Of a stretch of 64,000 bases of DNA, positions 1 to 64,000 are shown piece after piece; within the stretch, counting starts at the first letter, position 1, and every line of letters starts with the position of its first letter. This stretch comes from a virus. Its lineage: Duplodnaviria; Caudoviricetes. The notes below the pieces were generated by a model, which searched no databases, was not told the origin of the DNA, and saw nothing but the letters and a program-made list of their open reading frames with translations. The stretch is from positions 128,001-192,000 of the IMG/VR virus record IMGVR_UViG_3300037067_013225; one strand, given 5' to 3'. A program made the translations under genes and the position numbers.

Positions 1-251
1 ACAGCTATGAGCCTTTTGTGGTAAACGCTTTATCGGGTAGATATCCGTTTATTGTTAGGGTGAATGATTGGAATTTTAATGATCAGATTATTGTAGAAAC
101 TATCGAACAATTAAAAACTATCGGTACAACGCCAAATTATGTCATAAATAAAGATATTACATCATTTAGAACGACTATCGGATCTGATAAATCCCCATTC
201 ATCGATTTTTGTATTATAGCCAAAACAAAGTAGCAAATCGGAGTAAAATAA

Positions 252-1706
252 ATGGTCTTGGTTCAAGATGATTTTTCTATTAATTGTCCTTTTAGGACGA
301 TATCGGCAGGTTCGCCCGATGACTTATTTCTGGGCCAAATTGATATGCGGGCAGACGAAGGTATCGTTACAGATGCCACAGATGGCGCGACATTCCGCGC
401 AACAATCCCGACAGAACTTGTAACTACGCAACTAGGTTCCGATAATTATGAGGTCTGGTCGGATAACGAAGGCACTGCCAGCCAAGTAGATTATCATAAT
501 TTCGTAGACTATATTAAGCTATATGTTACGAATACTGGCGATGAAAACGCCATTGATCCACGACTATCAATAACGGGGGTTATGAAGCCCACAGATACCA
601 ATGTCACAGATATCTATTCCTTGTATGCGGCATTGGGATTCGTTGATGATGCCGACTATATGGAGCGTTCAACGACTAGTGTTGCAAACGATTACGCAAA
701 TGGGACACGTGAAGGATTCCCCTCATATGCCTTTAATTCATCCGATGTCACAGATCACTTATCCGGTATCAAAGTGGCGGAAGATATCGTTAACTGCGGC
801 CTCGGCTCTAATGCATTATTCGGTGCTCATAAAGTAATCCGCAAAATAGATCAAGACTCAGATCTATATCAAGAGAACAAATCACTACGTGCATCTTGGA
901 CAGGATCGCCCACGCCGTTTAAATTATATGCTATTGGAGAAACCAATAGAGCCATCGTGATAGGATTAGTGACCCCTGGAACCGATCCTGATGAAACATT
1001 ATTCATTGATGCGTTTTCACCATATGCGAATATTTATTTTCAGAAAATATATGGTATTGTAGCCATCAAGAGCACCGAAATCATCACATGCTGGAATGAT
1101 ATCACTAAAGATAAGCTATATACACCGAATGTCGATATAGATATTGAGTGGAAATTATCAACCAGTTCTACATGGGCGAATTGGATTACACTTACTACAT
1201 CAATGGCGTATTCTTTGACGTTCTTTGATGAGCGTATCATTTATTATGGTTCAAATCAGAATCTCATTGTTTCGTCTAATGCTTATGGATTACATCAGAC
1301 ACGTCTTCACACAACAACTAATTCTACTGTATTGATAAGTGAGCCTGGTGATTGGTCCGTGAATCCTAGCGATGATCAAATCGGTTATATTGATTTCTCG
1401 TCGCCGGGAGTTGATCTGACCGATATTAAATTGGGTGATAGAGCCTTGGGGGTGGACAGTGCTGGTGATGTGTATGATTTAGGGTGGATTGTAGATATTG
1501 GTGACACCCCATCTTATGGTACTCTTACAACCTCAATTTATCCTCAAGATAGTGCAGATTTAGCACCAACAAGTTTCGATTTAATTAAAATCATTGATGG
1601 GACACGTTCCAGGTTTGGATTTTGGTTCCGGCGTGAATGTGCATGTCAGGTAACTGCGCCTGCGGATTGTACTTATGATGCATATTTCCGAGTTACCTCT
1701 ACATAA
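252..1706 (+). CDS. hypothetical protein, probably virion structural
   Basis: 484-aa ORF, GGAG RBS upstream, Thr/Asp/Ser-rich, upstream of the fibre gene; no recognisable motif. Confidence 0.55.
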   Translation: MVLVQDDFSINCPFRTISAGSPDDLFLGQIDMRADEGIVTDATDGATFRATIPTELVTTQLGSDNYEVWSDNEGTASQVDYHNFVDYIKLYVTNTGDENAIDPRLSITGVMKPTDTNVTDIYSLYAALGFVDDADYMERSTTSVANDYANGTREGFPSYAFNSSDVTDHLSGIKVAEDIVNCGLGSNALFGAHKVIRKIDQDSDLYQENKSLRASWTGSPTPFKLYAIGETNRAIVIGLVTPGTDPDETLFIDAFSPYANIYFQKIYGIVAIKSTEIITCWNDITKDKLYTPNVDIDIEWKLSTSSTWANWITLTTSMAYSLTFFDERIIYYGSNQNLIVSSNAYGLHQTRLHTTTNSTVLISEPGDWSVNPSDDQIGYIDFSSPGVDLTDIKLGDRALGVDSAGDVYDLGWIVDIGDTPSYGTLTTSIYPQDSADLAPTSFDLIKIIDGTRSRFGFWFRRECACQVTAPADCTYDAYFRVTST

Positions 1707-1717
1707 TAGGACAATAT

Positions 1718-1945
1718 ATGCAACCGTTGTTAACACGCTATAAGATAATTTTATTTTCTCTGTCTGTATTCGGGATCATTGCGCTTACTGTGGTTGGTAC
1801 AGATTCGTATCGATTAATTTCTGGGCAGGCAACCGAATATAGCTCTACGTCATTGATGATTATTACCGCATTGGTTGGATTCTTTAGCGGTGTGGTTTCC
1901 GGATATGTGGAGGCCAAGAGGCACGAAGATAGTCCAGGCGCATAA
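1718..1945 (+). CDS. small two-TM membrane protein (holin-like)
   Basis: 75 aa, two hydrophobic stretches and a charged C-terminus; AGGA RBS. Confidence 0.45.
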   Translation: MQPLLTRYKIILFSLSVFGIIALTVVGTDSYRLISGQATEYSSTSLMIITALVGFFSGVVSGYVEAKRHEDSPGA

Positions 1946-4251
1946 TGGCTGAATTTTATTCCAACGATAACATTCCGAAGTCATTTTTAGATATCGAAAG
2001 CTCATTCGATATAGCATCTGGCGTATCGGATTTATTTGATACGGTTCAACCGAATGTTCATACGCGTCTTACTTCTGATATTTTGGCTACATCTACGGAT
2101 ATTCCTCTAGATGATATTACGGGATTTTTCCCGCCAGATATTGTTCCAGATATAAATAATCCCTTCGGTATACCTAGCGCTACTTCAGATTGGGGTAGGG
2201 TTATTTTGCATATAGATGGAGAGATAATCCTGATTGAAGGATTCACTCTAACGACTGGTACGGCTGGTTTGGCGCATGTGGCACTGCGTAGTCCGGATAA
2301 TGGTCGTGGTTTAGTGGGAACGACACCCGCAGCACACTATACGGGTGCAAGGGTTTATAGTTTTGTTAGCTCTGTTTCGCACACCAATATTACCGCCTCT
2401 ATTAAAGAAATAGAATCACAATTAATCGATATATTTAATTATTCTACCGGACATGATCATTCCACTACTGGTGCAGGCAAACCCATACCTAGCGCTGGTA
2501 TACAGGCGGGTGCGATAACTGAGACCAAGCTTGCCACAAATGCTGTTACTGTTCCGAAGGTATCTATTGTTGGAACACCGGTGACGGGGAATGTGGTCGG
2601 ATATTCTGGCGGGAATTTTGTTTGGACATCCGGAAGTACGGGTGGTTCCGGTTCATCTGGAGTGTCGGGATATTCGGGGTATTCGGGTGCAGGCACATCT
2701 GGTATATCCGGGTACAGCGGGAAAAGCGGGTATTCCGGTATATCCGGCTATTCTGGTAGCGGGATCAGTGGATACTCTGGGATTTCCGGTTATAGCGGAA
2801 GAAGTGGTTACTCTGGTTCTGGAATATCTGGGTATTCGGGAACTTCCGGATATTCTGGTTACAGTGGTATTTCAGGTTATTCCGGCATAAGCGGCTATTC
2901 GGGGATTTCTGGTTATTCTGGATCTGGGATCTCCGGTTATAGTGGGTCGGGTGTTTCGGGTTATTCCGGTATTTCCGGATATAGTGGTCAGGCCGCAGTC
3001 GGTGTTTATTTATTTTATCATAGCGAGGCAGACGAAACTAGTATCGCGGATTATTATGGTTGGAAACGTTCCACGCTAGATACCACAGATAATCATCTAA
3101 TCGCGTCTGGCGCTACGGGTACCGAATGGCAGATGAAATGGGACGGTACAGGTAATGCCGTATCACACATTACGGTGCCAAATATTCCAGGTGTATTATT
3201 GATTCCGGCTGGTAACTGGAATTTTAATATGTATGCGCATGTGGATAATGCTACTGGTTCTACATATTTAAAAGTATATGTTTTACGAAGAGACATTGCG
3301 GGGAATGAGTATCCTCTATTCGATACGACGAGTCCAGAGATAAATGACACTTCGGTTGCCGCACTAAATTGGTCATATTATACAAATCCGATTGCGTTGG
3401 GTGCTACTACCGACAGATTGGTTTGTAAAATGTTTATGGTTGCTTCGTCTACCAGAACATTGACTTTGACATGTGGCAGTCAAACATATTCTGCCCATGT
3501 GGAAACACCCATTACGGTTGGTGCGGAAGGTGCATCGGGTTTTTCGGGGATTTCAGGTTACTCTGGGATCAGCGGATATTCGGGAATTTCTGGTTATAGC
3601 GGGAAAAGTGGATATTCTGGAATCTCTGGTTATAGCGGAATATCAGGGTATTCTGGATCGGGTATATCGGGTTATAGTGGCAGCGGTATTTCCGGGTACT
3701 CTGGAACTTCCGGCTATAGTGGTATTTCCGGCTATTCAGGTACAAAACCTTCGGGACAAATATTCCTAAGTGCTGCTGGTATGTGGCCCTCACAAACAAG
3801 CGGTTGTGCTAGTGCTGCCCAACTAGAGATGGGTACGAATAAGGAAAGCTTTTACTATTTGGCCTTCGATGCATCTACCGCAGAATACGCCCAAGCAACA
3901 ATAATTATGCCTGCGGATTGGGATGCTGGAACGGTGACTGCTTCGATATATTGGACTCATCCTGCCGCTTTAACCAACTTCGACGTCGTGTGGGCCTGTG
4001 CTGGTAATGCATATGGAAACGATGACACATTGGATGCAGCGTTTTCTGCCGGTGTTGCGGTGACAGATACGGGTGGAACTACGTCAGATCTATACATTAC
4101 TGCCGCAACGGGTGCAATAACATTAGCCGGGACTCCTGCTGCTGGAGAATTGGTGCAATTCAGAGTATATCGAAATGCTGCCGATGGTGCAGATACACTA
4201 GGAACCGACGCATATTTATTGGGAGTGCTGATTAATTTCACTAGAACGTAA
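1945..4251 (+). CDS. tail fibre/spike-like protein with Gly-X-Ser repeats
   Basis: 768 aa, two long (SGYSGI)n tracts separated by globular domains; structural-gene context. Confidence 0.65.
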   Translation: MAEFYSNDNIPKSFLDIESSFDIASGVSDLFDTVQPNVHTRLTSDILATSTDIPLDDITGFFPPDIVPDINNPFGIPSATSDWGRVILHIDGEIILIEGFTLTTGTAGLAHVALRSPDNGRGLVGTTPAAHYTGARVYSFVSSVSHTNITASIKEIESQLIDIFNYSTGHDHSTTGAGKPIPSAGIQAGAITETKLATNAVTVPKVSIVGTPVTGNVVGYSGGNFVWTSGSTGGSGSSGVSGYSGYSGAGTSGISGYSGKSGYSGISGYSGSGISGYSGISGYSGRSGYSGSGISGYSGTSGYSGYSGISGYSGISGYSGISGYSGSGISGYSGSGVSGYSGISGYSGQAAVGVYLFYHSEADETSIADYYGWKRSTLDTTDNHLIASGATGTEWQMKWDGTGNAVSHITVPNIPGVLLIPAGNWNFNMYAHVDNATGSTYLKVYVLRRDIAGNEYPLFDTTSPEINDTSVAALNWSYYTNPIALGATTDRLVCKMFMVASSTRTLTLTCGSQTYSAHVETPITVGAEGASGFSGISGYSGISGYSGISGYSGKSGYSGISGYSGISGYSGSGISGYSGSGISGYSGTSGYSGISGYSGTKPSGQIFLSAAGMWPSQTSGCASAAQLEMGTNKESFYYLAFDASTAEYAQATIIMPADWDAGTVTASIYWTHPAALTNFDVVWACAGNAYGNDDTLDAAFSAGVAVTDTGGTTSDLYITAATGAITLAGTPAAGELVQFRVYRNAADGADTLGTDAYLLGVLINFTRT
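2641..2990 (+). repeat. coding repeat SGYSG(I/S), tract 1
   Basis: Gly at every third residue over about 115 aa; codons diverged (protein-level repeat). Confidence 0.9.
3530..3742 (+). repeat. coding repeat SGYSG(I/S), tract 2
   Basis: same repeat, about 70 aa. Confidence 0.9.
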
Positions 4252-4811
4252 TGGCTACCGCGACTAAAGCAACAACTCATGCCGTAGATAGTTCTACCGT
4301 TGGTACAGTTGCCTGGGGTAGTCCAGGCAATGTAACAGCTAATGATGCAACATTTTCTACCGCTTTATATTCTGGAACTAAAACAGCTACGACGCATTAC
4401 CTATATTGTGATACTTTCGGTTTTGATATACCTTATGGTGCAATAATTAATGGAATCGTAGCGGGCATTCATTGCAAATCATCTGCAAGTAGTGTTGGAG
4501 ACTATTGTGTAGATGGTGTGGTTAAATTAATCAAGGCAGATTCAAGTCTGAGCGCTACCGATAATGCTTTGGCTAGCCATTGGGATACGGTAGAGACGGA
4601 CACTCCTCACGGAAGTTCAACCGATTTATGGGGCGAAACTTGGACTCCCGCCAATATCAACAGTTCTGCATTTGGTATGGTTTTGTCGGTCCTAATAGCC
4701 TCCACATCTTTTACGATGGCATCTGTAGATTACATATATATTACAGTATACTATACGCCTAGGATACCGAGAAATTCATCTGCCGTTTATCAAAATCCTT
4801 GCATAATTTAG
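4251..4811 (+). CDS. hypothetical virion protein
   Basis: 186 aa, Thr/Ser/Ala-rich, start overlaps the fibre gene stop (TAATG). Confidence 0.5.
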   Translation: MATATKATTHAVDSSTVGTVAWGSPGNVTANDATFSTALYSGTKTATTHYLYCDTFGFDIPYGAIINGIVAGIHCKSSASSVGDYCVDGVVKLIKADSSLSATDNALASHWDTVETDTPHGSSTDLWGETWTPANINSSAFGMVLSVLIASTSFTMASVDYIYITVYYTPRIPRNSSAVYQNPCII

Positions 4812-4827
4812 ATATCTGTGGTATAAT
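4799..4827 (+). promoter_or_regulatory. sigma70-type promoter
   Basis: TTGCAT-17 bp-TATAAT with extended -10 TG, upstream of the glycosyltransferase operon. Confidence 0.75.
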
Positions 4828-4842
4828 ATCGGTGAGAGAGAC

Positions 4843-7176
4843 ATGCCCAATATATCTGTGGTTATACCTGTTGGCCCTGGTTACGAGATCACAAAAAACT
4901 GTATCGAATCGCTTTTAAAGTATACAGATCTACACAATATCAATCTGATTGCTGTTATTAATGGCACAGAGCAAGAAACGTATGATTATCTTCACGACAT
5001 ACAACCCAAAGTCGAATTAATCACTTTAGTAGAGCCTTGGGGTTATACACGCGCAACTAACGCTGGCATTAAGCGAGCTTTAGAGAATGGGAGCGACTTC
5101 ATTATCTTATTAAATAATGATACGGTATTTTTAGAACAACAACCAAATACTTGGCTCGATCATCTTCTTAAACCGTTTAGCAATTCTGATGTCGGAATTA
5201 CAGGACCACTAATTAGACATGATGACGGATGCAATGAGGATTTTATCGTATTCTTCTGTGCTTGTATATCTGCCAAGTTATTCAGAGAAATCGGTGTTCT
5301 GGATGAGGTATTCAATCCGGGCGGTTTTGAAGATGTTGATTTCTGTATTAGAGCGCGGCAAGCCGGTTATAAAATAGTCCAGGTTCCCGATGATAGAATT
5401 TTTGAGAACTATGCCACCGGTGTATTCCCAATATTCCACATGGGAGAGCAAACCGTTTCTAAAATTCCCAACTGGAACGGCATCTTTGAAAGAAACCGTG
5501 TTGTGTTAAAAGAAAAATATACAATTAAACCAAATCATAATGATGGTCCGACTATCGGTACAAATGATCCGATTTCACATCGCGAATTTACTAGATATAA
5601 TTGGTGCAGAGAAAAAATCGAATCAACTTTCGGTAAAACGGCGGGATTACGTGTTTTAGATCTGGGTATGTCGTCTGGATACGGACAAAGGATATTACCT
5701 ACAGATATCGACTATGAGGGATGGGATATCAGTCAAGATATTATCGACTATGCTCGTCGTGAATTTCCACGGGGAAGATATCGGAAATTTGATCTGGAAA
5801 AGGATATTATCGATGGACAATGGGATGTGATTTTGGCCCTCGAAATCATTGAACACCTGGATAACGGATTGAGACTGGTCCAGGCTCTAAAGAATCATTG
5901 CAAATTATTATTGGTATCTGTACCAGAAAAAGATTCCGGTATATGGGGGGATTATCATAAATTACTCAACCTAACGGCAAAAGATTTTCCCGGATTCGAT
6001 ATCACAACTTATAGTCGGTTTAGTGGTGAAAGGATCATCAATACAATGTATGATGGATTTGAGAACCTATTTTTATCGTGGCCGCAAACCAAAAAGCATA
6101 TTCTGGTGGATGTTTGTACTAAAGATCGCTATTTCTCAACATTACCCATGACTTTAAGTTCCATAATTACACAAACCGTAACACCCGACAAAATTATTAT
6201 TGTGGATGATGGAGAGCAACGAGATTTGCGCCAGGTTCCTATTTATTCACATCTATTTCAGATGATGGCCGAAAAAGGTATAAATTGGTATATTGCATTC
6301 GGGCAAAAACGTGGGCAACATTATGGTCATCAAATGGTACAAGATATCGCAATAAATGAGGGGTATGATCTGGTTTGGCGGGTAGATGATGACACCGTTT
6401 CGGAACCGGATTGTCTAGAAAAACTTCTACACTCATGGAATCCGCATGTTGGTGCGGTGGGTGGAAGAATTTTAACACCCCCAACCAGGCTAGCACCGTC
6501 CAATCAACTGCAAGGCTCTATAAAAAATACCCAAGACAATCCCCAATGGTATAAGAATAATCCATGTTATACCGTTAATACGCAATCTATTGATAACGAT
6601 ATCGATGTAGATCATCTACATTGTTCATTTATATATCGTCCAGGTATAGCTGAGTATAATTTAGCGTTATCACCTGTAGCGCATACAGAGGAAACACAAT
6701 TCACTTACGAGATCAAACGTGCTGGCTATAGGGTGGTATTTCAACCGCAAGCGATAACATGGCATTTACGCAATCCCGAAGGCGGTATTAGATCACATTC
6801 AAATCAGGCATTTTATGATCACGATATCAAGATATTTAACAACAAACTCGCATCTTGGGGTATAGATGCGCCAACAACACCAGATATCAAGATTATCTGG
6901 TTGAAAACCGGTCTTGGCGATCATTTAGCTTTAAGCACATTAATACCGGAATTGGTTGCAAAATATGGCAAACTACATATCGTTTGTACATTGCCGGATG
7001 CGTTTTACGACATGAATGATATTTTTGTAGAGCCTTGGCCTGGGACAAAAGCTCTACAAATGGGATATACGCCACCTCCGGACGAAGAAATAAATATTTA
7101 TGTTTTTATGAAGAATAACAATTGGACAAATTCTCTCATTGATGCATATCGTGTATTTTATGGACTTGATAAATGA
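4843..7176 (+). CDS. multidomain glycosyltransferase: GT2 - SAM methyltransferase - GT2 - partial GT9-like domain
   Basis: ISVVIP..LLNNDT..FEDVDFCIR (GT-A); VLDLGMSSGYG and LEIIEHL (class I MTase); IIIVDDG, RVDDD, HTEET (second GT-A); GLGDHL near the C-terminus. Confidence 0.8.
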   Translation: MPNISVVIPVGPGYEITKNCIESLLKYTDLHNINLIAVINGTEQETYDYLHDIQPKVELITLVEPWGYTRATNAGIKRALENGSDFIILLNNDTVFLEQQPNTWLDHLLKPFSNSDVGITGPLIRHDDGCNEDFIVFFCACISAKLFREIGVLDEVFNPGGFEDVDFCIRARQAGYKIVQVPDDRIFENYATGVFPIFHMGEQTVSKIPNWNGIFERNRVVLKEKYTIKPNHNDGPTIGTNDPISHREFTRYNWCREKIESTFGKTAGLRVLDLGMSSGYGQRILPTDIDYEGWDISQDIIDYARREFPRGRYRKFDLEKDIIDGQWDVILALEIIEHLDNGLRLVQALKNHCKLLLVSVPEKDSGIWGDYHKLLNLTAKDFPGFDITTYSRFSGERIINTMYDGFENLFLSWPQTKKHILVDVCTKDRYFSTLPMTLSSIITQTVTPDKIIIVDDGEQRDLRQVPIYSHLFQMMAEKGINWYIAFGQKRGQHYGHQMVQDIAINEGYDLVWRVDDDTVSEPDCLEKLLHSWNPHVGAVGGRILTPPTRLAPSNQLQGSIKNTQDNPQWYKNNPCYTVNTQSIDNDIDVDHLHCSFIYRPGIAEYNLALSPVAHTEETQFTYEIKRAGYRVVFQPQAITWHLRNPEGGIRSHSNQAFYDHDIKIFNNKLASWGIDAPTTPDIKIIWLKTGLGDHLALSTLIPELVAKYGKLHIVCTLPDAFYDMNDIFVEPWPGTKALQMGYTPPPDEEINIYVFMKNNNWTNSLIDAYRVFYGLDK

Positions 7177-7877
7177 GAACCCTCGTGATCCCCGACATTC
7201 ATAATAAAGTTGGCAAAGCGGAAAAGATATTGCAATCGATTCCGCATGACAAGGCTATATTTTTGGGTGATTATTTTGACTCGTTTGAGGAAGAACCTGA
7301 TAATTTATCCACAATAAAAACTGCGCAATTCATCAATAGACATATTAATGATCCCAATACTATATTTGTGCAAGGCAATCATGATGCGCACTATATGTTT
7401 AATCGTGGATTTTTGCGTGGATCTGGATATACACCGGAAAAGGCGAAATTAATACAATCATTAGTTTCTCCACAAACATTCGGCAAAATGTCCCTATATA
7501 CGGTGGATCAGGGATTTAATTTATCCCATGCGGGATTTCATCCGAAACTATTCATGCATCCTGTTAAGGGTATGGATTATGACTATATTAATGGCATATT
7601 GAAACAAGCCGTTGAGGGCGGAATAAATAATGTTCCACATCCGGCATTGCAGCCCGGTCGTGCTCGTGGCGGTATAAATGAAGTACCAGGATTGACTTGG
7701 ACCGATTGGGATAATGAATTCGTACCGATATCTGGATTCAATCAGATAGTTGGTCACAGCAGTCATAGAGAACCGCAATTTAAAAACACATCGGATTCCA
7801 CGAATCTCGATCTGGATACGAATTTAGGTTACGTTGGTATGATTGATAATGGAAAATTGGATGTGCTAAAAGTATGA
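7173..7877 (+). CDS. calcineurin-like metallophosphoesterase
   Basis: DIH, GDYFD, GNHD, SHAG and GHS motifs. Confidence 0.85.
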   Translation: MRTLVIPDIHNKVGKAEKILQSIPHDKAIFLGDYFDSFEEEPDNLSTIKTAQFINRHINDPNTIFVQGNHDAHYMFNRGFLRGSGYTPEKAKLIQSLVSPQTFGKMSLYTVDQGFNLSHAGFHPKLFMHPVKGMDYDYINGILKQAVEGGINNVPHPALQPGRARGGINEVPGLTWTDWDNEFVPISGFNQIVGHSSHREPQFKNTSDSTNLDLDTNLGYVGMIDNGKLDVLKV

Positions 7878-9052
7878 AAATCGTCATCATAATGCCATCT
7901 TTAAATAGACCAGACTATCATTGTATTATCGAGAAATGTATTCAAGAACAAATATTTGATGGTGAAATTGAATTATTAATCGCTGAAGAAAAATGGTCTT
8001 TGGATGATCACGGCTCTAGAGTCAAAAATGCTAAATATATCGAGTTGAATTGTGACAATGATAGAATATTATCTTTGCATGAGAAATATAATGCGTTAAA
8101 TAAAGCTGCTATCGAGAGTGGTGCAGATTATATCATTCAGATGGATTCCGATAATTATTTTGGTCCAAACTATATCCGAAAAGCTATAAATATCTTGCAG
8201 CAATCGAAAAAAGATTTCCTCTGTCACGATAGTTATTATTTATACGACATGATTAATGATAATTGTGGATTTTGTAACACAGAAGTATTAAACTGGACGG
8301 GACATTTTTGTTACACACCATATATCGTGAATATTCTCATTAATGCACAAATAGATAATAAATCGCATCTAGATCGACACCTAAATTATGACAAAACAAT
8401 ATTCGGCCTGGTGCTGGAATTTGCCGGAATGAAACGTATGACATCCACGGACGATCTTAACAAAGATTGGCTCCAGATACGTCACGGTGCAAACGGAACA
8501 GTCCAACCATATATAACATGGGGTGTTGATGATATCGTTTTATCGGATATCGTTTGCGATAAAGATATTTTAGATTTTTATCATGCGCATAATCAGACTA
8601 AAATAACTAATCAGATTTTAATTGCGCCATGGTCCAATGCACTTCCCGATGGACGGACAAATGCAAAAAATTACCCGTATTGGAGGGAACTTGTTGCTCT
8701 ACTAAAGCCGCATTACCATGTCACTCAGATTGGTCGTATGGGTGAGAAGGAATTATGCTCAGATGTGAGATTTTACTACGATATAAGACAGATTGCTGAT
8801 TTGTTACGCCAAGCCGATACTTTTATTTCCGTGGATAGTTTTCTACCACATTTGGCGCACAAAATTGGTAAATCTGGGATTGTTTTGTTTGGTCAATCCG
8901 ATCCAAACATATTCGGCTATGATGAAAATATCAATCTGCTAAAGGATCGTAACTATTTACGTCCGAATCAGTTTGAAATATGGGATAATTGTGAATATAA
9001 TAGGGAAGCTTTTGTAGAGCCGGAAGCGGTTTTACGCGCTTTAGGAGTATAG
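7874..9052 (+). CDS. glycosyltransferase: GT2-like domain plus C-terminal half of a GT9-like domain
   Basis: IIQMDSDN (DxD); AKNYPYW..FISVDSFLPHLAH..GIVLFG resembles the heptosyltransferase C-domain. Confidence 0.7.
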   Translation: MKIVIIMPSLNRPDYHCIIEKCIQEQIFDGEIELLIAEEKWSLDDHGSRVKNAKYIELNCDNDRILSLHEKYNALNKAAIESGADYIIQMDSDNYFGPNYIRKAINILQQSKKDFLCHDSYYLYDMINDNCGFCNTEVLNWTGHFCYTPYIVNILINAQIDNKSHLDRHLNYDKTIFGLVLEFAGMKRMTSTDDLNKDWLQIRHGANGTVQPYITWGVDDIVLSDIVCDKDILDFYHAHNQTKITNQILIAPWSNALPDGRTNAKNYPYWRELVALLKPHYHVTQIGRMGEKELCSDVRFYYDIRQIADLLRQADTFISVDSFLPHLAHKIGKSGIVLFGQSDPNIFGYDENINLLKDRNYLRPNQFEIWDNCEYNREAFVEPEAVLRALGV

Positions 9053-9053
9053 A

Positions 9054-9293
9054 ATGATACAAATGGACGACTATATTGTGGATTTAAAGACACGTATTGG
9101 TACCATGTTTGAGAAATTTCAAGAGGTAGCGGCTCTACTAGATGATACGAATCGCGAAATAAAAAGACTCACATCATATAGGACAGATATATCGCATGAA
9201 ATTGAGAAATTACGATCCGCCATCATGTCCAAAGCGGAAGAATATGAGGCTATAACTGGTGAAGAGTACCAATTTAATACCGAAAAAGAATAA
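9054..9293 (+). CDS. small coiled-coil protein
   Basis: 79 aa, heptad pattern, AGGAG RBS. Confidence 0.5.
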   Translation: MIQMDDYIVDLKTRIGTMFEKFQEVAALLDDTNREIKRLTSYRTDISHEIEKLRSAIMSKAEEYEAITGEEYQFNTEKE

Positions 9294-9333
9294 TAGGGTA
9301 AGATAATAGTGATCTATTTTATAGAGGAATAAT

Positions 9334-10314
9334 ATGGCATATAGCAATGCGACAATTTCGAATGCCGATCTTTTCAACGGTGGCACTTCGTTAAATTCAT
9401 TATTGACTGCTGCGGGCTGGACATGTTCAAGTAGCGCTACATCCTTTACTGCAAGCAAGGGTTTGATTTATGCGCAATTTGTTAGAACTGCCGTAGATGT
9501 TCCGACATTTAAGGTATATTTGTCTGATAATGGTGGTACAAGTTATTCCGATTATCAGACATTACGATTTGCACCGGATGGTACATATACGGGGAATCTA
9601 GATGTGCATTTCTTTGCGGATACTTCACCGGAGACCATCAAGATTGTAATTGGTGGTGTGTCGGGTGGATTATACTACTATAACATTATTTATTTGGGTT
9701 ATATTGCTCGATTCGATAGCACGGACGTCAATGCCTACGGGCTATATGTGAGCGGTGCTCCCGAAGCGCGTGGTGTCAATTATCCCCATGAAGGGATATC
9801 TTTGAGCACATTGGAGACGATGTTATTGCGGTCTGTACAACCTATTACAGCCGTTACAGGTAACATGCCGTTTAAATTCATGGATATGGATACCGTTGTC
9901 GAAATGGTTAATAGCGACTATAATTCGCGTGGAACGAAGAACAACCTTCTTACCGGCAGTGTCGATTTTGACGGCAATAGTATGAGGGATCTCTGGGAAG
10001 AGTCTAAATATCTAGGTCGTCGTATGGGGCAAGTCGGCGTTTATAAAGAATACATCGGTAATAATGGACGCGGATTGCGCGGAACATTGCGCGGATTGTA
10101 TGCGGTACAACAGTTCTGGACGCTAGATAATGCGGGAAATAAAATCCCACACAAGATTGGCAAGCAGGCACTTGCTGCTACGGTTTTGACAAGCACTCGT
10201 GGCGAAAAACGTTTTGATGGCGAAACAGATTGGTTGGTTTTCCCCCTATATAATTCAGTAAAAGACTACTATATTTATAATGGATTGCACGTTATCGCAC
10301 TTCCCAAGGTATAA
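9334..10314 (+). CDS. hypothetical virion-like protein
   Basis: 326 aa, GAGGA RBS; N-terminus (LLTAAGWT) resembles phage tail-associated proteins. Confidence 0.45.
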   Translation: MAYSNATISNADLFNGGTSLNSLLTAAGWTCSSSATSFTASKGLIYAQFVRTAVDVPTFKVYLSDNGGTSYSDYQTLRFAPDGTYTGNLDVHFFADTSPETIKIVIGGVSGGLYYYNIIYLGYIARFDSTDVNAYGLYVSGAPEARGVNYPHEGISLSTLETMLLRSVQPITAVTGNMPFKFMDMDTVVEMVNSDYNSRGTKNNLLTGSVDFDGNSMRDLWEESKYLGRRMGQVGVYKEYIGNNGRGLRGTLRGLYAVQQFWTLDNAGNKIPHKIGKQALAATVLTSTRGEKRFDGETDWLVFPLYNSVKDYYIYNGLHVIALPKV

Positions 10315-10323
10315 GGAACATAA

Positions 10324-11853
10324 ATGCTGACGAAAAAAGAACGCGAAAAGATGGATTTAGATAATTTTGCACAGAAATGCGCATCAAGTATCAAGAATGC
10401 CTCTCCGACAGCCCTAGTTCTTAATCCTCCCAACGAATGGAGCGAGAATCAACTTGAGGAAGCTTTTGTTAAATCGGTAGAAGCCGTAGCTTATCTTTGC
10501 GATCAGATAGACGATAACGATATCGAGAGATTTGTTAGAGCCGGGGACGGTTCTTTTAAGAAGGCCACTCAGGGTATTTTGCGAGACCACAGTTTTGATC
10601 CTAAACTTCGTAGGCAAAATTGCGCCGTTCTGTTACGCAAAAGTGTCTGTACGGGTGATCTGACAGCGCATGAAAAGCATCTTGTAGTTGCGCTAAACAA
10701 TCAGATTCAGGAAATTCTTTCGAATCAGGGTAATCGTGTTAGTACGCGGTTCGTAGATAAAATCGCTGATTACTTTTCTAAAGGTCAAGGCTCTACAAAA
10801 AATATTAAAACCGAAGTTAATAAAGAAATTATGTTCCAAGCTATGGAGAATCTCGTCCATTCTCCACAAGGCAAACTCCTAGACTATATCAAGGCACCAT
10901 TTCAATACAATCTAGATACAGATAAATGGGATTTCGAAGATGAAATGCCGGATGATCTAAGAACTGATGAATCGGATGAAATTACCACATCTGCACCGCC
11001 ATCAGTTTTGGCATCCACAGCGCCATCTCAGCGTGGGATGTCAGGCAATATTCCGAAACAGGGAAACGATATCGATTTAATTTTAAACGCATTAAATCCG
11101 CAAAAATCAGCTTACGGTGATAACACGCAGATTAGTTTAAATCGGCGTGTCATTGCGGGTGATGGTGATTCGGATGTTATGGGGATTCATGGCGGAGACG
11201 GATCTAATTTAGCGCAGATTGCGTTAGGATCTGTGGGAAAGTTTGTTGGTGTCCAAAGTCATCCGCAGCATTTTACGCATGTAGAAAATACCAGAAGTCC
11301 ACATAAGAATGTCGTAGAATCAAGCGATTTCTTCCGCACACGCGCCCATCAGGCTAACGAAATGAATAGTGCGACAGTTCCGGAAGGAATGACAAAATTC
11401 CATAGAGATGCAAATCCGTCTGGTCGTAGAAACTACTATCCTACGGAATCTTTGGCTGCTGGCGATGGTCGCAATGACATTGTTGGTGCTGATGGAAGTT
11501 CTCGCGCATCTGGAACCATCAATGGTGACGAAGTTACAAATGGCGTTCTGAAGGCGGTTGAAGGATTTTTGGGCAGATCTGCCGATTCGACGATGAATCA
11601 GATGGAATCAAACATTCCCTCGCCAATACAGTCCGGTGTGCAACAGTTGGCCGGTGCTGCTGATACAGCATCGTTAGCTTCTCCAATGGGTCGCGCTGGA
11701 CAAACCATTGGTGCAATGATTCCGCAACCCGCGATAGATGCCGCTACAAAACCACTAGCAGGCATTGCGGATAATTTGGCATCTCGCGCTCTAAAAACTA
11801 TAGGTAATTTGGGCGATCAAAGCACAAATTTTATCCAGCCCGGTCTGGAATAG
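10324..11853 (+). CDS. hypothetical protein; N-terminal part of a possible -1 frameshift fusion
   Basis: 509 aa, AAGGA RBS; A_AAT_TTT heptamer just before the stop. Confidence 0.6.
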   Translation: MLTKKEREKMDLDNFAQKCASSIKNASPTALVLNPPNEWSENQLEEAFVKSVEAVAYLCDQIDDNDIERFVRAGDGSFKKATQGILRDHSFDPKLRRQNCAVLLRKSVCTGDLTAHEKHLVVALNNQIQEILSNQGNRVSTRFVDKIADYFSKGQGSTKNIKTEVNKEIMFQAMENLVHSPQGKLLDYIKAPFQYNLDTDKWDFEDEMPDDLRTDESDEITTSAPPSVLASTAPSQRGMSGNIPKQGNDIDLILNALNPQKSAYGDNTQISLNRRVIAGDGDSDVMGIHGGDGSNLAQIALGSVGKFVGVQSHPQHFTHVENTRSPHKNVVESSDFFRTRAHQANEMNSATVPEGMTKFHRDANPSGRRNYYPTESLAAGDGRNDIVGADGSSRASGTINGDEVTNGVLKAVEGFLGRSADSTMNQMESNIPSPIQSGVQQLAGAADTASLASPMGRAGQTIGAMIPQPAIDAATKPLAGIADNLASRALKTIGNLGDQSTNFIQPGLE

Positions 11854-11993
11854 CTAACCAGGCTGGGTTTAATAAAGCAAATATAAAACACCCTCTGGTT
11901 GGTGCCGTAACACAGTTTTTATCCGAACATTCCAGTGTCCCGGAAGGACAAAAACGTTTATGGGCGCATTATTTATCGAATCCACAACATAGG

Positions 11994-12722
11994 GTGGATT
12001 TTAAAACACAACCGCGAGAGATTAATAAAAATGATAAAGCGTTACTAGATTATATTTTATTGGGTGGAAAAGCGGTTCGAAGCGGAAATTTATCTTATGG
12101 GCAGGGTGTCGATCCTCACAAAGTGACATCATCTGCCGTGGGTGAGATATCTGCGGAAGACGTAGGATACGATCCTCACACTACGATACAAAAACGTCTA
12201 GGCAAAAAGCCGCTTCCAGCATCAGTGAATCCAGTTCTATTGGGTGCGTCTGCCGATACAGTAGCCAATAGAGGCCAAGGCGACTGGTACAGTGTGGAAG
12301 CTAGCCCTGAACGCGCTCATGGCTTTACGTTGGTGGTAGGGCCACAAACAGGTGATGAGCAGACAATGCGGTCTAGGTTACACTACACACCCACAGCTAG
12401 CGGAGAACGCCAGCTAAATTTGGGCCAACCTCCCGTACCGCATAAATGGCTTGAAGATCCCACATTACGATCCATCGCTGAGAAATTTATCTCTTTGTCT
12501 GGTAGTGGTGTCGGTGGAAAAGAATATAAATTATCCGGTACGCATCAAGGTAACGAATTTAAGCTATTCGATCCGCGTACAGGAATGTCTATCCGATATG
12601 ATAAACGTACCGGCGGTGTAAATAGTCGATTTAGTGGCGGTATTCCTACAGGTAAGCAAAATCCCCTATATGTGGATATGTCAACTCATGCGATACCAGT
12701 TCAGGATTTCATAAATAGCTAA
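11994..12722 (+). CDS. hypothetical protein; probably the -1 frame extension of the upstream gene
   Basis: frame is open from 11808, overlapping the upstream ORF; no well-spaced RBS before GTG 11994. Confidence 0.55.
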   Translation: MDFKTQPREINKNDKALLDYILLGGKAVRSGNLSYGQGVDPHKVTSSAVGEISAEDVGYDPHTTIQKRLGKKPLPASVNPVLLGASADTVANRGQGDWYSVEASPERAHGFTLVVGPQTGDEQTMRSRLHYTPTASGERQLNLGQPPVPHKWLEDPTLRSIAEKFISLSGSGVGGKEYKLSGTHQGNEFKLFDPRTGMSIRYDKRTGGVNSRFSGGIPTGKQNPLYVDMSTHAIPVQDFINS

Positions 12723-12740
12723 TTCCACATCCTCTCTCCG

Positions 12741-12767
12741 ATGGCGGCGAAAGCCGCCATTTTATTT
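12741..12767. terminator. intrinsic terminator between convergent gene blocks
   Basis: ATGGCGGC-GAAA-GCCGCCAT followed by TTTATTT. Confidence 0.85.
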
Positions 12768-13718
12768 AACTATAAATCCCTTTTTCATTTTGATATCGTT
12801 GCAGAAGAAATCCCATACATGTCTGACACGATCCATATTGGTGAAATCGATATTTGCTAGCTGCCTATTTATACATAAATCATATAATAGAGCCGAAGCA
12901 TTTTGTTTACTGAAACGAAGGTTGGAAAATGTTTTGTCGGTAATTTTATCTTGTTCGATTGTCACATTCTTCCCGCTAAAAACACCGCGACCCAGGCTTA
13001 TGATGGGTGTTGAATGAGCCAAGGCTTCAAAAATATATGAGCTATTTATAGACACCAAGGCTCTACTAGATTTTAATAATTGATGGTTCAACTGCCAATT
13101 ATCCATATCATTCTCTATACGATCAATGTAATGTATTCTGTTATGCTGATATAACCGATGCCCATGATGAGATTTAGGGTGTTGTTTTACCACCAAGGTA
13201 TAATCTGAGGGCATATATTGTACCAGATCTCTCAAAATACGTTCAAAATTCTGCGCATAGGCCGGTGCATCATATTTGATTACTGAATCAGCTAGATGTT
13301 GAATCGGAAATAGAATGAATGGCCCAGATACGGGTAATTGAGTAGGTGTTTCTTTATTCCAGTAATGTTGATCTAAATACTCGTCAAGTTGTTGTTTTTG
13401 CTCGTTCGTAATGGGGGTTGAGGTGGTTTGTGCGGCACTGGAAGATGCGCCGTGACCCAGGCTATCTAGTTGAGTGGAACTGTAATGGGGTAAAAATCCG
13501 CATTCTAGATAAGCTAAGTTGGGAAAAGTCGGATGAGCGTTATGGTATATTTTTCGATATGGCCCAGCCCAGATTAGAAACAAATTATCTGGTTGTTGTT
13601 CTATGCGTCGCGGGAAGGTTAAAAGAGACTCTTGAGTTAATTTTGTCTGATAACCCAGTGCGTTTAGAAAAACTGCCACATTCGCGGCAGCTTTATTACG
13701 ACTATAGATTACGATCAT
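12762..13718 (-). CDS. KpsS/KpsC-like capsule polysaccharide glycosyltransferase
   Basis: LECGFLP, PIQHLADS, VKQHPK, SINSSYIFEAL, ISLGR match the KpsS-type motif order. Confidence 0.7.
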   Translation of the reverse strand: MIVIYSRNKAAANVAVFLNALGYQTKLTQESLLTFPRRIEQQPDNLFLIWAGPYRKIYHNAHPTFPNLAYLECGFLPHYSSTQLDSLGHGASSSAAQTTSTPITNEQKQQLDEYLDQHYWNKETPTQLPVSGPFILFPIQHLADSVIKYDAPAYAQNFERILRDLVQYMPSDYTLVVKQHPKSHHGHRLYQHNRIHYIDRIENDMDNWQLNHQLLKSSRALVSINSSYIFEALAHSTPIISLGRGVFSGKNVTIEQDKITDKTFSNLRFSKQNASALLYDLCINRQLANIDFTNMDRVRHVWDFFCNDIKMKKGFIVK

Positions 13719-14082
13719 TATTTAGCCTTATGATCATATTTTTGATTTCTTCTAGTGTGGGATTTTCGACAAGTTTTTCATCTTTCACTTCTTGTCCTAC
13801 CCAATGACTATAGCGCATATAAGAGTAATCAGGTGCAAGATGGACAATTATTGCGTTTTCATCACATTTCCATCCTTGCCATGTGGGCGGTTTGTTTAGA
13901 ACCTTGATATAAAACCTAATGGTGATGTGTTGGTCTATTTCCCACGTACAAGAGTAATTTGGCAATGGGATTAGAGATTCTAGCTGGCATAAAAAATTAA
14001 TCGTTTGCATAGCAGTAGCATCGCTTATTGGTGGTGCTGATGGATCACTGATTTCCCAGCGTATTTTGTCAAGGTCTTTCAT
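13702..14082 (-). CDS. hypothetical protein
   Basis: 126 aa, overlapping stop/start junctions in the minus-strand operon. Confidence 0.5.
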   Translation of the reverse strand: MKDLDKIRWEISDPSAPPISDATAMQTINFLCQLESLIPLPNYSCTWEIDQHITIRFYIKVLNKPPTWQGWKCDENAIIVHLAPDYSYMRYSHWVGQEVKDEKLVENPTLEEIKNMIIRLNNDRNL

Positions 14083-14384
14083 ACCGTGATTCTCTCCATA
14101 AGTTTGTCTCGTAATTCTTGAGCATCTTGAGATAGCGGGGATTTGCTCAAAACATACGCAGAATATAAGTAGAGTAATTGTTCATCGATTGCTTGAAGAA
14201 GCTCATCTCTTGAATACGTATATACGCAGAAATTGAAATCTTCATAATCCGCAATCCATAAATCGTGTTCATTCGGAACGATTGATGGGATGATCGATGG
14301 TTGCAGAAACAGGGGAGGATCGATATGTAGAGTCAGATCCTCCCCAATCACATCCGTAACAACTATTGGTGATAAATCGTTCAT
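14079..14384 (-). CDS. hypothetical protein
   Basis: 101 aa, ATGA overlaps at both ends. Confidence 0.5.
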   Translation of the reverse strand: MNDLSPIVVTDVIGEDLTLHIDPPLFLQPSIIPSIVPNEHDLWIADYEDFNFCVYTYSRDELLQAIDEQLLYLYSAYVLSKSPLSQDAQELRDKLMERITV

Positions 14385-14881
14385 TGCATTCTATCCTGTA
14401 ATTCGGCTTTCATGAGGGATTGTGTAACGGAGGACGCTTTAGAAACGATAAAGAATAAGTTGCGTAGATAATTCTTTATAGAGCGAAGATGTGCAGTTTT
14501 AGCTTCCGTGTCGATTTCTGCACGTTTTGTTTCTCCATGCTTGATGGAAATCGGATAGGCTTGGGCATAAAGACGAGAATATTCTGCCGAAAAATACACA
14601 TATAGTGAATTTAGCGCCTGCATGTACGAAATTAGCACTCGCGCCTTCTCTTCGGCACCGCCAGCAACCAAAATCTGCATCTTGTCAAGCTCGTCAATCG
14701 TTGCTAAGACGACCTCTGGGCATTCATAGCCTCCGGCCTTAAATATGCACTGAGCAGCCCGTGTAGAGACCTCACCGGCACCTCCACTCGCCAGTTCAGA
14801 CCAAACGGAACCGAATTCGTCTGGTTGAATGTTTCCCTCTTCTAGAACTTCCTCAAATACTTCGCTTTCACTGATTGGCAT
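14381..14881 (-). CDS. hypothetical helical protein
   Basis: 166 aa, GGAG RBS. Confidence 0.55.
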   Translation of the reverse strand: MPISESEVFEEVLEEGNIQPDEFGSVWSELASGGAGEVSTRAAQCIFKAGGYECPEVVLATIDELDKMQILVAGGAEEKARVLISYMQALNSLYVYFSAEYSRLYAQAYPISIKHGETKRAEIDTEAKTAHLRSIKNYLRNLFFIVSKASSVTQSLMKAELQDRMQ

Positions 14882-15090
14882 TTTTATTTCTCCAAATTAT
14901 TACATTGATTTGCTTGAGTTTTGTCATAGTTTATTCACGCAATGGATATCTTTAAAATAATCCTGACAAACGTGATCCGTTTCATTTATCGTTTCCGCCA
15001 ACTCTCTCGCGCCGCATTCGATATCTTGATCTGTTAGAGTATCGATTCTGGTATCTACTTTGGCCCAATCTATATTCATATTCTCTCCAT

Positions 15091-15150
15091 AAAAATAGGG
15101 CAGTTTTGCGACATTACCCAGGTCGGACCAGCAGCCAAAACTATTCTACC
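15091..15150 (-). other. candidate structured RNA element (H-type pseudoknot or alternative terminator stem)
   Basis: CGAC-CUGGGUAAU-GUCG-CAAAAC-UGCCC; loop GGGUA can pair with UGCCC; alternative stem AGUUUUG/CAAAACU precedes a U-tract. Confidence 0.45.
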
Positions 15151-15539
15151 CCTTTTACGGCCCAATCACGCACATAGTCTTGAATATCTTCTAGCTCCTT
15201 TTGCGCTTCTGGGGTGGTTGTGAAACAATAAAATCCTCCGACGAATTGGATGGAGTGACAATTCGCAATGAGTCCAGCCATAGATTTATTAAATGCATTA
15301 ATCAAATCTTCATTACCAGACCAACCACCAGTTGCAAACACATATATGCCTGGACGTGGATGCAAGGCCCAATCATCCATGCGCCATGCTTCCTGAATTA
15401 ACGCTAGCATTCCTTCTACATCCCTTCCATCGTAATTTTCGATGGATTGTAGAAATTCCTCGCTAGGATATCCCTCCTTATCAAAACTTGGCTCAGGTAG
15501 ATTCATTTTCGATCCTTGTATTTTCTGTATACCTTCCAT
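15141..15539 (-). CDS. hypothetical protein
   Basis: 132 aa with GYPSEE and TGGWSGNE motifs. Confidence 0.55.
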   Translation of the reverse strand: MEGIQKIQGSKMNLPEPSFDKEGYPSEEFLQSIENYDGRDVEGMLALIQEAWRMDDWALHPRPGIYVFATGGWSGNEDLINAFNKSMAGLIANCHSIQFVGGFYCFTTTPEAQKELEDIQDYVRDWAVKGVE

Positions 15540-15991
15540 GCTGTACTACGTACTGTCCAGGGAGAGATAGCCATGTATAGAGATTTCCCCTTTTTCAGCG
15601 ATCCCTCAACCATAATTTTTGCCCAACGAATCTGATCTGCTGGATCATCCCAATCTAATCCGGAATCGATCATGGGTTGTTTATGACATCGTTTCATAAG
15701 CTGCATCAATCCATAACAACCTGTCTTTTTATTCACCGCACCGATATCGTATTTGCCGCCTGTTTCAAATCCCGCTATAGCGGCAAACAGTTCAGATAAT
15801 TCCGATCCATTTTCATCTGCTGCTAAAAATATTGTTTCCAAATTATTCAATTCAGTTTCACTAAATCCGCTACCGCCTTTTTGCTTGTTTATATCCGTGA
15901 TAATATTTTTTATATCGTTTGCGTGAGCTTGGGCGATTATAATCGCCCAACATAACGGGATTGTAATGATAGCTTTGATGATCGATTTCAT
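15503..15991 (-). CDS. SLT-like lytic transglycosylase with signal peptide
   Basis: N-terminal signal ending AHA; AIAGFETGG (catalytic Glu) and GCYGLMQL. Confidence 0.75.
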   Translation of the reverse strand: MKSIIKAIITIPLCWAIIIAQAHANDIKNIITDINKQKGGSGFSETELNNLETIFLAADENGSELSELFAAIAGFETGGKYDIGAVNKKTGCYGLMQLMKRCHKQPMIDSGLDWDDPADQIRWAKIMVEGSLKKGKSLYMAISPWTVRSTAWKVYRKYKDRK

Positions 15992-15996
15992 TTATT

Positions 15997-16275
15997 TTAT
16001 CCCTTGTCCGTATTTACACTATACACCGAAATATCTTCCGTGCCATTACGAGCCACAAGTTTATCAACCATATTGGTGGCGCTTTCCATATCATTAAAAA
16101 ACAAAGCGCCTTCCATTATATAAGACCACAACCTGCATTTCTTTCCGGTAAAATAATATATACTTCGTCCGGGTGAAGAAGTTGATGATGGATCGTATAT
16201 GATGATGTAGTATCGGTCTATCGGTTCTTGGGTAAATGCAGCTACATCCAGTGTTTTCATAACTTTATATTCCAT
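15997..16275 (-). CDS. hypothetical protein
   Basis: 92 aa, GGAG RBS. Confidence 0.5.
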   Translation of the reverse strand: MEYKVMKTLDVAAFTQEPIDRYYIIIYDPSSTSSPGRSIYYFTGKKCRLWSYIMEGALFFNDMESATNMVDKLVARNGTEDISVYSVNTDKG

Positions 16276-16284
16276 TTGTTTCTC

Positions 16285-16614
16285 CTAGTCTACAATACGG
16301 AAACTGTTTATGAATTCGGCATTAAAATTTGTTAGAGCCTTGCCTGCGGCATCCGTGACATAATATTTGAAGATGATCCCACTTTCGGAATCAATCGGTT
16401 TCAAAAAGAAATAATACAGATTATCATCGGGAATGTTGGAAATATTTTTGCCGAATTTAACAAGATTCATATACAATGCAGAGAGGCTTTTTAATGCATC
16501 ACCTGTCATGCAAAACTTATAAGTATCGTAGGTGTCCACACCTGGCTCTACTACTTCATCATTCAAGCAGTGGAAGTTTAATCCTCTAATATCAGTGACT
16601 ATCAACGATATCAT
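16285..16614 (-). CDS. hypothetical protein
   Basis: 109 aa, coupled to the upstream ORF. Confidence 0.5.
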   Translation of the reverse strand: MISLIVTDIRGLNFHCLNDEVVEPGVDTYDTYKFCMTGDALKSLSALYMNLVKFGKNISNIPDDNLYYFFLKPIDSESGIIFKYYVTDAAGKALTNFNAEFINSFRIVD

Positions 16615-16834
16615 TTGTTGTTCCCTTCTCCGTAAAATATTTCGGCTTCCTCCGGCATCATATTGCTGAAGGTTAAATAACGATGATCTCTTTTGAGAAC
16701 CAGACCGCTATATTTTTCTCGTACCACAACACGGCAACCATCAATCCAATTGGCTGTGGCAACCGGTTGGATAAGCAAGATTTCCCATTTTCTCAATCCC
16801 CACATCCATGCCCAAAAATATAATAACCATTGCA

Positions 16835-17017
16835 TCATTCGCCACCACGCCCCTTTGTTTTCCAAATTATTTCTGCGGAATCAAAAATTTCCTTGATCTT
16901 TTTAGAGCGGCAACGTGGACATTTCGCTTTGTCCTTGTCCTCATAGGGACAATCGATTTCGAACACTATATCGCATTTTTCGCAAACGAATTCGTAAGTA
17001 GGAATTGTATTCTCCAT
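16835..17017 (-). CDS. FmdB-family zinc-ribbon protein
   Basis: PTYEFVCEKC..FEI..CPRCRS. Confidence 0.7.
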   Translation of the reverse strand: MENTIPTYEFVCEKCDIVFEIDCPYEDKDKAKCPRCRSKKIKEIFDSAEIIWKTKGRGGE

Positions 17018-17026
17018 ATATTTATT

Positions 17027-17425
17027 TTAAAAATCTATCTCTTGGAAATCCCTTTCCATAAGACTGACAAAATATTTTTCCACGATTTTAATCATATCTT
17101 GTGCGTCGATAATTGTTTTATTTCCGATTGATACTGCGTTGATGGCCTCTTTCATCTCGCGCCACGTTATGGTCCATAGAATATCTGCCTGTCGCTCACC
17201 ATTCGGTGTATATTCGTGCGTCAATGCAGGTGGGCAGTGCTCTAATACTTGTATAAAAAACTCATAATATGGAAAATTATTATTTAACGAGTTTATTATT
17301 TCGCCGAAAAAGAGATCAACGAATTCCCTTTTCGCTATGTCGGCGCGAATAAGGACATTATCATCCGTAATATCTGTTAAATTAATGGTGAGTGATCTGC
17401 ACAGACTGCAATCATCTGCTAGCAT
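17027..17425 (-). CDS. hypothetical protein with C-terminal IDF tag
   Basis: 132 aa ending DFQEIDF-stop. Confidence 0.7.
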   Translation of the reverse strand: MLADDCSLCRSLTINLTDITDDNVLIRADIAKREFVDLFFGEIINSLNNNFPYYEFFIQVLEHCPPALTHEYTPNGERQADILWTITWREMKEAINAVSIGNKTIIDAQDMIKIVEKYFVSLMERDFQEIDF

Positions 17426-17979
17426 TTACTCCACCCACAATTAATACAATATTTACAACCAGCCTCATATACTAGGGACATTTCTGCACATGTAGGACAT
17501 TTCTCTATTTTTTTATTCTTAATATAGAGACTTAATCGTTTCGCTATATGATATGTGATGTTAGAAACGTTATGATCTAGAGAATTTAGCACATCTACCA
17601 CTCGCTCTACTGGAACTTCGTGCCGCAATAATAATGACACGGCTCTACTAAGTTTACCAGTATTCGGTTCGTTTTTTCCCTTAATCTTTTGCTCAGTTAA
17701 AAAGATATCCTCGATACCGAATAGCTTTCCTAGCTCATTCAATCTGTCTATAGCGTCAGATATATTTGCGGATGAATCTCGCGAATTCGTTTTAATGAAT
17801 ACTTCGTAAGGTTTTCCGTTGTGTATATTGATCGTTAAGTACCATTTCTTCCCCTCGGCTCTAATATCGTATGTTTTACCATCCAATACCGAGGGTCGTT
17901 TTTCAACGACACGTTCCATTTGAGCTAAATCACGGTTCACCTGAGAGATATCTGGATCTTCATTTGTCATTGTGCTCAA
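17419..17979 (-). CDS. class II RNR C-terminal subunit (NrdJb/TSCPD-like)
   Basis: WYLTIN..PYEVFI..SRAVSLLLR..CPTC..YEAGCKYCINCGWSKC. Confidence 0.75.
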   Translation of the reverse strand: MSTMTNEDPDISQVNRDLAQMERVVEKRPSVLDGKTYDIRAEGKKWYLTINIHNGKPYEVFIKTNSRDSSANISDAIDRLNELGKLFGIEDIFLTEQKIKGKNEPNTGKLSRAVSLLLRHEVPVERVVDVLNSLDHNVSNITYHIAKRLSLYIKNKKIEKCPTCAEMSLVYEAGCKYCINCGWSKC

Positions 17980-18292
17980 TTTTCACATCCAATATTTGGG
18001 CTAGTTTTTCAAACCACAATAATGCTGTTTCGATATCATTGCTACTACCTAGACAGTGTTGGCGATTATCCTCAAAATGTATCCATAATTTAGCCACATC
18101 ACCTTCTTCGAACCGTAACCCAGAGACTAATTCGTGAGGGCAAAAACCCACCGGGATATTGCCTTCTCCGAATCCCTCATCAAAGAACAATAATTTTGTT
18201 TTTTTAGAGCACACAAAACTGTGTGGCTCTGACAGATTTGTACTAAGGGCCAAAACGCTCTCATTGTCGCAAAAATTATCAATCTTTTTCAT
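17960..18292 (-). CDS. hypothetical protein
   Basis: 110 aa in operon. Confidence 0.45.
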   Translation of the reverse strand: MKKIDNFCDNESVLALSTNLSEPHSFVCSKKTKLLFFDEGFGEGNIPVGFCPHELVSGLRFEEGDVAKLWIHFEDNRQHCLGSSNDIETALLWFEKLAQILDVKIEHNDK

Positions 18293-18815
18293 TCATGATA
18301 TCTCGGATTCTTTTAATTTTACTGGGATTGGTTATATTCCATTTATGCGTATGATCCTCTGAAATAATCAACGGTGTTAGTTCATTCTCGGAAATCTCCA
18401 AAAAGGTCATCCATTCTGGTAGCGCTTTGCGTTGCGATGATACATCCATGTTACGGAATATTTCGTTAAGATCTGCGAATACATGGATATTGCAGTCTTT
18501 CGGTGGTTTTACATTTCGGAAAAACATTTCTACAAAAAGATCCCATACTTCAGTATCAGACATTAGTATATTGTCTGAAATTACATCTTGTACATCGCAT
18601 ATCTCTATGTGTTTGAAAGCGATTTTCAATTGTGCGACGATATGTTTATGTATCTTTGTTACAACTTTACATTGTGTATTCTCGATCCAACTATACATAT
18701 CTGAAAAATCTTTCGGAAATGTAGATGATTTAATCACAGATGTAACGATATTGTCATAGATATCAGGATCTATGTCAATGAATAGGCTTCCAATTGAATA
18801 TGCTAGCGGTTTCAT
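18279..18815 (-). CDS. hypothetical protein
   Basis: 178 aa in operon. Confidence 0.5.
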   Translation of the reverse strand: MKPLAYSIGSLFIDIDPDIYDNIVTSVIKSSTFPKDFSDMYSWIENTQCKVVTKIHKHIVAQLKIAFKHIEICDVQDVISDNILMSDTEVWDLFVEMFFRNVKPPKDCNIHVFADLNEIFRNMDVSSQRKALPEWMTFLEISENELTPLIISEDHTHKWNITNPSKIKRIRDIMNEKD

Positions 18816-19140
18816 TATTTACTCCGATTCCATAAAAACATCCACATATATAATATGCACAATCCGTGTTCTCCGATACTCAACAAGGCACGGCCCTTAT
18901 GATCCGCATCATTTGTCCATCTATTCAGATAGAATGAACCAATAGCCAATCCTCTACCTTTAGATCCTCCCCATACACAGTGAATTAACGCGCCAATACC
19001 GATACCGTATATGCAGAGTAATCCAATAGTGAGATCATAATTTTCAAGCAATCCTACCAAAAACGATATCCATGTCGGTGTATCGATATATAGAAAGAAA
19101 CGTAAGGTTTTGGTTTTCTTATAGTAACCTATTATATTAA

Positions 19141-19416
19141 TCATAGAGCGTCCCATTCATCTTCGCTGAGAGTTACGAACTGATACGTGACGGTTTCACC
19201 ATCGGTCACGGCAGTAACGGCTTGTTGCATATAGTGAACGATATCGGCACAACTAACCAGATCTCGTCCGATGATTGCATCTTCTGGGCATTCGCATAGC
19301 GGTCCTACATATTGGACTTCCTTGCCATTGATGTATAGTTTTTGCCGGTCATAAAAATCGTCATCCGTGTATGAGTAAACTACAAGCTCCATGGTTTTTC
19401 TCTCCTGATGTGACAT
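19141..19416 (-). CDS. hypothetical protein
   Basis: 91 aa with ECPEDAIIGRDL motif. Confidence 0.5.
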   Translation of the reverse strand: MSHQERKTMELVVYSYTDDDFYDRQKLYINGKEVQYVGPLCECPEDAIIGRDLVSCADIVHYMQQAVTAVTDGETVTYQFVTLSEDEWDAL

Positions 19417-19973
19417 TGTTTTTCCAAAATAGATATCGCGCGATGATATTTCGCTTGCTTCCGCTGATATCGGTTCAGATCTTCTCCCGATACTGATGTG
19501 AACAATTTTTCCACTCGTTCAGAATCGGTATTATGTCTAAGATCGGCCAACTTAACATATCCCGCAATCAGATTTTCGCTTGCGGCAATATTATCTATAT
19601 AAGTATCATATTCACAAAAATTATCATGCGTCAAGATATCGATTGTTTCCGCAATCGTGTCTCCAAACAATCCCTTGATAATTTTATATGTATTGGGGAT
19701 TTCTTTACTGCAAGGCTCTACAAATGGGCCATCCTCCCAAGCATCATGCAAATATGCCACTATTGTACAGTCATAATACAATGGATGAATAGTGAATGGC
19801 TTTGCGCTTGACTCCAATATATCTGATACGTGATTAACCACAGCATTGATATGATGCATATATGGCTTTCCCACAAGATCGTGCTGTCCGTAATGATATA
19901 GTTCCGCCATCGACCGAGCCATATCAACCTGGCGTTGTCTGTAACAGTAATCTGTTTCTGAATATTCTGGCAT
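19380..19973 (-). CDS. HD-domain hydrolase, RelA/SpoT (p)ppGpp-hydrolase-like
   Basis: H.GQ.D..GKPYMHH, AYLHDAWED, VKLADLRHN. Confidence 0.75.
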   Translation of the reverse strand: MPEYSETDYCYRQRQVDMARSMAELYHYGQHDLVGKPYMHHINAVVNHVSDILESSAKPFTIHPLYYDCTIVAYLHDAWEDGPFVEPCSKEIPNTYKIIKGLFGDTIAETIDILTHDNFCEYDTYIDNIAASENLIAGYVKLADLRHNTDSERVEKLFTSVSGEDLNRYQRKQAKYHRAISILEKQCHIRREKPWSL

Positions 19974-19979
19974 GGTCTA

Positions 19980-20008
19980 AGTATACCACGAAATCGCGTT
20001 AAAGTCAA
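19980..20008 (-). promoter_or_regulatory. sigma70-type promoter giving leaderless mRNA
   Basis: TTGACT-17-TATACT, ATG 6 nt downstream. Confidence 0.8.
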
Positions 20009-20010
20009 GT

Positions 20011-20035
20011 AAAAAGGGCCGGTTTCCCGACCCTT
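20011..20035 (-). terminator. intrinsic terminator
   Basis: GGGUCGG-GAAA-CCGGCCC-UUUUU. Confidence 0.8.
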
Positions 20036-20205
20036 CGACTTTCTCGCCTATCTTGCGAAGTAACCCCTTGGGTACTTTTCAGCGGAAAAGAACCTTCTGG
20101 CACTCATACTGGGTTTCTGCAACGTTGGTGCCGCGTTCGCAGGTTCCCAAATCCGTTCTACGGCCAATGATCGGTTGGTTGGAATATCCCACGGATTCCT
20201 CGTAT
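20011..20205 (-). ncRNA. candidate structured RNA of about 195 nt (may instead encode a 37-aa peptide, 20079-20192)
   Basis: own consensus promoter and terminator; GC-rich; several nested helices. Confidence 0.45.
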
Positions 20206-20211
20206 GCTCAG

Positions 20212-20240
20212 ATTATACCACAATTAGACGCCAATGTCAA
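20212..20240 (-). promoter_or_regulatory. consensus sigma70 promoter
   Basis: TTGACA-17-TATAAT with extended TG. Confidence 0.85.
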
Positions 20241-20412
20241 GCGTTACAGGCATCATTCTGTCTCATCCCCAGAATCAGCGTCATGTACGACAAGATTTTC
20301 CCATTGCCCACTGTGACAGAATTCACACTCTATATATAGTTGGGTTTGTGGTACATGTCTAACGTTATTAAGTTGCAAAAACAAAATATTATGTCCGCAT
20401 GGCGATAGCATT

Positions 20413-22410
20413 TCATTGTGCATATGGATGTCCGTATTTATTGATATATTCTGCGCTAAAATTATACTGATATTCTGGATCTAAATCTGTTGGATATTTA
20501 TCGAACAAAATAATTCCTACACGGCCCTCATTTCGTTGAACATAGATAGAGCAGCCCTTTAAGTTATGTTCATATGCGGCAATATATATTTTCTCTATTT
20601 CTGCCGGTGATGCATTATTCTCGTTAAGATTATATGTTACAGACACAGATGCATCGATCCATTTCTGAATACCTTCCATGAGGGATATTTTTTTGCGCCA
20701 ATTAATTTCATGTGCAACTTTGCATTCTTTTTTTGTGATTGCGGAATCCATTAATGCGATTTTTTCTTGGTCGGTAGATAATAGTTCCGGATCTATTCCG
20801 GTGCGTTCTAGGACAATTTGCCGTGCCACAGGATGTAAAATCAGTTGCCAGCGCCATTCATAGGGATAATTTTTCGGCACCACTCTAGTTCTGCGATAGT
20901 ACCAAGTATCCATGATTGGCTCTACTCCTGATGACGACTTCAATATGATTGATCCCGTACCAACAGGAGGTATTGTCAAACAACATACATTTCTCATTCC
21001 GTATTCGAAATCGCTATATTGGAACGTACCAGAATCGATTAAATGTTTCATAAATCCGGATTTAAATATCGGATGCTGAGAAATGACGTGCTTGGCTCTA
21101 TCAACTTTCCACAAACACCACGGTTTTCCATGAGATGATATAGTAGAATCATCCCATGCCGGATATGGTTCACGTTCTTTAGCCAACTTAATACTCTGTT
21201 TATACGCACCGATACACATTGCGCGAGTTAATTGTTCCGCGATATCGCATGCGCGATCTGAATCGTAAGCTATTCCACAGCGCAATAGATAGTCGGCTAG
21301 CCCGGTATATCCTACGCCAACACGACGCAATGCTTCTAAATCCTTGCGCTGTATAACTGTGGGACAGCGATCATCTCTAAGCTGGCAGGATACCGTGTTA
21401 TCTAGGAAATGTAATATTTCTCCCGCACGTGATTCTACCAACACCAAGGCTTTATCAAGATCGATTGGAAGATCGGCTAGATTAATATTGGATAACACAC
21501 ATGACGATCCATTTGATAGGATTTCCTCCGAGCAGCCATTAACCGATGCTATAGGATATCCTATGGCATCACTGTTGGACATGCGTTGTGATGTAGACCA
21601 ATATAATAACCCAGGTTCAGCATGTTCGTATGCATTCTGGGCGATTAGCTTCATTAATTTGCGTGCTTTAATAGTTTTGTATATTTTGTTGTCGAAGGTT
21701 AGATCCCATGTTGCGTTCTTTTTATACGCTTCGAAAAATGCATTGCTTATTTTTATGGAAATGTTAGCGGATTGAATTTTAGTATAGTCGCTTTTAACCG
21801 TAATAAATTCTTCTATATCGGGATGATTATCGTCAATGCATAATAGAAGCGCGCCGCGCCTATTGTGCGCGGCGATCAATCCGGTTGTTTGACTAAATAG
21901 TTGCATCCATGAAACCGCACCGGTGGAGGTTTTTGCCGCATTGTGTGTGGGTGATCCAGCGGGACGTAGAGCGGTCATGTCATAGCCAAGCCCTTCTCCG
22001 CGAGAACTGACTTTGGCGGTAATATATGCGGCTTCAAATATCCCTTCTAATGAATCTGCCTCTATGGGATCTCCGTTTCTATCTACGCCCAATGCGAATC
22101 CGGTGCAATTAATTAGAGATGTTTTGTCGGTATTTCCTGCACCATATATGATGCGTCCACCCGGAATAAATTCGCGATTGAACATCATTGAAAACCATTT
22201 TAGAGCCTTGGCCTGTTGTGAAGCTTTGTCTGGCTCTACTGATGCTATATATGTAGCTATACGCCAAAATACTTCGCCGGGAGTTTCTTTTGTTCCATCG
22301 GGCTTATCTAGGGCATATTTGCGATTAAATACATCTATTGCAAATTGATCGTGATTGAAATATTCTTCCGTTGTGATTGCTATTTCTGTCGGTTGCGATT
22401 GCTGTGTCAA
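20413..22410 (-). CDS. nrdJ: class II (adenosylcobalamin-dependent) ribonucleotide reductase, catalytic subunit
   Basis: FIPGGRI, LINC, SANISI, EPGLLY, NGCSEE, SCVLSNINL, RRVGVGYTGLAD, TIPPVGT, SSGVEP, IDASVSVT, LKGCSIY. Confidence 0.85.
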   Translation of the reverse strand: MTQQSQPTEIAITTEEYFNHDQFAIDVFNRKYALDKPDGTKETPGEVFWRIATYIASVEPDKASQQAKALKWFSMMFNREFIPGGRIIYGAGNTDKTSLINCTGFALGVDRNGDPIEADSLEGIFEAAYITAKVSSRGEGLGYDMTALRPAGSPTHNAAKTSTGAVSWMQLFSQTTGLIAAHNRRGALLLCIDDNHPDIEEFITVKSDYTKIQSANISIKISNAFFEAYKKNATWDLTFDNKIYKTIKARKLMKLIAQNAYEHAEPGLLYWSTSQRMSNSDAIGYPIASVNGCSEEILSNGSSCVLSNINLADLPIDLDKALVLVESRAGEILHFLDNTVSCQLRDDRCPTVIQRKDLEALRRVGVGYTGLADYLLRCGIAYDSDRACDIAEQLTRAMCIGAYKQSIKLAKEREPYPAWDDSTISSHGKPWCLWKVDRAKHVISQHPIFKSGFMKHLIDSGTFQYSDFEYGMRNVCCLTIPPVGTGSIILKSSSGVEPIMDTWYYRRTRVVPKNYPYEWRWQLILHPVARQIVLERTGIDPELLSTDQEKIALMDSAITKKECKVAHEINWRKKISLMEGIQKWIDASVSVTYNLNENNASPAEIEKIYIAAYEHNLKGCSIYVQRNEGRVGIILFDKYPTDLDPEYQYNFSAEYINKYGHPYAQ

Positions 22411-22413
22411 GTG

Positions 22414-22713
22414 TTATTCCTCGAAAAATTTACCATATAGCGCATTCATTATTTCGCTCGATTGTATAGCTTGCAATCCGCGCTTCTTCCATTCCCAATT
22501 AACCTGAAAGTCATGGCACCATATTTGGATGGGCATTTTACCGCAAGGGCAATGCAATCCCTCATTGGTAGCGATTAATCTGCCATGATTTAGTTGTTCC
22601 ATTCTATTGCAATCATCGTAAGAACAGCAAGTGAACGGATGAAACATGCCGCATTTTTGATATTCATTAAATGAAGCTACTTCGTCATCTGTAAATGGTG
22701 CTTCTTTTTTCAT
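22414..22713 (-). CDS. hypothetical Cys-rich protein
   Basis: 99 aa, HPFTC and CPCG. Confidence 0.5.
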   Translation of the reverse strand: MKKEAPFTDDEVASFNEYQKCGMFHPFTCCSYDDCNRMEQLNHGRLIATNEGLHCPCGKMPIQIWCHDFQVNWEWKKRGLQAIQSSEIMNALYGKFFEE

Positions 22714-23486
22714 TTAAGTTTTTCCTTAACTTCCGCAAGGAAATCGTCTACGATATCCGATAGTGCGGAACTCCATTGTTTGCTATTTGATAGACGTTGT
22801 TCCAGTTTATCGATATATTCGGTTAGACATCCTACATGCGTTTGTGCATATCTTCCCGTTCCAAATAATCCGCGTGGTACATAGATTGACGGCCAACGAG
22901 ACGGCTTGCCAGACCATGGTTCACACGGTTCGCCACACAAACAACACGGATCTGTTGCATGTACATCTGTTTGGCTGGACAAAATCGTTTCCAGTTCAGA
23001 TATGCGTTTTTGATATTCCTCAATCATATCCGTTTGTATTTCTAATTCTACGCATTTCTGACATTGTGTTGTCCCCTCCCATAGCTCGTCAGAATATCCA
23101 CCATAGCGGGGGAACATGGCTCCACAGGTTGAACAGATATGAACATCAGATAGACTGTTGTTCTGCACTTTCAAATTCGCAACCAATGCATTGAGGGCAT
23201 CCACTTCTATGCACTTAGAACATCGCGTTACTCCATCCCACGCGGCATCCGGCAACCCGCGTCGATCAAACATTGCACCACATGTAGAGCAGGTGAATAG
23301 ATCGGATAGATTATTGATGCGTGTATTTTTTGCATCAAGTTGACGTACCACTGATTCAGGCAACTCAATCATTTCGTTATAATCTTCTCCGCAACCTAGA
23401 TTGCACCACCAAAGACGATTTTGCGGGTGATAACCGCACACTTTACATGCATAATGTTTATCCATCTTCAACCTCGCATTCATCAT
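22710..23486 (-). CDS. multi-zinc-finger protein with internal duplication
   Basis: two copies of LSD..CSTCGAMF..W.G.T.C.KC.E plus other CxxC pairs. Confidence 0.6.
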   Translation of the reverse strand: MMNARLKMDKHYACKVCGYHPQNRLWWCNLGCGEDYNEMIELPESVVRQLDAKNTRINNLSDLFTCSTCGAMFDRRGLPDAAWDGVTRCSKCIEVDALNALVANLKVQNNSLSDVHICSTCGAMFPRYGGYSDELWEGTTQCQKCVELEIQTDMIEEYQKRISELETILSSQTDVHATDPCCLCGEPCEPWSGKPSRWPSIYVPRGLFGTGRYAQTHVGCLTEYIDKLEQRLSNSKQWSSALSDIVDDFLAEVKEKLK

Positions 23487-23709
23487 CTGATGATGCCCAA
23501 GCGATCATATCCGGAGTCAAACTAATCGTGCATTCACCTCGCCCGCACTTGGCGAGAACGCACATTTTGGCAAATCTTGGACGTGGTGTGTTACATTTGG
23601 GGCATACCAATAATCCATCTGCATATATTTGTTCGCAGTTGATATTTATGGTAAAATCTACTCGTTCGTAGCAATCCTTCCCCATACAACCGTAATTATG
23701 TTCACTCAT
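23458..23709 (-). CDS. small Cys-rich protein
   Basis: 83 aa, several Cys pairs. Confidence 0.45.
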   Translation of the reverse strand: MSEHNYGCMGKDCYERVDFTININCEQIYADGLLVCPKCNTPRPRFAKMCVLAKCGRGECTISLTPDMIAWASSDDECEVEDG

Positions 23710-23889
23710 TTATCCTTTCCTTGAAAGATCCCTAGATTGTTCTCTTACTTTTGATGCGAAATCCCCACCCAGCGGCTCTAATAAATCTTCACTTTGCGTT
23801 TCATAAATATATAATTCCTCCATACAATTGGGACATATGCCATCATACATACGGCATCCGCAATCTTCGCAATAACTATATGTGGACAT
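23710..23889 (-). CDS. small zinc-ribbon protein (59 aa, absent from ORF track)
   Basis: hand translation MSTYSYCEDCGCRMYDGICPNCMEE..; AGGAG RBS; fills the gap between neighbours. Confidence 0.6.
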   Translation of the reverse strand: MSTYSYCEDCGCRMYDGICPNCMEELYIYETQSEDLLEPLGGDFASKVREQSRDLSRKG

Positions 23890-24613
23890 GTTCTCTCCTT
23901 AGAAATAGCTTTTCTGTAGCCTTTTTAGAGGCAATATCTTTCGTTAATGACGAACAAACATTCTGAGACCACAAACATACCCAATCTGGCGGTGCGTTAT
24001 ATTCGGAGACAAAAACCGGATTAGTTTGCGATTGGATATTGCACCACTCCCAAAATTCATCATGCGAAAAAGGTATTTCATACTGTGTGCTATTTTGATA
24101 TGGCGGATCGCAATACACTAGGGTATTTTTGGGTATGAATAGATCTTTGTAATTCATAGATATAAATTTTACGGTTTGAATATGTGGTAATTGTTTTAAT
24201 ACGTTATTTTTGCTTTCTAGACAGTGATTTCTTGGATCGCCATTCTTATTCTTACTTCGTGCATATCCACCAAACCACTTTCCCGCATAAGAACATCCCA
24301 CACCGATAAAACCAATATTAGCGGCAATGTCACGTTCTTTGGCGAATGATTCGCGACTTAGCAATCTATAGAAATTGTAAGTTTTTTCATCCAAGTCATC
24401 GGGTGGTATCCATCCGTTTTGTAGAGCCTGGAACATTTTTATTACGTAGATATTGATATCATTGCCGATGCGATTGAAAGTGGGAGGCACTTTTTCGATT
24501 AGATTAGCACCTCCCACGAAGGGTTCTAGCCAATTGGCGCGATTTGGCGCATATTTGAGCATTACCTGGATAAGCTCAGCCGCATATTTGGATTTCGAAC
24601 CCATGTACTTCAT
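23876..24613 (-). CDS. DNA N6-adenine methyltransferase (Dam/D12 class)
   Basis: KYMGSK, EPFVGG, GNDIN, YCDPPY, VFVSEY. Confidence 0.85.
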   Translation of the reverse strand: MKYMGSKSKYAAELIQVMLKYAPNRANWLEPFVGGANLIEKVPPTFNRIGNDINIYVIKMFQALQNGWIPPDDLDEKTYNFYRLLSRESFAKERDIAANIGFIGVGCSYAGKWFGGYARSKNKNGDPRNHCLESKNNVLKQLPHIQTVKFISMNYKDLFIPKNTLVYCDPPYQNSTQYEIPFSHDEFWEWCNIQSQTNPVFVSEYNAPPDWVCLWSQNVCSSLTKDIASKKATEKLFLRREHVHI

Positions 24614-24928
24614 TTATTCGCCGCCCAATTTCTTCAGCAGATTATTCCAAATTGCTTCAAGCTCCTCCTTATCAAAATTCGCAATCATCTTCTTGAACCA
24701 CGCCGTAAGCTTTGCAAACTTGCGTTCGCCCAGCTTATATAGCTTGATCAATCCGATATGTACGGCAAAATCGGTAATCTTATCGTCTAGCTTGGATAAA
24801 TCCAACACATCCAAATCGCCAAATTTCTTTTCCAACTTGGCCTTTAGTGTGTCGATAAGTGCGGGATCAATTTGCAATCCCTTACCCTTCACCAGCTCTA
24901 CGAAATTTAAAAACTGACGCTTGTTCAT
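24614..24928 (-). CDS. hypothetical basic helical protein
   Basis: 104 aa, AGGAG RBS, Lys/Leu-rich. Confidence 0.55.
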   Translation of the reverse strand: MNKRQFLNFVELVKGKGLQIDPALIDTLKAKLEKKFGDLDVLDLSKLDDKITDFAVHIGLIKLYKLGERKFAKLTAWFKKMIANFDKEELEAIWNNLLKKLGGE

Positions 24929-24972
24929 ACGTACTCCTAAAAAATATTACCTATTTATGATATTAATATTTA

Positions 24973-25602
24973 TCAAAAATCAATTTCTTGAAATTCTTTT
25001 AATTCAGAGTTCAGGGCGGCAATGGCGATATCAGCAAAGTTTATGTTTGGATTAGCTTGTGCGGCACAAAGAGCAGCATGAGCAGCATAAGCGGCAGTAT
25101 GAGCACCACTAGTACCAGCGGCATAAGCAACATAATAAGCAACATTAGTGATACTAGCAGCAGCATAAGTAGCATGAACGGCAGCGTAATAAGCGGCAGC
25201 GGTATTAGCAGCAGCACGAGGATGAGTTTTAGCCCGAAGCTTCCCTGATACAGTTTTGGCAGTCTCGGAGCTTCGATCCGTTCCATCAATCCAGGCATTC
25301 GCCCACGAAACGAACACAGGATCGTTGTACACGGCTAGCGCGCATTGGATCGCAAACCACTGACGCTGAACAAGAGTGAATTCCGGCACATAGGTCTCTC
25401 GCAGAAGTGTGAATTCGCCGTCAAAGCGCAGAAGATTATTTTTCTTGCCAGATGCTTCAAAAATCCTAAGATGTCCGAATCTCTCGAATATGGGGGTCGA
25501 AAGTACAGCTAATTCCGGGTTGGCGTAAGCAAAACCGAAGCGTTTTATGCCGATTTCCCACAAACCATCATTGTTCATGTTTTCGTCTGTGATCACATAC
25601 AT
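24973..25602 (-). CDS. paralog family member 1 (Ala-rich), IDF-tagged
   Basis: shares IFEASG..FTLLRET.VPEFTLVQRQWFAIQCAL..WANAWI.GTDRS with 26420 and 30296; ends EFQEIDF. Confidence 0.75.
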   Translation of the reverse strand: MYVITDENMNNDGLWEIGIKRFGFAYANPELAVLSTPIFERFGHLRIFEASGKKNNLLRFDGEFTLLRETYVPEFTLVQRQWFAIQCALAVYNDPVFVSWANAWIDGTDRSSETAKTVSGKLRAKTHPRAAANTAAAYYAAVHATYAAASITNVAYYVAYAAGTSGAHTAAYAAHAALCAAQANPNINFADIAIAALNSELKEFQEIDF

Positions 25603-25607
25603 ATTTA

Positions 25608-25754
25608 TCAGAAATCGATCATGGTCAATGGTTTGTCATCCGGAGTATCTGGTGTATCATCGCCAAGGCGCGGCATTCCCATTCCCCATGAGGCGAATGC
25701 CTTAGCCCATAATTTGGGCCAGATATAGTTATCGACGCAATCTTCCGTATTCAT
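25608..25754 (-). CDS. 48-aa IDF-tagged protein (absent from ORF track)
   Basis: MNTEDCVDNYIWPKLWAKAFASWGMGMPRLGDDTPDTPDDKPLTMIDF; GAGGAG upstream. Confidence 0.7.
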   Translation of the reverse strand: MNTEDCVDNYIWPKLWAKAFASWGMGMPRLGDDTPDTPDDKPLTMIDF

Positions 25755-25759
25755 CTAAA

Positions 25760-26095
25760 TCACTCCTCTCCGCAATTTTCACATTTCACCATAGCGGGAT
25801 TTATTAGCGAGGTTTGTATTGCGTTAATAAATCCGCATTTTCTGCATCTAAAAAATTTCCAATATATCACCGCTGGAAAGATCGGTATCAGCATCAAGGC
25901 TCTACAAAAAGCTACTAAACCAATCACTCCGCCATTATATAGGGCCAAATACCAAAATCCATATCGGCTCAAAACAACCATACCCCATCCGTATGCGGTT
26001 ATGGTTACTACCATTATACCATAAGCTAGTGCAAAAAGCAAGGCTATTTGGAGGCAATATTGTAGAGCGCTGGCTGCGCCAGATGTAAGTTTCAT
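25760..26095 (-). CDS. membrane protein with C-terminal zinc ribbon
   Basis: hydrophobic helices, then CRKC..CENC. Confidence 0.55.
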   Translation of the reverse strand: MKLTSGAASALQYCLQIALLFALAYGIMVVTITAYGWGMVVLSRYGFWYLALYNGGVIGLVAFCRALMLIPIFPAVIYWKFFRCRKCGFINAIQTSLINPAMVKCENCGEE

Positions 26096-26102
26096 AGTTT
26101 CC

Positions 26103-26420
26103 TCAGAAATCGATCATTGTTAGTTCTTTATATTTTAGAGATTCGGGTATTAGTGCTTCCAATTTATCTATGCAATCTTGCTTACTTCCTTGATGAAGTA
26201 CACCACCACCACACTCCATCAACATGATAATGTCATTGCGACAAGTATATGCTTTGTAATTACCATCGACTGGTACTATATTCCCATATAAACGGTTGTT
26301 TATATCTACACAGAACAGACAAGAGTCTCTATATTCTGTATACCATGATCTCTCTGTATACCATGATCTCGATCCTTTTTCGCGCATTTCTTGAGGCAAT
26401 TCGTCCCATGATACCATCAT
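26103..26420 (-). CDS. hypothetical protein, IDF-tagged
   Basis: 105 aa ending ELTMIDF. Confidence 0.7.
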   Translation of the reverse strand: MMVSWDELPQEMREKGSRSWYTERSWYTEYRDSCLFCVDINNRLYGNIVPVDGNYKAYTCRNDIIMLMECGGGVLHQGSKQDCIDKLEALIPESLKYKELTMIDF

Positions 26421-27001
26421 TAGAAGTCAATCTCCCAAAATTCTTTTTCAAACCATATCGCTTGCCGTGCAAGATCGGCATAATCTATGCCTGGGATGCC
26501 ATCCGTGGCAGAAACGTAGCTATCAAAATGGAGAGCGCTAGCATAAATGATAGATTTAACGGCCCAAGCGGGGCTAGTATAGAGGAGGGAGTCAAATTTT
26601 CTAATCTCATCGAGAACAGTTTTGGCAGTCTCAACGCTTCGATCCGTTCCATTGATCCAGGCATTCGCCCACGAGACGAACACAGGATCATTGCAGACTT
26701 TTAATGCGCATTGAATTGCAAACCACTGACGCTGAACAAGAGTGAATTCTGGCACATGGGTCTCTCGCAAAAGTGTGAACTTACCGCTAGAGCGCAGAGG
26801 ATGGTTCATTTCTCCCGATGCTTCAAAAATCCTAGGGTGGTCGAATTTCACATATGCGGGTTGTACAAGCACCGCTAGCTCCGGACTGGTATAGGCACGA
26901 CCACAATATATTTCACCGATTTCAACCGGAGTACCATTGGGGATATTCCCAGCTATAACCACATATGAAATTTTCTCACACATATTTAATACGCGCTCCA
27001 T
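26420..27001 (-). CDS. paralog family member 2, IDF-tagged
   Basis: same core as 24973 and 30296; ends EFWEIDF. Confidence 0.75.
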   Translation of the reverse strand: MERVLNMCEKISYVVIAGNIPNGTPVEIGEIYCGRAYTSPELAVLVQPAYVKFDHPRIFEASGEMNHPLRSSGKFTLLRETHVPEFTLVQRQWFAIQCALKVCNDPVFVSWANAWINGTDRSVETAKTVLDEIRKFDSLLYTSPAWAVKSIIYASALHFDSYVSATDGIPGIDYADLARQAIWFEKEFWEIDF

Positions 27002-30000
27002 AAACCTCTCTCAGCCAATGTAGTGTTGGTTCGTCAATATAGCCGGTTGTTTTTACCTCTCGTCTCGTTCTCCCCACAACAGAATAAATCACGATATCGC
27101 AATCTCCGGTTGGTAAATCCTCCAGCAGTGGCTCTACAAATTCATCTGCAACACGTATCATTAATGTAGAACCTTGGGGTTCCCATAAGTTTAGTTGTGA
27201 TGGGTCTTGTATTTTTACTCTACATGATGGCAAATATATATCGCCATCTTCACCGCATTCTGTGCTCAATTGTCCAGATATCGTTATAGGTAGACGTTCT
27301 TTTTTCGCCCGTGTTAAAATATCTATTTTCTCTTCCACAACCTTACTGAATCCAATAGCTTTTAAATTTTGCAATCCATCCGTTATTATAATATTCACAT
27401 ATGGAGATTTATTCTTTTTCGTTGCTTCGATGCTAAAATCTTCCACAAATCCGATAACACTAATATGTGGTGCAATATTGTTCAAAACGTCCGATGGTTT
27501 GATATACGATAGTTGCTTAAAGCATGCGTGTGCCATATACGGATTATATGTGAAGAAATCGCCCAAAACATCATATTCGGCATAAGCTTGATCATCTTGA
27601 GTCGTAACGATAGTTGTACCGGTTAATAACGATAATGCATCATCACGACCGCACAAAGTATCAAAAGCACCCGCATTAATTAATGCCTCAACAACGCGCT
27701 TGTTGCATTGGCGTTTGGGTACGCGAGTTATGAAATCGTCCACAGATGAAAAGGGACGCAGTTCTAGAAGTATTTTTAGAGCCGCAGGTCCAACACCTTT
27801 GATTCCCCCCAAACCAATACGTATAGCTGGATCAGGATCATATTCCACCGTATAGGATTGTCCGGAAGTATTGATGTTGGGCAAAAGTAAGCGATATCCG
27901 CCTTGACGAATATTATTTACAACACCCTTAATTTCTTCCGATTTGCCAATATATGAGTTTAATACAGCGCAATAGAACTCTGTTGGAAAATAATGTTTCA
28001 ACCAAAGCGTCTTATATGCTAGGGCCGCATAAGACATTGCGTGGCCCATGTTGAATGCATATAGCGCAGCATCTTTGATTTGTTTTACGATGTACTCGAT
28101 TTGATTGTGCGTATAGCCATTTTTGATAGCGCCTTGTTCGAAATCGTCCAACAGCAAGGCCATCTTTTCGGGAATTTTTTTCCCGCAAGCACTTCGGAGA
28201 TCGTCTGCTTTTGCTGGTGTAAAACCGGCTATTTTTTTGGCAATTTCCATAATTTGTTCCTGATATACCATAATGCCGCGAGAGCTTTTTAATAGCTGAT
28301 TTAGAGCGGATATTTTGTGTTTAAATCCACCCTTGACATATTGATCTGCCCAACCAGACATAGATACACCAGGGCGGATGATTGAGATTACATCTGCCAA
28401 TTCCAACTCATTTTTTGGATTTGTCGCTCGATAGTATTTTTGAGCCAAAGCGGAGCTTAATTGGAAGATATTATCTAAGCCATGTTCCGCCGCTAAAACA
28501 CTCGTATCGGAAAAGTCCGAATATTCCGGTATGATTTGCTCAGCGTGGCGCTGTTTGATGAAGTGTTCTGCTTCTTCGATTACGGTAACATTGCGTAGTC
28601 CGAGGAAATCAAACTTGATTTGTTTAGTAAATTTCTCTACCGATTCCATATCGAATTCAATCACCGGGAAAGCATCCTCATCACCTCGTCGCACAGGTAC
28701 AATATGATCGATATTGGTGCGACTCATAACGATACCAGATGCATGAATGCCGCGCGCGGAATATCCACCCTCAAGAGGTTTGGCGAGTTGAACAACTTTC
28801 TGTAGATTGTTTCTTGTAATGAAATCGGCCACTTGTTTTTGTTTAATATTCCAATCCAGACTTACTAAATTCCGTGTTCCCGGTTCGCTTTCCGTTAATA
28901 GTTCTGTGAATTCGTTCATGGTGGTAGCAGATACGCCCAATGCTGTCCCTACCGCCTTGACGGCGGTTTTAACAGTATAGCGCAGGTGCGTCCCCAAGTG
29001 GTAAACATGCCCGTAAGTTTCACTTAGATGCTCTAAGAATCTATCTCTACCAGTCCTAGATATATCACAATCGATATCTATCATGGATGTGTATGTACGT
29101 TTGCCATTTTCTATTTTGATACGGCCTTCGTTTAGAAATCGCGCAAAATCTAAATTATAATGAACCGGATCGAATGCCGTGATACCGCATAAATAATTAA
29201 CCAACGAGCTTGCACTGCTACCTCTCGATGGACCTGTAGCGATATGATTATTCCGGCACCAATCTAGTTCATCTGCGACGATTAACAGATAATTAGAGAA
29301 GCCGAAATCTGCGATGATTTTAAGCTCTTCTTTTAGACGTTCATTATATTGGGGGATGTTGAGAGATTTTTTTTCTAGAGCCAAGGCGCATTTTGCTGCC
29401 AAAATGGTAGATGCCGTTTCTTCATCTAGTACGGTATCGTTTAATTTAAATTGGGGCAGATTGTAATCTTCTACCGATGGATTAAATATCTCTATGCGAT
29501 CTGCTATTTCTCCACTTTGATGGACATATTTATCATCAAATTGATCGAGCATTTCTTGCTCGCTCTTGAAATAAAACGATTCGTCATAGACATATACGAA
29601 ATTTTTATCGCCAAGCTTTTTAGATTGTTTTTTGGATAGGAGGATTTTATGAGTATCTAGATGCGACGGTTCGACAAAATGAACGTCGTTTGTGGCGACT
29701 ACAGGTAGGCTATATTTTCCAGCTAAAGCGATTATTTGCGCATTAAGTGGTTCTTGGATATCTACGGATGGATGTTTTTGCACTTCTAAATAAAAGCGGT
29801 CTTTGAAAATATCATTCCACCGTTGTAAGCGTTCCTCAGCCTCCAAGGCTCTATCATCTTTCAATAATTTGCATATCAGTCCTCCCACACATGCACTTAA
29901 GCTTATTATCCCCTCATTATGTTGTTCTATTTCATTCCACGATATTCTCGGTCTGTAATAAAATCCCTCAGTATTAGCTATGGAGGAGAGTTTTACCAGA

Positions 30001-30296
30001 TTATGATACCCTGAGAGATTCTCTGCAAGTAATACTACGTGAGAATATTCTTTGGATTTTTGTTCTTTTTGCTGATTTAATGCTATGTCGGAGAAATAGA
30101 ATTCCGCTCCGAATATGGGTTTGATGTTATGTTTCGATGCCGATTTGTATAATTCTGCAAACGGTGACACAGTTCCATGTTCAGTTAAGGCTACCGCTGG
30201 CATATTTAGTGCGGCGGCTTTGGCGCAAATAGCATCTACACTGCCGAGAGCATCGTTCAAGCTATGTGTAGAATGATGGTGCAACGATATATACAT
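26976..30296 (-). CDS. dnaE: DNA polymerase III alpha subunit (family C)
   Basis: PHP domain (LHHHSTHS, ALTEHG, TNDVH), RGSSASSLV, DIDCD, HASG, KFDFLGL, YQEQ, YAFNMGHA; clamp-motif-like QLNLW. Confidence 0.93.
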   Translation of the reverse strand: MYISLHHHSTHSLNDALGSVDAICAKAAALNMPAVALTEHGTVSPFAELYKSASKHNIKPIFGAEFYFSDIALNQQKEQKSKEYSHVVLLAENLSGYHNLVKLSSIANTEGFYYRPRISWNEIEQHNEGIISLSACVGGLICKLLKDDRALEAEERLQRWNDIFKDRFYLEVQKHPSVDIQEPLNAQIIALAGKYSLPVVATNDVHFVEPSHLDTHKILLSKKQSKKLGDKNFVYVYDESFYFKSEQEMLDQFDDKYVHQSGEIADRIEIFNPSVEDYNLPQFKLNDTVLDEETASTILAAKCALALEKKSLNIPQYNERLKEELKIIADFGFSNYLLIVADELDWCRNNHIATGPSRGSSASSLVNYLCGITAFDPVHYNLDFARFLNEGRIKIENGKRTYTSMIDIDCDISRTGRDRFLEHLSETYGHVYHLGTHLRYTVKTAVKAVGTALGVSATTMNEFTELLTESEPGTRNLVSLDWNIKQKQVADFITRNNLQKVVQLAKPLEGGYSARGIHASGIVMSRTNIDHIVPVRRGDEDAFPVIEFDMESVEKFTKQIKFDFLGLRNVTVIEEAEHFIKQRHAEQIIPEYSDFSDTSVLAAEHGLDNIFQLSSALAQKYYRATNPKNELELADVISIIRPGVSMSGWADQYVKGGFKHKISALNQLLKSSRGIMVYQEQIMEIAKKIAGFTPAKADDLRSACGKKIPEKMALLLDDFEQGAIKNGYTHNQIEYIVKQIKDAALYAFNMGHAMSYAALAYKTLWLKHYFPTEFYCAVLNSYIGKSEEIKGVVNNIRQGGYRLLLPNINTSGQSYTVEYDPDPAIRIGLGGIKGVGPAALKILLELRPFSSVDDFITRVPKRQCNKRVVEALINAGAFDTLCGRDDALSLLTGTTIVTTQDDQAYAEYDVLGDFFTYNPYMAHACFKQLSYIKPSDVLNNIAPHISVIGFVEDFSIEATKKNKSPYVNIIITDGLQNLKAIGFSKVVEEKIDILTRAKKERLPITISGQLSTECGEDGDIYLPSCRVKIQDPSQLNLWEPQGSTLMIRVADEFVEPLLEDLPTGDCDIVIYSVVGRTRREVKTTGYIDEPTLHWLREVYGARIKYV

Positions 30297-30901
30297 TAAA
30301 AATCGATCTCCTGGAATTCTTTTAAGTCAAAGTTTAGAGCGTTGGCGGCGATATCAGTGAAGTTTATGCTTGGATTAACTTCCGCTGCATAATAAGCAGC
30401 ATCAGCAGCAAGAATAGTAGCGTTAGCAGCATAAGCAGCATCAGAAATATCAACAGCACAAGCAGCAGCATTAGCGGCGGCATCAGCAACAGCAACGTGA
30501 GTAGCACGAGTAGCATGATCGGCCCAAAACTTCCCTGATACAATTTGAGCAGTTTTGGAGCTTCGATCCGTTCCATTGATCCAGGCATTCGCCCACGACA
30601 CGAACACAGGATCATCACACACGGCTAGCGCGCATTGAATCGCAAACCACTGACGCTGAACAAGAGTGAATTCCGGCACATAGGTCTCTCGCAAAAGTGT
30701 GAATTCGCCATCAGAGCGCATAGGATCGTTCATCTCTCCCGATGCTTCAAAAATCCTAGGGTGGTCGAACGTCTCGTATATGGGGTTTATAAGTACGGCT
30801 AGTTCCGGGCTGGCGTAAGCAAAACCGGAACGTTTTATGCCGATTTCCCACAAACCATCACTGTACATATCTTCATTTATAATCACGTACATGTTCATCA
30901 A
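30296..30901 (-). CDS. paralog family member 3 (Ala-rich), IDF-tagged
   Basis: full-length paralog of 24973; ends EFQEIDF. Confidence 0.75.
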   Translation of the reverse strand: MMNMYVIINEDMYSDGLWEIGIKRSGFAYASPELAVLINPIYETFDHPRIFEASGEMNDPMRSDGEFTLLRETYVPEFTLVQRQWFAIQCALAVCDDPVFVSWANAWINGTDRSSKTAQIVSGKFWADHATRATHVAVADAAANAAACAVDISDAAYAANATILAADAAYYAAEVNPSINFTDIAANALNFDLKEFQEIDF

Positions 30902-31224
30902 AAATCAATCTCCACGAATTGAATATCTAATGGTGAACTTATACTATTAAGCAGACTGAAGAATTGATCTACATTGATAATGGGAATTTGCCTTCCTTGA
31001 CGATGATTCCACTCGTCGAGCAATTCTTTTTTGGTGCTGTTTTTACAACCTCCCAAAACCAAATAGTCAACATTATAATAATCATACATTCTGTGTATTG
31101 TGGCTTTATGGCGGAAATATTCAGATCCCATTTCTTTATTCTTATCTTTTATGGCATCAATGAGTGTCTGACGCGAATAAATCGTTCTACCGGTAAAGAC
31201 AAACCTCATCAACATTCGTCCCAT
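30898..31224 (-). CDS. stand-alone BRCT-like domain protein, IDF-tagged
   Basis: FVFTG..R..L..VDYLVLG..STK..IPIINVDQF follows the ligase/RFC BRCT pattern; ends FVEIDF. Confidence 0.6.
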   Translation of the reverse strand: MGRMLMRFVFTGRTIYSRQTLIDAIKDKNKEMGSEYFRHKATIHRMYDYYNVDYLVLGGCKNSTKKELLDEWNHRQGRQIPIINVDQFFSLLNSISSPLDIQFVEIDF

Positions 31225-32858
31225 TGCCCATTCGGGTGGATTTTGTATGTTTTGTAAACAGCTTCAGGAAACTGGTCGAAATAGGTTGTGGTCATATAAT
31301 CCTTCATATAAACGACTATGATTTTGGTATTTTTCACATCCAAATTTGTCCAAAACGATCCGTTAAAACATCCATCCGTAAATACATACGCGATACGGCC
31401 ATAGTCGCGATTATAATTGCCCTGATTTGTTAGATGTTCCATCCAACAATCATTTGTTCCACCGGATGTTTGAAATTTGTTATTCGCGATATCGGATTCG
31501 CTGCATTTATAAACGAATGTCGAAAAAGCATATACTTCATCGAAATAATCGATATTATATCGGATAGAATCAAAAAATATCTTATGATATGCATCAGTAG
31601 AGCCGGATACATCAAAATAAGCTGTTACGTAAAGATTCATATCCGGTAATGGACATTTAAAAAATGGTTGATGTACACGCATGGCACCATAAAGAGCTAG
31701 TTTACGATCTTTATGATGGGGGAATACGCGCCTGGTGGAACGATCTCCTCTGATTTTTAGAAAATCCTTTTCTAGTGTTTGCTTTAACCCAACCGGTGTT
31801 GAAACAATTGGAATATCTTGTGTTGGATCGTGATGATATTCGGAGAAAAATTCATCAACTATCTCCTCATACAAAGTCGTGGCTGTTGGATCGCAACCTT
31901 GAGATCCCTTTTTAGCTTTTCTGGTTCCAGGTTTTTGTCCCGACTCAGAAAGTTCCTTCAACGCTTCTGCAATGGCGGATTGTATTTCCGGATCGATAAT
32001 TACATCTGAACCAGATTTGCCGTTTCCACCTTCGCCATCTTGATTGCCGTCTTGCTCATCCTTACCGTTTCCGCCATCTTCACTATCCTCGTTGTTATCA
32101 CAGGGTTCGTCAGAGTCGTCCTCGCCTAGAGTAGCCTGAATTTTGCCATCCTCACCCACCTGTGGTTCACCATGACTACCTAGAAGGATTATCGTGGTAG
32201 TTCCACCTTCCGGCATCGAACCAGAAATGGCCTGTTTTAATTCATACATCGAAACAGAATCTTCGCTATAAAGAGCGTCATAAACTTGTTTCAAGTATGG
32301 ATCGGTAATCTGGCTATTCGGACGCAAAAATGCATAAGGTAATTCGTCTGCTTTGTAGAGTTTTTCAAACATGGTTTGAAATTCTGGTTGCAGGTTGTAC
32401 TTTTTGCAAATGACGCTATTTACTACCGCATCATATATGATGTTATCCAACATTAGTTCTTGAGAAGATTTCTTTTCGGGTTTGTTCAAGATATTCATGT
32501 GGCCTAATGCGCTATGCATGACCTCATGAATAATTAATGTTGTGAATTCGTAAGCATTGATCTTGTTTTCTACCAGGAATTCTTCGAACACTTCCATGGT
32601 AAGATTTCCGGGTTTGGCAATGATTCTAGCCGTTTTGCCATATATAAGATTGCTTAGATATTTGTTTTCCGGAGAATCGATGGGAATCATTCTGATATTG
32701 CAAATGCACACCAGATTATATAGTGCAAATTTGTAATCTTTGACAAGATTCAAAAATGTATCATAAAATAGATCCCATTGTCCTGCCTGATATGGTGTTA
32801 GCGGGTCCATATTATTCCTTTGATGCAAAATAATCCTTATATCCGGGGTAAACGACAA
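31209..32858 (-). CDS. HExxH metallopeptidase-like plus VWA domain protein (DUF2201-like)
   Basis: HEVMH, acidic Gly-rich linker, MIDAS DVSGS..SGGT..FTDG. Confidence 0.8.
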   Translation of the reverse strand: MSFTPDIRIILHQRNNMDPLTPYQAGQWDLFYDTFLNLVKDYKFALYNLVCICNIRMIPIDSPENKYLSNLIYGKTARIIAKPGNLTMEVFEEFLVENKINAYEFTTLIIHEVMHSALGHMNILNKPEKKSSQELMLDNIIYDAVVNSVICKKYNLQPEFQTMFEKLYKADELPYAFLRPNSQITDPYLKQVYDALYSEDSVSMYELKQAISGSMPEGGTTTIILLGSHGEPQVGEDGKIQATLGEDDSDEPCDNNEDSEDGGNGKDEQDGNQDGEGGNGKSGSDVIIDPEIQSAIAEALKELSESGQKPGTRKAKKGSQGCDPTATTLYEEIVDEFFSEYHHDPTQDIPIVSTPVGLKQTLEKDFLKIRGDRSTRRVFPHHKDRKLALYGAMRVHQPFFKCPLPDMNLYVTAYFDVSGSTDAYHKIFFDSIRYNIDYFDEVYAFSTFVYKCSESDIANNKFQTSGGTNDCWMEHLTNQGNYNRDYGRIAYVFTDGCFNGSFWTNLDVKNTKIIVVYMKDYMTTTYFDQFPEAVYKTYKIHPNGQWDEC

Positions 32859-33486
32859 CCATGAAATTTGGGTGCTTCAGTTTTGTATTTTTGTTATTGG
32901 TAAACTCTGGGACAAAGAACCCATACTCACCTTCCTTGTTAAAGTAAGTGTGGGACAGTAAGTGTCCGGTTTCTTCTGCACTCAATATATTGGGCAAAAG
33001 CTGTGCTGTTGCGAAGGTTGCATCTTCCATGGCAACGACCAGAACCAAATCGGAATTATTGAACGTTTTGATATTTTTACTGTGAGAGGGGATGAGATTG
33101 TCTCCCAAATTAATACCCCACGTTGGAACAAACGATGCATTGATCAGATGAGATGATGCACCTAGCGGATCAATATTGAACTTTACCGTACCATTCGCTT
33201 TTTGAATCCAAATTCCACATTTTTCTTTCAATTCGTCGCTATCAAAATCCTGACAATAAAAGAATTGCGGATTGGTGAAATCTTTATTGCAGATGGTGCA
33301 ACTTAGAAATGATTTTAGCTTTGTGTTGGCGATTTCGACGGCATCCAACGAGTATCCTAAAAATACTCTTTTGTCTGATGTTTCGAAGTACAGTGTGCCA
33401 TTGGGCTTATTATATGTTACTTTTGTCGGCTTGCCAGAATCGACAATTGTACTTGCGTTGTTTGAGAGTGTTTCGGCGATTAACAT
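32812..33486 (-). CDS. hypothetical protein within the AAA/VWA module
   Basis: 224 aa with CTIC; TAATG-coupled to the AAA gene. Confidence 0.55.
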   Translation of the reverse strand: MLIAETLSNNASTIVDSGKPTKVTYNKPNGTLYFETSDKRVFLGYSLDAVEIANTKLKSFLSCTICNKDFTNPQFFYCQDFDSDELKEKCGIWIQKANGTVKFNIDPLGASSHLINASFVPTWGINLGDNLIPSHSKNIKTFNNSDLVLVVAMEDATFATAQLLPNILSAEETGHLLSHTYFNKEGEYGFFVPEFTNNKNTKLKHPNFMVVVYPGYKDYFASKE

Positions 33487-35036
33487 TACGCTTCCTCTTC
33501 GTCTCTGAATTTTTTAAGAATAGTGAACACTTCTTGCTGGCTATTACTATCCAGTAGGCATGAATCAAGAATGTGATTCGATAACGATTGGTTGTAGATC
33601 TTTGCAGGTTGTCCTTCGATAATCTTATTATCGAGTAATTGCTTCGGATCAAGATTGTTCTTATTGATGTACAATCCCATAGCGAGTCTCAGGAATTTGC
33701 TCGTGTAAGGTTCGTTAGAATATGATCTGATCTGATGACCATATTTGAGAAAGATCGATGTACCGAATAACTCAATAGCTTTTCCGATAGAATTTTTGTC
33801 GAAAATACCCTTGTTGGTAATGGCGTGAAGCGCTAGAGCGATTTCTTTTGCGGATGATGTATTCTTTTTAACGCCATTTTCTCTCTCCGCAACACCGAGT
33901 GCATGCTGGTAGATTTGATTCATCAATTCCTTGTTCTGATTGATCTCGTCATCTCTTTTGGCTTGCAAAACCATTTCGATTGGATCTTCGATGGTGAAGT
34001 ATTTGGCTGTAGGTTTCGTTTGATCAATGATTCTTTCCAAACTCGCCACAACGGAAGTCTTAATTTTGTTGAAATCTACACCCTTAATCTCCGTTGCTAG
34101 TTGCGGCATGGAAAAATATACGATCCGAGATAAAAATTCCGAATCTCTTAACTCGAAGCTTCCACCGGATTTAATCTTCCGAATAATCAGGCCCAGTTTA
34201 ACATTGGTGGCGATTCTATTTGCGCGACGACCATCAATATGAAAATCTCCTCCGGAATTCAGCGATTGACACACATCTACTGTAAATCCGTCTGTGCCGA
34301 ATTCGTTATTATGATATGATTCTCTAACTTTGTTCAGAAAACCAATCAGCCTTTCGGAACGTTCCACAGGTTCAGCTTTTTTCAGTAATGGCGAATCCTG
34401 ATATCCCACATTAGATACAACGCGAGTCCTATCTTCCAAAGCCAATTCGGAGAATTTGGGGAATGGAATGAACATCGAGAATCTATCCGCTAAAGCGTTG
34501 TCTAGTGGTGATGTACCTCGCTCGGATAGTTGGTTTTGTGCCGCAAAGATATAGTCTAGCTTAAGTTCCACGCCTGCACACATTCTATCCTGGATTAGTT
34601 GCAACATTAGATTTTGTACATCATATTTGCAACGATTAACCTCGTCAATAAACAAAACACGCTTGTCCCAGACATTAATTGGTGTGTCGGCGAACTCCAA
34701 TTTAAATCCGGGACTGACATTCTCGATACCGGGAATCTGATTGATGTCTTTGCCCATCAATGAAGCAAGACCCTTCAATAGAAACAGTTCTCGGTTGAAA
34801 TTATCATCTGGAACCGGATATCCCACGATATCCTCATAATTCATTGTAGGTGCCGAAAACTGTGCCACATCGGTTGCTTTGTAACCGAGTAGCCGCGTCA
34901 GGTTCCTAATAAATAGGGTCTTTGCCGTTCCGGGTGGGGCAATCAACAATAATGGGTTGCCGTCCGCTAGAGGAATCAACAGGTAGTCCTCTAGTGCTTT
35001 TAAGCCGTAAACTCTGGTTTCGTTTAAAAATTCCAT
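33486..35036 (-). CDS. MoxR-like AAA+ ATPase
   Basis: PPGTAKT Walker A, LFIDEVNR Walker B, AAQN, PLDNALADRF, DGRR. Confidence 0.85.
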   Translation of the reverse strand: MEFLNETRVYGLKALEDYLLIPLADGNPLLLIAPPGTAKTLFIRNLTRLLGYKATDVAQFSAPTMNYEDIVGYPVPDDNFNRELFLLKGLASLMGKDINQIPGIENVSPGFKLEFADTPINVWDKRVLFIDEVNRCKYDVQNLMLQLIQDRMCAGVELKLDYIFAAQNQLSERGTSPLDNALADRFSMFIPFPKFSELALEDRTRVVSNVGYQDSPLLKKAEPVERSERLIGFLNKVRESYHNNEFGTDGFTVDVCQSLNSGGDFHIDGRRANRIATNVKLGLIIRKIKSGGSFELRDSEFLSRIVYFSMPQLATEIKGVDFNKIKTSVVASLERIIDQTKPTAKYFTIEDPIEMVLQAKRDDEINQNKELMNQIYQHALGVAERENGVKKNTSSAKEIALALHAITNKGIFDKNSIGKAIELFGTSIFLKYGHQIRSYSNEPYTSKFLRLAMGLYINKNNLDPKQLLDNKIIEGQPAKIYNQSLSNHILDSCLLDSNSQQEVFTILKKFRDEEEA

Positions 35037-35057
35037 GTTCGCTCCTTGAATGGGTCA

Positions 35058-35086
35058 AGTATAGCAGAAAAATCCGCGTTTGTCAA
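35058..35086 (-). promoter_or_regulatory. sigma70-type promoter of the AAA/VWA/dnaE block
   Basis: TTGACA-17-TATACT; AAGGAG RBS before ATG 35036. Confidence 0.8.
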
Positions 35087-35088
35087 GC

Positions 35089-35116
35089 TTGACTTTCTGG
35101 TATTTTGTGTTATAAT
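35089..35116 (+). promoter_or_regulatory. sigma70-type promoter giving leaderless mRNA
   Basis: TTGACT-16-TATAAT, ATG 5 nt downstream; back-to-back with the minus-strand promoter. Confidence 0.75.
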
Positions 35117-35121
35117 GGTTC

Positions 35122-35433
35122 ATGGATCAATTTTTTAGAGCCTTGGTGCTAGGTCTGGCGGTGCTACCGCTGACATACACGGTATTATACCATCCAACCA
35201 TCAGGATTGTCAAGGCACAGATTTTGAGCTGGTTCGATAATGACCATATGAGTTGGCGAGAATTCGTCAGAGAGGGGTTTTCCTGTTTCATGTGCCAGGG
35301 GTTGTGGATTTCAATTTTTTGTGGTATAATGATTCGCGCTTCACTCATAGTTATTCTAGCGGCATGGGGTGTGGCGTTATTAATAGATATGGTATTAAAT
35401 CCGGATGTGAGAGATAACAGTGATCAAATATGA
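35122..35433 (+). CDS. membrane protein, DUF1360-like
   Basis: TM helices with SCFMCQGLWIS. Confidence 0.55.
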   Translation: MDQFFRALVLGLAVLPLTYTVLYHPTIRIVKAQILSWFDNDHMSWREFVREGFSCFMCQGLWISIFCGIMIRASLIVILAAWGVALLIDMVLNPDVRDNSDQI

Positions 35434-36337
35434 TATCTATAAACATATTATAGATATTTTCTTTATAAATAATTATTACGCTTTACAAAAAAATGACGGT
35501 CAGTTTATTCTGGCGCGGGATAGAAATAAAAATGATTTGCAAATCACACCGGATTTAATTAAATCGGCGATTTGGGATAAAAAGATTATTCTTGGCACAT
35601 ATACGATATCTAAGAATAATGAGTGCCAATGGTTGGCATTGGATTTCGATAGAGAGGGATCTGTAGCCAAATTGAGATCGCCAGTATTCGACACATATAA
35701 AAAAGCCATCAATTACGGATTGAAACCATATTTGGAATTTTCTGGACACAAAGGTTATCATTTGTGGGTATTTTTCGACAAAATGCCATCCGAGGTGGTT
35801 TGGAAAGCGGCGCAAGTATTGGGCGACGGTATAAGTGGAGAAATATTCCCTCGTCAATCATCGCTAACAGCCATATATCCTTACGGAAATTTGGTGCGAT
35901 TACCCGGATGCTTAAATATAAAGTCTGGTGCGTCAACTCAGTGGCTCGGCTCTAATATGTTACCTATATCAGATCAGGTAGGATATTTTACCAAATTACA
36001 AAAAACATCTCGTGATAAGATAGAGCGGCTTGCTGAACAATGCGTTCTTTCTCCCGATGATAAACGACAAATCGTATTTAATCCTGCTGCCAAAATACAG
36101 ATATCCAATCCGATGTTCCGTATTACTAAGGATCGGCATCGTCATGACGCGCAATTCCCGTTAATTATGAAATGTCTTGAAGCGGGATATAATCATGAGC
36201 AAATTCTTGAAATAGGAGGCGAATGGCTGGATTGGTATTCGGGAGTATATAAGAGCGATTATAATAAAGCTATGTCTGATTTTATCAAGTCCCTCAATTA
36301 TTGCGAAAATACTTATGAGGTTAAAAGAGCCAAATAG
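35420..36337 (+). CDS. archaeo-eukaryotic primase (AEP)/primpol
   Basis: WLALDFD, EFSGHKGYHLWVFF, EIFP, GNLVRLP. Confidence 0.8.
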   Translation: MIKYDIYKHIIDIFFINNYYALQKNDGQFILARDRNKNDLQITPDLIKSAIWDKKIILGTYTISKNNECQWLALDFDREGSVAKLRSPVFDTYKKAINYGLKPYLEFSGHKGYHLWVFFDKMPSEVVWKAAQVLGDGISGEIFPRQSSLTAIYPYGNLVRLPGCLNIKSGASTQWLGSNMLPISDQVGYFTKLQKTSRDKIERLAEQCVLSPDDKRQIVFNPAAKIQISNPMFRITKDRHRHDAQFPLIMKCLEAGYNHEQILEIGGEWLDWYSGVYKSDYNKAMSDFIKSLNYCENTYEVKRAK

Positions 36338-36977
36338 AATGGATAGAATAGATCAAATTAAATGTTTGGATAATCTTGGTAGAGCCTTTGTGGTTGAACC
36401 TTCTTTTTCAGGTGCGGCATATAGGATCTTCAAAGACTGCCAAGTTAATAGTATTGGTTTATTTCCCAAAGATGGAGGAATATTTTGCGGTTTAATCGAT
36501 AAAACCACCATTACTGTTGCCGTGGAGGCATTTAATGAGGCAGTACGAGATGGCACATTGGGTGATGAATATATCTGGTCAAGACTTTCTCATTATGCGA
36601 AATTTCTCAATGAAGTAGCGTATTTTTATAATCAGGGACTTTATAATTATTTTTTGGGATCCAAATATCCTACCATGATTGTCGCTCATGTTTGGGGTAC
36701 CGGTGTGGTGGATGGCGGTTTTATGGCAGAAAATGTTCCATTATATAGATGTGATTTTGCGAAAATTGACGCATCTCCGCAAAGTAAATTGGCATGGGTA
36801 TTGTTTAGCGAATTATTCTTTTGGTGCGATTTCCTCAATCACATACCATTATATAACGGTGATGGATTGCATAAATATTTAAAGCGGTTATATGCATATA
36901 AAATATTGGAGGCATGTGGTTATGACCTGACGAGCTTTATTCATAACGAATCCGAAATGCAAATGATTGATTTTTAA
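36315..36977 (+). CDS. hypothetical protein, IDF-tagged
   Basis: 220 aa ending EMQMIDF. Confidence 0.7.
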   Translation: MRLKEPNRMDRIDQIKCLDNLGRAFVVEPSFSGAAYRIFKDCQVNSIGLFPKDGGIFCGLIDKTTITVAVEAFNEAVRDGTLGDEYIWSRLSHYAKFLNEVAYFYNQGLYNYFLGSKYPTMIVAHVWGTGVVDGGFMAENVPLYRCDFAKIDASPQSKLAWVLFSELFFWCDFLNHIPLYNGDGLHKYLKRLYAYKILEACGYDLTSFIHNESEMQMIDF

Positions 36978-37186
36978 GGAGAAAAAATGACGATTGTAAT
37001 TGTGCCGGTAGATACTTTGTCTACTTTGGAAAGTACCGTATTTAACGGAGTGGAGAATTTCGACATAATCGAGAATAATGGTATCTCATATATGTTATTT
37101 ATGTTTGAGAAGGAAATGACGAAAGATCAGATATCTCAGTTTGGTCAATTTAGCATCAAAAAGGCTGTCGCCAAGGGAGTAAAATA

Positions 37187-37447
37187 ATGGAAGATCAGGA
37201 TAAGAAAAAGGGTACACCACGTTTAAAGGTTCGCAAATACAATGATATTATTTATGTGAAGATCACTAATAGGCTATTTTTGCAGGATAAAAAGGCTAAG
37301 GAGCTAAATGAGAAAGCGCCAGATTATAAAAATGGCAATTCTGCTGCGTGGTTCGCGACAGGCGATACATGGCAAGGTCTGGATGCATCTCTAGAAGTGG
37401 ATGTGGAATCGCTAATCGAATTTCTTAAGGCTGAAGGACTAGTGTAA
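37187..37447 (+). CDS. hypothetical protein
   Basis: 86 aa with NEKAPDYK; GGAG RBS. Confidence 0.5.
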   Translation: MEDQDKKKGTPRLKVRKYNDIIYVKITNRLFLQDKKAKELNEKAPDYKNGNSAAWFATGDTWQGLDASLEVDVESLIEFLKAEGLV

Positions 37448-38076
37448 TGAGTTTCGATCCTAACAGATTTTTACCGCAATATTCAGATCCGGATAAAATT
37501 GCGGATTACAAAAAACAAATTGCGGATCTAAATCGTGGGCATCATGGAATCGTTGCGGGTGATGAGGGCGAACCCATCGGGGGGTTCGCCCAGGGTGCGG
37601 ATTTTGAAGAATCGGATGATGTGGAAGAAACCCCGGTACCACAAAACAATATCGGGGCAGATTTTAGAAGCTATTTGGAGAATAACGATCTATTAACTCA
37701 ATTAAAAGAAACCGTTCCGCCAAAGGCTCTGTATCCGACGATTAAAAATGCCCTCATGAGTATTGCGGGAGTCTTAAAAAAGGATATCGGATTAATTGCC
37801 AAGGCTATAAACAAAACACAGTTGGCTAAATTGTTATCGCTTAATGTTAAGGACGAGCTAACTTGTTGGGAATATACCACACAATTCGGAACGCTTTACT
37901 TTGTTTTATCTTATACGAGTTTAAAGCGTTTTTACTTAGTTAAACCGAATGTGGTTGAGTTGGTGGGAGAGTTAAATTTATCGCAATTTTCGGACGAAGC
38001 CTTGTATTTATTCGTTGTTTCTGGTATAATTGAGTGTAAAGAACTCAAGTCAAGGCACTCAAATGGAACTGAATGA
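37447..38076 (+). CDS. hypothetical protein
   Basis: 209 aa, TAATG coupling. Confidence 0.55.
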   Translation: MSFDPNRFLPQYSDPDKIADYKKQIADLNRGHHGIVAGDEGEPIGGFAQGADFEESDDVEETPVPQNNIGADFRSYLENNDLLTQLKETVPPKALYPTIKNALMSIAGVLKKDIGLIAKAINKTQLAKLLSLNVKDELTCWEYTTQFGTLYFVLSYTSLKRFYLVKPNVVELVGELNLSQFSDEALYLFVVSGIIECKELKSRHSNGTE

Positions 38077-38947
38077 ATATGCCGAAACAGATACGGAAAC
38101 TATCCGGTTAACACACCAATTACAACAGGCGAATAAGGAATTAGAATCTCTCATTAAAGAAGAATGGATGCGCGAATTAAAACCGCCTGATAAGGATTTT
38201 TTTAGAGCCTGCACGTTAGATAGTTTGATAAAATTGCATGGATTCCCCAAGTGTATTGATCGGAGCAGTGGAAGATACTGTGGACCGAATAACAAGGTCA
38301 AGGCTCTAGAAATAATTATAGATCAAAAATATCAAAAACTACTATTCAAGTACAAAAAGATGGTTCATCATTGGGTGAAAAAATTCCCCATTCCACCCAT
38401 TGTCGGATATGAGGATATTGTTAGTGTTGGTGAGGCTGCGCTTTATAAGGGATTTAAACGATATGATCCCATGTTAAGCAAAGCAACCACTTTTGTTTCC
38501 AGAACGATATTAGGAGAGATCAAGAAATATTTCAGGGATTATTGCTGGCCGCTAAAGGTGTCTAGAAAATTAAAAGATGCCGTATCGGGTCACGACAATA
38601 GAGATCGCGATGCTAAAGAATTATCAGAAAAATATGGTATGGATGAAAATGAGATTCAGAAAGTACAAAATGTTCTCAAAGTGCATATTGCTTATGAGGA
38701 ATATCGAAACAATGAATTAGATAGCGATATCGAACCATATGACGAATTATTATTAGAGGAGATGTTGAACCGATTAAGTGAAGTGGAAGAGGAAGTCGTT
38801 AGATTGCGTTATTTAGACCATAGATCCATGATTGATATTGCGGATTTATGTCTGTTAGAATCCGCGCAAGCGAAACGTATTATGGACGGAGCTATAGAGA
38901 AACTGAAAACAATGTATGCGGAGAGCGAATATGGCAGCAAAAGATAA
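38030..38947 (+). CDS. RNA polymerase sigma factor (SigB/F/G-like); likely start 38063
   Basis: EDIVSVG..ALYKGFKRYDP..TFVSRTILGEIKKYFRD..LKVSR (region 2); LSEVEEEVVRLRY..SMIDIA (region 4). Confidence 0.85.
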   Translation: MSVKNSSQGTQMELNEYAETDTETIRLTHQLQQANKELESLIKEEWMRELKPPDKDFFRACTLDSLIKLHGFPKCIDRSSGRYCGPNNKVKALEIIIDQKYQKLLFKYKKMVHHWVKKFPIPPIVGYEDIVSVGEAALYKGFKRYDPMLSKATTFVSRTILGEIKKYFRDYCWPLKVSRKLKDAVSGHDNRDRDAKELSEKYGMDENEIQKVQNVLKVHIAYEEYRNNELDSDIEPYDELLLEEMLNRLSEVEEEVVRLRYLDHRSMIDIADLCLLESAQAKRIMDGAIEKLKTMYAESEYGSKR

Positions 38948-39734
38948 AAGTGACGATATGAAAGCGCGAAATATTGAGTTGGCTGATTGTCCGATAATTT
39001 ATGATGCGCTAAGAAACAAGACCAAGGAATTAATTGAAAAGGCCATATCTGTTGTCGATGGCAAAATGATTGTGGATACATCGATTATCGAAATGACTGT
39101 GGCAGACAAAACACGGAAAGGTTATGATACTACTGGATTTCGATATCAGCGGCTTATTGATATTCTAAATGAAACAGTTGGTTCCAATCATTGGCGTGCG
39201 GAATCGGAAGTAATTGAACGTGTAATGCCGGATTCGGGATATCTGAGTGTAGCAATGAAGGTTACGGTGCAGATTGGCAACTGGATGCCGGGAGATAAAC
39301 CATTTTTTGATATTGTGGATTCCAAGTTCTGCTATGGAACCGGCAAAAGTAAAGATCTCGGTGATACATATAAGGGTGCATTTACTAATGGATTCAAAAA
39401 AACAGTATCACAATTCGGTTTAGGATCGGCAGCATATACGGGTGAATTGCATAAATTGCTACAATTGGAAATCCCTGAATCGGACGATGAATACGATGTG
39501 TCTGAGGAGCCTAAGACAGCGACAGACAAGGGTGCAAAAAAGACCACGCCCAAGACCACAAAGAGCGAATCGGATTGCCCACCAGTCGAATATTATTGCC
39601 AAGTAACACAAAAACCCATTTCACTCAAGCAGGTTCAATATTGTGAAAAGCAGGGGTTTATTCCAGTAGATTATACGGTAATTGTTAAGCACCGTAATGC
39701 AGGCACACTTGATGAAATCAAGGCAAAGGAATAG
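38916..39734 (+). CDS. Rad52/Rad22 (Sak-like) single-strand annealing protein
   Basis: IDILNETVGSNHW..YKGAFTNGFKKTVSQFGLG. Confidence 0.7.
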   Translation: MRRANMAAKDKSDDMKARNIELADCPIIYDALRNKTKELIEKAISVVDGKMIVDTSIIEMTVADKTRKGYDTTGFRYQRLIDILNETVGSNHWRAESEVIERVMPDSGYLSVAMKVTVQIGNWMPGDKPFFDIVDSKFCYGTGKSKDLGDTYKGAFTNGFKKTVSQFGLGSAAYTGELHKLLQLEIPESDDEYDVSEEPKTATDKGAKKTTPKTTKSESDCPPVEYYCQVTQKPISLKQVQYCEKQGFIPVDYTVIVKHRNAGTLDEIKAKE

Positions 39735-39928
39735 TGATGAGTTTGCCAGCCAAAATCTATATGAATTGCAACGGAAAACAAACCCCTATCGGAGAAGTAA
39801 CAGGCATGACGTATAAGGGAATGTATTCTCCGGCTATTTTGGGATGCAATATGTATATGTATGACTATCTGGATGAAATTGCGATGGGGATCGATTTAGA
39901 TAAACAATTTCAAGAGATCGATTTCTAA
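39734..39928 (+). CDS. hypothetical protein, IDF-tagged
   Basis: 64 aa ending QFQEIDF. Confidence 0.7.
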   Translation: MMSLPAKIYMNCNGKQTPIGEVTGMTYKGMYSPAILGCNMYMYDYLDEIAMGIDLDKQFQEIDF

Positions 39929-39932
39929 GAAT

Positions 39933-40190
39933 ATGGCAATGGAAGACACTGCGAGAGATGTGGTTTCGGATATAATGGCTGAGATATTAGACGGTGGTTT
40001 TATTGGGAGAAAATGTACCAATATAGCCGAAATATCTAAGTTTGTTAAACTCATGTATGGTGATAGTGCGGAAGTTTTATCTTTTGATCCAAATACACAA
40101 ACAATAACTATTCAACACGATATTGATGGTTTTAGTGGTACGTTTACATTGGAAATGCCGCATGATCCTTTCGTGGAGATTGATTTCTAA
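39933..40190 (+). CDS. hypothetical protein, IDF-tagged
   Basis: 85 aa ending PFVEIDF. Confidence 0.7.
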   Translation: MAMEDTARDVVSDIMAEILDGGFIGRKCTNIAEISKFVKLMYGDSAEVLSFDPNTQTITIQHDIDGFSGTFTLEMPHDPFVEIDF

Positions 40191-40527
40191 TGTACATCAT
40201 TGCACCCAGCCCTATACCGGGCGAGGATTGAAACTGATGCGTGACAAATCTAGATTGTCCATATATTTGGAACAAAATCGTTTAGCTTCACCATGTCCGA
40301 GTTATCGCGAATATGCCAAATACCTGAATGAATTGTTTGATCATACATATATCAAATATATTGAGGATGCGGCCAGATGCCCCAGTCGTGAGAAATGGCT
40401 TGAATATGCGGAATTAACCGGCTTGAGTAAAGATGATGCTCTGGATATGTTACAGGAGCATAAATTCTACGTCAAGCAGCGTCAAACACTGCAACGGCTC
40501 TATAAAAATAAAAAGGATACCATTTGA
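40123..40527 (+). CDS. possible XRE-type HTH protein; likely start 40237
   Basis: SYREYAKYL..YIKYIE..RCPSRE..YAELTGLS pattern. Confidence 0.4.
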   Translation: MMVLVVRLHWKCRMILSWRLISNVHHCTQPYTGRGLKLMRDKSRLSIYLEQNRLASPCPSYREYAKYLNELFDHTYIKYIEDAARCPSREKWLEYAELTGLSKDDALDMLQEHKFYVKQRQTLQRLYKNKKDTI

Positions 40528-40885
40528 TCAATATACGTGAGAAATCAAGATATCTAAGAATAGAACCCGGTCACACTATACACTTTACGAACAAGGATAT
40601 ACGCAAGATTAAAGATACCACATTTATAAAAAAGATTATAGAATCTTTTAGAGCCAAGTTCCGTAAAGTCTACGTTAGTATTTATGTTCCTCGCACGATA
40701 AATCTAAAGAACTATAACATATCTGGAGATCATCTTATCGTCTTAGATGACGCAATACCATATTATATTAAATCTATAGATATGCCGTTATTTTATATTA
40801 GCGGTGCGGAACCTATATCCGGGCATGCGCCCGTATATAAATTATACGATATTACATCAATTTTAGCTATGTATAAGGAAAAGTA

Positions 40886-41272
40886 ATGAAACCTCTACCC
40901 CTACCCGACGTGGATACTGATTTGTTTGAATGTGAACACAAACCATATCTAGACGAGAATCCCGCTATTGCAGAACAACAACGCAAATTATTATTGGCTA
41001 ATATGGATCTGGGATTGTGGCATCAGCGATTACTGTTAGCTCAGGCATATGATAATGCGGGAAATTTCTTGTTTGATTGGCGTGACTGGCAAAGGAATGT
41101 TAGACATGCCTTGGAGCTTTGCAACTTCGAAGGCACGATGTCTGAGTGGATTGAATATGCCAGAACATTAGACTACAAACTTCCCCTAGATGCGGATCGC
41201 CATCTTTCACACAAGCAATTGTCCAGGGAGAACCCCAATGAGTCTAGAAATATTCCATTCGCCATCCAATAA
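40886..41272 (+). CDS. hypothetical protein
   Basis: 128 aa, AAGGA RBS, TAATG coupling. Confidence 0.5.
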   Translation: MKPLPLPDVDTDLFECEHKPYLDENPAIAEQQRKLLLANMDLGLWHQRLLLAQAYDNAGNFLFDWRDWQRNVRHALELCNFEGTMSEWIEYARTLDYKLPLDADRHLSHKQLSRENPNESRNIPFAIQ

Positions 41273-41759
41273 AAAACTCTATCATATACGTGATCCGAAA
41301 TATATATGTTCTCATCGACTATATCCGGATTGGGCAGATCGGCAGAAACGGGGAGAGTTACAATATTATTATGATCCACTAAATGAAACTATTTCATCCA
41401 TGTGTAATAATTATACGTGGATAAAAGAACTTCACGAAGCGGGGAGTAATATAAAGGCAAAGCCTACATGCCAGGAAATAGATTTCTCATTAGAGTTGTG
41501 TCCGGCATGCATCATGAGGGCTTTTCAGGCGGGATATTTGGTGATAAAAGAAAATGAAGTTATCTGAGTGGAATCATAAAGCACGAGCGTTAGACTTGCT
41601 TAATGGCTACCACCTTTATCCCTCCAATTATGTGGTCCTGGTGGAAAGGCTGATTAGCGAAAGCAAAACATTGGAGTATGATACTTTGGATGGATTATAT
41701 GGCATTCCAGGTGTTCCGTCTTCAGATTGTTTGGGTTCTGTATTAAAAAATGAGATTTC

Positions 41760-42410
41760 TTGGGAAGATCTATGATACAAACACTATATAATAAGCATCC
41801 GCACAGTACAATAGCTATCGTTGGTTCTGGTCCGTCCGCATTGAAATATTCTCACGCAGAGGATATCGGAATTGCATTGAATGGTGCCTTAAATTTAGAC
41901 GCCGATTTCGATTATTTTCAGGGATTTGATATCGGTATTTGTGCGAGGGATTATTTTTATAAAAACACCAAGCCTACCAGAATTATCGGTGTAGGATTAG
42001 CGCCTATGGATAAGATATTGTATCCTGATGCGACTACACGTTCTGTTGTACGAGGGCATACGATACGAGAAACGTCTCTTGGATTGCCAACCCCACCTCA
42101 TTTGTACTTTCGGTACGAAAAAAAAACCACGCCAAATTTCAACAGACACTTGCAAATTCTCTCCGCTGCTGGTAACATAGTAGTGTGTTCCATCGAGACC
42201 GCACTGATTATGGGAGCGGATGAAATTCACCTATATGGGATTGATTTATCTAGAAGAATGTATTTTTATGAAAACGTACCACATGGTTCGTACATTGCAA
42301 GAGTGTCAGATTACGTTAATGATCAATTATCCATGTGTGAAGATAACGGTGTTGTAATTAAAGTATGCAGGAGTAAGGATAGCGCAATAAAGATAGGAGC
42401 GGATATTTGA
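41760..42410 (+). CDS. Maf/DUF115-like nucleotide-sugar transferase-type protein
   Basis: IAIVGSGPS..IALN..ALIMGADEIHLYGIDL. Confidence 0.6.
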   Translation: MGRSMIQTLYNKHPHSTIAIVGSGPSALKYSHAEDIGIALNGALNLDADFDYFQGFDIGICARDYFYKNTKPTRIIGVGLAPMDKILYPDATTRSVVRGHTIRETSLGLPTPPHLYFRYEKKTTPNFNRHLQILSAAGNIVVCSIETALIMGADEIHLYGIDLSRRMYFYENVPHGSYIARVSDYVNDQLSMCEDNGVVIKVCRSKDSAIKIGADI

Positions 42411-43624
42411 TTTACAAGACGGGTAACTTGGGAGAAATAGCCAAGCAACATTGGGAAGATATAGAGAATCCCAAACCACGAGTATTTACAGGATTCCAGG
42501 GCTTAGATAAAATTATTGGTGGTGGACGCGGTGGCATACGATATTCTGATTTTGCGGTTGTTGCAGGTGGAACCGGACAATTCAAATCAACACTGTGTTC
42601 GAATATTTTGGTAAATGCGGTGGGAAGTGGAAACAAAGCGGCCCTATACACTTATGAAATGTCCAACTTACAGTATTTTAGACGCATGTTGTGTTCTGAA
42701 GCGCAAATGCCATTAAAGAAGATTGAGAATAAGAATTTAACGCCTGTTGAAGAAACCGATCTGAAACAAATCATAGAGGCGATGGCCGCAAAGACCATAT
42801 TTCTAGTAGACTCTGGTATTGATACGGTTGAAAAATTACTTGTAGATATGGCAGATAAACGCAAAAATGGTATTGATTTGTTTATTGTGGATTACGTCCA
42901 ATTATTAAGATCGTCCAAGGGATTCAACAGAGTCGAACAAATGGAAAATATTAGCAGATCATTAAAAATGGCCGCATTGCAAATGGATGCTGTCGTTATC
43001 GGGATCAGTCAATTTTCACGGCAACACAAACGTGACGGCAAAGAGCCTGAGCTTCATGACCTACGTGGTGGTTCTATAGAATATGATGTTTCGGAAGGAA
43101 TATTCGTTACCGTTAAGTCTTATCATCGTATGTTTAAGAACCGTGAACGAGTATATTTACCTCCATATAGGGAAGCATCGCTATTTTTGAGCAAGAATCG
43201 CGATGGTGAATCGGAAATTACCGTGCCAGTTGTTATTTTGCCATCATATTTTAAATTCGCCAATATAGATATGTCTGATGGTATGACATTGGATCAATGC
43301 GATGAAATAACTTGCACCAATACCAGATGCGGTGGTGACGATTTCATTGCGCAAAGTGGCGAGATATTCTGTAATGAATGTGGCACTATTTATGATGAGG
43401 ATTGTTCCTGCAATGATGGAATCGTATTGTATCATAAATTCGATACCATAGACTATACTTATATTGGATTATGTGGTAGATGCGCTCGTGGCCGCGCTAT
43501 TCTAAATAGTATTAAAAACACCAATGCGCTAATAGAGAAAGAGGAGGATAGAATATCTGCATTGCCGTTGGTATATCCTCCATTAATCTCCTCAGATACC
43601 GAATCATGTGCGAGGGAATTTTGA
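42407..43624 (+). CDS. dnaB: DnaB-like replicative helicase with C-terminal Cys-rich extension
   Basis: TGFQGLD, GGTGQFKS, YEMS, FIVDYVQL, SRSLK, SQFSR, LHDLRG, SKNRDG. Confidence 0.85.
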   Translation: MIYKTGNLGEIAKQHWEDIENPKPRVFTGFQGLDKIIGGGRGGIRYSDFAVVAGGTGQFKSTLCSNILVNAVGSGNKAALYTYEMSNLQYFRRMLCSEAQMPLKKIENKNLTPVEETDLKQIIEAMAAKTIFLVDSGIDTVEKLLVDMADKRKNGIDLFIVDYVQLLRSSKGFNRVEQMENISRSLKMAALQMDAVVIGISQFSRQHKRDGKEPELHDLRGGSIEYDVSEGIFVTVKSYHRMFKNRERVYLPPYREASLFLSKNRDGESEITVPVVILPSYFKFANIDMSDGMTLDQCDEITCTNTRCGGDDFIAQSGEIFCNECGTIYDEDCSCNDGIVLYHKFDTIDYTYIGLCGRCARGRAILNSIKNTNALIEKEEDRISALPLVYPPLISSDTESCAREF

Positions 43625-43637
43625 TGAGCAAATATGA

Positions 43638-44213
43638 ATGGCAAGAATTAATATTATTTCTCGCTTTAGCGCTAATACTTGCACCTGTATTAATATTTTT
43701 CTGGTCTATCTGGACTGCATTTTTTGTATTGTAATAGAGGCGAATATGTCGGAATGCCAAGATTGTAACGAAGCAAAAAAGGAATGTCTGAACAAGGCAT
43801 ACAAAGAACCGTGCGAGGAACATCCTCCCTTTTGCCCAGAGATGAAGTGTGTCAAGCTATATAATTCTCAATTCTGGTATACAACGGATGATAATTGTTT
43901 GGTATTAAATACGATACCATCATTAAAGGGCGCTCATTGGATGCCAACATACCTCATTTCTTGGCTGGCAAACAATGCGGAACGGATTGTTCAAGAAATT
44001 CCTCAAGAGAAACACGCTAATCCTGATATGTCACTCGATCAGATGATTGAACATTTGCAGGTACTTCCATCATTCGGTGATGGCAAAATTATCCGAAACG
44101 TAGATGAAATCGTACAAACCATGTTTTCATGTGGATTGGATTTACTAGCGCAAACAGATATCAAGATATCCAAGAGAATCAAAAAGCTTCGCAAGAAAGG
44201 ATTGCTGCCATAA
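43638..44213 (+). CDS. hypothetical Cys-rich protein; likely start 43746
   Basis: GAGG before MSECQDC. Confidence 0.5.
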   Translation: MARINIISRFSANTCTCINIFLVYLDCIFCIVIEANMSECQDCNEAKKECLNKAYKEPCEEHPPFCPEMKCVKLYNSQFWYTTDDNCLVLNTIPSLKGAHWMPTYLISWLANNAERIVQEIPQEKHANPDMSLDQMIEHLQVLPSFGDGKIIRNVDEIVQTMFSCGLDLLAQTDIKISKRIKKLRKKGLLP

Positions 44214-44752
44214 TGTATCGTGGTTTTAATTACGACCGGTATATAGATCATTATAGAGCCTTGCGGAATTATCCGCCGAAACTGTTGAATTATGATATTG
44301 AGCCGTATCATTCCATATATTGCGCTATTGAGGATTCTTTAGCGGATGAACGTGGAATATTGATTGCGTCAGAAAACGCATTAAATACCGGTGCGTTATT
44401 AATGCCCATATCATTAAAAACCGAGGCATATTATATATCTGTGGCGAATCTCGTATATAGGGAGGCAGATGGGATTAAAAACATCTGCGAAATTCCCTCA
44501 CTCATATTGGACGAATTGGGATCGGAAGATCCATCCACCAAATGGATGGTCGAACGTATTATTAATTATCGTTATTCGGAGGGATTAAAGACATTTTTCG
44601 GATTAACGATGCCCGATTGGGATTCTCTAGGCCATAATTATGGAAACTTGCGGCACAAAATACTAGCAATGACATGCTACAGGCTGGCTCTACCATATAA
44701 ACTAATTATCACACAAACAGGAATGTATTCTTCCAGGGAGGAGAAATCATGA
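44129..44752 (+). CDS. degenerate DnaC/IstB-like protein; likely start 44213
   Basis: LILDELGSE..ERIINYRY..KT; no intact Walker A. Confidence 0.5.
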   Translation: MWIGFTSANRYQDIQENQKASQERIAAIMYRGFNYDRYIDHYRALRNYPPKLLNYDIEPYHSIYCAIEDSLADERGILIASENALNTGALLMPISLKTEAYYISVANLVYREADGIKNICEIPSLILDELGSEDPSTKWMVERIINYRYSEGLKTFFGLTMPDWDSLGHNYGNLRHKILAMTCYRLALPYKLIITQTGMYSSREEKS

Positions 44753-45112
44753 AACAAACACTCGATCAATTACAGGCATTCGCATCATTTGGTGCCGACA
44801 GGGTACGACCTATGAGCAAATTTTATAGGTATGCTCAGGTACAGGGTTTGAAGCTTACATTGTCGGTGAAAAGTTTGCCGATTTCATTCACCATGAAACA
44901 AACGACCGACGAACAAGGGCATCCCAAAGCTGATATCGGTGCCAAAACGCCGTTTGATTATAACATCTTTATCGGTGTGGTGGAACAAGTATGGGATGAC
45001 GGATGGTTGGTTTTCGTGGGAGAGTCCAAAACAGAACCTTCACAGATCTTTTTGCTCAATAGTGCAGATGTAATTGCGGTAAGTTTTACGCCGGATGATT
45101 CGGAGATTGTAA

Positions 45113-46168
45113 TTGGATAAATTTCAAATATTGGCGCTAGGCGATGTACAAGTTTGTCCGCAAAGTTATGCTATTGTGGATAGATTTTTCGACAAGCTAC
45201 TAGAGCTATACAATCCGAACGTATTGGTTTTGCCGGGTGATTTGTTCGAATATAATTCATATACGAATAACTACATCCCAGCATCCACCGTTATTCAACC
45301 ATATGCGGATTTCTTTAAAGAGCTAACGAATCGCGGAACGCAAATTATAATCGTAGCTGGGAATCATGATAAAACATATGGCGATTTTTCTAACGCTACA
45401 GATATTTTTCGCGGACCGAATATACACAACACCAGTGACGATATCTGTGCGGTAGATATCGGACCGGTGCGATTTATTTGCGTACCGTGGTTAATGATGC
45501 ACCAATATGAGAGTAAAGAACAAGTGCTCGGCTCTATTAAAAATCTAAAATCGGATTTAATTCCTATCTTGGTGGGGCATTTGCGTGTTATTGACGCTAA
45601 AGATGGTGGATATAAGGTTAAGAAATCAGAATATTCATTTATGTTTTCTGTGGATGATTTAGCCGATTTAGGGATCGAATATGGTATTTTGGGAGATATC
45701 CACAAATATCAGAACGTTATTAATAAGATGGATTATATCGGATCTATTAGGCAGAGACATTTCGGAGAGTCGGGTAATCCGACAAAAGTAAGATTAATCA
45801 CTATTAATAATGGGTTGGTTGTAGATCAATATGATGATCTATCCTATTTGATGCCGCAATATATCATCAAACAATGTGCTACACCGGATGAATTGGAGGA
45901 TTTCGTCCAGTCCGATTTGGATAGTGCCAACCAATATCGTGCTGAATTTAATTTTGAAACGAAATTAAGACCGCCAAAAGCAAATATAAAGTTCAGATGT
46001 CTCAAAGATACATCAACGAACAAACACCGCAAATTAAATATACAATCATTGGGAACCAAATTAACACCGGAAATTATGATCGGTTTATACAACAGATATA
46101 CCAAGGAATTAACAACGGACGAAGAAGCCTCCGCCATAACATTCTTTGGAGAACACAAGTATGATTAA
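45113..46168 (+). CDS. SbcD/Mre11-like nuclease
   Basis: GD, PGDLFE, AGNHD, VGH, LGDIHK, YIGS..FGE. Confidence 0.85.
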   Translation: MDKFQILALGDVQVCPQSYAIVDRFFDKLLELYNPNVLVLPGDLFEYNSYTNNYIPASTVIQPYADFFKELTNRGTQIIIVAGNHDKTYGDFSNATDIFRGPNIHNTSDDICAVDIGPVRFICVPWLMMHQYESKEQVLGSIKNLKSDLIPILVGHLRVIDAKDGGYKVKKSEYSFMFSVDDLADLGIEYGILGDIHKYQNVINKMDYIGSIRQRHFGESGNPTKVRLITINNGLVVDQYDDLSYLMPQYIIKQCATPDELEDFVQSDLDSANQYRAEFNFETKLRPPKANIKFRCLKDTSTNKHRKLNIQSLGTKLTPEIMIGLYNRYTKELTTDEEASAITFFGEHKYD

Positions 46169-47864
46169 AACCATAGAGATCGAAAATTTTTGTACTATTG
46201 ATAGAGCAAGCATTGATTTATCTGGTGCAAGGCTCATTATGTTGGTTGGTGGGAGCGGTTCTGGCAAGAGTTCACTATTAGGGTCTATATTCGCAGTTTT
46301 ATACGGTAGTTATCCAGACAAACCCGATATCAGCCTTTATGGTGACGTATTAGATCCATCCAAACGTGCGCGCATGATGATAGAAATGGAGCTAAATAAT
46401 CAAACGATCAAAGTAGAACGAATTGTTGATTGTACAGAACAGAGATCTATCGCGTATATTTCGGATGCTACAACTGGGAAAGTTTTGGTTGGCCCAAAAC
46501 TGAAAGATGTCCAAATGTGGGTTGCCAACCATATTATGGATCGTAATGCGTTCTTGGCGCTGTATTACCTCAGCCAACGCTCTAAAAATGATATGTGTGA
46601 AATCACACCATCAGACGGCAACAAAGTTTTGGTTCAATTATTAGGTATTGAGAACATGTATGCGTATTCTAGGCAGTTCGCCGCGTTAGCAAAAGATATA
46701 GCCGGACAGATACACGCTTTCAATAGGGAGCTAGCTGTCATCGAAACGTCAAAATTCCTCCTAGACGAGAAAAACCATAGAAAGAGCGCAATAGAGGACG
46801 AAATTAAGCAATTATCGGGTGAAATTACCGAGATAGAGGAATTTCTATCGGTAACATCCAATAATAATCAAACTATTGTTGATTTGGAAAAACAGGTTTT
46901 GGTTGCGGAAAACAATATCAAGGGATTAATAAATACCATTTCCGGTATTGATGTACAATTGCTCAATATAGCGCAACATCTCAAAATAACAGAAAGCGTC
47001 CCATGTGGTACCACATATCCTAAGTGTTCCTTTTTAAATATCGAACCTAAATTAGAACACAAGAAAGATCTGGAGCAACAAAAGATCGAATTAGCTACCG
47101 AATTATCCGAAGCCATAGATTGTAAAAATTCTCTAGACACCGAATTAAACAGTGCTAAAAATAATGGTAACGCCACATTACAAGGTAAACGGATATTGAG
47201 TGTTCGTGAGCGACAAGATTACTCTCAGGTTCTCAATACCAAATATAAGGATCTGGGCGTCATTGAGGGCGAAATAGAGCGATTGGAAGCAATTCTTCTT
47301 AAGGAACCTGCACTGATTGCAGAAATTAAGACATTTGAGATCAATCAACGATATGCCGATTTCATCTCTAGAGCTTTTTCTCGTGAGGGTGCGCCCGCGT
47401 TACTTATTGATGAGGCTCTACCAGATATCAATAAAATAGCCAACGATATCTGTACCACATATTATGTTCCATTTAGATTCAAGATAGATTCTACAAAAGA
47501 AATGAAAAATGGCACAAAAATCGAATCGCTCAATATATTACTAGAGGATGAATCCGGTAAAACTAGACATGTTACATCATATAGTGGTGGTGAACGCCAG
47601 TTGGCGCAATTGGTTCTGCGATTTGCATTGCAGGAATTTCTATATCAGCGATTCGGGAAGCAGGTGTTGAATATTTTTGCCGGAGACGAATTATGGTCTG
47701 CGATGGATTCTAATTGTCTAGATATCTGTTTCAATATTCTGAGCAACAAAAGCGAATTTGATCAGATTATAGCAGTTTCGCATTCATATAATTTAGTTTC
47801 TAAATTCGATTGCGTTATAGAATCGAGCAAGCAAAATAATCTAACCAAGTTCGAGGTTATATAG
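46146..47864 (+). CDS. SbcC/Rad50-like ATPase
   Basis: IEIENF, GGSGSGKSS, coiled coil, SGGE, AGDE, VSH. Confidence 0.88.
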   Translation: MENTSMIKTIEIENFCTIDRASIDLSGARLIMLVGGSGSGKSSLLGSIFAVLYGSYPDKPDISLYGDVLDPSKRARMMIEMELNNQTIKVERIVDCTEQRSIAYISDATTGKVLVGPKLKDVQMWVANHIMDRNAFLALYYLSQRSKNDMCEITPSDGNKVLVQLLGIENMYAYSRQFAALAKDIAGQIHAFNRELAVIETSKFLLDEKNHRKSAIEDEIKQLSGEITEIEEFLSVTSNNNQTIVDLEKQVLVAENNIKGLINTISGIDVQLLNIAQHLKITESVPCGTTYPKCSFLNIEPKLEHKKDLEQQKIELATELSEAIDCKNSLDTELNSAKNNGNATLQGKRILSVRERQDYSQVLNTKYKDLGVIEGEIERLEAILLKEPALIAEIKTFEINQRYADFISRAFSREGAPALLIDEALPDINKIANDICTTYYVPFRFKIDSTKEMKNGTKIESLNILLEDESGKTRHVTSYSGGERQLAQLVLRFALQEFLYQRFGKQVLNIFAGDELWSAMDSNCLDICFNILSNKSEFDQIIAVSHSYNLVSKFDCVIESSKQNNLTKFEVI

Positions 47865-48313
47865 TGTTTTATAACAGTATTAATTTCGTTAGCGGTGATA
47901 TATTGGATTTTTCCGCACATCGTGACACATCTTGTACAGTGATACCTGTTAATTGTGAAGGTGTGATGGGGAAAGGTTTGGCTTTGCAATTCAAAAATAA
48001 GTATCCCGATTTGTTTGCTGAATATAAAAATCATTGCGATAGTGGTGATTTACGAATCGGTACCGTTACGACATCCGTGGTTAATGGTGCATGGTATTAT
48101 TATTTCCCCACCAAAAACATCTACAAAGAATCGTCCAATATAGATTACATTGCTCAGGGGCTAGCGGCCATGGCTCTAAAAAGCTATATACTAGGGCCAA
48201 TAGCATTTCCAAAATTGGGATGCGGATTGGGAGGATTACAATGGGAGCATGTATTACCCGTGATGCTATTTTATCTGGATAAAATGCACGCGACATCATA
48301 TATCTATCTCTAG
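47864..48313 (+). CDS. macrodomain ADP-ribosylhydrolase (DarG/TARG-like)
   Basis: GDIL, PVNCEGVMGKGLALQFK, FPTK, FPKLGCGLGGLQW. Confidence 0.85.
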   Translation: MFYNSINFVSGDILDFSAHRDTSCTVIPVNCEGVMGKGLALQFKNKYPDLFAEYKNHCDSGDLRIGTVTTSVVNGAWYYYFPTKNIYKESSNIDYIAQGLAAMALKSYILGPIAFPKLGCGLGGLQWEHVLPVMLFYLDKMHATSYIYL

Positions 48314-48320
48314 GAGAGAA

Positions 48321-49193
48321 ATGCTCAAACAATTTATTGAAGGTAGGCCGTTGTCGGCCACCAATATGAAAACATTCGCGTCATGTCCCCGCCGTTTTTA
48401 TTATAAAATGACTGGCGTACCAGAAGAATATATCGGGAACCAATTATTGCTGGGTGGTGCATTACATTCGGCGGCAGAGACGTTTTTTAGAAACAAGAAT
48501 TATCCCGTACAGGTTGTTGTGGGCAATTTTATTCTGGATTATGAATCGCGATATGACGCATATAAACAAGCAGGTCAAAAGGTATTTTATCGCAGCGGAT
48601 CGCCCCGTAAAGACAAAGCGGAAGGTGCAGGTATGTTGGAGGGATTTTGCGAGGAATATAGATCCCTGCCATGTGTAGAGCCGGAATGCGAGATGATTGC
48701 GGACGTAACAATTGATGGTTATACGGTGAGACTTTATGCCGGTATAGATGTGGTTGTAGAAGATGCAGATTATTTTGGTATATACGATATCAAGAGTGGG
48801 AAATCTGCGCCAACCGATATCTACTTAAAGCATGACATGCAATTGGGTCAATACGCATATGTATTTCGACATGGAAGTTTTTGCACCTTAGACAAACAGA
48901 CCAAGCAACTGACAAGTAGAAAGGCTCTATTTGATCCACTATCCAAGCCTCTCAAATATAAAGGTATTTACAACATACGCGGATATCTAAAACAGCCGTT
49001 TACATCACATCAGGTGGAATTTCGAACCGAAGAATTTGATGAGGATAATTTTTTATTAACGTTACACGCCCTAATAAAAGAAATGGAGCTATATTCCCAG
49101 ATCAATTATTGGCCTAAACGCGGTATTGGATCTGTTCACGATTGTTCTTGCGCATATTGTTCCTATAAAGAGAAGTGCCAAGGGGAAGTGTAA
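48321..49193 (+). CDS. PD-(D/E)XK exonuclease (RecB/Cas4-like)
   Basis: SCPRRF, GGALH, AGID, IYDIKSG, QLGQY, C-terminal CAYCSYKEKC. Confidence 0.8.
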   Translation: MLKQFIEGRPLSATNMKTFASCPRRFYYKMTGVPEEYIGNQLLLGGALHSAAETFFRNKNYPVQVVVGNFILDYESRYDAYKQAGQKVFYRSGSPRKDKAEGAGMLEGFCEEYRSLPCVEPECEMIADVTIDGYTVRLYAGIDVVVEDADYFGIYDIKSGKSAPTDIYLKHDMQLGQYAYVFRHGSFCTLDKQTKQLTSRKALFDPLSKPLKYKGIYNIRGYLKQPFTSHQVEFRTEEFDEDNFLLTLHALIKEMELYSQINYWPKRGIGSVHDCSCAYCSYKEKCQGEV

Positions 49194-49516
49194 TGTGTTA
49201 TGCTCACCATCATATTGATGGGTATTATGATTTCCCGCTGCACCGGATATGGATTACTATCTATTTGTGGGGATCTAAATCTGGGCTATCTTTTGATTGT
49301 ATCGAATGTCATGAGTTAAATTCTAATCGGTATAAAATGACCACAGACGAAATAGATTCGTTTGATGTAGATCGTTTCCATATCTTTTTTCAAAGCAATT
49401 TAAATATAGCGGGACTTATTTCCTCGACTATGTTGAAAGAGTATTTTTATGAACAATGGAAACGTGACAACGAGCCTCTAATGGATTGTAGTCGGTGGAT
49501 GGAGATCGATTTTTGA
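49175..49516 (+). CDS. hypothetical protein, IDF-tagged
   Basis: 113 aa ending RWMEIDF. Confidence 0.7.
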   Translation: MPRGSVMCYAHHHIDGYYDFPLHRIWITIYLWGSKSGLSFDCIECHELNSNRYKMTTDEIDSFDVDRFHIFFQSNLNIAGLISSTMLKEYFYEQWKRDNEPLMDCSRWMEIDF

Positions 49517-49836
49517 TAAATGATGATGTATTAAATCGCGATAATTTTGCGTGCTGTTATTGCGGGAGATCTTCGCGTGAAGTTCACCACATCGTGTATA
49601 AATCGCATTGCAGCAAAACAGATCCGCTAAGGGAGGCGCTAAGAAATAAAATAACAGTATGTAGTAAACATCATAATCAGTTACATCGGGGAATGCTAAT
49701 TGTAGTATATTTTAGAGCCGAAGCGGCACGCCCACGCATCATTTTGCGCCAGCAGCTACCACGTTATATAGACAGGCTAGATTCCTACGTGCAAAACGGG
49801 AAAACCACTTGCATAACGGACGAACCTGTGGTATAA
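49495..49836 (+). CDS. HNH endonuclease
   Basis: RDNFACCYCG..EVHHI..N.ITVCSKHH. Confidence 0.75.
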   Translation: MDGDRFLINDDVLNRDNFACCYCGRSSREVHHIVYKSHCSKTDPLREALRNKITVCSKHHNQLHRGMLIVVYFRAEAARPRIILRQQLPRYIDRLDSYVQNGKTTCITDEPVV

Positions 49837-49837
49837 T
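49809..49837 (+). promoter_or_regulatory. sigma70-type promoter
   Basis: TTGCAT-17-TATAAT with extended TG. Confidence 0.75.
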
Positions 49838-49876
49838 GAGGACGTATTCAAATATAGTCCAACTTAGGAGTTAGAA

Positions 49877-50347
49877 ATGTCCGATAACAGCTATAGTCGC
49901 TTTCGCCATGTGAACCCTCACGAACTCAAGCGAGTAACCAAGAGAGCCTTTGCTCAATACTGTTCCAATAATGGATGGTCGTTTGATCGGGTCGGGCTAC
50001 ATGAAGCGCGAGTGAATTCCAATAAACTGTCTGAATTTGAGCGTCACACACCGTCATTTATCGTTGATAGAGATTTCGACGATCCAGAAACGGATTTGAT
50101 TTGGGTGGAAGTTAAAGCCTGCAATGCATCGGGACAGATTCGCATTCCCGTATCTGAATGGGAATCTCATTCTCAATTAGATCGCATGCGGGAAGTCCAT
50201 TATGCGCTATTAAAGCCGCAAACCAAAAATCTCGGTGATCTCGTAGACAACCTGGATTATGCCATCAAGACAGTCGCTCTAAAAGATCTGCGCGATAAAA
50301 TGACTGCGGATGAAAACTCATATACGTTTGGATATGATGACGTTTAG
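49877..50347 (+). CDS. possible PD-(D/E)XK-fold protein
   Basis: TPSFIV..WVEVKA; AGGAG RBS; own promoter and terminator. Confidence 0.45.
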   Translation: MSDNSYSRFRHVNPHELKRVTKRAFAQYCSNNGWSFDRVGLHEARVNSNKLSEFERHTPSFIVDRDFDDPETDLIWVEVKACNASGQIRIPVSEWESHSQLDRMREVHYALLKPQTKNLGDLVDNLDYAIKTVALKDLRDKMTADENSYTFGYDDV

Positions 50348-50361
50348 ATATCGTTAATTAA

Positions 50362-50391
50362 TCCGGTGGGGGATAACCCCACCGGAAATTT
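50362..50391 (+). terminator. strong hairpin, probable terminator
   Basis: TCCGGTGGGG-GATAA-CCCCACCGGA, 10-bp stem. Confidence 0.7.
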
Positions 50392-51597
50392 GAGGATGTT
50401 GATGATTGTAACTATACCGATTCTTCTAAATAATGATGTTGTACAGGCTCTTTCCAGTACGTTGCGTGATTCGTGTATTACACAGCTAAAAGAAAACGCA
50501 GAATGGAAGGTATTTTATCCGGCAAAATTAAAACCGGCAGATTATTCGTTTGTCGATTTCAAAACGGAAATTTGTTCCGAAGATAATACGAAACAAATAG
50601 CGTTAATTAGGTATATGCTGGATACCCTGCCCTTGGCTCTAAAAAATAGACCAGATATCATTGTGGGGGAATAAAATGACGTTAAGGAATTTTTTTAATA
50701 AAGAATTGGAGAGGATGTATGGCGATGGTTCGGGTAAAATTAAGCTAAAGTCAGGGGATTTATATTTTCGCGTTACACGGAATCATCGTGCGACACAGAT
50801 TGGTCCACTTGAATGGCAGTACGAAGATCTTGGTTGGAACGTTTTTTCTTTTGACGGATATCCCGATCTAAAACCGCACTTTCGTAGAGCGGAATCATAT
50901 ATTACGGAGTCTTTAAATGAACGATTTCACATGAATCTTAATTTACATATAGAGGATTTATAGGAAGTGACAATGAAGGTTAAAATGACATTGGAATGCA
51001 CATTCGATATTGACGAGCGTTATTGGTGTGACGATATGGATGAGGAGGAATGGAATGCGTATAATAGTGGCGAGTTTGCAATGCCTCCAGAAGTATCAAA
51101 GGCACTCGAAGAGAGAATTAAAAATCTATCTTTAGATGCAGGTTGTATTGATATAGATGGTTGCGGCAATACAATAGCTATTCCGACAAATGCGAAATTC
51201 GAGGTTATTGCACCAAAATTAAAGAGTAAGAAATGAAAGAATTTATTATTGTTGTTATGAATAATGGAACCTCCTGTACAACGATGGATTCGGGGGCATA
51301 TTTTGATCCGAATTGGGAAGGTCCAAGTACAGATTGGATATCTTATATACATAGTCGGATGAAGGCGCATGATGACGATACGATACGTGCGGTAACAATC
51401 TGTCTGGCGAAAGAGATGGCGGAAAAATCTAATGGTTGTGTTGATGGTTCGTATTTGATAGAAATACACGATGACAATACGATACATTGTGTTGCAAAGG
51501 TCCAGCCAACCGTAAAGCTTATGTTAACGCAAACGAATATGGATGGCGAGATATTATCTGTTACAGAACCCAATACTGTTAAATCGGGAGATGCTTA

Positions 51598-52248
51598 GTG
51601 GAGAAGGTTGTTTGTATTGCTAATGGATTGATCCCAGATGGTATATATTTAGCCGGACATGCTGATTTTGATGCAATTTTAAGTAAAATTGGTAGAGCCA
51701 GATTCCTAGCATTACGTGACAAAGCTGACAAAACAGAATTCGCTCTAGAAAATAATACCAGCATTCGACAATTGATCACGTATATCGTGGTTCAGGACGG
51801 CAGAAATCTGTTTATCTATCGTAGGACATCCGGTACGGGAGAAAAACGTCTAGCGGGCTTGTATGCGCTTCCTGGAGGCCATATGAACGCCATGAGTAGT
51901 GATTTTTTATCCGATATTTCCTATGATGCTACACGCGAATTAAGAGAGGAATTGGATATTAGACAATTAGATCCGGTATTTCATGAAGATGGCACATTGC
52001 TTCCGTTTAAGATTTTGGGAATATTACAGCAATCATGTGTCGTCGATGCTAATCTGGTTAATCTGGTACATACTGGAATTATTGTGAAATACAATATTAC
52101 GGATCGTTTTAATGTCAGCGTTAGAGAATCGGGAAAGATGTGTGATTTAACACAGGTCAACGAGTATAATTATTCCGATTATTTCAAGGAGAGTGAATCT
52201 TGGTTGCAAAATCTGCTACCACTGTTTCCCCAGCTAATAACGATGTAG
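51598..52248 (+). CDS. NUDIX hydrolase
   Basis: RQLITY, GEKRL, PGGHMN..ATRELREELDI, VHTG. Confidence 0.75.
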   Translation: MEKVVCIANGLIPDGIYLAGHADFDAILSKIGRARFLALRDKADKTEFALENNTSIRQLITYIVVQDGRNLFIYRRTSGTGEKRLAGLYALPGGHMNAMSSDFLSDISYDATRELREELDIRQLDPVFHEDGTLLPFKILGILQQSCVVDANLVNLVHTGIIVKYNITDRFNVSVRESGKMCDLTQVNEYNYSDYFKESESWLQNLLPLFPQLITM

Positions 52249-53501
52249 TGCTGGAAAAGGTATATGTTACTCGAACTGCCACACACAGTTCTAGCAGGAT
52301 GGTTATTTGGGAATTATCCGATGGAACATTTGTGCGACTATATTTTAACACTAATGGCGAAGTGCATTGTTCTAGAAAAGAAAATATGTCATTTATGGAT
52401 AAATTTATTAGAGAGCACGATTCATATGTGGTTTATCAGAAAAATGGTAAGATAGACGTACCGACACCGGATTGGTATGATTCAGATATCCCGCTAAACG
52501 AATCGCCACCGCAAATATTAGAGCAGGGGGAGGTTCCACAAATCCGTGGAAAACGTGGTAGGCCGAAAACAAATAAAAGGCCCACCAAAGCGGTACTCGA
52601 AAGTTGTTCACAGCATCCCACATATCATGGATTGAGAAAACCTCACATTCCCTGTGAAGAATGTTTGGCCCTGTATGATAAAAAACAAGGAGAAAAACAT
52701 GGCAAATAACGTAACGACACCGGTGCAACCGGCCAAAATCGATCCCGAATTAATCAAGACTCTAGTGTCTAAGATGAACGGTACGGTTGAGATTGCAAAC
52801 GGGCAAGTCAAAATCAATTGTTCCGTCCCGTTGGATGAAATTCTTAAACTAGTGCTCAAGTAACCCAGGCTCTATTAGACTCCAATAGAAAGCACATCAT
52901 TAAGGACACTAGCAGCAATGAACATGATCATCGATGAATCAACGTTAGATAAATTTCTAGCGGATTTAGCACCGAAATTGCCGTTTACGATATCGGATTC
53001 GTGGATTGAGGCAAATTCATACATTGGGATTAGTCTGCATTTCGATGGTAAAAAGGTTAAGTTAAAAATTATACCACAAGTGCTTGACGGTAAATTAGCT
53101 TTTCGTATAGATAAGGCTTTTTTGGTCGGAATCAATATTAATGTTGCACCATTATTATCTAAATTGGAGAATTATATAAATGCCAACATTCCTCAGCCTC
53201 TACAAAATCTTATAAAAATGGACAACCATACTCTTGTTGTGAATATACCGACTAAGTTTGCGGGTGTAACGGCTAAAGCGGAAATCTTTATCGGATTTTA
53301 AAATGCGTGGAAATATCAGCGACAAGAATTTGTTGAAACGTGAACGCAGAATGTTCCGTAGAATAAATCGTTATGGGAATCCGCATCGATATGGATTGCT
53401 GATGCACATAGCCACAGAATACTGGATATATGAGGTTACTGAGAGATATCGAACCACAATGCGTTTGCGCCCTAAATTCAAACGTAGCACAAATAAATTA
53501 A

Positions 53502-53978
53502 TTGAGGAGTTTTTATATGACTAGTCCCCAGATAAAGAATTTTCTAATGAAATTAGAAGCTATGCTTACTCGTTTAACTAAATGTTCATTAGCAGATTGG
53601 TCTGAGGAGTATAATCGGTTAGAAAAGCAACTTGATAAGGTACAACGAAAAGACTTTGAGATAAGGAAAAAAGATCCAGATTGGTACGAATGGTTGTATA
53701 CGATGCGTTGGCGCTATTTGAATTTGGGCAATATCCCACCGGATGAAATTTTGGCAAGATTAAATAAGGCTATAAAGTATATCCATCGTTTGTGGGAGAA
53801 GAAATCATATACACCGGAAGAAATCGTCTGTGAACAATGCGTAGGTGCGGGTAAATGTGTTCAGCGAGTAAATATCGGGTGCGATCCTTATCCGGATTAT
53901 GAAGATCGATACTGTACATGTAGAAAATGTGATGGACAGGGTAAGCGCATTAAATCTGGATTCGAATTGGAGGATTGA
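53502..53978 (+). CDS. protein with DnaJ-type CxxCxGxG zinc finger
   Basis: CEQCVGAG..CRKCDGQG. Confidence 0.6.
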   Translation: MRSFYMTSPQIKNFLMKLEAMLTRLTKCSLADWSEEYNRLEKQLDKVQRKDFEIRKKDPDWYEWLYTMRWRYLNLGNIPPDEILARLNKAIKYIHRLWEKKSYTPEEIVCEQCVGAGKCVQRVNIGCDPYPDYEDRYCTCRKCDGQGKRIKSGFELED

Positions 53979-54241
53979 TTTGTATAAGAAAAGGTATGAT
54001 GTTGTACAAGTAATGAAAAATTTGTATACTGGCGATTTTACATATATGATAAAATGTACCAGTTTTGATGATAATACTGAAAATCATCTAAATACTACTA
54101 TGTATTGGGATGAAAAGTTCTTGGGCGAGAATTATCCTTATTGGTTTGAAAAATCTGCCGATGCTAAGAAATTCGCCACATTAGAGAAGGCACTATGTAC
54201 TCTAGATTATTTACTGGAGCACAAACCAGTTCCAGATACAA

Positions 54242-55195
54242 TTGTTTATACAAAGGTGGTCGATGGATAATTTTCATGGCCCTTGGCTAAATTTTGAAGT
54301 TCCAAACGAGCAGATATCTTTAGATTCCATTGATAGAGCCGATGCGGCATCATATGGGAAGGAACTCCTCATATATCGGTTGCGAGAACATGGTGATTAT
54401 TACGGATATTTGCCCGAAATAGATAAAAATCGGTTCACATCCAACGAACTAACAACAATCGCTAACAATCCGAACAACATCAGTAATCCAGATACGTATA
54501 TGAAAATCGGATCACCAGCCAAGAATGCTCTATTATTTCGCGGCCTACAGACACACAATCTTGACAATCTGCGTCCCGATGAACTACCCACGATACGATT
54601 TAGTTTGGAACGGTTCAAAGGGAACAACAGCATTATGAGCTTGGTGCAGGATAGTAGCAATAATCTGCAAATGGCCTATTGGATGATGAAAACCAAGCTA
54701 TTCGATACGGCAGACAAAAAGGTATCGCAATCCTTCAATGCCCTATTTCAGCAGGAAAATGCGCTAACTAGATCATTGATGGACGATGATATCGAACCGG
54801 TAGATACTTACGATTTAGAATATCTGGATAAGTTGCGCAAAACTAAAATGTTGCGATCCGAAACCGATTTTGCAAATTATATCGCAAAAGATAAACTGGG
54901 ATTTATTTCGGGTGGATTGGGTGGTATATCTAAGCCATCGGTAACGAATATGTTATCTGTTAGAGCCTTTGCTACAGATAATCGCAGACAATTTTCACAT
55001 ACCAATCCGGCAGATTATATTCGCGATATCGGAACAAAGGATTATATTAATTATCGTTTTGAAGTCGTTACGATAAATCATGATGATTACTTAGAAGTGC
55101 AGTGGAGTTTCCCGCAATCAGACCGCTTGGCTCTAACAAATGCAGGTGAATCATGGACGCAAGCGGATCTAATCAAACTATATGCTAAGGTATAA
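54242..55195 (+). CDS. hypothetical protein
   Basis: 317-aa ORF, no motif recognised. Confidence 0.55.
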   Translation: MFIQRWSMDNFHGPWLNFEVPNEQISLDSIDRADAASYGKELLIYRLREHGDYYGYLPEIDKNRFTSNELTTIANNPNNISNPDTYMKIGSPAKNALLFRGLQTHNLDNLRPDELPTIRFSLERFKGNNSIMSLVQDSSNNLQMAYWMMKTKLFDTADKKVSQSFNALFQQENALTRSLMDDDIEPVDTYDLEYLDKLRKTKMLRSETDFANYIAKDKLGFISGGLGGISKPSVTNMLSVRAFATDNRRQFSHTNPADYIRDIGTKDYINYRFEVVTINHDDYLEVQWSFPQSDRLALTNAGESWTQADLIKLYAKV

Positions 55196-55822
55196 GGAAT
55201 ACAAATGGAAATCGTACAAGATAATCGTCGTCAACAAACACTAGAAAAAATTAAAACGATTCTGGATGAGCAGGGTTTCCCAGAAGCTATTATTTGCCTT
55301 AAAGATAATGAGGGATCATCATTAACGCCCATGACGGAAGATATAGGTTACGTTTTGCATACCGCAACGACTATATTGCATCAGATATGTGGTATTGATG
55401 AGGAGAAAATTATAAACTTCTATAGGGGCGTGGGCATTTTGATTGATAATGCGGAAGAAGCACATGATGCAGAAGTTTAGAATCATTGCGATATGGTTTA
55501 TACCGCTTATTGCAGGATTGATATTATTTCTATTGCATATAGATGTATGGTTTTATGCGACTGTACCTATGGCATTTCTTGTATACGGGTGGATTTGCTC
55601 GGATGCAGGGGATTTCGCCGGATTTAAATCGGGATATCAATGCGGATTGGAAGAGGGCTGGGCAGACGCATCTAAGCGTTGGAGTGCAGTTATCAAACCG
55701 CTTATTGGGGATGTCTCCGAATATAGAGACGAATATAACAAGATCGTAGAAAAGATGGGAGAGCCGGAAGATAAAATAGCTGATACTGGCTCTCAAGGCT
55801 CTAATAAATCAAAGGAATAACG

Positions 55823-56389
55823 ATGGGTTTAAAAATAGAAGCACCCGAATATAAAATCGGTATGGGTGGAATCGATATCATCCTTAATGAAACGCGCTGG
55901 AAAGAAGGTATTTGTCACCTTACGTTTGGACAACGTAGTGGGCGGACATATATTCCTGCAACGTTGATTAATCCCGTTACACTGACTATGCCGGAAACAA
56001 TGATGCGCGCTATGGAGGAATCCGCTCGTAAAGATGGAATCGTTTTAAATCAGGATTTTAGCGGAGAGATGGAAAAGGCATTGGGAGATCACGGAGAAAA
56101 GGAATATTCATTACCGGCTGGTCTCACGATGTATATATTTGGACTCATTTGTAATTGGGAAAAGCGCGATGATTATTTCGGACATTTGGGCGATCCTATC
56201 GCGATGTGTATTCCAGAGGGAACCGAATTGACATCTGCGCCATTTCATGCGCGAGATTTACATATCGATTGGTTGGGGGTTAACGGACTTAACAAAACAC
56301 TAACAGACATTACTGCCGATGTGTTGATTCAGCGCTTAGTCATGGAAAAGGTGCGAGGATCGTCACCTCGGTCTATCATTACGTACTGA
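55823..56389 (+). CDS. hypothetical protein
   Basis: 188 aa, AAGGA RBS. Confidence 0.55.
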   Translation: MGLKIEAPEYKIGMGGIDIILNETRWKEGICHLTFGQRSGRTYIPATLINPVTLTMPETMMRAMEESARKDGIVLNQDFSGEMEKALGDHGEKEYSLPAGLTMYIFGLICNWEKRDDYFGHLGDPIAMCIPEGTELTSAPFHARDLHIDWLGVNGLNKTLTDITADVLIQRLVMEKVRGSSPRSIITY

Positions 56390-56390
56390 T

Positions 56391-56828
56391 ATGGAACGTA
56401 CCAATATGGATCGATATAAATTATCAGATTTGGTATATTTTGCGGATGGAACTCCATTTAATACGGAAAATTATCAGTCTAGATATATAACGTCCGTGGA
56501 GGAATGGAAAAAGATCGTCCTTATGTATCCGCCGTTAGGATATCCGCATGGAACAATTTTGCACATAATAATAAATCAGATAGACGGATATCCGATACGA
56601 TACGTAACATACAATGGACGAACAGGAACATACAATCCGTCACCAGCAGTAAGAGGAATTGATCCTGGCACATCGGAAATGAAAATCGGTTATTCAGATA
56701 GAGGCACATTATATGATGTTACTTTGCGTTTAGGTGGCACTCTAGATAACATTATCGTTTACGAAATCATCCCCTCTTATAATGCCATTATGTATCCAGC
56801 ACCAACACTAACGGAAATTGATTTCTAA
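56391..56828 (+). CDS. hypothetical protein, IDF-tagged
   Basis: 145 aa ending TLTEIDF. Confidence 0.7.
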   Translation: MERTNMDRYKLSDLVYFADGTPFNTENYQSRYITSVEEWKKIVLMYPPLGYPHGTILHIIINQIDGYPIRYVTYNGRTGTYNPSPAVRGIDPGTSEMKIGYSDRGTLYDVTLRLGGTLDNIIVYEIIPSYNAIMYPAPTLTEIDF

Positions 56829-57148
56829 TGCAGCAAGGTGACGAAAAGATATTCCTCATCAACGAGAAAACATATATTACTCGATATGATTATATGGATA
56901 AAACTAATCCCAATTGTATGTGGAATAAATATGTGATTTTATCCGAGCCTTATTACTCATGGCGCAAAAAATATATATTCTCATATGTGGAAGAACAGTA
57001 TGAGAATCCGTCTAATGTTCGCGTTACTGTACATTTACATTATAATATTGTTATAGCTGAGCGAACGATTGATGAAACTATTGGTTTATTGGAACATTTT
57101 TATAAAGATTTTGGTAGAGCCGAAGACATGGTTATGATCGATTTTTAG
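56828..57148 (+). CDS. hypothetical protein, IDF-tagged
   Basis: 106 aa ending DMVMIDF. Confidence 0.7.
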   Translation: MQQGDEKIFLINEKTYITRYDYMDKTNPNCMWNKYVILSEPYYSWRKKYIFSYVEEQYENPSNVRVTVHLHYNIVIAERTIDETIGLLEHFYKDFGRAEDMVMIDF

Positions 57149-57494
57149 CTTTTATTCCCAAATATGTTGAGACTGGTTGGTTCCCGCGTTCATTATTACA
57201 TGGCCCACAAGCTATCGTTAGGTTGGATAGAACTGTTGGCCCACCTTTAGATTTCGGCCTAATATGTTCTAACGTCATTTCCTCAACCTGTAATATTCTG
57301 CCACAATATGTGCATCTATCTCCTCGTCGCAATCTCAACCACGCAATCAAATAATCATGACGTTCCTTTTTAGATAATGTGGTATTTAGGCCCGCCATAT
57401 CGTATTTTTGTTTTGGGGATTTACGTTTCTTCTTCTGGTGTATTTTAAGAAATCGTGTCAGATTTAATCCCGCAATACGATATTTTGTGCTCAT
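57132..57494 (-). CDS. HNH endonuclease
   Basis: CTYCG..TLEHIRPKSKGG..NLTIACGPCNNERG. Confidence 0.85.
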   Translation of the reverse strand: MSTKYRIAGLNLTRFLKIHQKKKRKSPKQKYDMAGLNTTLSKKERHDYLIAWLRLRRGDRCTYCGRILQVEEMTLEHIRPKSKGGPTVLSNLTIACGPCNNERGNQPVSTYLGIKAKNRS

Positions 57495-58381
57495 TTAATC
57501 TGCTCCAGTATTTCATAAGCTTTAGGTAAAACTCGCCGTTTGTTAGTGATTTGCATATATCCGCATTTGATTAGGTATCCCTCCTGATATCTAATCGTTT
57601 CAGGCGTTTCGTTAAGCATACCGCATAAAGCCGTCAAAGATAACGCATCATGCTCAACCAACAGGCGTAATATTTTGATATCCAATAAATCGATACCACC
57701 AGAATACAGATCGAGCGATTCGCAAACAGCATTGGCTCTATCCAAATCTACGCAGGGGATATTTCTAGCTATTTGATGCCGATGACATGCATTTAATGTT
57801 CTTATAATAGTTCTAGGAATACCTTTAGATCTGTTTACGATTTCTAGTAGAGCCTGGGGCGTTATATTTAGGTTTAATTTCCCCACATAGGTTTGTGCTA
57901 TTTCGTCCAGTTCATCCAGCGAATATTCCGTCATTTGGATACAATCCATCCTAGACAACAGGGGTTGCGGAATTACCGATTTGTTGTTCGATGCGATAAT
58001 CACGGAAAACTGCTTTTTATTGGGCAGATAATATTCCGTACCGTCATATAAAAAACGATCTTCCTCTAGTGCTGGGCGTAGAAAAGCATCGAGTGGTTTG
58101 TTGGGATGATTCCACTCTTCTAAGAAAATGATCAGGGGTTTGGCTCCCATGTGGGATGCCAAACATGCCAATATCTGTGCGGGTCGCGCATCTAATGCAT
58201 TAATAGTAACGATATCAGCACCGATTTCTTCAGCTACGGCGTGTGCGAACGTTGTTTTGCCGGTTCCGCCGACACCGCTTGCGAATAGCAAATGCGGGAG
58301 CCTTCCGGCATGCTGCGCATACAGGATGGATTCCGTTAATAGCGCTTTGGCTTTGGACTGGCCCACGAGTCCTGTGAACAT
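57491..58381 (-). CDS. ruvB: RuvB-like Holliday junction branch-migration ATPase (start revised to ATG 58381)
   Basis: LVGQ, LPHLLF, GGTGKTT, LRPALEE, PLLSR, YSLDEL, RSKGIPR, GIDLLD, EGYLIK. Confidence 0.75.
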   Translation of the reverse strand: MFTGLVGQSKAKALLTESILYAQHAGRLPHLLFASGVGGTGKTTFAHAVAEEIGADIVTINALDARPAQILACLASHMGAKPLIIFLEEWNHPNKPLDAFLRPALEEDRFLYDGTEYYLPNKKQFSVIIASNNKSVIPQPLLSRMDCIQMTEYSLDELDEIAQTYVGKLNLNITPQALLEIVNRSKGIPRTIIRTLNACHRHQIARNIPCVDLDRANAVCESLDLYSGGIDLLDIKILRLLVEHDALSLTALCGMLNETPETIRYQEGYLIKCGYMQITNKRRVLPKAYEILEQIK

Positions 58382-58387
58382 ACTCGT

Positions 58388-58416
58388 ATTGTACCACGGA
58401 CACCCACGCAAGTCAA
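58388..58416 (-). promoter_or_regulatory. sigma70-type promoter giving leaderless ruvB mRNA
   Basis: TTGACT-17-TACAAT, ATG 6 nt downstream. Confidence 0.75.
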
Positions 58417-58453
58417 GCACCCAATCCGGGTAAGATGGGTTGTGGAGAAATAA

Positions 58454-58816
58454 ATGACTACAACTGAAACTAGTTTTTTGACAAAAAATATTTCATTTGG
58501 TGTTGACGATATCGCTGCCAGAAATCGATTTCGACTGATTCATGTGGCTTCGGAAGGGGGAGATACCGCTTGTACGGCATCTATTGTGGGAAAACTTGGT
58601 GTTGCAATGCTGCAACAGATATCTTGTTATTCTACGGAAAGCACCGCAACGTTATCTATAACTTATGGAACTACGGTTGTGTGGAAGCAATTAGTAGGGA
58701 ATACTTTTCGTTGTATCGATATCAAGATTCCCAACACGCAGGGAGAAGATGTTACGATATCATTAAGCGCATCAGGTGCGGGTAGTTATTTGGATGTTAC
58801 GTGGGTTTTGGTTTAG
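58454..58816 (+). CDS. hypothetical protein
   Basis: 120 aa, GGAG RBS. Confidence 0.5.
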   Translation: MTTTETSFLTKNISFGVDDIAARNRFRLIHVASEGGDTACTASIVGKLGVAMLQQISCYSTESTATLSITYGTTVVWKQLVGNTFRCIDIKIPNTQGEDVTISLSASGAGSYLDVTWVLV

Positions 58817-59118
58817 AAATCTATCATTTCATATTCGAATTCGAATAAATTTATGATGAAGTTCATGTAAGTATAATGGTTTTCATTGTCCCATACATAA
58901 TCAACACAATAATACGTGTTATTCTCGAATGTAATATACATAGGTACAACATCACCTTCGGTTAGCATCCATCCATCTTGTATATAGATTGCTACACTGA
59001 ATATCTGATTGTATATATCCAGTGGTAATAATCCGAACGATAGATATCGGCATTCGTGCAAATCAGTCGGAACAGGAAGCGGATGTACCAGTATATCTTT
59101 TTTAAGCTTATACATCAA
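58813..59118 (-). CDS. hypothetical protein, IDF-tagged
   Basis: 101 aa ending EYEMIDF. Confidence 0.7.
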   Translation of the reverse strand: MMYKLKKDILVHPLPVPTDLHECRYLSFGLLPLDIYNQIFSVAIYIQDGWMLTEGDVVPMYITFENNTYYCVDYVWDNENHYTYMNFIINLFEFEYEMIDF

Positions 59119-59513
59119 AAATCAATTTCCTGTAATGAATCCGCTTCAGGCTCTACCAAATCTCGCAGTAAGCACATGGTTTCTCCAGTCATTACATTTG
59201 AGGCAGTTTTCATATCATCGGAAAACCACTTTGTGTTGCGACGGCATTGATACCATGGTTTCTTTTCTGGATGATATTCTCTAACATCAATCCAATCATC
59301 GGGATTTCCATCCAGGGGTAGGATATTTTCGAAATTGGCTAACTTGGTGAATAAAGCTATCACAGCATCAGCGCTACCCCCCGAATGTTCCTGAGATGCG
59401 AATAATTCCATCAAATGCATTACACTGAGACGAATCAGACCGTCGTAATCTTCGTCGCCAGTCCCGGCATATAACAGGTCAAGCTCTCGCTGTGCGTGCT
59501 CTATTAAACTCAT
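59115..59513 (-). CDS. hypothetical phage protein, IDF-tagged
   Basis: 132 aa, MSLIEHAQREL..QEHSGGSA; ends SLQEIDF. Confidence 0.75.
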   Translation of the reverse strand: MSLIEHAQRELDLLYAGTGDEDYDGLIRLSVMHLMELFASQEHSGGSADAVIALFTKLANFENILPLDGNPDDWIDVREYHPEKKPWYQCRRNTKWFSDDMKTASNVMTGETMCLLRDLVEPEADSLQEIDF

Positions 59514-59518
59514 GCCGA

Positions 59519-59547
59519 ATTATACCGTAATCCAAGCCAAAAGTCAA
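59519..59547 (-). promoter_or_regulatory. sigma70-type promoter giving leaderless mRNA
   Basis: TTGACT-17-TATAAT, ATG 5 nt downstream. Confidence 0.8.
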
Positions 59548-59549
59548 GC

Positions 59550-59578
59550 TTGACAAACCGGGATTCCGCTGGTATAAT
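59550..59578 (+). promoter_or_regulatory. consensus sigma70 promoter
   Basis: TTGACA-17-TATAAT with extended TG. Confidence 0.85.
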
Positions 59579-59810
59579 AGTGGTACCTAGGGTCTATTCC
59601 GGGTATATTGTGATAGTTGATGTTTTGGAGAACAAATGACGCAAACGATATTCGTTGGTAACAAGGGCGACAGTGTGCGCTTTCAGCAATATTGGCCTTG
59701 TATCGTGAGAGATATTTCTCCCGGTAAAGATCGGCTTGAGATTGAATTCGTAGTTGGGAAACATACATATGTATGGGAAGTTCCCGCCACCGTAGTAGAT
59801 CGCAATCCAT

Positions 59811-60431
59811 TTGCCGGGAGTAAAAATGCGTAATGCGCTAGAAATATCGGAACCGTTAATGCGTTTTGATTCCAGTTCCGGCGCAGCATGGATATATGAT
59901 GATATTACAACACATACAGTATTGGAAGTTAGTCGATTTCTGCGCGAAACATATGAAGCGCCAGTATTACAAATAGATATAAATAATAATCACGAACGGC
60001 GCGACATCATCCTGGAGATTATGTCCGGTGGTGGATGTGTCAAGAGTGCTCTATCAATTTACGATATGTTACGACGCACTTCCGAAGCGTTTAAACGTAA
60101 TGTTGCAAAACCACATATCATTACGGTGGGAGTGGGATTAATTGCATCTAGCGCCACTTTAATATTCGCTGCCGGTGATCAACGTCTAGCATACAAACAT
60201 ACAACATTTTTATTCCATCAACCAGAAATATTGGGATTATTTGGCGTTTCTGAACGCATCGCCCGTGAGGGCGAATATTTGCAAACGATAGAAACACAAA
60301 TGACTGCGATTTATAATTCCGTTATTAAAAAGAAAGGTATTGATATTGCGAAAAAGATTAAGGCAAAATCGGATCTTATTATTTCCGCGCAAGAAGCGCT
60401 TGAATGGGGATTGGTTACGGAAATTTTGTAG
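59811..60431 (+). CDS. ClpP-like serine protease (S14); likely start 59826
   Basis: IMSGGGCV..IYD, GLIASSAT (Ser), FHQP (His), SDLIISAQEALEWGLV (Asp). Confidence 0.85.
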   Translation: MPGVKMRNALEISEPLMRFDSSSGAAWIYDDITTHTVLEVSRFLRETYEAPVLQIDINNNHERRDIILEIMSGGGCVKSALSIYDMLRRTSEAFKRNVAKPHIITVGVGLIASSATLIFAAGDQRLAYKHTTFLFHQPEILGLFGVSERIAREGEYLQTIETQMTAIYNSVIKKKGIDIAKKIKAKSDLIISAQEALEWGLVTEIL

Positions 60432-60439
60432 AGCCGCGC

Positions 60440-60468
60440 TTGACAAACCGGGATTCCGCTGGTATACT
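60440..60468 (+). promoter_or_regulatory. sigma70-type promoter of recA
   Basis: TTGACA-17-TATACT; 29 bp identical to the promoter at 59548-59576. Confidence 0.85.
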
Positions 60469-60521
60469 AGGTGTGTCATTGCGTTCGATTGTGGAGAGAT
60501 ATAAAATGATGAGGGATTGAT

Positions 60522-61478
60522 TTGGCAAAAAAGAACGAAGAGAAAAGCGATATCACAACACTATTTGATAAAATTAATAAACAATATGGTTCCGGCACAT
60601 TAAAATCGGCGACAGATGCGATTGATGCGGAACGAATATCGACCGGTAGTATCGTATTAGATCAGCTTACAAAGGGTGGTGTTCCGCGCGGATTTATCAC
60701 ACATATATATGGATCGGAAGGTGCCGGTAAAACAACATTAGCTTTACGAATAGCGAAAGAAGCCCAAAAAATTGGGCTTGGTGTAATGTATATCGATGTA
60801 GAGCAAACAGTTCGCGCTTCATATTTGGATTCGTTAGGTATAAATACAGACATAGATAAGTTTGTTTTATCCAGTGCTTCATTGGGAGAGGATGTAATTC
60901 AGATTGTTAGAGAGGTTTCTGAATCTGGATTGTTCGGATTAATTATTGTGGATTCTGTAGCGGCCATGACATCTAAAATGGAGCTTGACGGTTCATTCGG
61001 AGATGCTATAATGGGCGTTAAAGCACGTCTTATGTCGCAAATGGCGCGTGTATTGCCTAAGATTATCAACGATAATAATGTAGCTTTAATCTTTATTAAT
61101 CAAATGCGTGATAGTATCGGCCCATATGGAGGGAAACCTATTCCTGGTGGCCGAGGTCTTAAATATTCAAGTGCGTTGGCATTAGAGTTAATCCGAATTA
61201 AAAAAACGCCCGATCATATTGTTGTTAAAACAACCGTAGAAAAAAATAAATTTGGGAAATCGTTTGATAGTGCCGAGATACAAGTATTTTTCGGCAGAGG
61301 AACGGATATTTATTATGAATTAGTGGAGCTTGGAGAGGAGCATAAACTATGGACAAAAGGTGGCGCATGGTATACATATGGTGAACAAAAATTCCAGGGT
61401 GCCGATAAATTGGTAGAATATCTCCGCACCCTGTCAGAAGATGAATTAGATATCCTGATCGACAAATGTAAGCAATAG
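60522..61478 (+). CDS. recA: RecA recombinase
   Basis: ISTGS..LD, GGVPRG, YGSEGAGKTT, YIDVEQ, IVDSVAA, ARLMSQ, FINQMR, PGGRGLKY, KNK, GAWY. Confidence 0.93.
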   Translation: MAKKNEEKSDITTLFDKINKQYGSGTLKSATDAIDAERISTGSIVLDQLTKGGVPRGFITHIYGSEGAGKTTLALRIAKEAQKIGLGVMYIDVEQTVRASYLDSLGINTDIDKFVLSSASLGEDVIQIVREVSESGLFGLIIVDSVAAMTSKMELDGSFGDAIMGVKARLMSQMARVLPKIINDNNVALIFINQMRDSIGPYGGKPIPGGRGLKYSSALALELIRIKKTPDHIVVKTTVEKNKFGKSFDSAEIQVFFGRGTDIYYELVELGEEHKLWTKGGAWYTYGEQKFQGADKLVEYLRTLSEDELDILIDKCKQ

Positions 61479-61485
61479 GATCAAG

Positions 61486-61878
61486 ATGCCAAACGAATTA
61501 TATGATGCATTATATTCGGTAGACTATTCTGGCCCTATTCTAATTACAAGGCACAAATTCTTTACGGATGTTTTTCCTTTAGGAATCGTTTTTTGGTTTG
61601 AAGTGGGAAGGATGCGCGACGGAAGAAACACTCTGGACATCCATTACAAACTGGTAGATAGCTCTTATCGATATGCCAAGTTTGCTGCCACATATCATGT
61701 TTTCGGATATTGTGTGTGGGAGAGGGATCATTCTGTGTGTGATTTTTATCCAGCCCAGACCTCAGATTTTGGTCTTGATAGATATATGTTATCGAAAGAC
61801 GAACTTTTATCGCACATTAATAATTGTCTTAGCAAATATCTGACGGATTCAGATCGGTGGGTGGAAATTGATTTTTAG
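61486..61878 (+). CDS. hypothetical protein, IDF-tagged
   Basis: 130 aa ending RWVEIDF. Confidence 0.7.
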   Translation: MPNELYDALYSVDYSGPILITRHKFFTDVFPLGIVFWFEVGRMRDGRNTLDIHYKLVDSSYRYAKFAATYHVFGYCVWERDHSVCDFYPAQTSDFGLDRYMLSKDELLSHINNCLSKYLTDSDRWVEIDF

Positions 61879-62206
61879 CATGGAAGAAATCGTGTATCAT
61901 TTCTATGCATTAGATAGCGTACATCCCATAGATTTGGGAATATTTTCCAAATTGGGATATGTGCCGGATTCGTGTTTTATGATAGAGCCATCACAAACAT
62001 ATGACGAATGGATGGTGTATGGATTCGGCCCAAAACGATTACAAGGTTATGCGGGTCGCGGCAATTTGGCACCATGGTTTTTTAGAACTGCCGATAAGCC
62101 AACTTTTAATATTGAAGCGGCAAGTATTGAATCGCTTCTTTTGGCTATAAATGATTATATGATCGGTAGACACCCCATAAAAGAGTGGCAGGAGATTGAC
62201 TTTTGA
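61868..62206 (+). CDS. hypothetical protein, IDF-tagged
   Basis: 112 aa ending EWQEIDF. Confidence 0.7.
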   Translation: MIFSMEEIVYHFYALDSVHPIDLGIFSKLGYVPDSCFMIEPSQTYDEWMVYGFGPKRLQGYAGRGNLAPWFFRTADKPTFNIEAASIESLLLAINDYMIGRHPIKEWQEIDF

Positions 62207-62457
62207 ATACGTTGGATTTGCGCGCTCTCGATATCGGAACATTAGTTTCGACTAAACGTGGATGTGTGTTTATTAAATTTGCTTCAGTTGATAGATCCTG
62301 GTGTAAAGACGAAACTGGCATATGGTACCATCATTGTAATACAATGGGAAACATATGTGCAAATTATTCTGACGAAGTATTATTTAGCGATCAAGAAATC
62401 GCTTCAAAGCATGTAAAACGATTTTATGAAATGCATTATGAGGAGATTGATTTTTGA
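62203..62457 (+). CDS. hypothetical protein, IDF-tagged
   Basis: 84 aa ending HYEEIDF. Confidence 0.7.
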   Translation: MNTLDLRALDIGTLVSTKRGCVFIKFASVDRSWCKDETGIWYHHCNTMGNICANYSDEVLFSDQEIASKHVKRFYEMHYEEIDF

Positions 62458-62699
62458 CAACTCAAGATTTGCGCAATGCGCGGATAGAAACAATCGTATA
62501 CCTGGAATGCGGATGTAGTTATGAAAAACGGTCAATATTCCATTGGATTAAATGTAGAATCGATAGCGATTATGAATTTACCGTTCGATGCTCCCATCCA
62601 TATCGAATGATCCTTACCAACTGCGAACTGGCGCGGTATGCTGTGGCGTTTGTTCCATCGGTCGTACCGGACAGAGAATACGTCATGATCGATTTTTAA
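62454..62699 (+). CDS. hypothetical protein, IDF-tagged
   Basis: 81 aa ending EYVMIDF; N-terminus resembles that of 62203. Confidence 0.7.
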   Translation: MTTQDLRNARIETIVYLECGCSYEKRSIFHWIKCRIDSDYEFTVRCSHPYRMILTNCELARYAVAFVPSVVPDREYVMIDF

Positions 62700-62701
62700 A
62701 C

Positions 62702-62730
62702 TTGACATTCGCACGGTGCTGTGGTACAAT
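62702..62730 (+). promoter_or_regulatory. sigma70-type promoter giving leaderless mRNA
   Basis: TTGACA-17-TACAAT, ATG 62736 5 nt downstream. Confidence 0.8.
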
Positions 62731-62735
62731 CAGGT

Positions 62736-62915
62736 ATGCTTGAGTTGAACGAACTATTCTTGCGTTACCTCGCAATGGGGTTCGAGCCTGACGACGCAAT
62801 GTTATGGGCCAAGAACGAATTTGAGGACAAGAATGAGGATTGTTTAGAGGCAGAGGCTCTACAAAAAGATACTTGGGCAATCACAGATGATAATCTAAAT
62901 CTAGATGAATTATAG
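62736..62915 (+). CDS. small acidic protein (start revised)
   Basis: MLELNELFLRY..NLDEL, Asp/Glu-rich. Confidence 0.55.
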   Translation: MLELNELFLRYLAMGFEPDDAMLWAKNEFEDKNEDCLEAEALQKDTWAITDDNLNLDEL

Positions 62916-62923
62916 GAGATGAT

Positions 62924-63895
62924 ATGGATCTGCAAGATGTTAAAAATCTCGTTACAGCAACAGCACCACTACATGATATCAAGGTGCAATCCAGCGCAAT
63001 CTCTGCGCACGTAACACCCCATAAGCGTATTTATATCGTCCAAAAACATGGCGAAAATCGCATGAATCTACATATCGGGGCGGAACGACAGTTGTATCAG
63101 AAGATCGGATATCCGCAATCTGAACGTTTCACGTCAAAAATCGCCTGGGAAACCATGGATCGAATCATTGACGAATTATATTCCGCCACATACAAAAACG
63201 ACAAAGAACTTCTAATTCGTGCGGATAAAGAAAACGATACTGTTGTGGCATTTTTGTCCAATCGTTATAATCCCTATGATAATCGGGATTTGTTAACGAA
63301 TGTGGAAATTGGCCTATGTGATGTGGCATGGAATCAGGAAATTCACGACCCATATGTGAATGATTACAAGTGTTTGTTTAAGGTTATTTTCCCAGAACAT
63401 TCCGTTACAGATTCGGAAACCGAATTAAATCTGACACCGGGACTGTTTATCTCAAATGATGAAACGGGAAATGGAGCGGTGTATTGTAGTCAGGTTATTT
63501 CTCTAACATATGGAGAAAAACCCCTATATTTTTCTAACGTCAAACATATCAGCGCACAGCGAACCTGCCATACCAGCAAATATGTCGATGCCGCCAATGC
63601 GGTTGTAAAATCGTGCGAAACGCTCCCCAAATTTGCACGAGAATTTATTGCTACGATTCATGATGCGCAATCTCGCAAGCTTAATTTTACCGAATTGTCT
63701 GAGCTTTATGAATATATCGGTAAGACATTGGTTCGCAAGGATGAGGTTAGAAATATTCTCTCATTGTGGGATAATCAGAATCGATCATTATGGACATTGG
63801 GTTTGGCTATCTCTAGAGCCGCCTATGATTACAATCCGTTACGTCGTGCTGAACTTGAGAAACTTGCAACACAGATTTTGGTGAGGAAATATTAA
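62924..63895 (+). CDS. DUF932-like phage protein
   Basis: AFLSNRYNPYDN..GLFISNDETGNGA; AGGAG RBS. Confidence 0.6.
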   Translation: MDLQDVKNLVTATAPLHDIKVQSSAISAHVTPHKRIYIVQKHGENRMNLHIGAERQLYQKIGYPQSERFTSKIAWETMDRIIDELYSATYKNDKELLIRADKENDTVVAFLSNRYNPYDNRDLLTNVEIGLCDVAWNQEIHDPYVNDYKCLFKVIFPEHSVTDSETELNLTPGLFISNDETGNGAVYCSQVISLTYGEKPLYFSNVKHISAQRTCHTSKYVDAANAVVKSCETLPKFAREFIATIHDAQSRKLNFTELSELYEYIGKTLVRKDEVRNILSLWDNQNRSLWTLGLAISRAAYDYNPLRRAELEKLATQILVRKY

Positions 63896-64000
63896 TGTGT
63901 AAAGCTCCCATGGAGCCAATGGGTACGAATTGTTACTTTTGCTCATTTTCATCGGAACGGCAACCCAACATTCTTGAATGCACCCATCCCGATATTGACT

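Follow-up and report, generated by a model that had tools for sequence, protein, structure and literature searches.

The heptamer TAGAGCC has been placed by selection, as the core of a larger composite, every ~1.8–2.6 kb per strand in a jumbo myophage genome recovered from a metagenome. The word is enriched, exact, independent of reading frame and evenly spaced on each strand; related phages carry their own dialects of it, and the phage encodes an AEP primase. Such a pattern suggests a signal of a kind not yet described, spanning the genome and recognised by the DNA machinery of the phage itself, with the primase as the most plausible reader.

Abundance and exactness of the word

The complete virus genome is a single contig of 202,677 bp (39.9% GC), whose record is labelled as a virus and which carries structural genes of a tailed phage (portal, tail sheath and tail fibre). 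The stretch of 64,000 nt to which all coordinates below refer (the window) contains 61 exact copies of TAGAGCC, 28 on the plus and 33 on the minus strand, while dinucleotide-preserving shuffles yield 3.2 ± 1.8 copies (maximum 8). A preliminary description of the window had claimed at least 60 sites at a density of about one per kb. All the coordinates listed there are correct, one copy (40496–40502, minus strand) having been overlooked, and the density is borne out by the complete genome, with 186 copies or 0.92 per kb. The exact matches in the window are as follows.

804–810, minus strand
947–953, plus strand
1439–1445, plus strand
5030–5036, plus strand
5883–5889, minus strand
6514–6520, minus strand
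7028–7034, plus strand
8012–8018, minus strand
9015–9021, plus strand
9131–9137, minus strand
10536–10542, plus strand
10789–10795, minus strand
12888–12894, plus strand
13059–13065, minus strand
16333–16339, plus strand
16544–16550, minus strand
17641–17647, minus strand
17857–17863, minus strand
19714–19720, minus strand
20918–20924, minus strand, within the RNR gene
21094–21100, minus strand, within the RNR gene
22201–22207, plus strand, convergent with 22232, 31 bp apart
22232–22238, minus strand, convergent with 22201
23774–23780, minus strand
24422–24428, plus strand
25898–25904, minus strand
27130–27136, minus strand, within the DnaE gene
27777–27783, plus strand, within the DnaE gene
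29376–29382, plus strand, within the DnaE gene
29847–29853, minus strand, within the DnaE gene
31598–31604, plus strand
35136–35142, plus strand
35948–35954, minus strand
36380–36386, plus strand
38203–38209, plus strand
38302–38308, minus strand
40496–40502, minus strand, missing from the preliminary description
40649–40655, plus strand
44254–44260, plus strand
44686–44692, minus strand
45530–45536, minus strand
47414–47420, minus strand
48172–48178, minus strand
48676–48682, plus strand
48923–48929, minus strand
49713–49719, plus strand
50635–50641, minus strand
51693–51699, plus strand
52868–52874, minus strand
54334–54340, plus strand
54961–54967, plus strand
55129–55135, minus strand
55797–55803, minus strand
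57115–57121, plus strand
57734–57740, minus strand
57848–57854, plus strand
59149–59155, minus strand
60429–60435, plus strand
61983–61989, plus strand
62855–62861, minus strand
63814–63820, plus strand

Codon-preserving shuffles fall far short of the 186 copies observed genome-wide: shuffling of synonymous codons inside genes gives 43.9 ± 4.2 (maximum 54) and permutation of whole codons 33.9 ± 4.0, so that the excess over these two nulls corresponds to z values of 34–38 for the whole genome. The enrichment is ~14-fold. The suspicion that many other heptamers might be equally enriched is not supported by the genome-wide ranking, in which TAGAGCC stands first, followed by its own overlapping sub-words, and GATATCG is the sole independent runner-up. 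The codon pairs AGA-GCC (46 occurrences vs 10 expected) and GCT-CTA (83 vs 22) are in surplus, and synonymous codon pairs are therefore bent towards TAGAGCC.

The word, which differs from its own reverse complement and is thus no palindrome, is exact, most of its near-misses being without enrichment. Among the 21 single-mismatch variants 17 occur at 0.4–1.4 times expectation; TAGAGAC reaches 1.38 times (21 vs 15.2 expected) and TAGATCC 1.42 times (48 vs 33.8 expected), while only TAGAGCG (2.3), TAGGGCC (3.1) and TAGAGGC (1.8) exceed 1.5 times expectation.

Reading frames and flanking sequences

TAGAGCC occupies all the frames permitted by coding, in both orientations. The four peptides named in the preliminary description account for most copies (A-L, class anti-f2, 52 of 186; R-A, same-f2, 40; E-P, same-f1, 37; G-S, anti-f0, 36), with 2 in class anti-f1 and 19 in intergenic DNA. 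The orientation of the word is independent of transcription, 77 copies running in the direction of the gene and 90 against it.

A composite of ~70 bp has the exact word as its core and consists of phased 5' T-tracts, the extended form T-NN-TAGAGCC-D and a G/C-rich 3' side. The T at -3 and the exclusion of C at +7 are kept in all frame classes, and the AT-rich/GC-rich composite is independent of both frame and gene strand. GC content is 34% at -30..0 and 44% at +7..+37, the strand bearing the word is rich in G+T, the upstream T blocks fall at -4, -13.5 and -24.5 (~10–11 bp apart), and those of G/C downstream at +9..12, +22..24 and +31..33. The WW-G extension suggested earlier is real but partial, the word being followed by TTG 47 times and by AAG 19 times among the 186 copies. 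C is never found directly 3' of TAGAGCC because GRGCYC is absent from the genome. As a separate observation, 17 six-base palindromes are also totally missing, and CGATCG has zero copies.

The view that TAGAGCC is a DNA-level signal overlaid on the code holds, since codon-preserving shuffles do not reproduce its abundance, its flanks are frame-independent and codon pairs are bent towards it.

Spacing and orientation

Spacing statistics, suggested earlier as a check, revealed that the copies are more even than chance (all sites pooled, CV 0.80, P ~0.0008). Evenness far beyond chance is also found on the plus strand alone (CV 0.73, P 0.0016; mean interval 2.6 kb) and on the minus strand alone (CV 0.64, P<0.0002; mean interval 1.8 kb), whereas 43 other heptamers of comparable abundance have CVs of 0.83–1.44. 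These per-strand intervals are on the scale of Okazaki fragments. Neighbours on the same strand are never closer than 176 bp. The orientations alternate above chance (P 0.003), and convergent (+-) neighbours are nearer together (median 585 bp vs 1002 bp, P 0.0014), the closest pairs being 14, 31, 96 and 99 bp apart. The absence of strand bias reported earlier applies to the window, but the whole genome has a mild minus-strand excess (109 vs 77).

Replication genes and the candidate reader

Four genes of the window bear on the identity of the reader.

35420–36337, plus strand, AEP primase-polymerase of 305 aa, the proposed TAGAGCC reader (Pfam AEP-TOTE, E 7e-17)
42407–43624, plus strand, DnaB-family helicase of 405 aa (Pfam DnaB_C, E 5e-40)
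26976–30296, minus strand, DnaE-type DNA polymerase III alpha of 1106 aa, marker of the replication module
23876–24613, minus strand, Dam-family (D12) N6-adenine DNA methyltransferase, the genome's only DNA methyltransferase candidate

The AEP protein also matches the NCBIfam PrimPol model, below its cut-off. Its AF2 model (pLDDT 91.6) retrieved the CAPP Prim-Pol structures 7p9j/7nqd in Foldseek (E 2.5e-14, TM 0.78–0.80 by target), and consists of the Prim-Pol catalytic domain followed by a predicted C-terminal three-helix bundle (residues ~241–298) outside the Prim-Pol match. The DnaB-family helicase, likely the partner of the AEP primase, shows a weak zinc-ribbon match at its C-terminus (A2L_zn_ribbon, E 0.0067, below cut-off). 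No DnaG-type primase was found among the searched proteins, mostly window ORFs of at least 150 aa.

Relatives carry their own words

Relatives were recruited via replication genes, with the DnaE gene as search marker. Those sharing the AEP/MoxR/DnaE module bear their own words with a TAGA core (TTTAGAG, AGATAGAG and TTAGACC), at ~0.5–3 per kb, and each word is enriched in its own genome only. In L036, TTTAGAG ranks first and occurs 25 times where 6.8 are expected (CV 0.70), in both orientations and four frame classes; L262 has 27 copies of TTAGAC vs 4.4 expected, and 14 of GGTCTAA vs 1.07 (rank 1); AGATAGAG ranks third in L038 and first in both L259 and L258. A TAGAG word was among the top three in 0 of 112 control loci. 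TAGA-core words are employed by all the relatives of 35–50% GC, whose hosts probably differ. No clearly enriched word was detected in L261, which shares the module (its AEP is 45% identical) and has a GC content of 31%, at which short TAGA-type words are frequent by chance. Since replication genes served to find the relatives, the reader of TAGAGCC could be any protein that the family conserves.

A primase start word

We tentatively propose, as a possibility that falls short of even chances, that the TAGAGCC copies are start words for the phage AEP primase and set Okazaki-scale intervals; this explanation, absent from those listed in the preliminary description, is now the best fit. The AEP primase-polymerase, working with the phage DnaB helicase, would start primers at TAGAGCC, on a template strand presumably displaying 3'-ATCTCGG-5'. 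The 3' A of the template might be left uncopied, giving a primer pppA-G-A-G-C-C, whose extension into the GC-rich flank would stabilise it while short. A 7-nt word is rare by chance (~1 per 15 kb in total), so lagging-strand synthesis would be expected to select for many evenly set copies on both strands. Recognition of the word would drift along with the primase, which could account for the different words of the relatives around a common TAGA start.

The evidence connecting the primase with the word is circumstantial. Prim-Pols initiate with a purine on a pyrimidine template, beside an uncopied 3' base (PMC10345425), and a CTCT template with an AGAG primer would fit this rule. Features expected of primase sites were observed: both template strands are occupied, the intervals are even and of Okazaki scale, and placement is independent of transcription. 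The model leaves unpredicted the 10–11 bp phasing of the T-tracts, which suggests that double-stranded DNA is recognised or bent, as well as the close convergent pairs and the minus-strand excess. An extension of the proposal, held a shade more cautiously still, is that these uncultured jumbo phages form a family with lineage-private primase words of 6–8 nt with a TAGA start, which co-evolve with the AEP primase and are evenly selected on each strand.

Known primase sites include the 3'-CTG-5' core of T7 gp4 (GGGTC/TGGTC sites), the GTG of pRN1 ORF904 and the sites of the Nanoarchaeum primase (PMC10345425, PMC10250227). They resemble TAGAGCC in being short and strand-specific, in a 3' template base that may be left uncopied ahead of a primer starting with a purine on pyrimidine template, in the requirement for copies on both strands at intervals of Okazaki size and in a specificity that varies between related replicons. 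However, their cores of 3 nt are common by chance, and neither enrichment across a genome nor even spacing has been reported for them, whereas TAGAGCC is an exact, flanked heptamer with strong enrichment and family dialects, whose recognition by a primase is only putative.

Alternative explanations

The word could instead be the site of a phage-encoded protein that binds double-stranded DNA for architecture, condensation, packaging or partition, with ~60–70 bp wrapped or bent per site. We consider this unlikely, and likewise its corollary that such a protein would organise the 203-kb genome at kilobase intervals. Helically phased T and G/C blocks, even spacing, the tendency of convergent neighbours to pair and dialects that fit a family-encoded reader all favour it, but architectural proteins seldom recognise an exact word with mostly unenriched near-misses, the flanks differ between the strands (T and G abounding on one of them) rather than being simply rich in A/T or G/C, the separate even lattice on each strand suggests a directional process, and no candidate protein was identified. 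Rather more doubtful is a Chi-like signal switching a host helicase-nuclease of the RecBCD/AddAB/AdnAB type from degradation to repair; that the two orientations shield a circularly permuted linear genome from either end, as this would entail, is equally doubtful. Chi sites are known to accumulate in phages (Bobay et al. 2013, PMC3784561). TAGAGCC is likewise asymmetric, exact and the most over-represented word of its genome, its strand is G+T rich, and its density (~1 per 2 kb per orientation) is near that of the Chi-rich phage LLS, 1 per 1.86 kb (PMC12315714). Nevertheless, E. coli phage LLS and Pseudomonas phage MD8 carry the Chi of their host almost entirely in one orientation (polarity 20:3 and 32:0), clustered near one end, and have no recombination modules (PMC12315714). 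TAGAGCC lacks strong polarity (77:109 in the genome, 28:33 in the window), its orientations alternate, and the window encodes RecA, a Rad52-like annealase, SbcC, SbcD, a PD-(D/E)XK/Cas4-like nuclease and RuvB. Dependence on flanks and phasing is also unlike Chi, and TAGA-core words recur in relatives of differing GC content and probably different hosts. When 185,579 species genomes were scanned with a 16-mer for a host-like genome, the matches listed were scattered; one genome among them, with two 16-mer matches, has 0.12 TAGAGCC per kb, and the genome with most copies has 56 vs 49.9 expected from composition. The lack of a word-enriched bacterial genome among the matches listed is a weak negative. 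The Chi-like interpretation of the preliminary description is thus weakened.

The same applies to its suggestion of nick sites. It is improbable that single strands of the virion DNA are nicked specifically at TAGAGCC, in the manner of T5, tf and the phiKMV group, even though the phage encodes HNH-like proteins and, as an exact asymmetric word with a fixed T at -3, TAGAGCC is similar to the tf site (5'-TACT/RTGMC-3'; 14 occurrences in 46 kb, top strand only; PMC3517423). The words of these phages, too, are exact, asymmetric 7–9-mers of unassigned function scattered through lytic genomes (PMC3517423), but they are confined to one strand at 4–14 per genome, while TAGAGCC occupies both strands in 186 copies. 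Nicks at convergent copies as near as 14 and 31 bp, or 96 and 99 bp, would break the duplex, and known nick biology offers no reason for a selected density of one per kb. Slightly more improbable again is that TAGAGCC is the substrate of a DNA-modifying enzyme, whether a methyltransferase or another, or that it arose incidentally from mutation, biased repair or the avoidance of restriction sites. The exactness of the word is like the specificity of restriction-modification enzymes, and the missing palindromes and GRGCYC indicate extreme restriction pressure; yet a modification target needs neither enrichment nor even spacing, TAGAGTC and TAGAGCT are undepleted, which argues against a drive by very-short-patch-type repair, and loss of GAGCCC adds at most ~30 GAGCCD, not 186 TAGAGCC. 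Known Dam-family enzymes read short GAT-containing palindromes. The sole methyltransferase candidate, at 23876–24613, is a distant DPPY enzyme of this family (weak TIGR00571 dam match, 50 bits vs a cut-off of 115; no PDB relative was found), and is unlikely to read an asymmetric heptamer, contrary to what had been suggested.

Comparison with other abundant words

Uptake sequences, i.e. USS of the Pasteurellaceae and the DUS dialects of the Neisseriaceae, reside in the chromosomes of naturally competent bacteria, where a pilus protein of the competence system recognises them. They occur at ~1 per kb in both orientations, within genes in all frames, evenly spaced, with helix-phased AT tracts and lineage dialects. 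TAGAGCC shares this density, use of orientations and frames, and spacing, together with a core flanked by one-sided phased AT tracts and lineage-specific dialects, but it belongs to a tailed phage, and none of the bacterial genomes among the matches listed was enriched in it. HIP1 (GCGATCGC) of cyanobacteria is also a hyper-abundant word written through coding sequence, although it is a palindrome of host chromosomes tied to methyltransferases, whereas TAGAGCC is asymmetric and phage-private. No described system (Chi, USS/DUS, nick sites, HIP1 or stoperators) explains the TAGAGCC pattern.

Significance

If the primase proposal is true, the virus constrains thousands of codon choices to position replication start signals, and priming and Okazaki fragment length would be hard-wired in the text of its genome, while related viruses would have swapped the word and kept its density. 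This would constitute an extra selective layer on phage coding sequence, a virus-owned "punctuation" of DNA comparable in density to uptake sequences, and a signature in the sequence from which primase specificity might be predicted and uncultured phages sorted into groups. Should another protein be the reader, the data still define a family-wide, strand-aware and evenly spaced signal.

Over-representation of TAGAGCC in coding sequence

The window contains 61 copies of the heptamer TAGAGCC (reverse complement GGCTCTA), 28 on the plus and 33 on the minus strand, compared with 3.2 ± 1.8 in dinucleotide shuffles, and the whole genome contains 186. The sites listed in the preliminary description were all placed correctly, a single copy, at position 40496, having been overlooked. 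The codon-preserving shuffles that it proposed as a check were run: synonymous-codon shuffling within genes gave 43.9 ± 4.2 copies and codon permutation 33.9 ± 4.0, both far short of the 186 observed (z = 34-38, although these expectations are already raised by the word's own codons). The alternative it had raised, that many 7-mers are equally enriched, did not hold, since no independent 7-mer comes close.

The choice of codon pairs shows the cost of carrying the word: Arg-Ala is written AGA-GCC 46 times (10 expected), Ala-Leu GCT-CTA 83 times (22 expected) and Gly-Ser GGC-TCT 43 times (14.5 expected). Four frame and orientation classes hold the word in similar numbers; the fifth would call for Leu(CTC)-Tyr after Trp or a rarely used Arg codon, and the sixth would yield an in-frame stop. 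No paper was found that treats TAGAGCC or GGCTCTA as a motif, the two text matches being unrelated mammalian studies.

Anatomy and distribution of the signal

The word is exact: 17 of its 21 single-mismatch variants lie at 0.4-1.4 times expectation (e.g. TAGAGAC, 1.38; TAGATCC, 1.42) and no more than three rise above 1.5 times. In every frame class it is extended by T at -3 (74% of copies), by any base but C at +7, and by G at positions +9 and +10. That C is never the next base after the word is explained by the complete lack of GRGCYC in the genome. The core is embedded in a composite of ~70 bp (34% GC from -30 to 0, 44% GC from +7 to +37). T blocks recur near -4, -13.5 and -24.5, and G/C blocks occupy +9 to +12, +22 to +24 and +31 to +33. 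On either side the strand bearing the word is rich in G+T, regardless of gene orientation. No pattern was seen in the flanks beyond ~40 bp of the word. A hairpin was considered and rejected, the folding of the flanks giving only small differences driven by composition.

Along the genome, the copies are spaced more evenly than by chance (CV 0.80 versus 0.99 ± 0.07, P about 0.0008), with four gaps below 100 bp where 16 are expected; 43 other 7-mers of like abundance have CVs of 0.83-1.44. Regularity increases further when the strands are analysed separately (plus, CV 0.73, P 0.0016, mean 2.6 kb; minus, CV 0.64, P<0.0002, mean 1.8 kb). Orientation alternates more often than by chance (109 switches versus 90 ± 6.6, P 0.003), and the distance between neighbours is shorter for convergent pairs (TAGAGCC followed by GGCTCTA) than for divergent pairs (median 585 versus 1002 bp, P 0.0014), a pattern also present in the block of minus-strand genes. 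Genome-wide, 109 copies lie on the minus and 77 on the plus strand, and this excess holds in both gene orientations. The convergent pairing and the minus-strand excess are accounted for by none of the models considered. Promoter and RNA-level readings were both rejected, since the orientation of the word, in the former case with intergenic copies included, is unrelated to gene direction. The signal is a DNA-level and directional one, required both ways along the genome and independent of transcription.

The phage and its replication module

The source genome, that of an uncultured jumbo myophage for which public phage records contain no close relative, is a single contig of 202,677 bp (39.9% GC) labelled as a virus record; the window covers its positions 128,001 to 192,000. 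Among its gene products are a portal, a tail sheath and a collagen-like tail fibre, and the window contains a large replication and recombination module.

Components of the replication and recombination module (window coordinates)
23876-24613, Dam-family methyltransferase (Dam/EcoRV-family)
35420-36337, plus strand, AEP primase
42407-43624, plus strand, DnaB-family helicase
DnaE-type polymerase
MoxR-like AAA protein
Sigma factor
Rad52-like annealase
SbcC and SbcD
Cas4-like nuclease
RuvB
RecA
Ribonucleotide reductase

Megablast of 20 kb against public phage records gave no match, tblastn with DnaE and IMG/VR scans returned only relatives of at most 32.7% identity, in none of which the word is enriched, and the only matches to DnaE in a metagenome scan were of the bacterial type (30-35% identity). 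The closest protein relatives are P0002 (DnaE, 81%), P0242 (RuvB, 78%) and P0253 (AEP primase, 68%); a search for short fragments found none. A host origin of RuvB was ruled out by its 27% identity to bacterial proteins. Sequence identical to that of the phage was found in contigs of one groundwater run and one landfill run, from which it may derive. The groundwater run also contains low-depth contigs ~82% identical to the DnaE gene (at 27928-28394 and 29062-29638), from which it follows that a sister phage co-occurs with this one. Contigs of the metagenome runs moreover join 24997-25606, 26614-26665 and 30374-30920 to one another, and at 30008-30674 depth is four to five times higher, which points to a repeat of low-complexity coding sequence (GCAGCA-type) common to several genes or organisms.

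Words with a TAGA core in relatives

Contigs of relatives, found through their replication-module proteins, belong to more distant members of the family, in which gene order is conserved. Most have a TAGA core, differently flanked, in their most over-represented word.

Top words in loci of relatives
L036 (35% GC): TTTAGAG, 25 copies in 23 kb versus 6.8 expected, rank 1 among 7-mers
L262 (37% GC): TTAGAC, 27 copies in 9 kb versus 4.4 expected; GGTCTAA, 14 versus 1.07
L038 and L259 (50% GC, one sample) and L258 (35% GC): AGATAGAG, 8-mer ranks 3, 1 and 1

The words of L036 (TTTAGAG, CV 0.70) and L262 (CV 0.78) occur in both orientations and in four frame classes, and the enrichment of each such dialect word is limited to its own genome. 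Among 112 control loci with unrelated DnaE genes, a TAGAG-containing word was in the top 3 in none and in the top 10 in three. L261 (31% GC) gave no clear word, its best, GAATATC, being borderline and not evenly spaced; at this GC content chance alone gives short TAGA-type words more than twice per kb. The relatives provide a small sample, of 4-23 kb each, so that single P values are modest, the weight resting on the joint pattern. The reader of the word appears to be inherited and to be diverging within the phage family.

A conserved protein of 500-550 aa adjoins DnaE in this phage (31209-32858, minus strand) and in every relative (e.g. L036, 8454-9992; L038, 850-2412; L261, 5757-7271); it belongs to no Pfam family and has only a weak PHROG match to HNH endonucleases. 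A protein encoded at genome positions 32577-34109, whose match to HNH endonucleases is similar, may be its paralogue.

In search of a host, 185,579 species genomes were scanned with a 16-mer form of the word. The matches listed were scattered across phyla, and among them only one genome had two, with TAGAGCC itself at just 0.12 per kb; the word was not enriched in the loci around the listed matches. Five genomes counted in full had 0.05-0.33 copies per kb, the densest holding 56 versus a composition expectation of 49.9, without the flank pattern. A host-like genome enriched in the word was not found among the matches listed and these five genomes, which speaks weakly against a host signal.

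Other word biases

Seventeen six-bp palindromes (AGGCCT, AGTACT, CAGCTG, CCCGGG, CCGCGG, CGATCG, CGGCCG, CGTACG, CTCGAG, CTGCAG, GAGCTC, GCCGGC, GGCGCC, GGGCCC, GTCGAC, GTGCAC and TGGCCA) are missing from the 202.7 kb, against expected counts of 13-66 apiece; GGATCC occurs once and GRGCYC not at all. The 17 palindromes and GGATCC are likewise absent or nearly so in relatives of 31-50% GC (L036, L038, L258 and L261), and L262 has five copies of these 18 in all. This absence is a family-wide restriction avoidance of unusual scale. GATATC is present in 319 copies versus about 66 expected, with all three frames enriched (176/60/58) and random spacing (CV 1.08); its excess could be tied to the Dam/EcoRV-family methyltransferase. 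As a partner of TAGAGCC it was rejected, the two words being unrelated in position (31 co-occurrences within 60 bp versus 35 expected).

Possible readers of the word

An architectural or packaging protein binding the double-stranded word would account for the phasing, but it leaves the exactness of the word and the separate lattice on each strand unexplained, and we consider it rather improbable. We also think it unlikely that the word is a Chi-like signal: real Chi-rich phages are polar and without recombination genes (PMC12315714), a comparison that weakens this reading, as does the core common to relatives of very different GC content. Nicking at the word is very unlikely, given that known nick sites are on one strand only in every case (PMC3517423), whereas convergent copies here lie as close as 14-99 bp apart. 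We give hardly any credence to a modification target or mutational by-product, for which the sole candidate enzyme is the one Dam-family methyltransferase and from which even spacing would not result.

The best fit, put forward tentatively, is lagging-strand priming by the phage AEP primase, a protein of 305 aa for which modelling predicts, with confidence, a Prim-Pol fold (most like that of the CRISPR-associated Prim-Pol) and also a three-helix bundle at the C terminus. Prim-Pols begin with purines on a pyrimidine template beside an uncopied base (PMC10345425). On the template 3'-ATCTCGG-5' the primer would be AGAGCC, extending into the GC-rich flank, and the TAGA common to the dialects would represent the uncopied base and the first three primer bases. 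Were the primase to require 7 nt, both the enrichment and the even spacing at Okazaki scale would follow. Priming at the word is something we infer as a possibility short of probable, and it does not predict the phased T-tracts or the convergent pairing. The DnaB-family helicase has a weak C-terminal zinc ribbon match (residues 299-329, E 0.0067); this ribbon, if real, could aid template recognition, much as the zinc-binding domain does in T7 gp4.

TAGAGCC is thus a genuine feature, under strong selection and specific to this phage lineage, and its reader is putative. The word is best placed with primase sites, as a novel variation on their logic; should that not hold, it would belong to a so far undescribed kind of punctuation in phage genomes.

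Follow-up and report, generated by a model that had tools for sequence, protein, structure and literature searches.

The C-terminal tail of bacterial SSB (DDD[IL]PF-COOH) and the acidic tails of T7 gp2.5 and gp4, which end in Phe, are known docking tails, and the RB69 polymerase tail (...MFDF) binds the gp45 clamp. Elsewhere, a proteome-wide code is written in the last residues: Pex5 recognises the peroxisomal signal PTS1 (SKL-COOH), and class II PDZ ligands follow the pattern hydrophobic-x-hydrophobic-COOH. Here, we describe a tail with the six-residue consensus hydrophobic-x-[E/M]-[I/V]-D-F-COOH in an uncultured phage known from a metagenomic genome, a 202,677-bp viral contig; coordinates below refer to a 64,000-nucleotide window of this contig (bases 128001-192000). 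An initial annotation had listed 19 ORFs of 48-220 aa on both strands that end in such hexamers. All 19 are found where it placed them and with the ends it gave, although its count was an understatement, since the tail ends 46 predicted proteins genome-wide. The annotation knew of no described system with this motif, and our literature searches found no published description of one either. We think it probable that the tail is a peptide address tag read by one common, putative partner.

Greedy non-overlapping gene calling over the whole contig gave about 294 genes, of which 46, about one protein in six, end in [IV]-D-F; a contig-wide count of ORFs of at least 40 aa gives 43 that end in IDF and 7 more that end in [EMWT]VDF. 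Given 18 internal [IV]DF in 64,752 residues, only 0.08 such ends would be expected by chance in 294 genes, in line with the earlier estimate of far fewer than one, and no protein of the same genome ends in the reversed motif. The motif [EM][IV]DF is C-terminal in 45 of its 48 occurrences (three are internal), and an in-frame stop directly follows 47 of the 61 copies on the contig of the degenerate DNA 12-mer that encodes it. Asp is invariant at position -2 (46/46), Glu occupies -4 in 34 of the 46 tags and position -6 is hydrophobic; Met replaces Glu at -4 in a quarter of the tags, so a charge at this position is dispensable. As the annotation had claimed, codons vary freely: Ile is encoded by ATT (21), ATC (16) or ATA (3), Asp by GAT (42) or GAC (4), Phe by TTT (26) or TTC (20), all three stops occur, and synonymous choices match genome usage. 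When codon usage is modelled on the long genes, the annotated frame has the best score in all 46 tagged ORFs. With a motif tied in frame to the stop, codons at genome usage and gene-like codon statistics, the tag signal resides in the peptide, which bears out the proposed selection on the peptide and its free carboxylate.

The carriers are as diverse as had been suspected: by BLAST, their bodies fall into 36 unrelated groups, namely one 11-member family, two pairs and 33 singletons. None of the 46 has a TM-like segment, compared with 31 of 166 other small proteins, and their median pI is 4.9 versus 6.1; tagged proteins are soluble, acidic and, for the most part, small and unrelated to one another. 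On the minus strand of the window, a 132-aa ORF (17027..17425, FQEIDF) lies just downstream of TSCPD/RNR genes. Three DUF7666 paralogues of 209 aa (24973..25602, FQEIDF), 193 aa (26420..27001, FWEIDF, overlapping the end of the DnaE gene) and 201 aa (30296..30901, FQEIDF) form the paralogue trio already noticed in the annotation, which proves to be part of the 11-member family. The other minus-strand carriers are ORFs of 48 aa (25608..25754, LTMIDF), 105 aa (26103..26420, LTMIDF), 108 aa (30898..31224, FVEIDF), 101 aa (58813..59118, YEMIDF) and 132 aa (59115..59513, LQEIDF). On the plus strand, a 220-aa ORF (36315..36977, MQMIDF) comes directly after the AEP primase gene, a 113-aa ORF (49175..49516, WMEIDF) follows the PD-(D/E)XK nuclease gene, and four tagged genes stand directly after recA, encoding 130 aa (61486..61878, WVEIDF), 112 aa (61868..62206, WQEIDF), 84 aa (62203..62457, YEEIDF) and 81 aa (62454..62699, YVMIDF). 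ORFs of 64 aa (39734..39928, FQEIDF), 85 aa (39933..40190, FVEIDF), 145 aa (56391..56828, LTEIDF) and 106 aa (56828..57148, MVMIDF) complete the set on this strand. Tagged clusters sit 3' of consensus host-type promoters (TTGACA-17-TGnTATAAT), and tagged genes overlap, run in the same direction as and are translationally coupled to the genes of DnaE, primase and RecA. The annotation was right that the core enzymes themselves are free of the tag: it is found neither on DnaE (which ends ...IKYV), DnaB, RecA, RNR or SbcCD nor, among the 46 tagged of 294 genes, on any head, packaging or tail block gene. The C-terminus of the phage ligase, YEIDI, is a near-match, and QEIDF is also terminal on a RecT-like annealing protein and a DNA methyltransferase of unrelated viral contigs.

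Comparison with homologues indicates how the tail was acquired. Nine of the 11 DUF7666 paralogues in this genome are longer by a tail of some 10 residues; the other two, together with 109 DUF7666 homologues from elsewhere, stop at the ancestral ...ALxW/Y-x-E/K, without the tag. Similarly, a tagged radical-SAM protein has a homologue in Salmonella phage Arash that aligns to within at most four residues of the end and finishes ...YYERTK. The homologues from elsewhere thus lack the tail, which is what the annotation had proposed to check in other phages, and the stretch common to different carriers is only 6-9 residues long. The tail is hence a portable, lineage-specific sequence that was added to, or has replaced, the C-terminal residues of no fewer than 46 proteins, whose genes lie among early and replication genes. 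An AF2 model of the 30296..30901 product (pLDDT 92) has a fold that stops at about residue 189, and its last 11 residues are predicted at pLDDT 55-60, suggesting that the tail may be a flexible stub past the folded body.

C-terminal ends were also tabulated, as the annotation had advised, in one large relative (G001, 220 kb, with 106 genes in common with this phage) and three short contigs (L023, L024 and L025). IDF ends are absent from G001 (0 EIDF), where [DE]-[LI]-[DE]-[IVLF] is found at the C-terminus of 15 proteins versus 0.18 expected. The 30898..31224 product has a true orthologue there (32% identity, E=5e-10) that ends NVDLEI, with which FVEIDF aligns residue by residue through conservative changes (E>D, I>L, D>E, F>I). 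At the position matching 17027..17425, G001 encodes two small genes ending DLEI/DLEV, its gene at the position of 36315..36977 ends FELEI, and the gene placed like 49175..49516 has the ending GELEI in G001, that in L023 the ending SDIDL. Altogether, positional counterparts in G001 and the three contigs end GELEI, SDIDL, KEVDL, FEVNL and GDLSL, with N or S as the penultimate residue in L024 and L025. In these relatives the tail is carried by a few proteins whose genes have constant positions in the replication module, and the IDF tag is an expansion of this older clade-wide tail, [ILV]-[DE]-[FLIV]-COOH. Given that the tail is matching but shifted in G001, including in a true orthologue, the tag and its putative reader appear to co-evolve, at least across G001 and the three contigs, the few genomes available for comparison.

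These are the features that a sorting or docking code with one receptor should have. This part of the annotation's reading is favoured by peptide-level selection, diverse carriers, a portable tail and co-variation in a relative; the capsid-loading use that it had offered as an example is disfavoured (see below). A common partner would hold the tail by its free carboxylate, by the acidic residue that never varies and by the side chains of two hydrophobic residues; if so, many unlike phage proteins would be handled by one partner as a single group. As to the identity of this reader, our preferred candidate, put forward tentatively, is a phage pair made up of the MoxR AAA+ ATPase and a zincin-vWA protein. 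The MoxR-class ATPase (516 aa, 33486..35036, minus strand) matches PF07726, PF07728 and PF20030. The zincin-vWA protein (549 aa, 31209..32858, minus strand) has no Pfam match; it combines an N-terminal HExxH, within a conserved HE[VI]MHxALGH motif, with a C-terminal vWA whose MIDAS is intact, the motifs DVSGST ... GGTND ... TDG being present in both orthologues. Both proteins are kept in G001. Their operon also contains two tagged genes and DnaE; only these two carriers adjoin it, and the others are dispersed, most of them far away. MIDAS sites use an acidic ligand to hold extended peptides, and the partners of zincin peptidases are small proteins that diverge rapidly but retain a constant peptide at the C-terminus (PMC7159879); moreover, NorD docks on NorQ, a MoxR ATPase, through its two C-terminal residues (PMC13036017). 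Set against this candidate are the wide dispersal of the carriers and the published interpretation of the MoxR/zincin-vWA pair in jumbo phages, namely virion assembly (PMC7824862). More speculatively, the tag Asp or the carboxylate, flanked by Ile and Phe, would complete the vWA MIDAS metal, and the ATPase with its fused metallopeptidase might then remodel, trim or remove tagged proteins. A difficulty is that the penultimate residue is N or S in the L024 and L025 tails, where the acidic MIDAS ligand would have to be the carboxylate itself.

Other readings of the tail were considered. Docking on a hub of replication, a use also named in the annotation, or of repair is one that we regard as unlikely; the tag would then act in the manner of the SSB, T7 and RB69 tails, its reader being a pocket on a fork protein such as the phage DnaE, SbcC or a clamp. 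Clade-wide tails are indeed found on proteins encoded beside the primase, PD-(D/E)XK nuclease, RNR/TSCPD and DnaE genes, and the ligase near-match and the QEIDF ends of the RecT-like protein and the methyltransferase point in the same direction, as do a clamp-loader-like AAA+ protein (phrog_168, E=4e-21) and the failure to find an SSB gene (no PF00436 match in the genome). In addition, with an acid at -4, Ile/Leu at -3, Phe at -1 and a free carboxylate, the tag agrees with the SSB tail at three positions. However, DnaE is untagged, no phage clamp gene was detected (PF00712, PF02768, PF02916 and PF09116 have no match in this phage or in G001), and the motif misfits QL[SD]LF, with Asp where Leu is needed; nor is it easy to explain why nine copies of DUF7666 and some 35 early proteins, tiny and orphan, would all attach to a replisome. 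Alternatively, in keeping with the timed proteolysis that the annotation had named as a further use, the tag might be a C-terminal degron by which early proteins are cleared on schedule by the phage ClpP-family serine protease (206 aa, 59811..60431, plus strand), either with a host unfoldase (ClpX, ClpC or ClpE) or by direct insertion of the tag in the ClpP hydrophobic pockets. The gene of this protease (PF00574, E=4e-22), whose Ser, His and Asp align with solved ClpP structures, lies beside recA among tagged genes of early type and is retained in G001. One short C-terminal tag on unlike proteins is a hallmark of degrons such as ssrA, and the IGF/LGF/VGF loops, which dock Clp ATPases on ClpP, are similar to the [ILV]-x-[FLI] core of the tag. 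Jumbo-phage ClpP has also been read as aimed at host proteins (Iyer et al., PMC7824862). Nevertheless, clearance by ClpP seems to us doubtful: neither of the phage AAA+ proteins has a conserved [ILV]G[FL] loop, no phage-encoded unfoldase with an IGF-like loop shared by this phage and G001 was found, the tag is acidic rather than of the LAA type, the best PHROG and nearest GenBank phage matches of the ClpP-family protein are head-maturation proteases, and retention of the tail across the clade on conserved replication-module proteins fits docking better than disposal.

A role in capsid or virion loading, whereby tagged proteins would be packaged and co-injected as with encapsulin cargo peptides or the T4 capsid targeting sequence, is very unlikely. 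C-terminal cargo peptides do load HK97-fold encapsulins, the ClpP-family protein resembles head-maturation proteases, and the virion assembly function proposed for the MoxR/zincin-vWA pair (PMC7824862) would be in keeping. Yet the tagged clusters are behind host-type promoters and in translational coupling with the genes for RecA, primase and DnaE, and no tag is present in the structural blocks; together, these disfavour the capsid loading and co-injection that the annotation had suggested. We give almost no credence to the idea that the signal is not a protein tag at all, being instead a nucleic-acid or translational element at gene ends, or a common homologous C-terminal domain. Two small nucleotide-level biases speak for such an element, and some nucleotide-level constraint exists: GAG is preferred at position -4 where the downstream gene overlaps, compatible with a Shine-Dalgarno role, and TAG stops are rare in tagged genes (2/46). 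Against it, synonymous positions vary with genome usage, the DNA flanks of the tag are not conserved, spacing to the downstream gene is equal for tagged and untagged genes, and G001 alters the peptide conservatively; a shared domain, for its part, is at odds with unrelated bodies that have just those few terminal residues in common.

How, then, does an address tag read by a common partner compare with described systems? Integrin-type LDV, IDS and LET ligands bind I-domains via the MIDAS metal, and the [IL]-[DE]-hydrophobic core of the tag resembles them. As in vWA-MoxR systems, the phage has a MoxR AAA+ ATPase, a zincin-vWA protein with intact motifs and a radical-SAM enzyme, and as in zincin peptide-processing modules, small, fast-evolving proteins (33 singleton carriers) keep a constant C-terminal peptide. 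There are also differences: the peptide types described for vWA-MoxR/zincin systems are FxSxx, RxD or an acidic run, and the phage motif is none of these; their one precursor gene is adjacent to the peptidase, whereas the phage carriers are spread over the genome; and the phage radical-SAM enzyme itself carries the tag, unlike in described zincin modules. With ssrA degrons the tag shares a short C-terminal peptide on unlike proteins, an important free carboxylate and the presence of a ClpP-family gene, but ssrA is added by tmRNA and ends LAA, while the phage tag is encoded in the gene of each carrier, is acidic and ends in Phe. PTS1 and PDZ ligands are likewise proteome-wide C-terminal tripeptide codes read at the free end, and the class II PDZ pattern is matched by I/V-D-F in the 46 proteins and by L/I-D/E-I/V in G001; PTS1, however, serves a compartment, none being known in this phage, and no PDZ or TPR reader was found among the approximately 80 phage proteins, a part of the proteome, that were scanned with Pfam or PHROGs. 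The clamp-binding ends of T4 and RB69 (polymerase, gp33 and gp55), which dock on one ring, are, as here, C-terminal hydrophobic/acidic peptides on unlike proteins, and MIDF is near MFDF, but the phage carriers, mostly tiny orphans, far exceed the known clamp toolbelts in number and kind, and the polymerase is untagged. Finally, the SSB and T7 tails are, like the phage tag, short, acidic and flexible, with contacts expected through the Phe at -1, an Ile/Leu at -3 and the free carboxylate, and with a single type of pocket as reader. The SSB tail nevertheless has Pro at -2, where Asp is invariant in the phage, whose tag also differs in being hydrophobic at -6, and it sits on an OB-fold SSB after a disordered linker, where the phage tag is found on unrelated bodies. 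The SSB and T7 tails each have one carrier and many readers; in this phage, about 46 unlike carriers are presumably served by one reader.

The source contig (IMG/VR viral, 202,677 bp, 40% G+C, estimated 91% complete) contains 43 ORFs (40 aa or longer) with an IDF end and 7 more with a VDF end. The 19 window ORFs named in the initial annotation held up in an ORF and codon check, with correct coordinates and ends exactly as listed. Greedy calling of non-overlapping genes gives 294 genes (95% coding), of which 46, or 16% of the proteome, encode [IV]DF ends, and the position-specific profile of the tail reads [DE]-[KR]-E-[LFYWM]-[QVT]-[E34/M11]-[I40/V6]-D46-F46-stop. Across 64,752 residues there are 18 internal copies of [IV]DF, which predict 0.08 terminal ones; [EM][IV]DF is found at 45 termini versus 3 internal sites, and no protein ends in the reversed motif. 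With 46 ends observed against 0.08 expected and the reversed motif absent from ends, a chance origin is ruled out, as had been argued from the window alone. The initial annotation had also proposed tabulating C-termini over the whole genome and its relatives; carried out on this contig (46 of 294) and on its large relative, the tabulation shows no IDF-end enrichment in the latter. The annotated frame scores best for all 46 tagged ORFs in a codon model trained on long genes, suggesting that they are real genes.

The tail is not a DNA signal: an in-frame stop follows 47 of the 61 copies of the corresponding degenerate 12-mer, synonymous codons in the tail track genome usage (their free variation had been read as selection on the peptide), the DNA flanking tagged ends is not conserved, and tagged and untagged genes have the same spacing to the next gene. 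Two minor biases exist at the nucleotide level: GAG is favoured at -4 in tagged genes that the next one overlaps, consistent with a Shine-Dalgarno function, and TAG stops are few at tagged ends. We give next to no credence to a signal other than a protein tag altogether.

The bodies that carry the tag are mostly unrelated, as first proposed, since BLAST leaves 33 of them as singletons and groups the others into two pairs and an 11-member family, DUF7666 (PF24703). One further carrier is a radical-SAM enzyme of 474 aa; none of the others has a Pfam or PHROG match. Foldseek against the PDB returned no match for DUF7666 at E<=0.001, and its best VIA hit (Z = 7) lies inside the noise for helical proteins, leaving no convincing PDB match. 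Carriers are acidic (median pI 4.9 versus 6.1 for other small proteins) and none of the 46 has a TM-like segment, versus 31 of 166 other small proteins. It had been claimed that recognisable core enzymes and structural genes are untagged, and indeed no carrier was found among core enzymes or in the head, packaging and tail blocks. Carrier clusters are preceded by consensus TTGACA-17-TGnTATAAT promoters and several carriers overlap the DnaE, primase and RecA genes co-directionally; together with their absence from virion blocks, this places the carriers among early and replication genes. Directly after the last tagged gene of the window (62700-62740) there is a near-perfect host-type promoter, TTGACA-17-TACAAT, and two DUF7666 genes elsewhere in the genome have similar TTGACA sites immediately 3'.

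The tail is an add-on to its carriers. Homologues elsewhere, whose ends the initial annotation had suggested inspecting, do lack it: in 109 DUF7666 homologues from other metagenomes the chain stops at ...ALxW/Y-x-E/K, two of this phage's eleven paralogues stop there too (...ALAWQE, ...ALSWQE), and the other nine extend about 10 residues further (...FDLKEFQEIDF). The radical-SAM carrier can be aligned with the Salmonella phage Arash homologue as far as residue 470 of its 474; the carrier then ends in ...NWQEIDF, the homologue in ...YYERTK. In an AlphaFold model of a DUF7666 carrier (80-sequence alignment, pLDDT 92), the last helix spans residues 181-189 and confidence drops to 55-60 across the last 11 residues; beyond that helix the tail is therefore predicted to be a flexible stub.

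How the tail is spelled in related phages suggests an older history. The sole large relative found, a 220,861-bp contig with terminal repeats and 32% G+C, shares 106 genes in conserved order and a portal that is 52% identical. Ends of the form [DE]-[LI]-[DE]-[IVLF] (DLEI, ELEI, DLEV, DLDV and similar) occur there on 15 of 366 proteins versus 0.18 expected. An orthologue could be detected for one carrier only (window 30898-31224; 32% identity, E=5e-10), and the two align to the last residue, placing FVEIDF over NVDLEI. A BRCT domain read by eye in this same carrier was not supported by Pfam or by a PDB profile search. Locally spelled tails stand at three fixed positions in both phages, one following the AEP primase, another the PD-(D/E)XK nuclease and the third lying downstream of the TSCPD/RNR genes. 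The post-nuclease gene is also tailed (SDIDL) in L023, a 14-kb contig and one of three short related contigs recovered by exhaustive protein search, and the gene preceding a conserved protein (about 310 aa) has the end GDLEI in the large relative, KEVDL in L023, FEVNL in L024 and GDLSL in L025. The neighbouring ORF in the phage under study (53502-53978 (+), 158 aa) ends untagged in ...FELED-TGA; another frame of the same bases reads ATTGATTTG (I-D-L), which may be a lost or shifted tail. These alignments and positions indicate that a handful of replication-module proteins carried an ancient tail, [ILV]-[DE]-[FLIV]-COOH, which drifted conservatively between phages and was, in the phage under study, copied onto about 40 further proteins. 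If a reader co-evolves with it, the motif should change across its carriers as a set, and the shift in spelling between the two phages matches this prediction.

Searches of viral contigs (DUF7666 paralogue, portal, capsid protein and zincin-vWA queries), of metagenome and genome contigs (alignment A4) and of GenBank phages (the 8-kb window stretch 24000-32000, capsid protein, zincin-vWA and MoxR queries) gave the large relative or nothing, and a contig look-up for a 67%-identical ClpP relative found none. Within the shared genome, an eleven-gene block (genome 70972-82945, stretches L004/L005) is 32-71% identical to the relative (10 of 11 genes at least 46%), exceeding almost all the rest including the capsid protein (62%), and is inverted and relocated there. 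A LAGLIDADG homing-endonuclease-like gene (L004:6274-7338 (+), genome 63274-64341) directly follows the putative major capsid gene in both phages.

Similar ends occur elsewhere. The phage's ATP-dependent DNA ligase (PF01068/PF04679; L005:10141-11079 (-), genome 86138-87079) is a near-match ending in ...KYEIDI, with Ile replacing Phe, and its orthologue in the large relative ends in ...KYNIDK. An exact QEIDF-stop is found on three proteins of unrelated IMG/VR contigs of 47-53% G+C (L031:4444-5340 (+), L029:2859-3722 (-) and L028:3787-4344 (+)), comprising a RecT-like annealing protein whose tail follows a Pro-rich linker, a DNA cytosine methyltransferase and a 186-aa protein without assigned function; each may represent a similar tail used by a single client. 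Three small proteins of the phage itself (stretch L001:3879-4112, 5497-5736 and 16435-16692) have another common tail (FNLDLTDI, FNPDLTYI, AKDTFTDI) and may represent either a few paralogues or a second motif. At the DNA level, the heptamer GGCTCTA/TAGAGCC has been flagged as about tenfold over-represented genome-wide, with one copy inside a terminator-like hairpin (L002:7199-7228).

We consider that the tag is probably read by one common partner. A tentative candidate is a pair formed by a conserved MoxR-class AAA+ ATPase (window 33486-35036) and a 549-aa zincin-vWA protein (31209-32858) with an N-terminal HExxH and a C-terminal vWA domain with intact MIDAS, encoded in one operon with two carriers and DnaE. 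The two genes are already known as a pair in jumbo phages (PMC7824862). Zincin peptidases have been associated with small proteins that diverge fast and retain a conserved peptide at the C-terminus, and an acidic residue mediates MIDAS binding of extended peptides (PMC7159879); NorD docks on the MoxR ATPase NorQ through its final two residues (PMC13036017). When the whole zincin-vWA protein was co-folded with the C-terminal 37 residues of a DUF7666 carrier in the presence of Mg and Zn, the ipSAE values were 0.06 and 0.00, which weigh neither for nor against binding. We regard this pair as a possible reader that more probably is not the right one. If it were, a short, genetically portable tag, [IV]-D-F-COOH, would be written onto dozens of fast-evolving early proteins, the MoxR/zincin-vWA machine would read it via the MIDAS site and remodel, trim or remove the tagged set together, and tag and reader would drift in step between related phages. 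That all of this holds, as a proteome-addressing system of the large phages' own, is rather doubtful.

The tail could instead be a degron for Clp-type turnover, since a conserved ClpP-family protease with an aligned triad is encoded at window 59811-60431; its closest phage relatives are head-maturation proteases, and we think this reading unlikely. We judge about as sceptically a replisome hub with a pocket of the SSB-tail or T7-tail kind. The replication region encodes RNR, DnaE, AEP primase, a sigma factor, a Rad52-like annealing protein, DnaB, a DnaC-like loader, SbcCD, a PD-(D/E)XK nuclease, a clamp-loader-like AAA+ and RecA; the SSB family PF00436 has no match in this phage, and the DnaN and gp45 Pfam families have none in it or its large relative. 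Two proteins considered as clamps were set aside, a conserved 317-aa protein (54242-55192) predicted to be helical at low confidence (pLDDT 51) and a 216-aa protein (51598-52245) of NUDIX-like appearance. A 309-aa AAA+ protein (57494-58420 (-)) matches clamp-loader family phrog_168 (E=4e-21) and, weakly, a RuvB domain. Loading of tagged proteins into the virion is very improbable, given that carriers are encoded among early and replication genes.

If one partner does read the tail, about 16% of the phage's proteins, nearly all function-unassigned, would become a single experimentally addressable group, and a six-residue peptide could retrieve the reader, which could in turn define the purpose of the whole set, be it turnover, remodelling or recruitment. 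The carriers would also be a testable client list for the widespread, unexplained MoxR/zincin-vWA pair or for the ClpP genes of large phages, and a tag this short and transferable, paired with its reader, might serve as a tool. Our literature search found no paper combining 'EIDF' and phage, and no description of a common C-terminal tag on unrelated phage proteins or of a phage-wide C-terminal tag. Shared C-terminal docking peptides are known as a kind, from the SSB tail, clamp-binding tails and degrons to PTS1. As for the MIDAS, the tail core, [IL]-[DE]-hydrophobic, resembles the LDV, IDS and LET ligands that integrins bind at this site.
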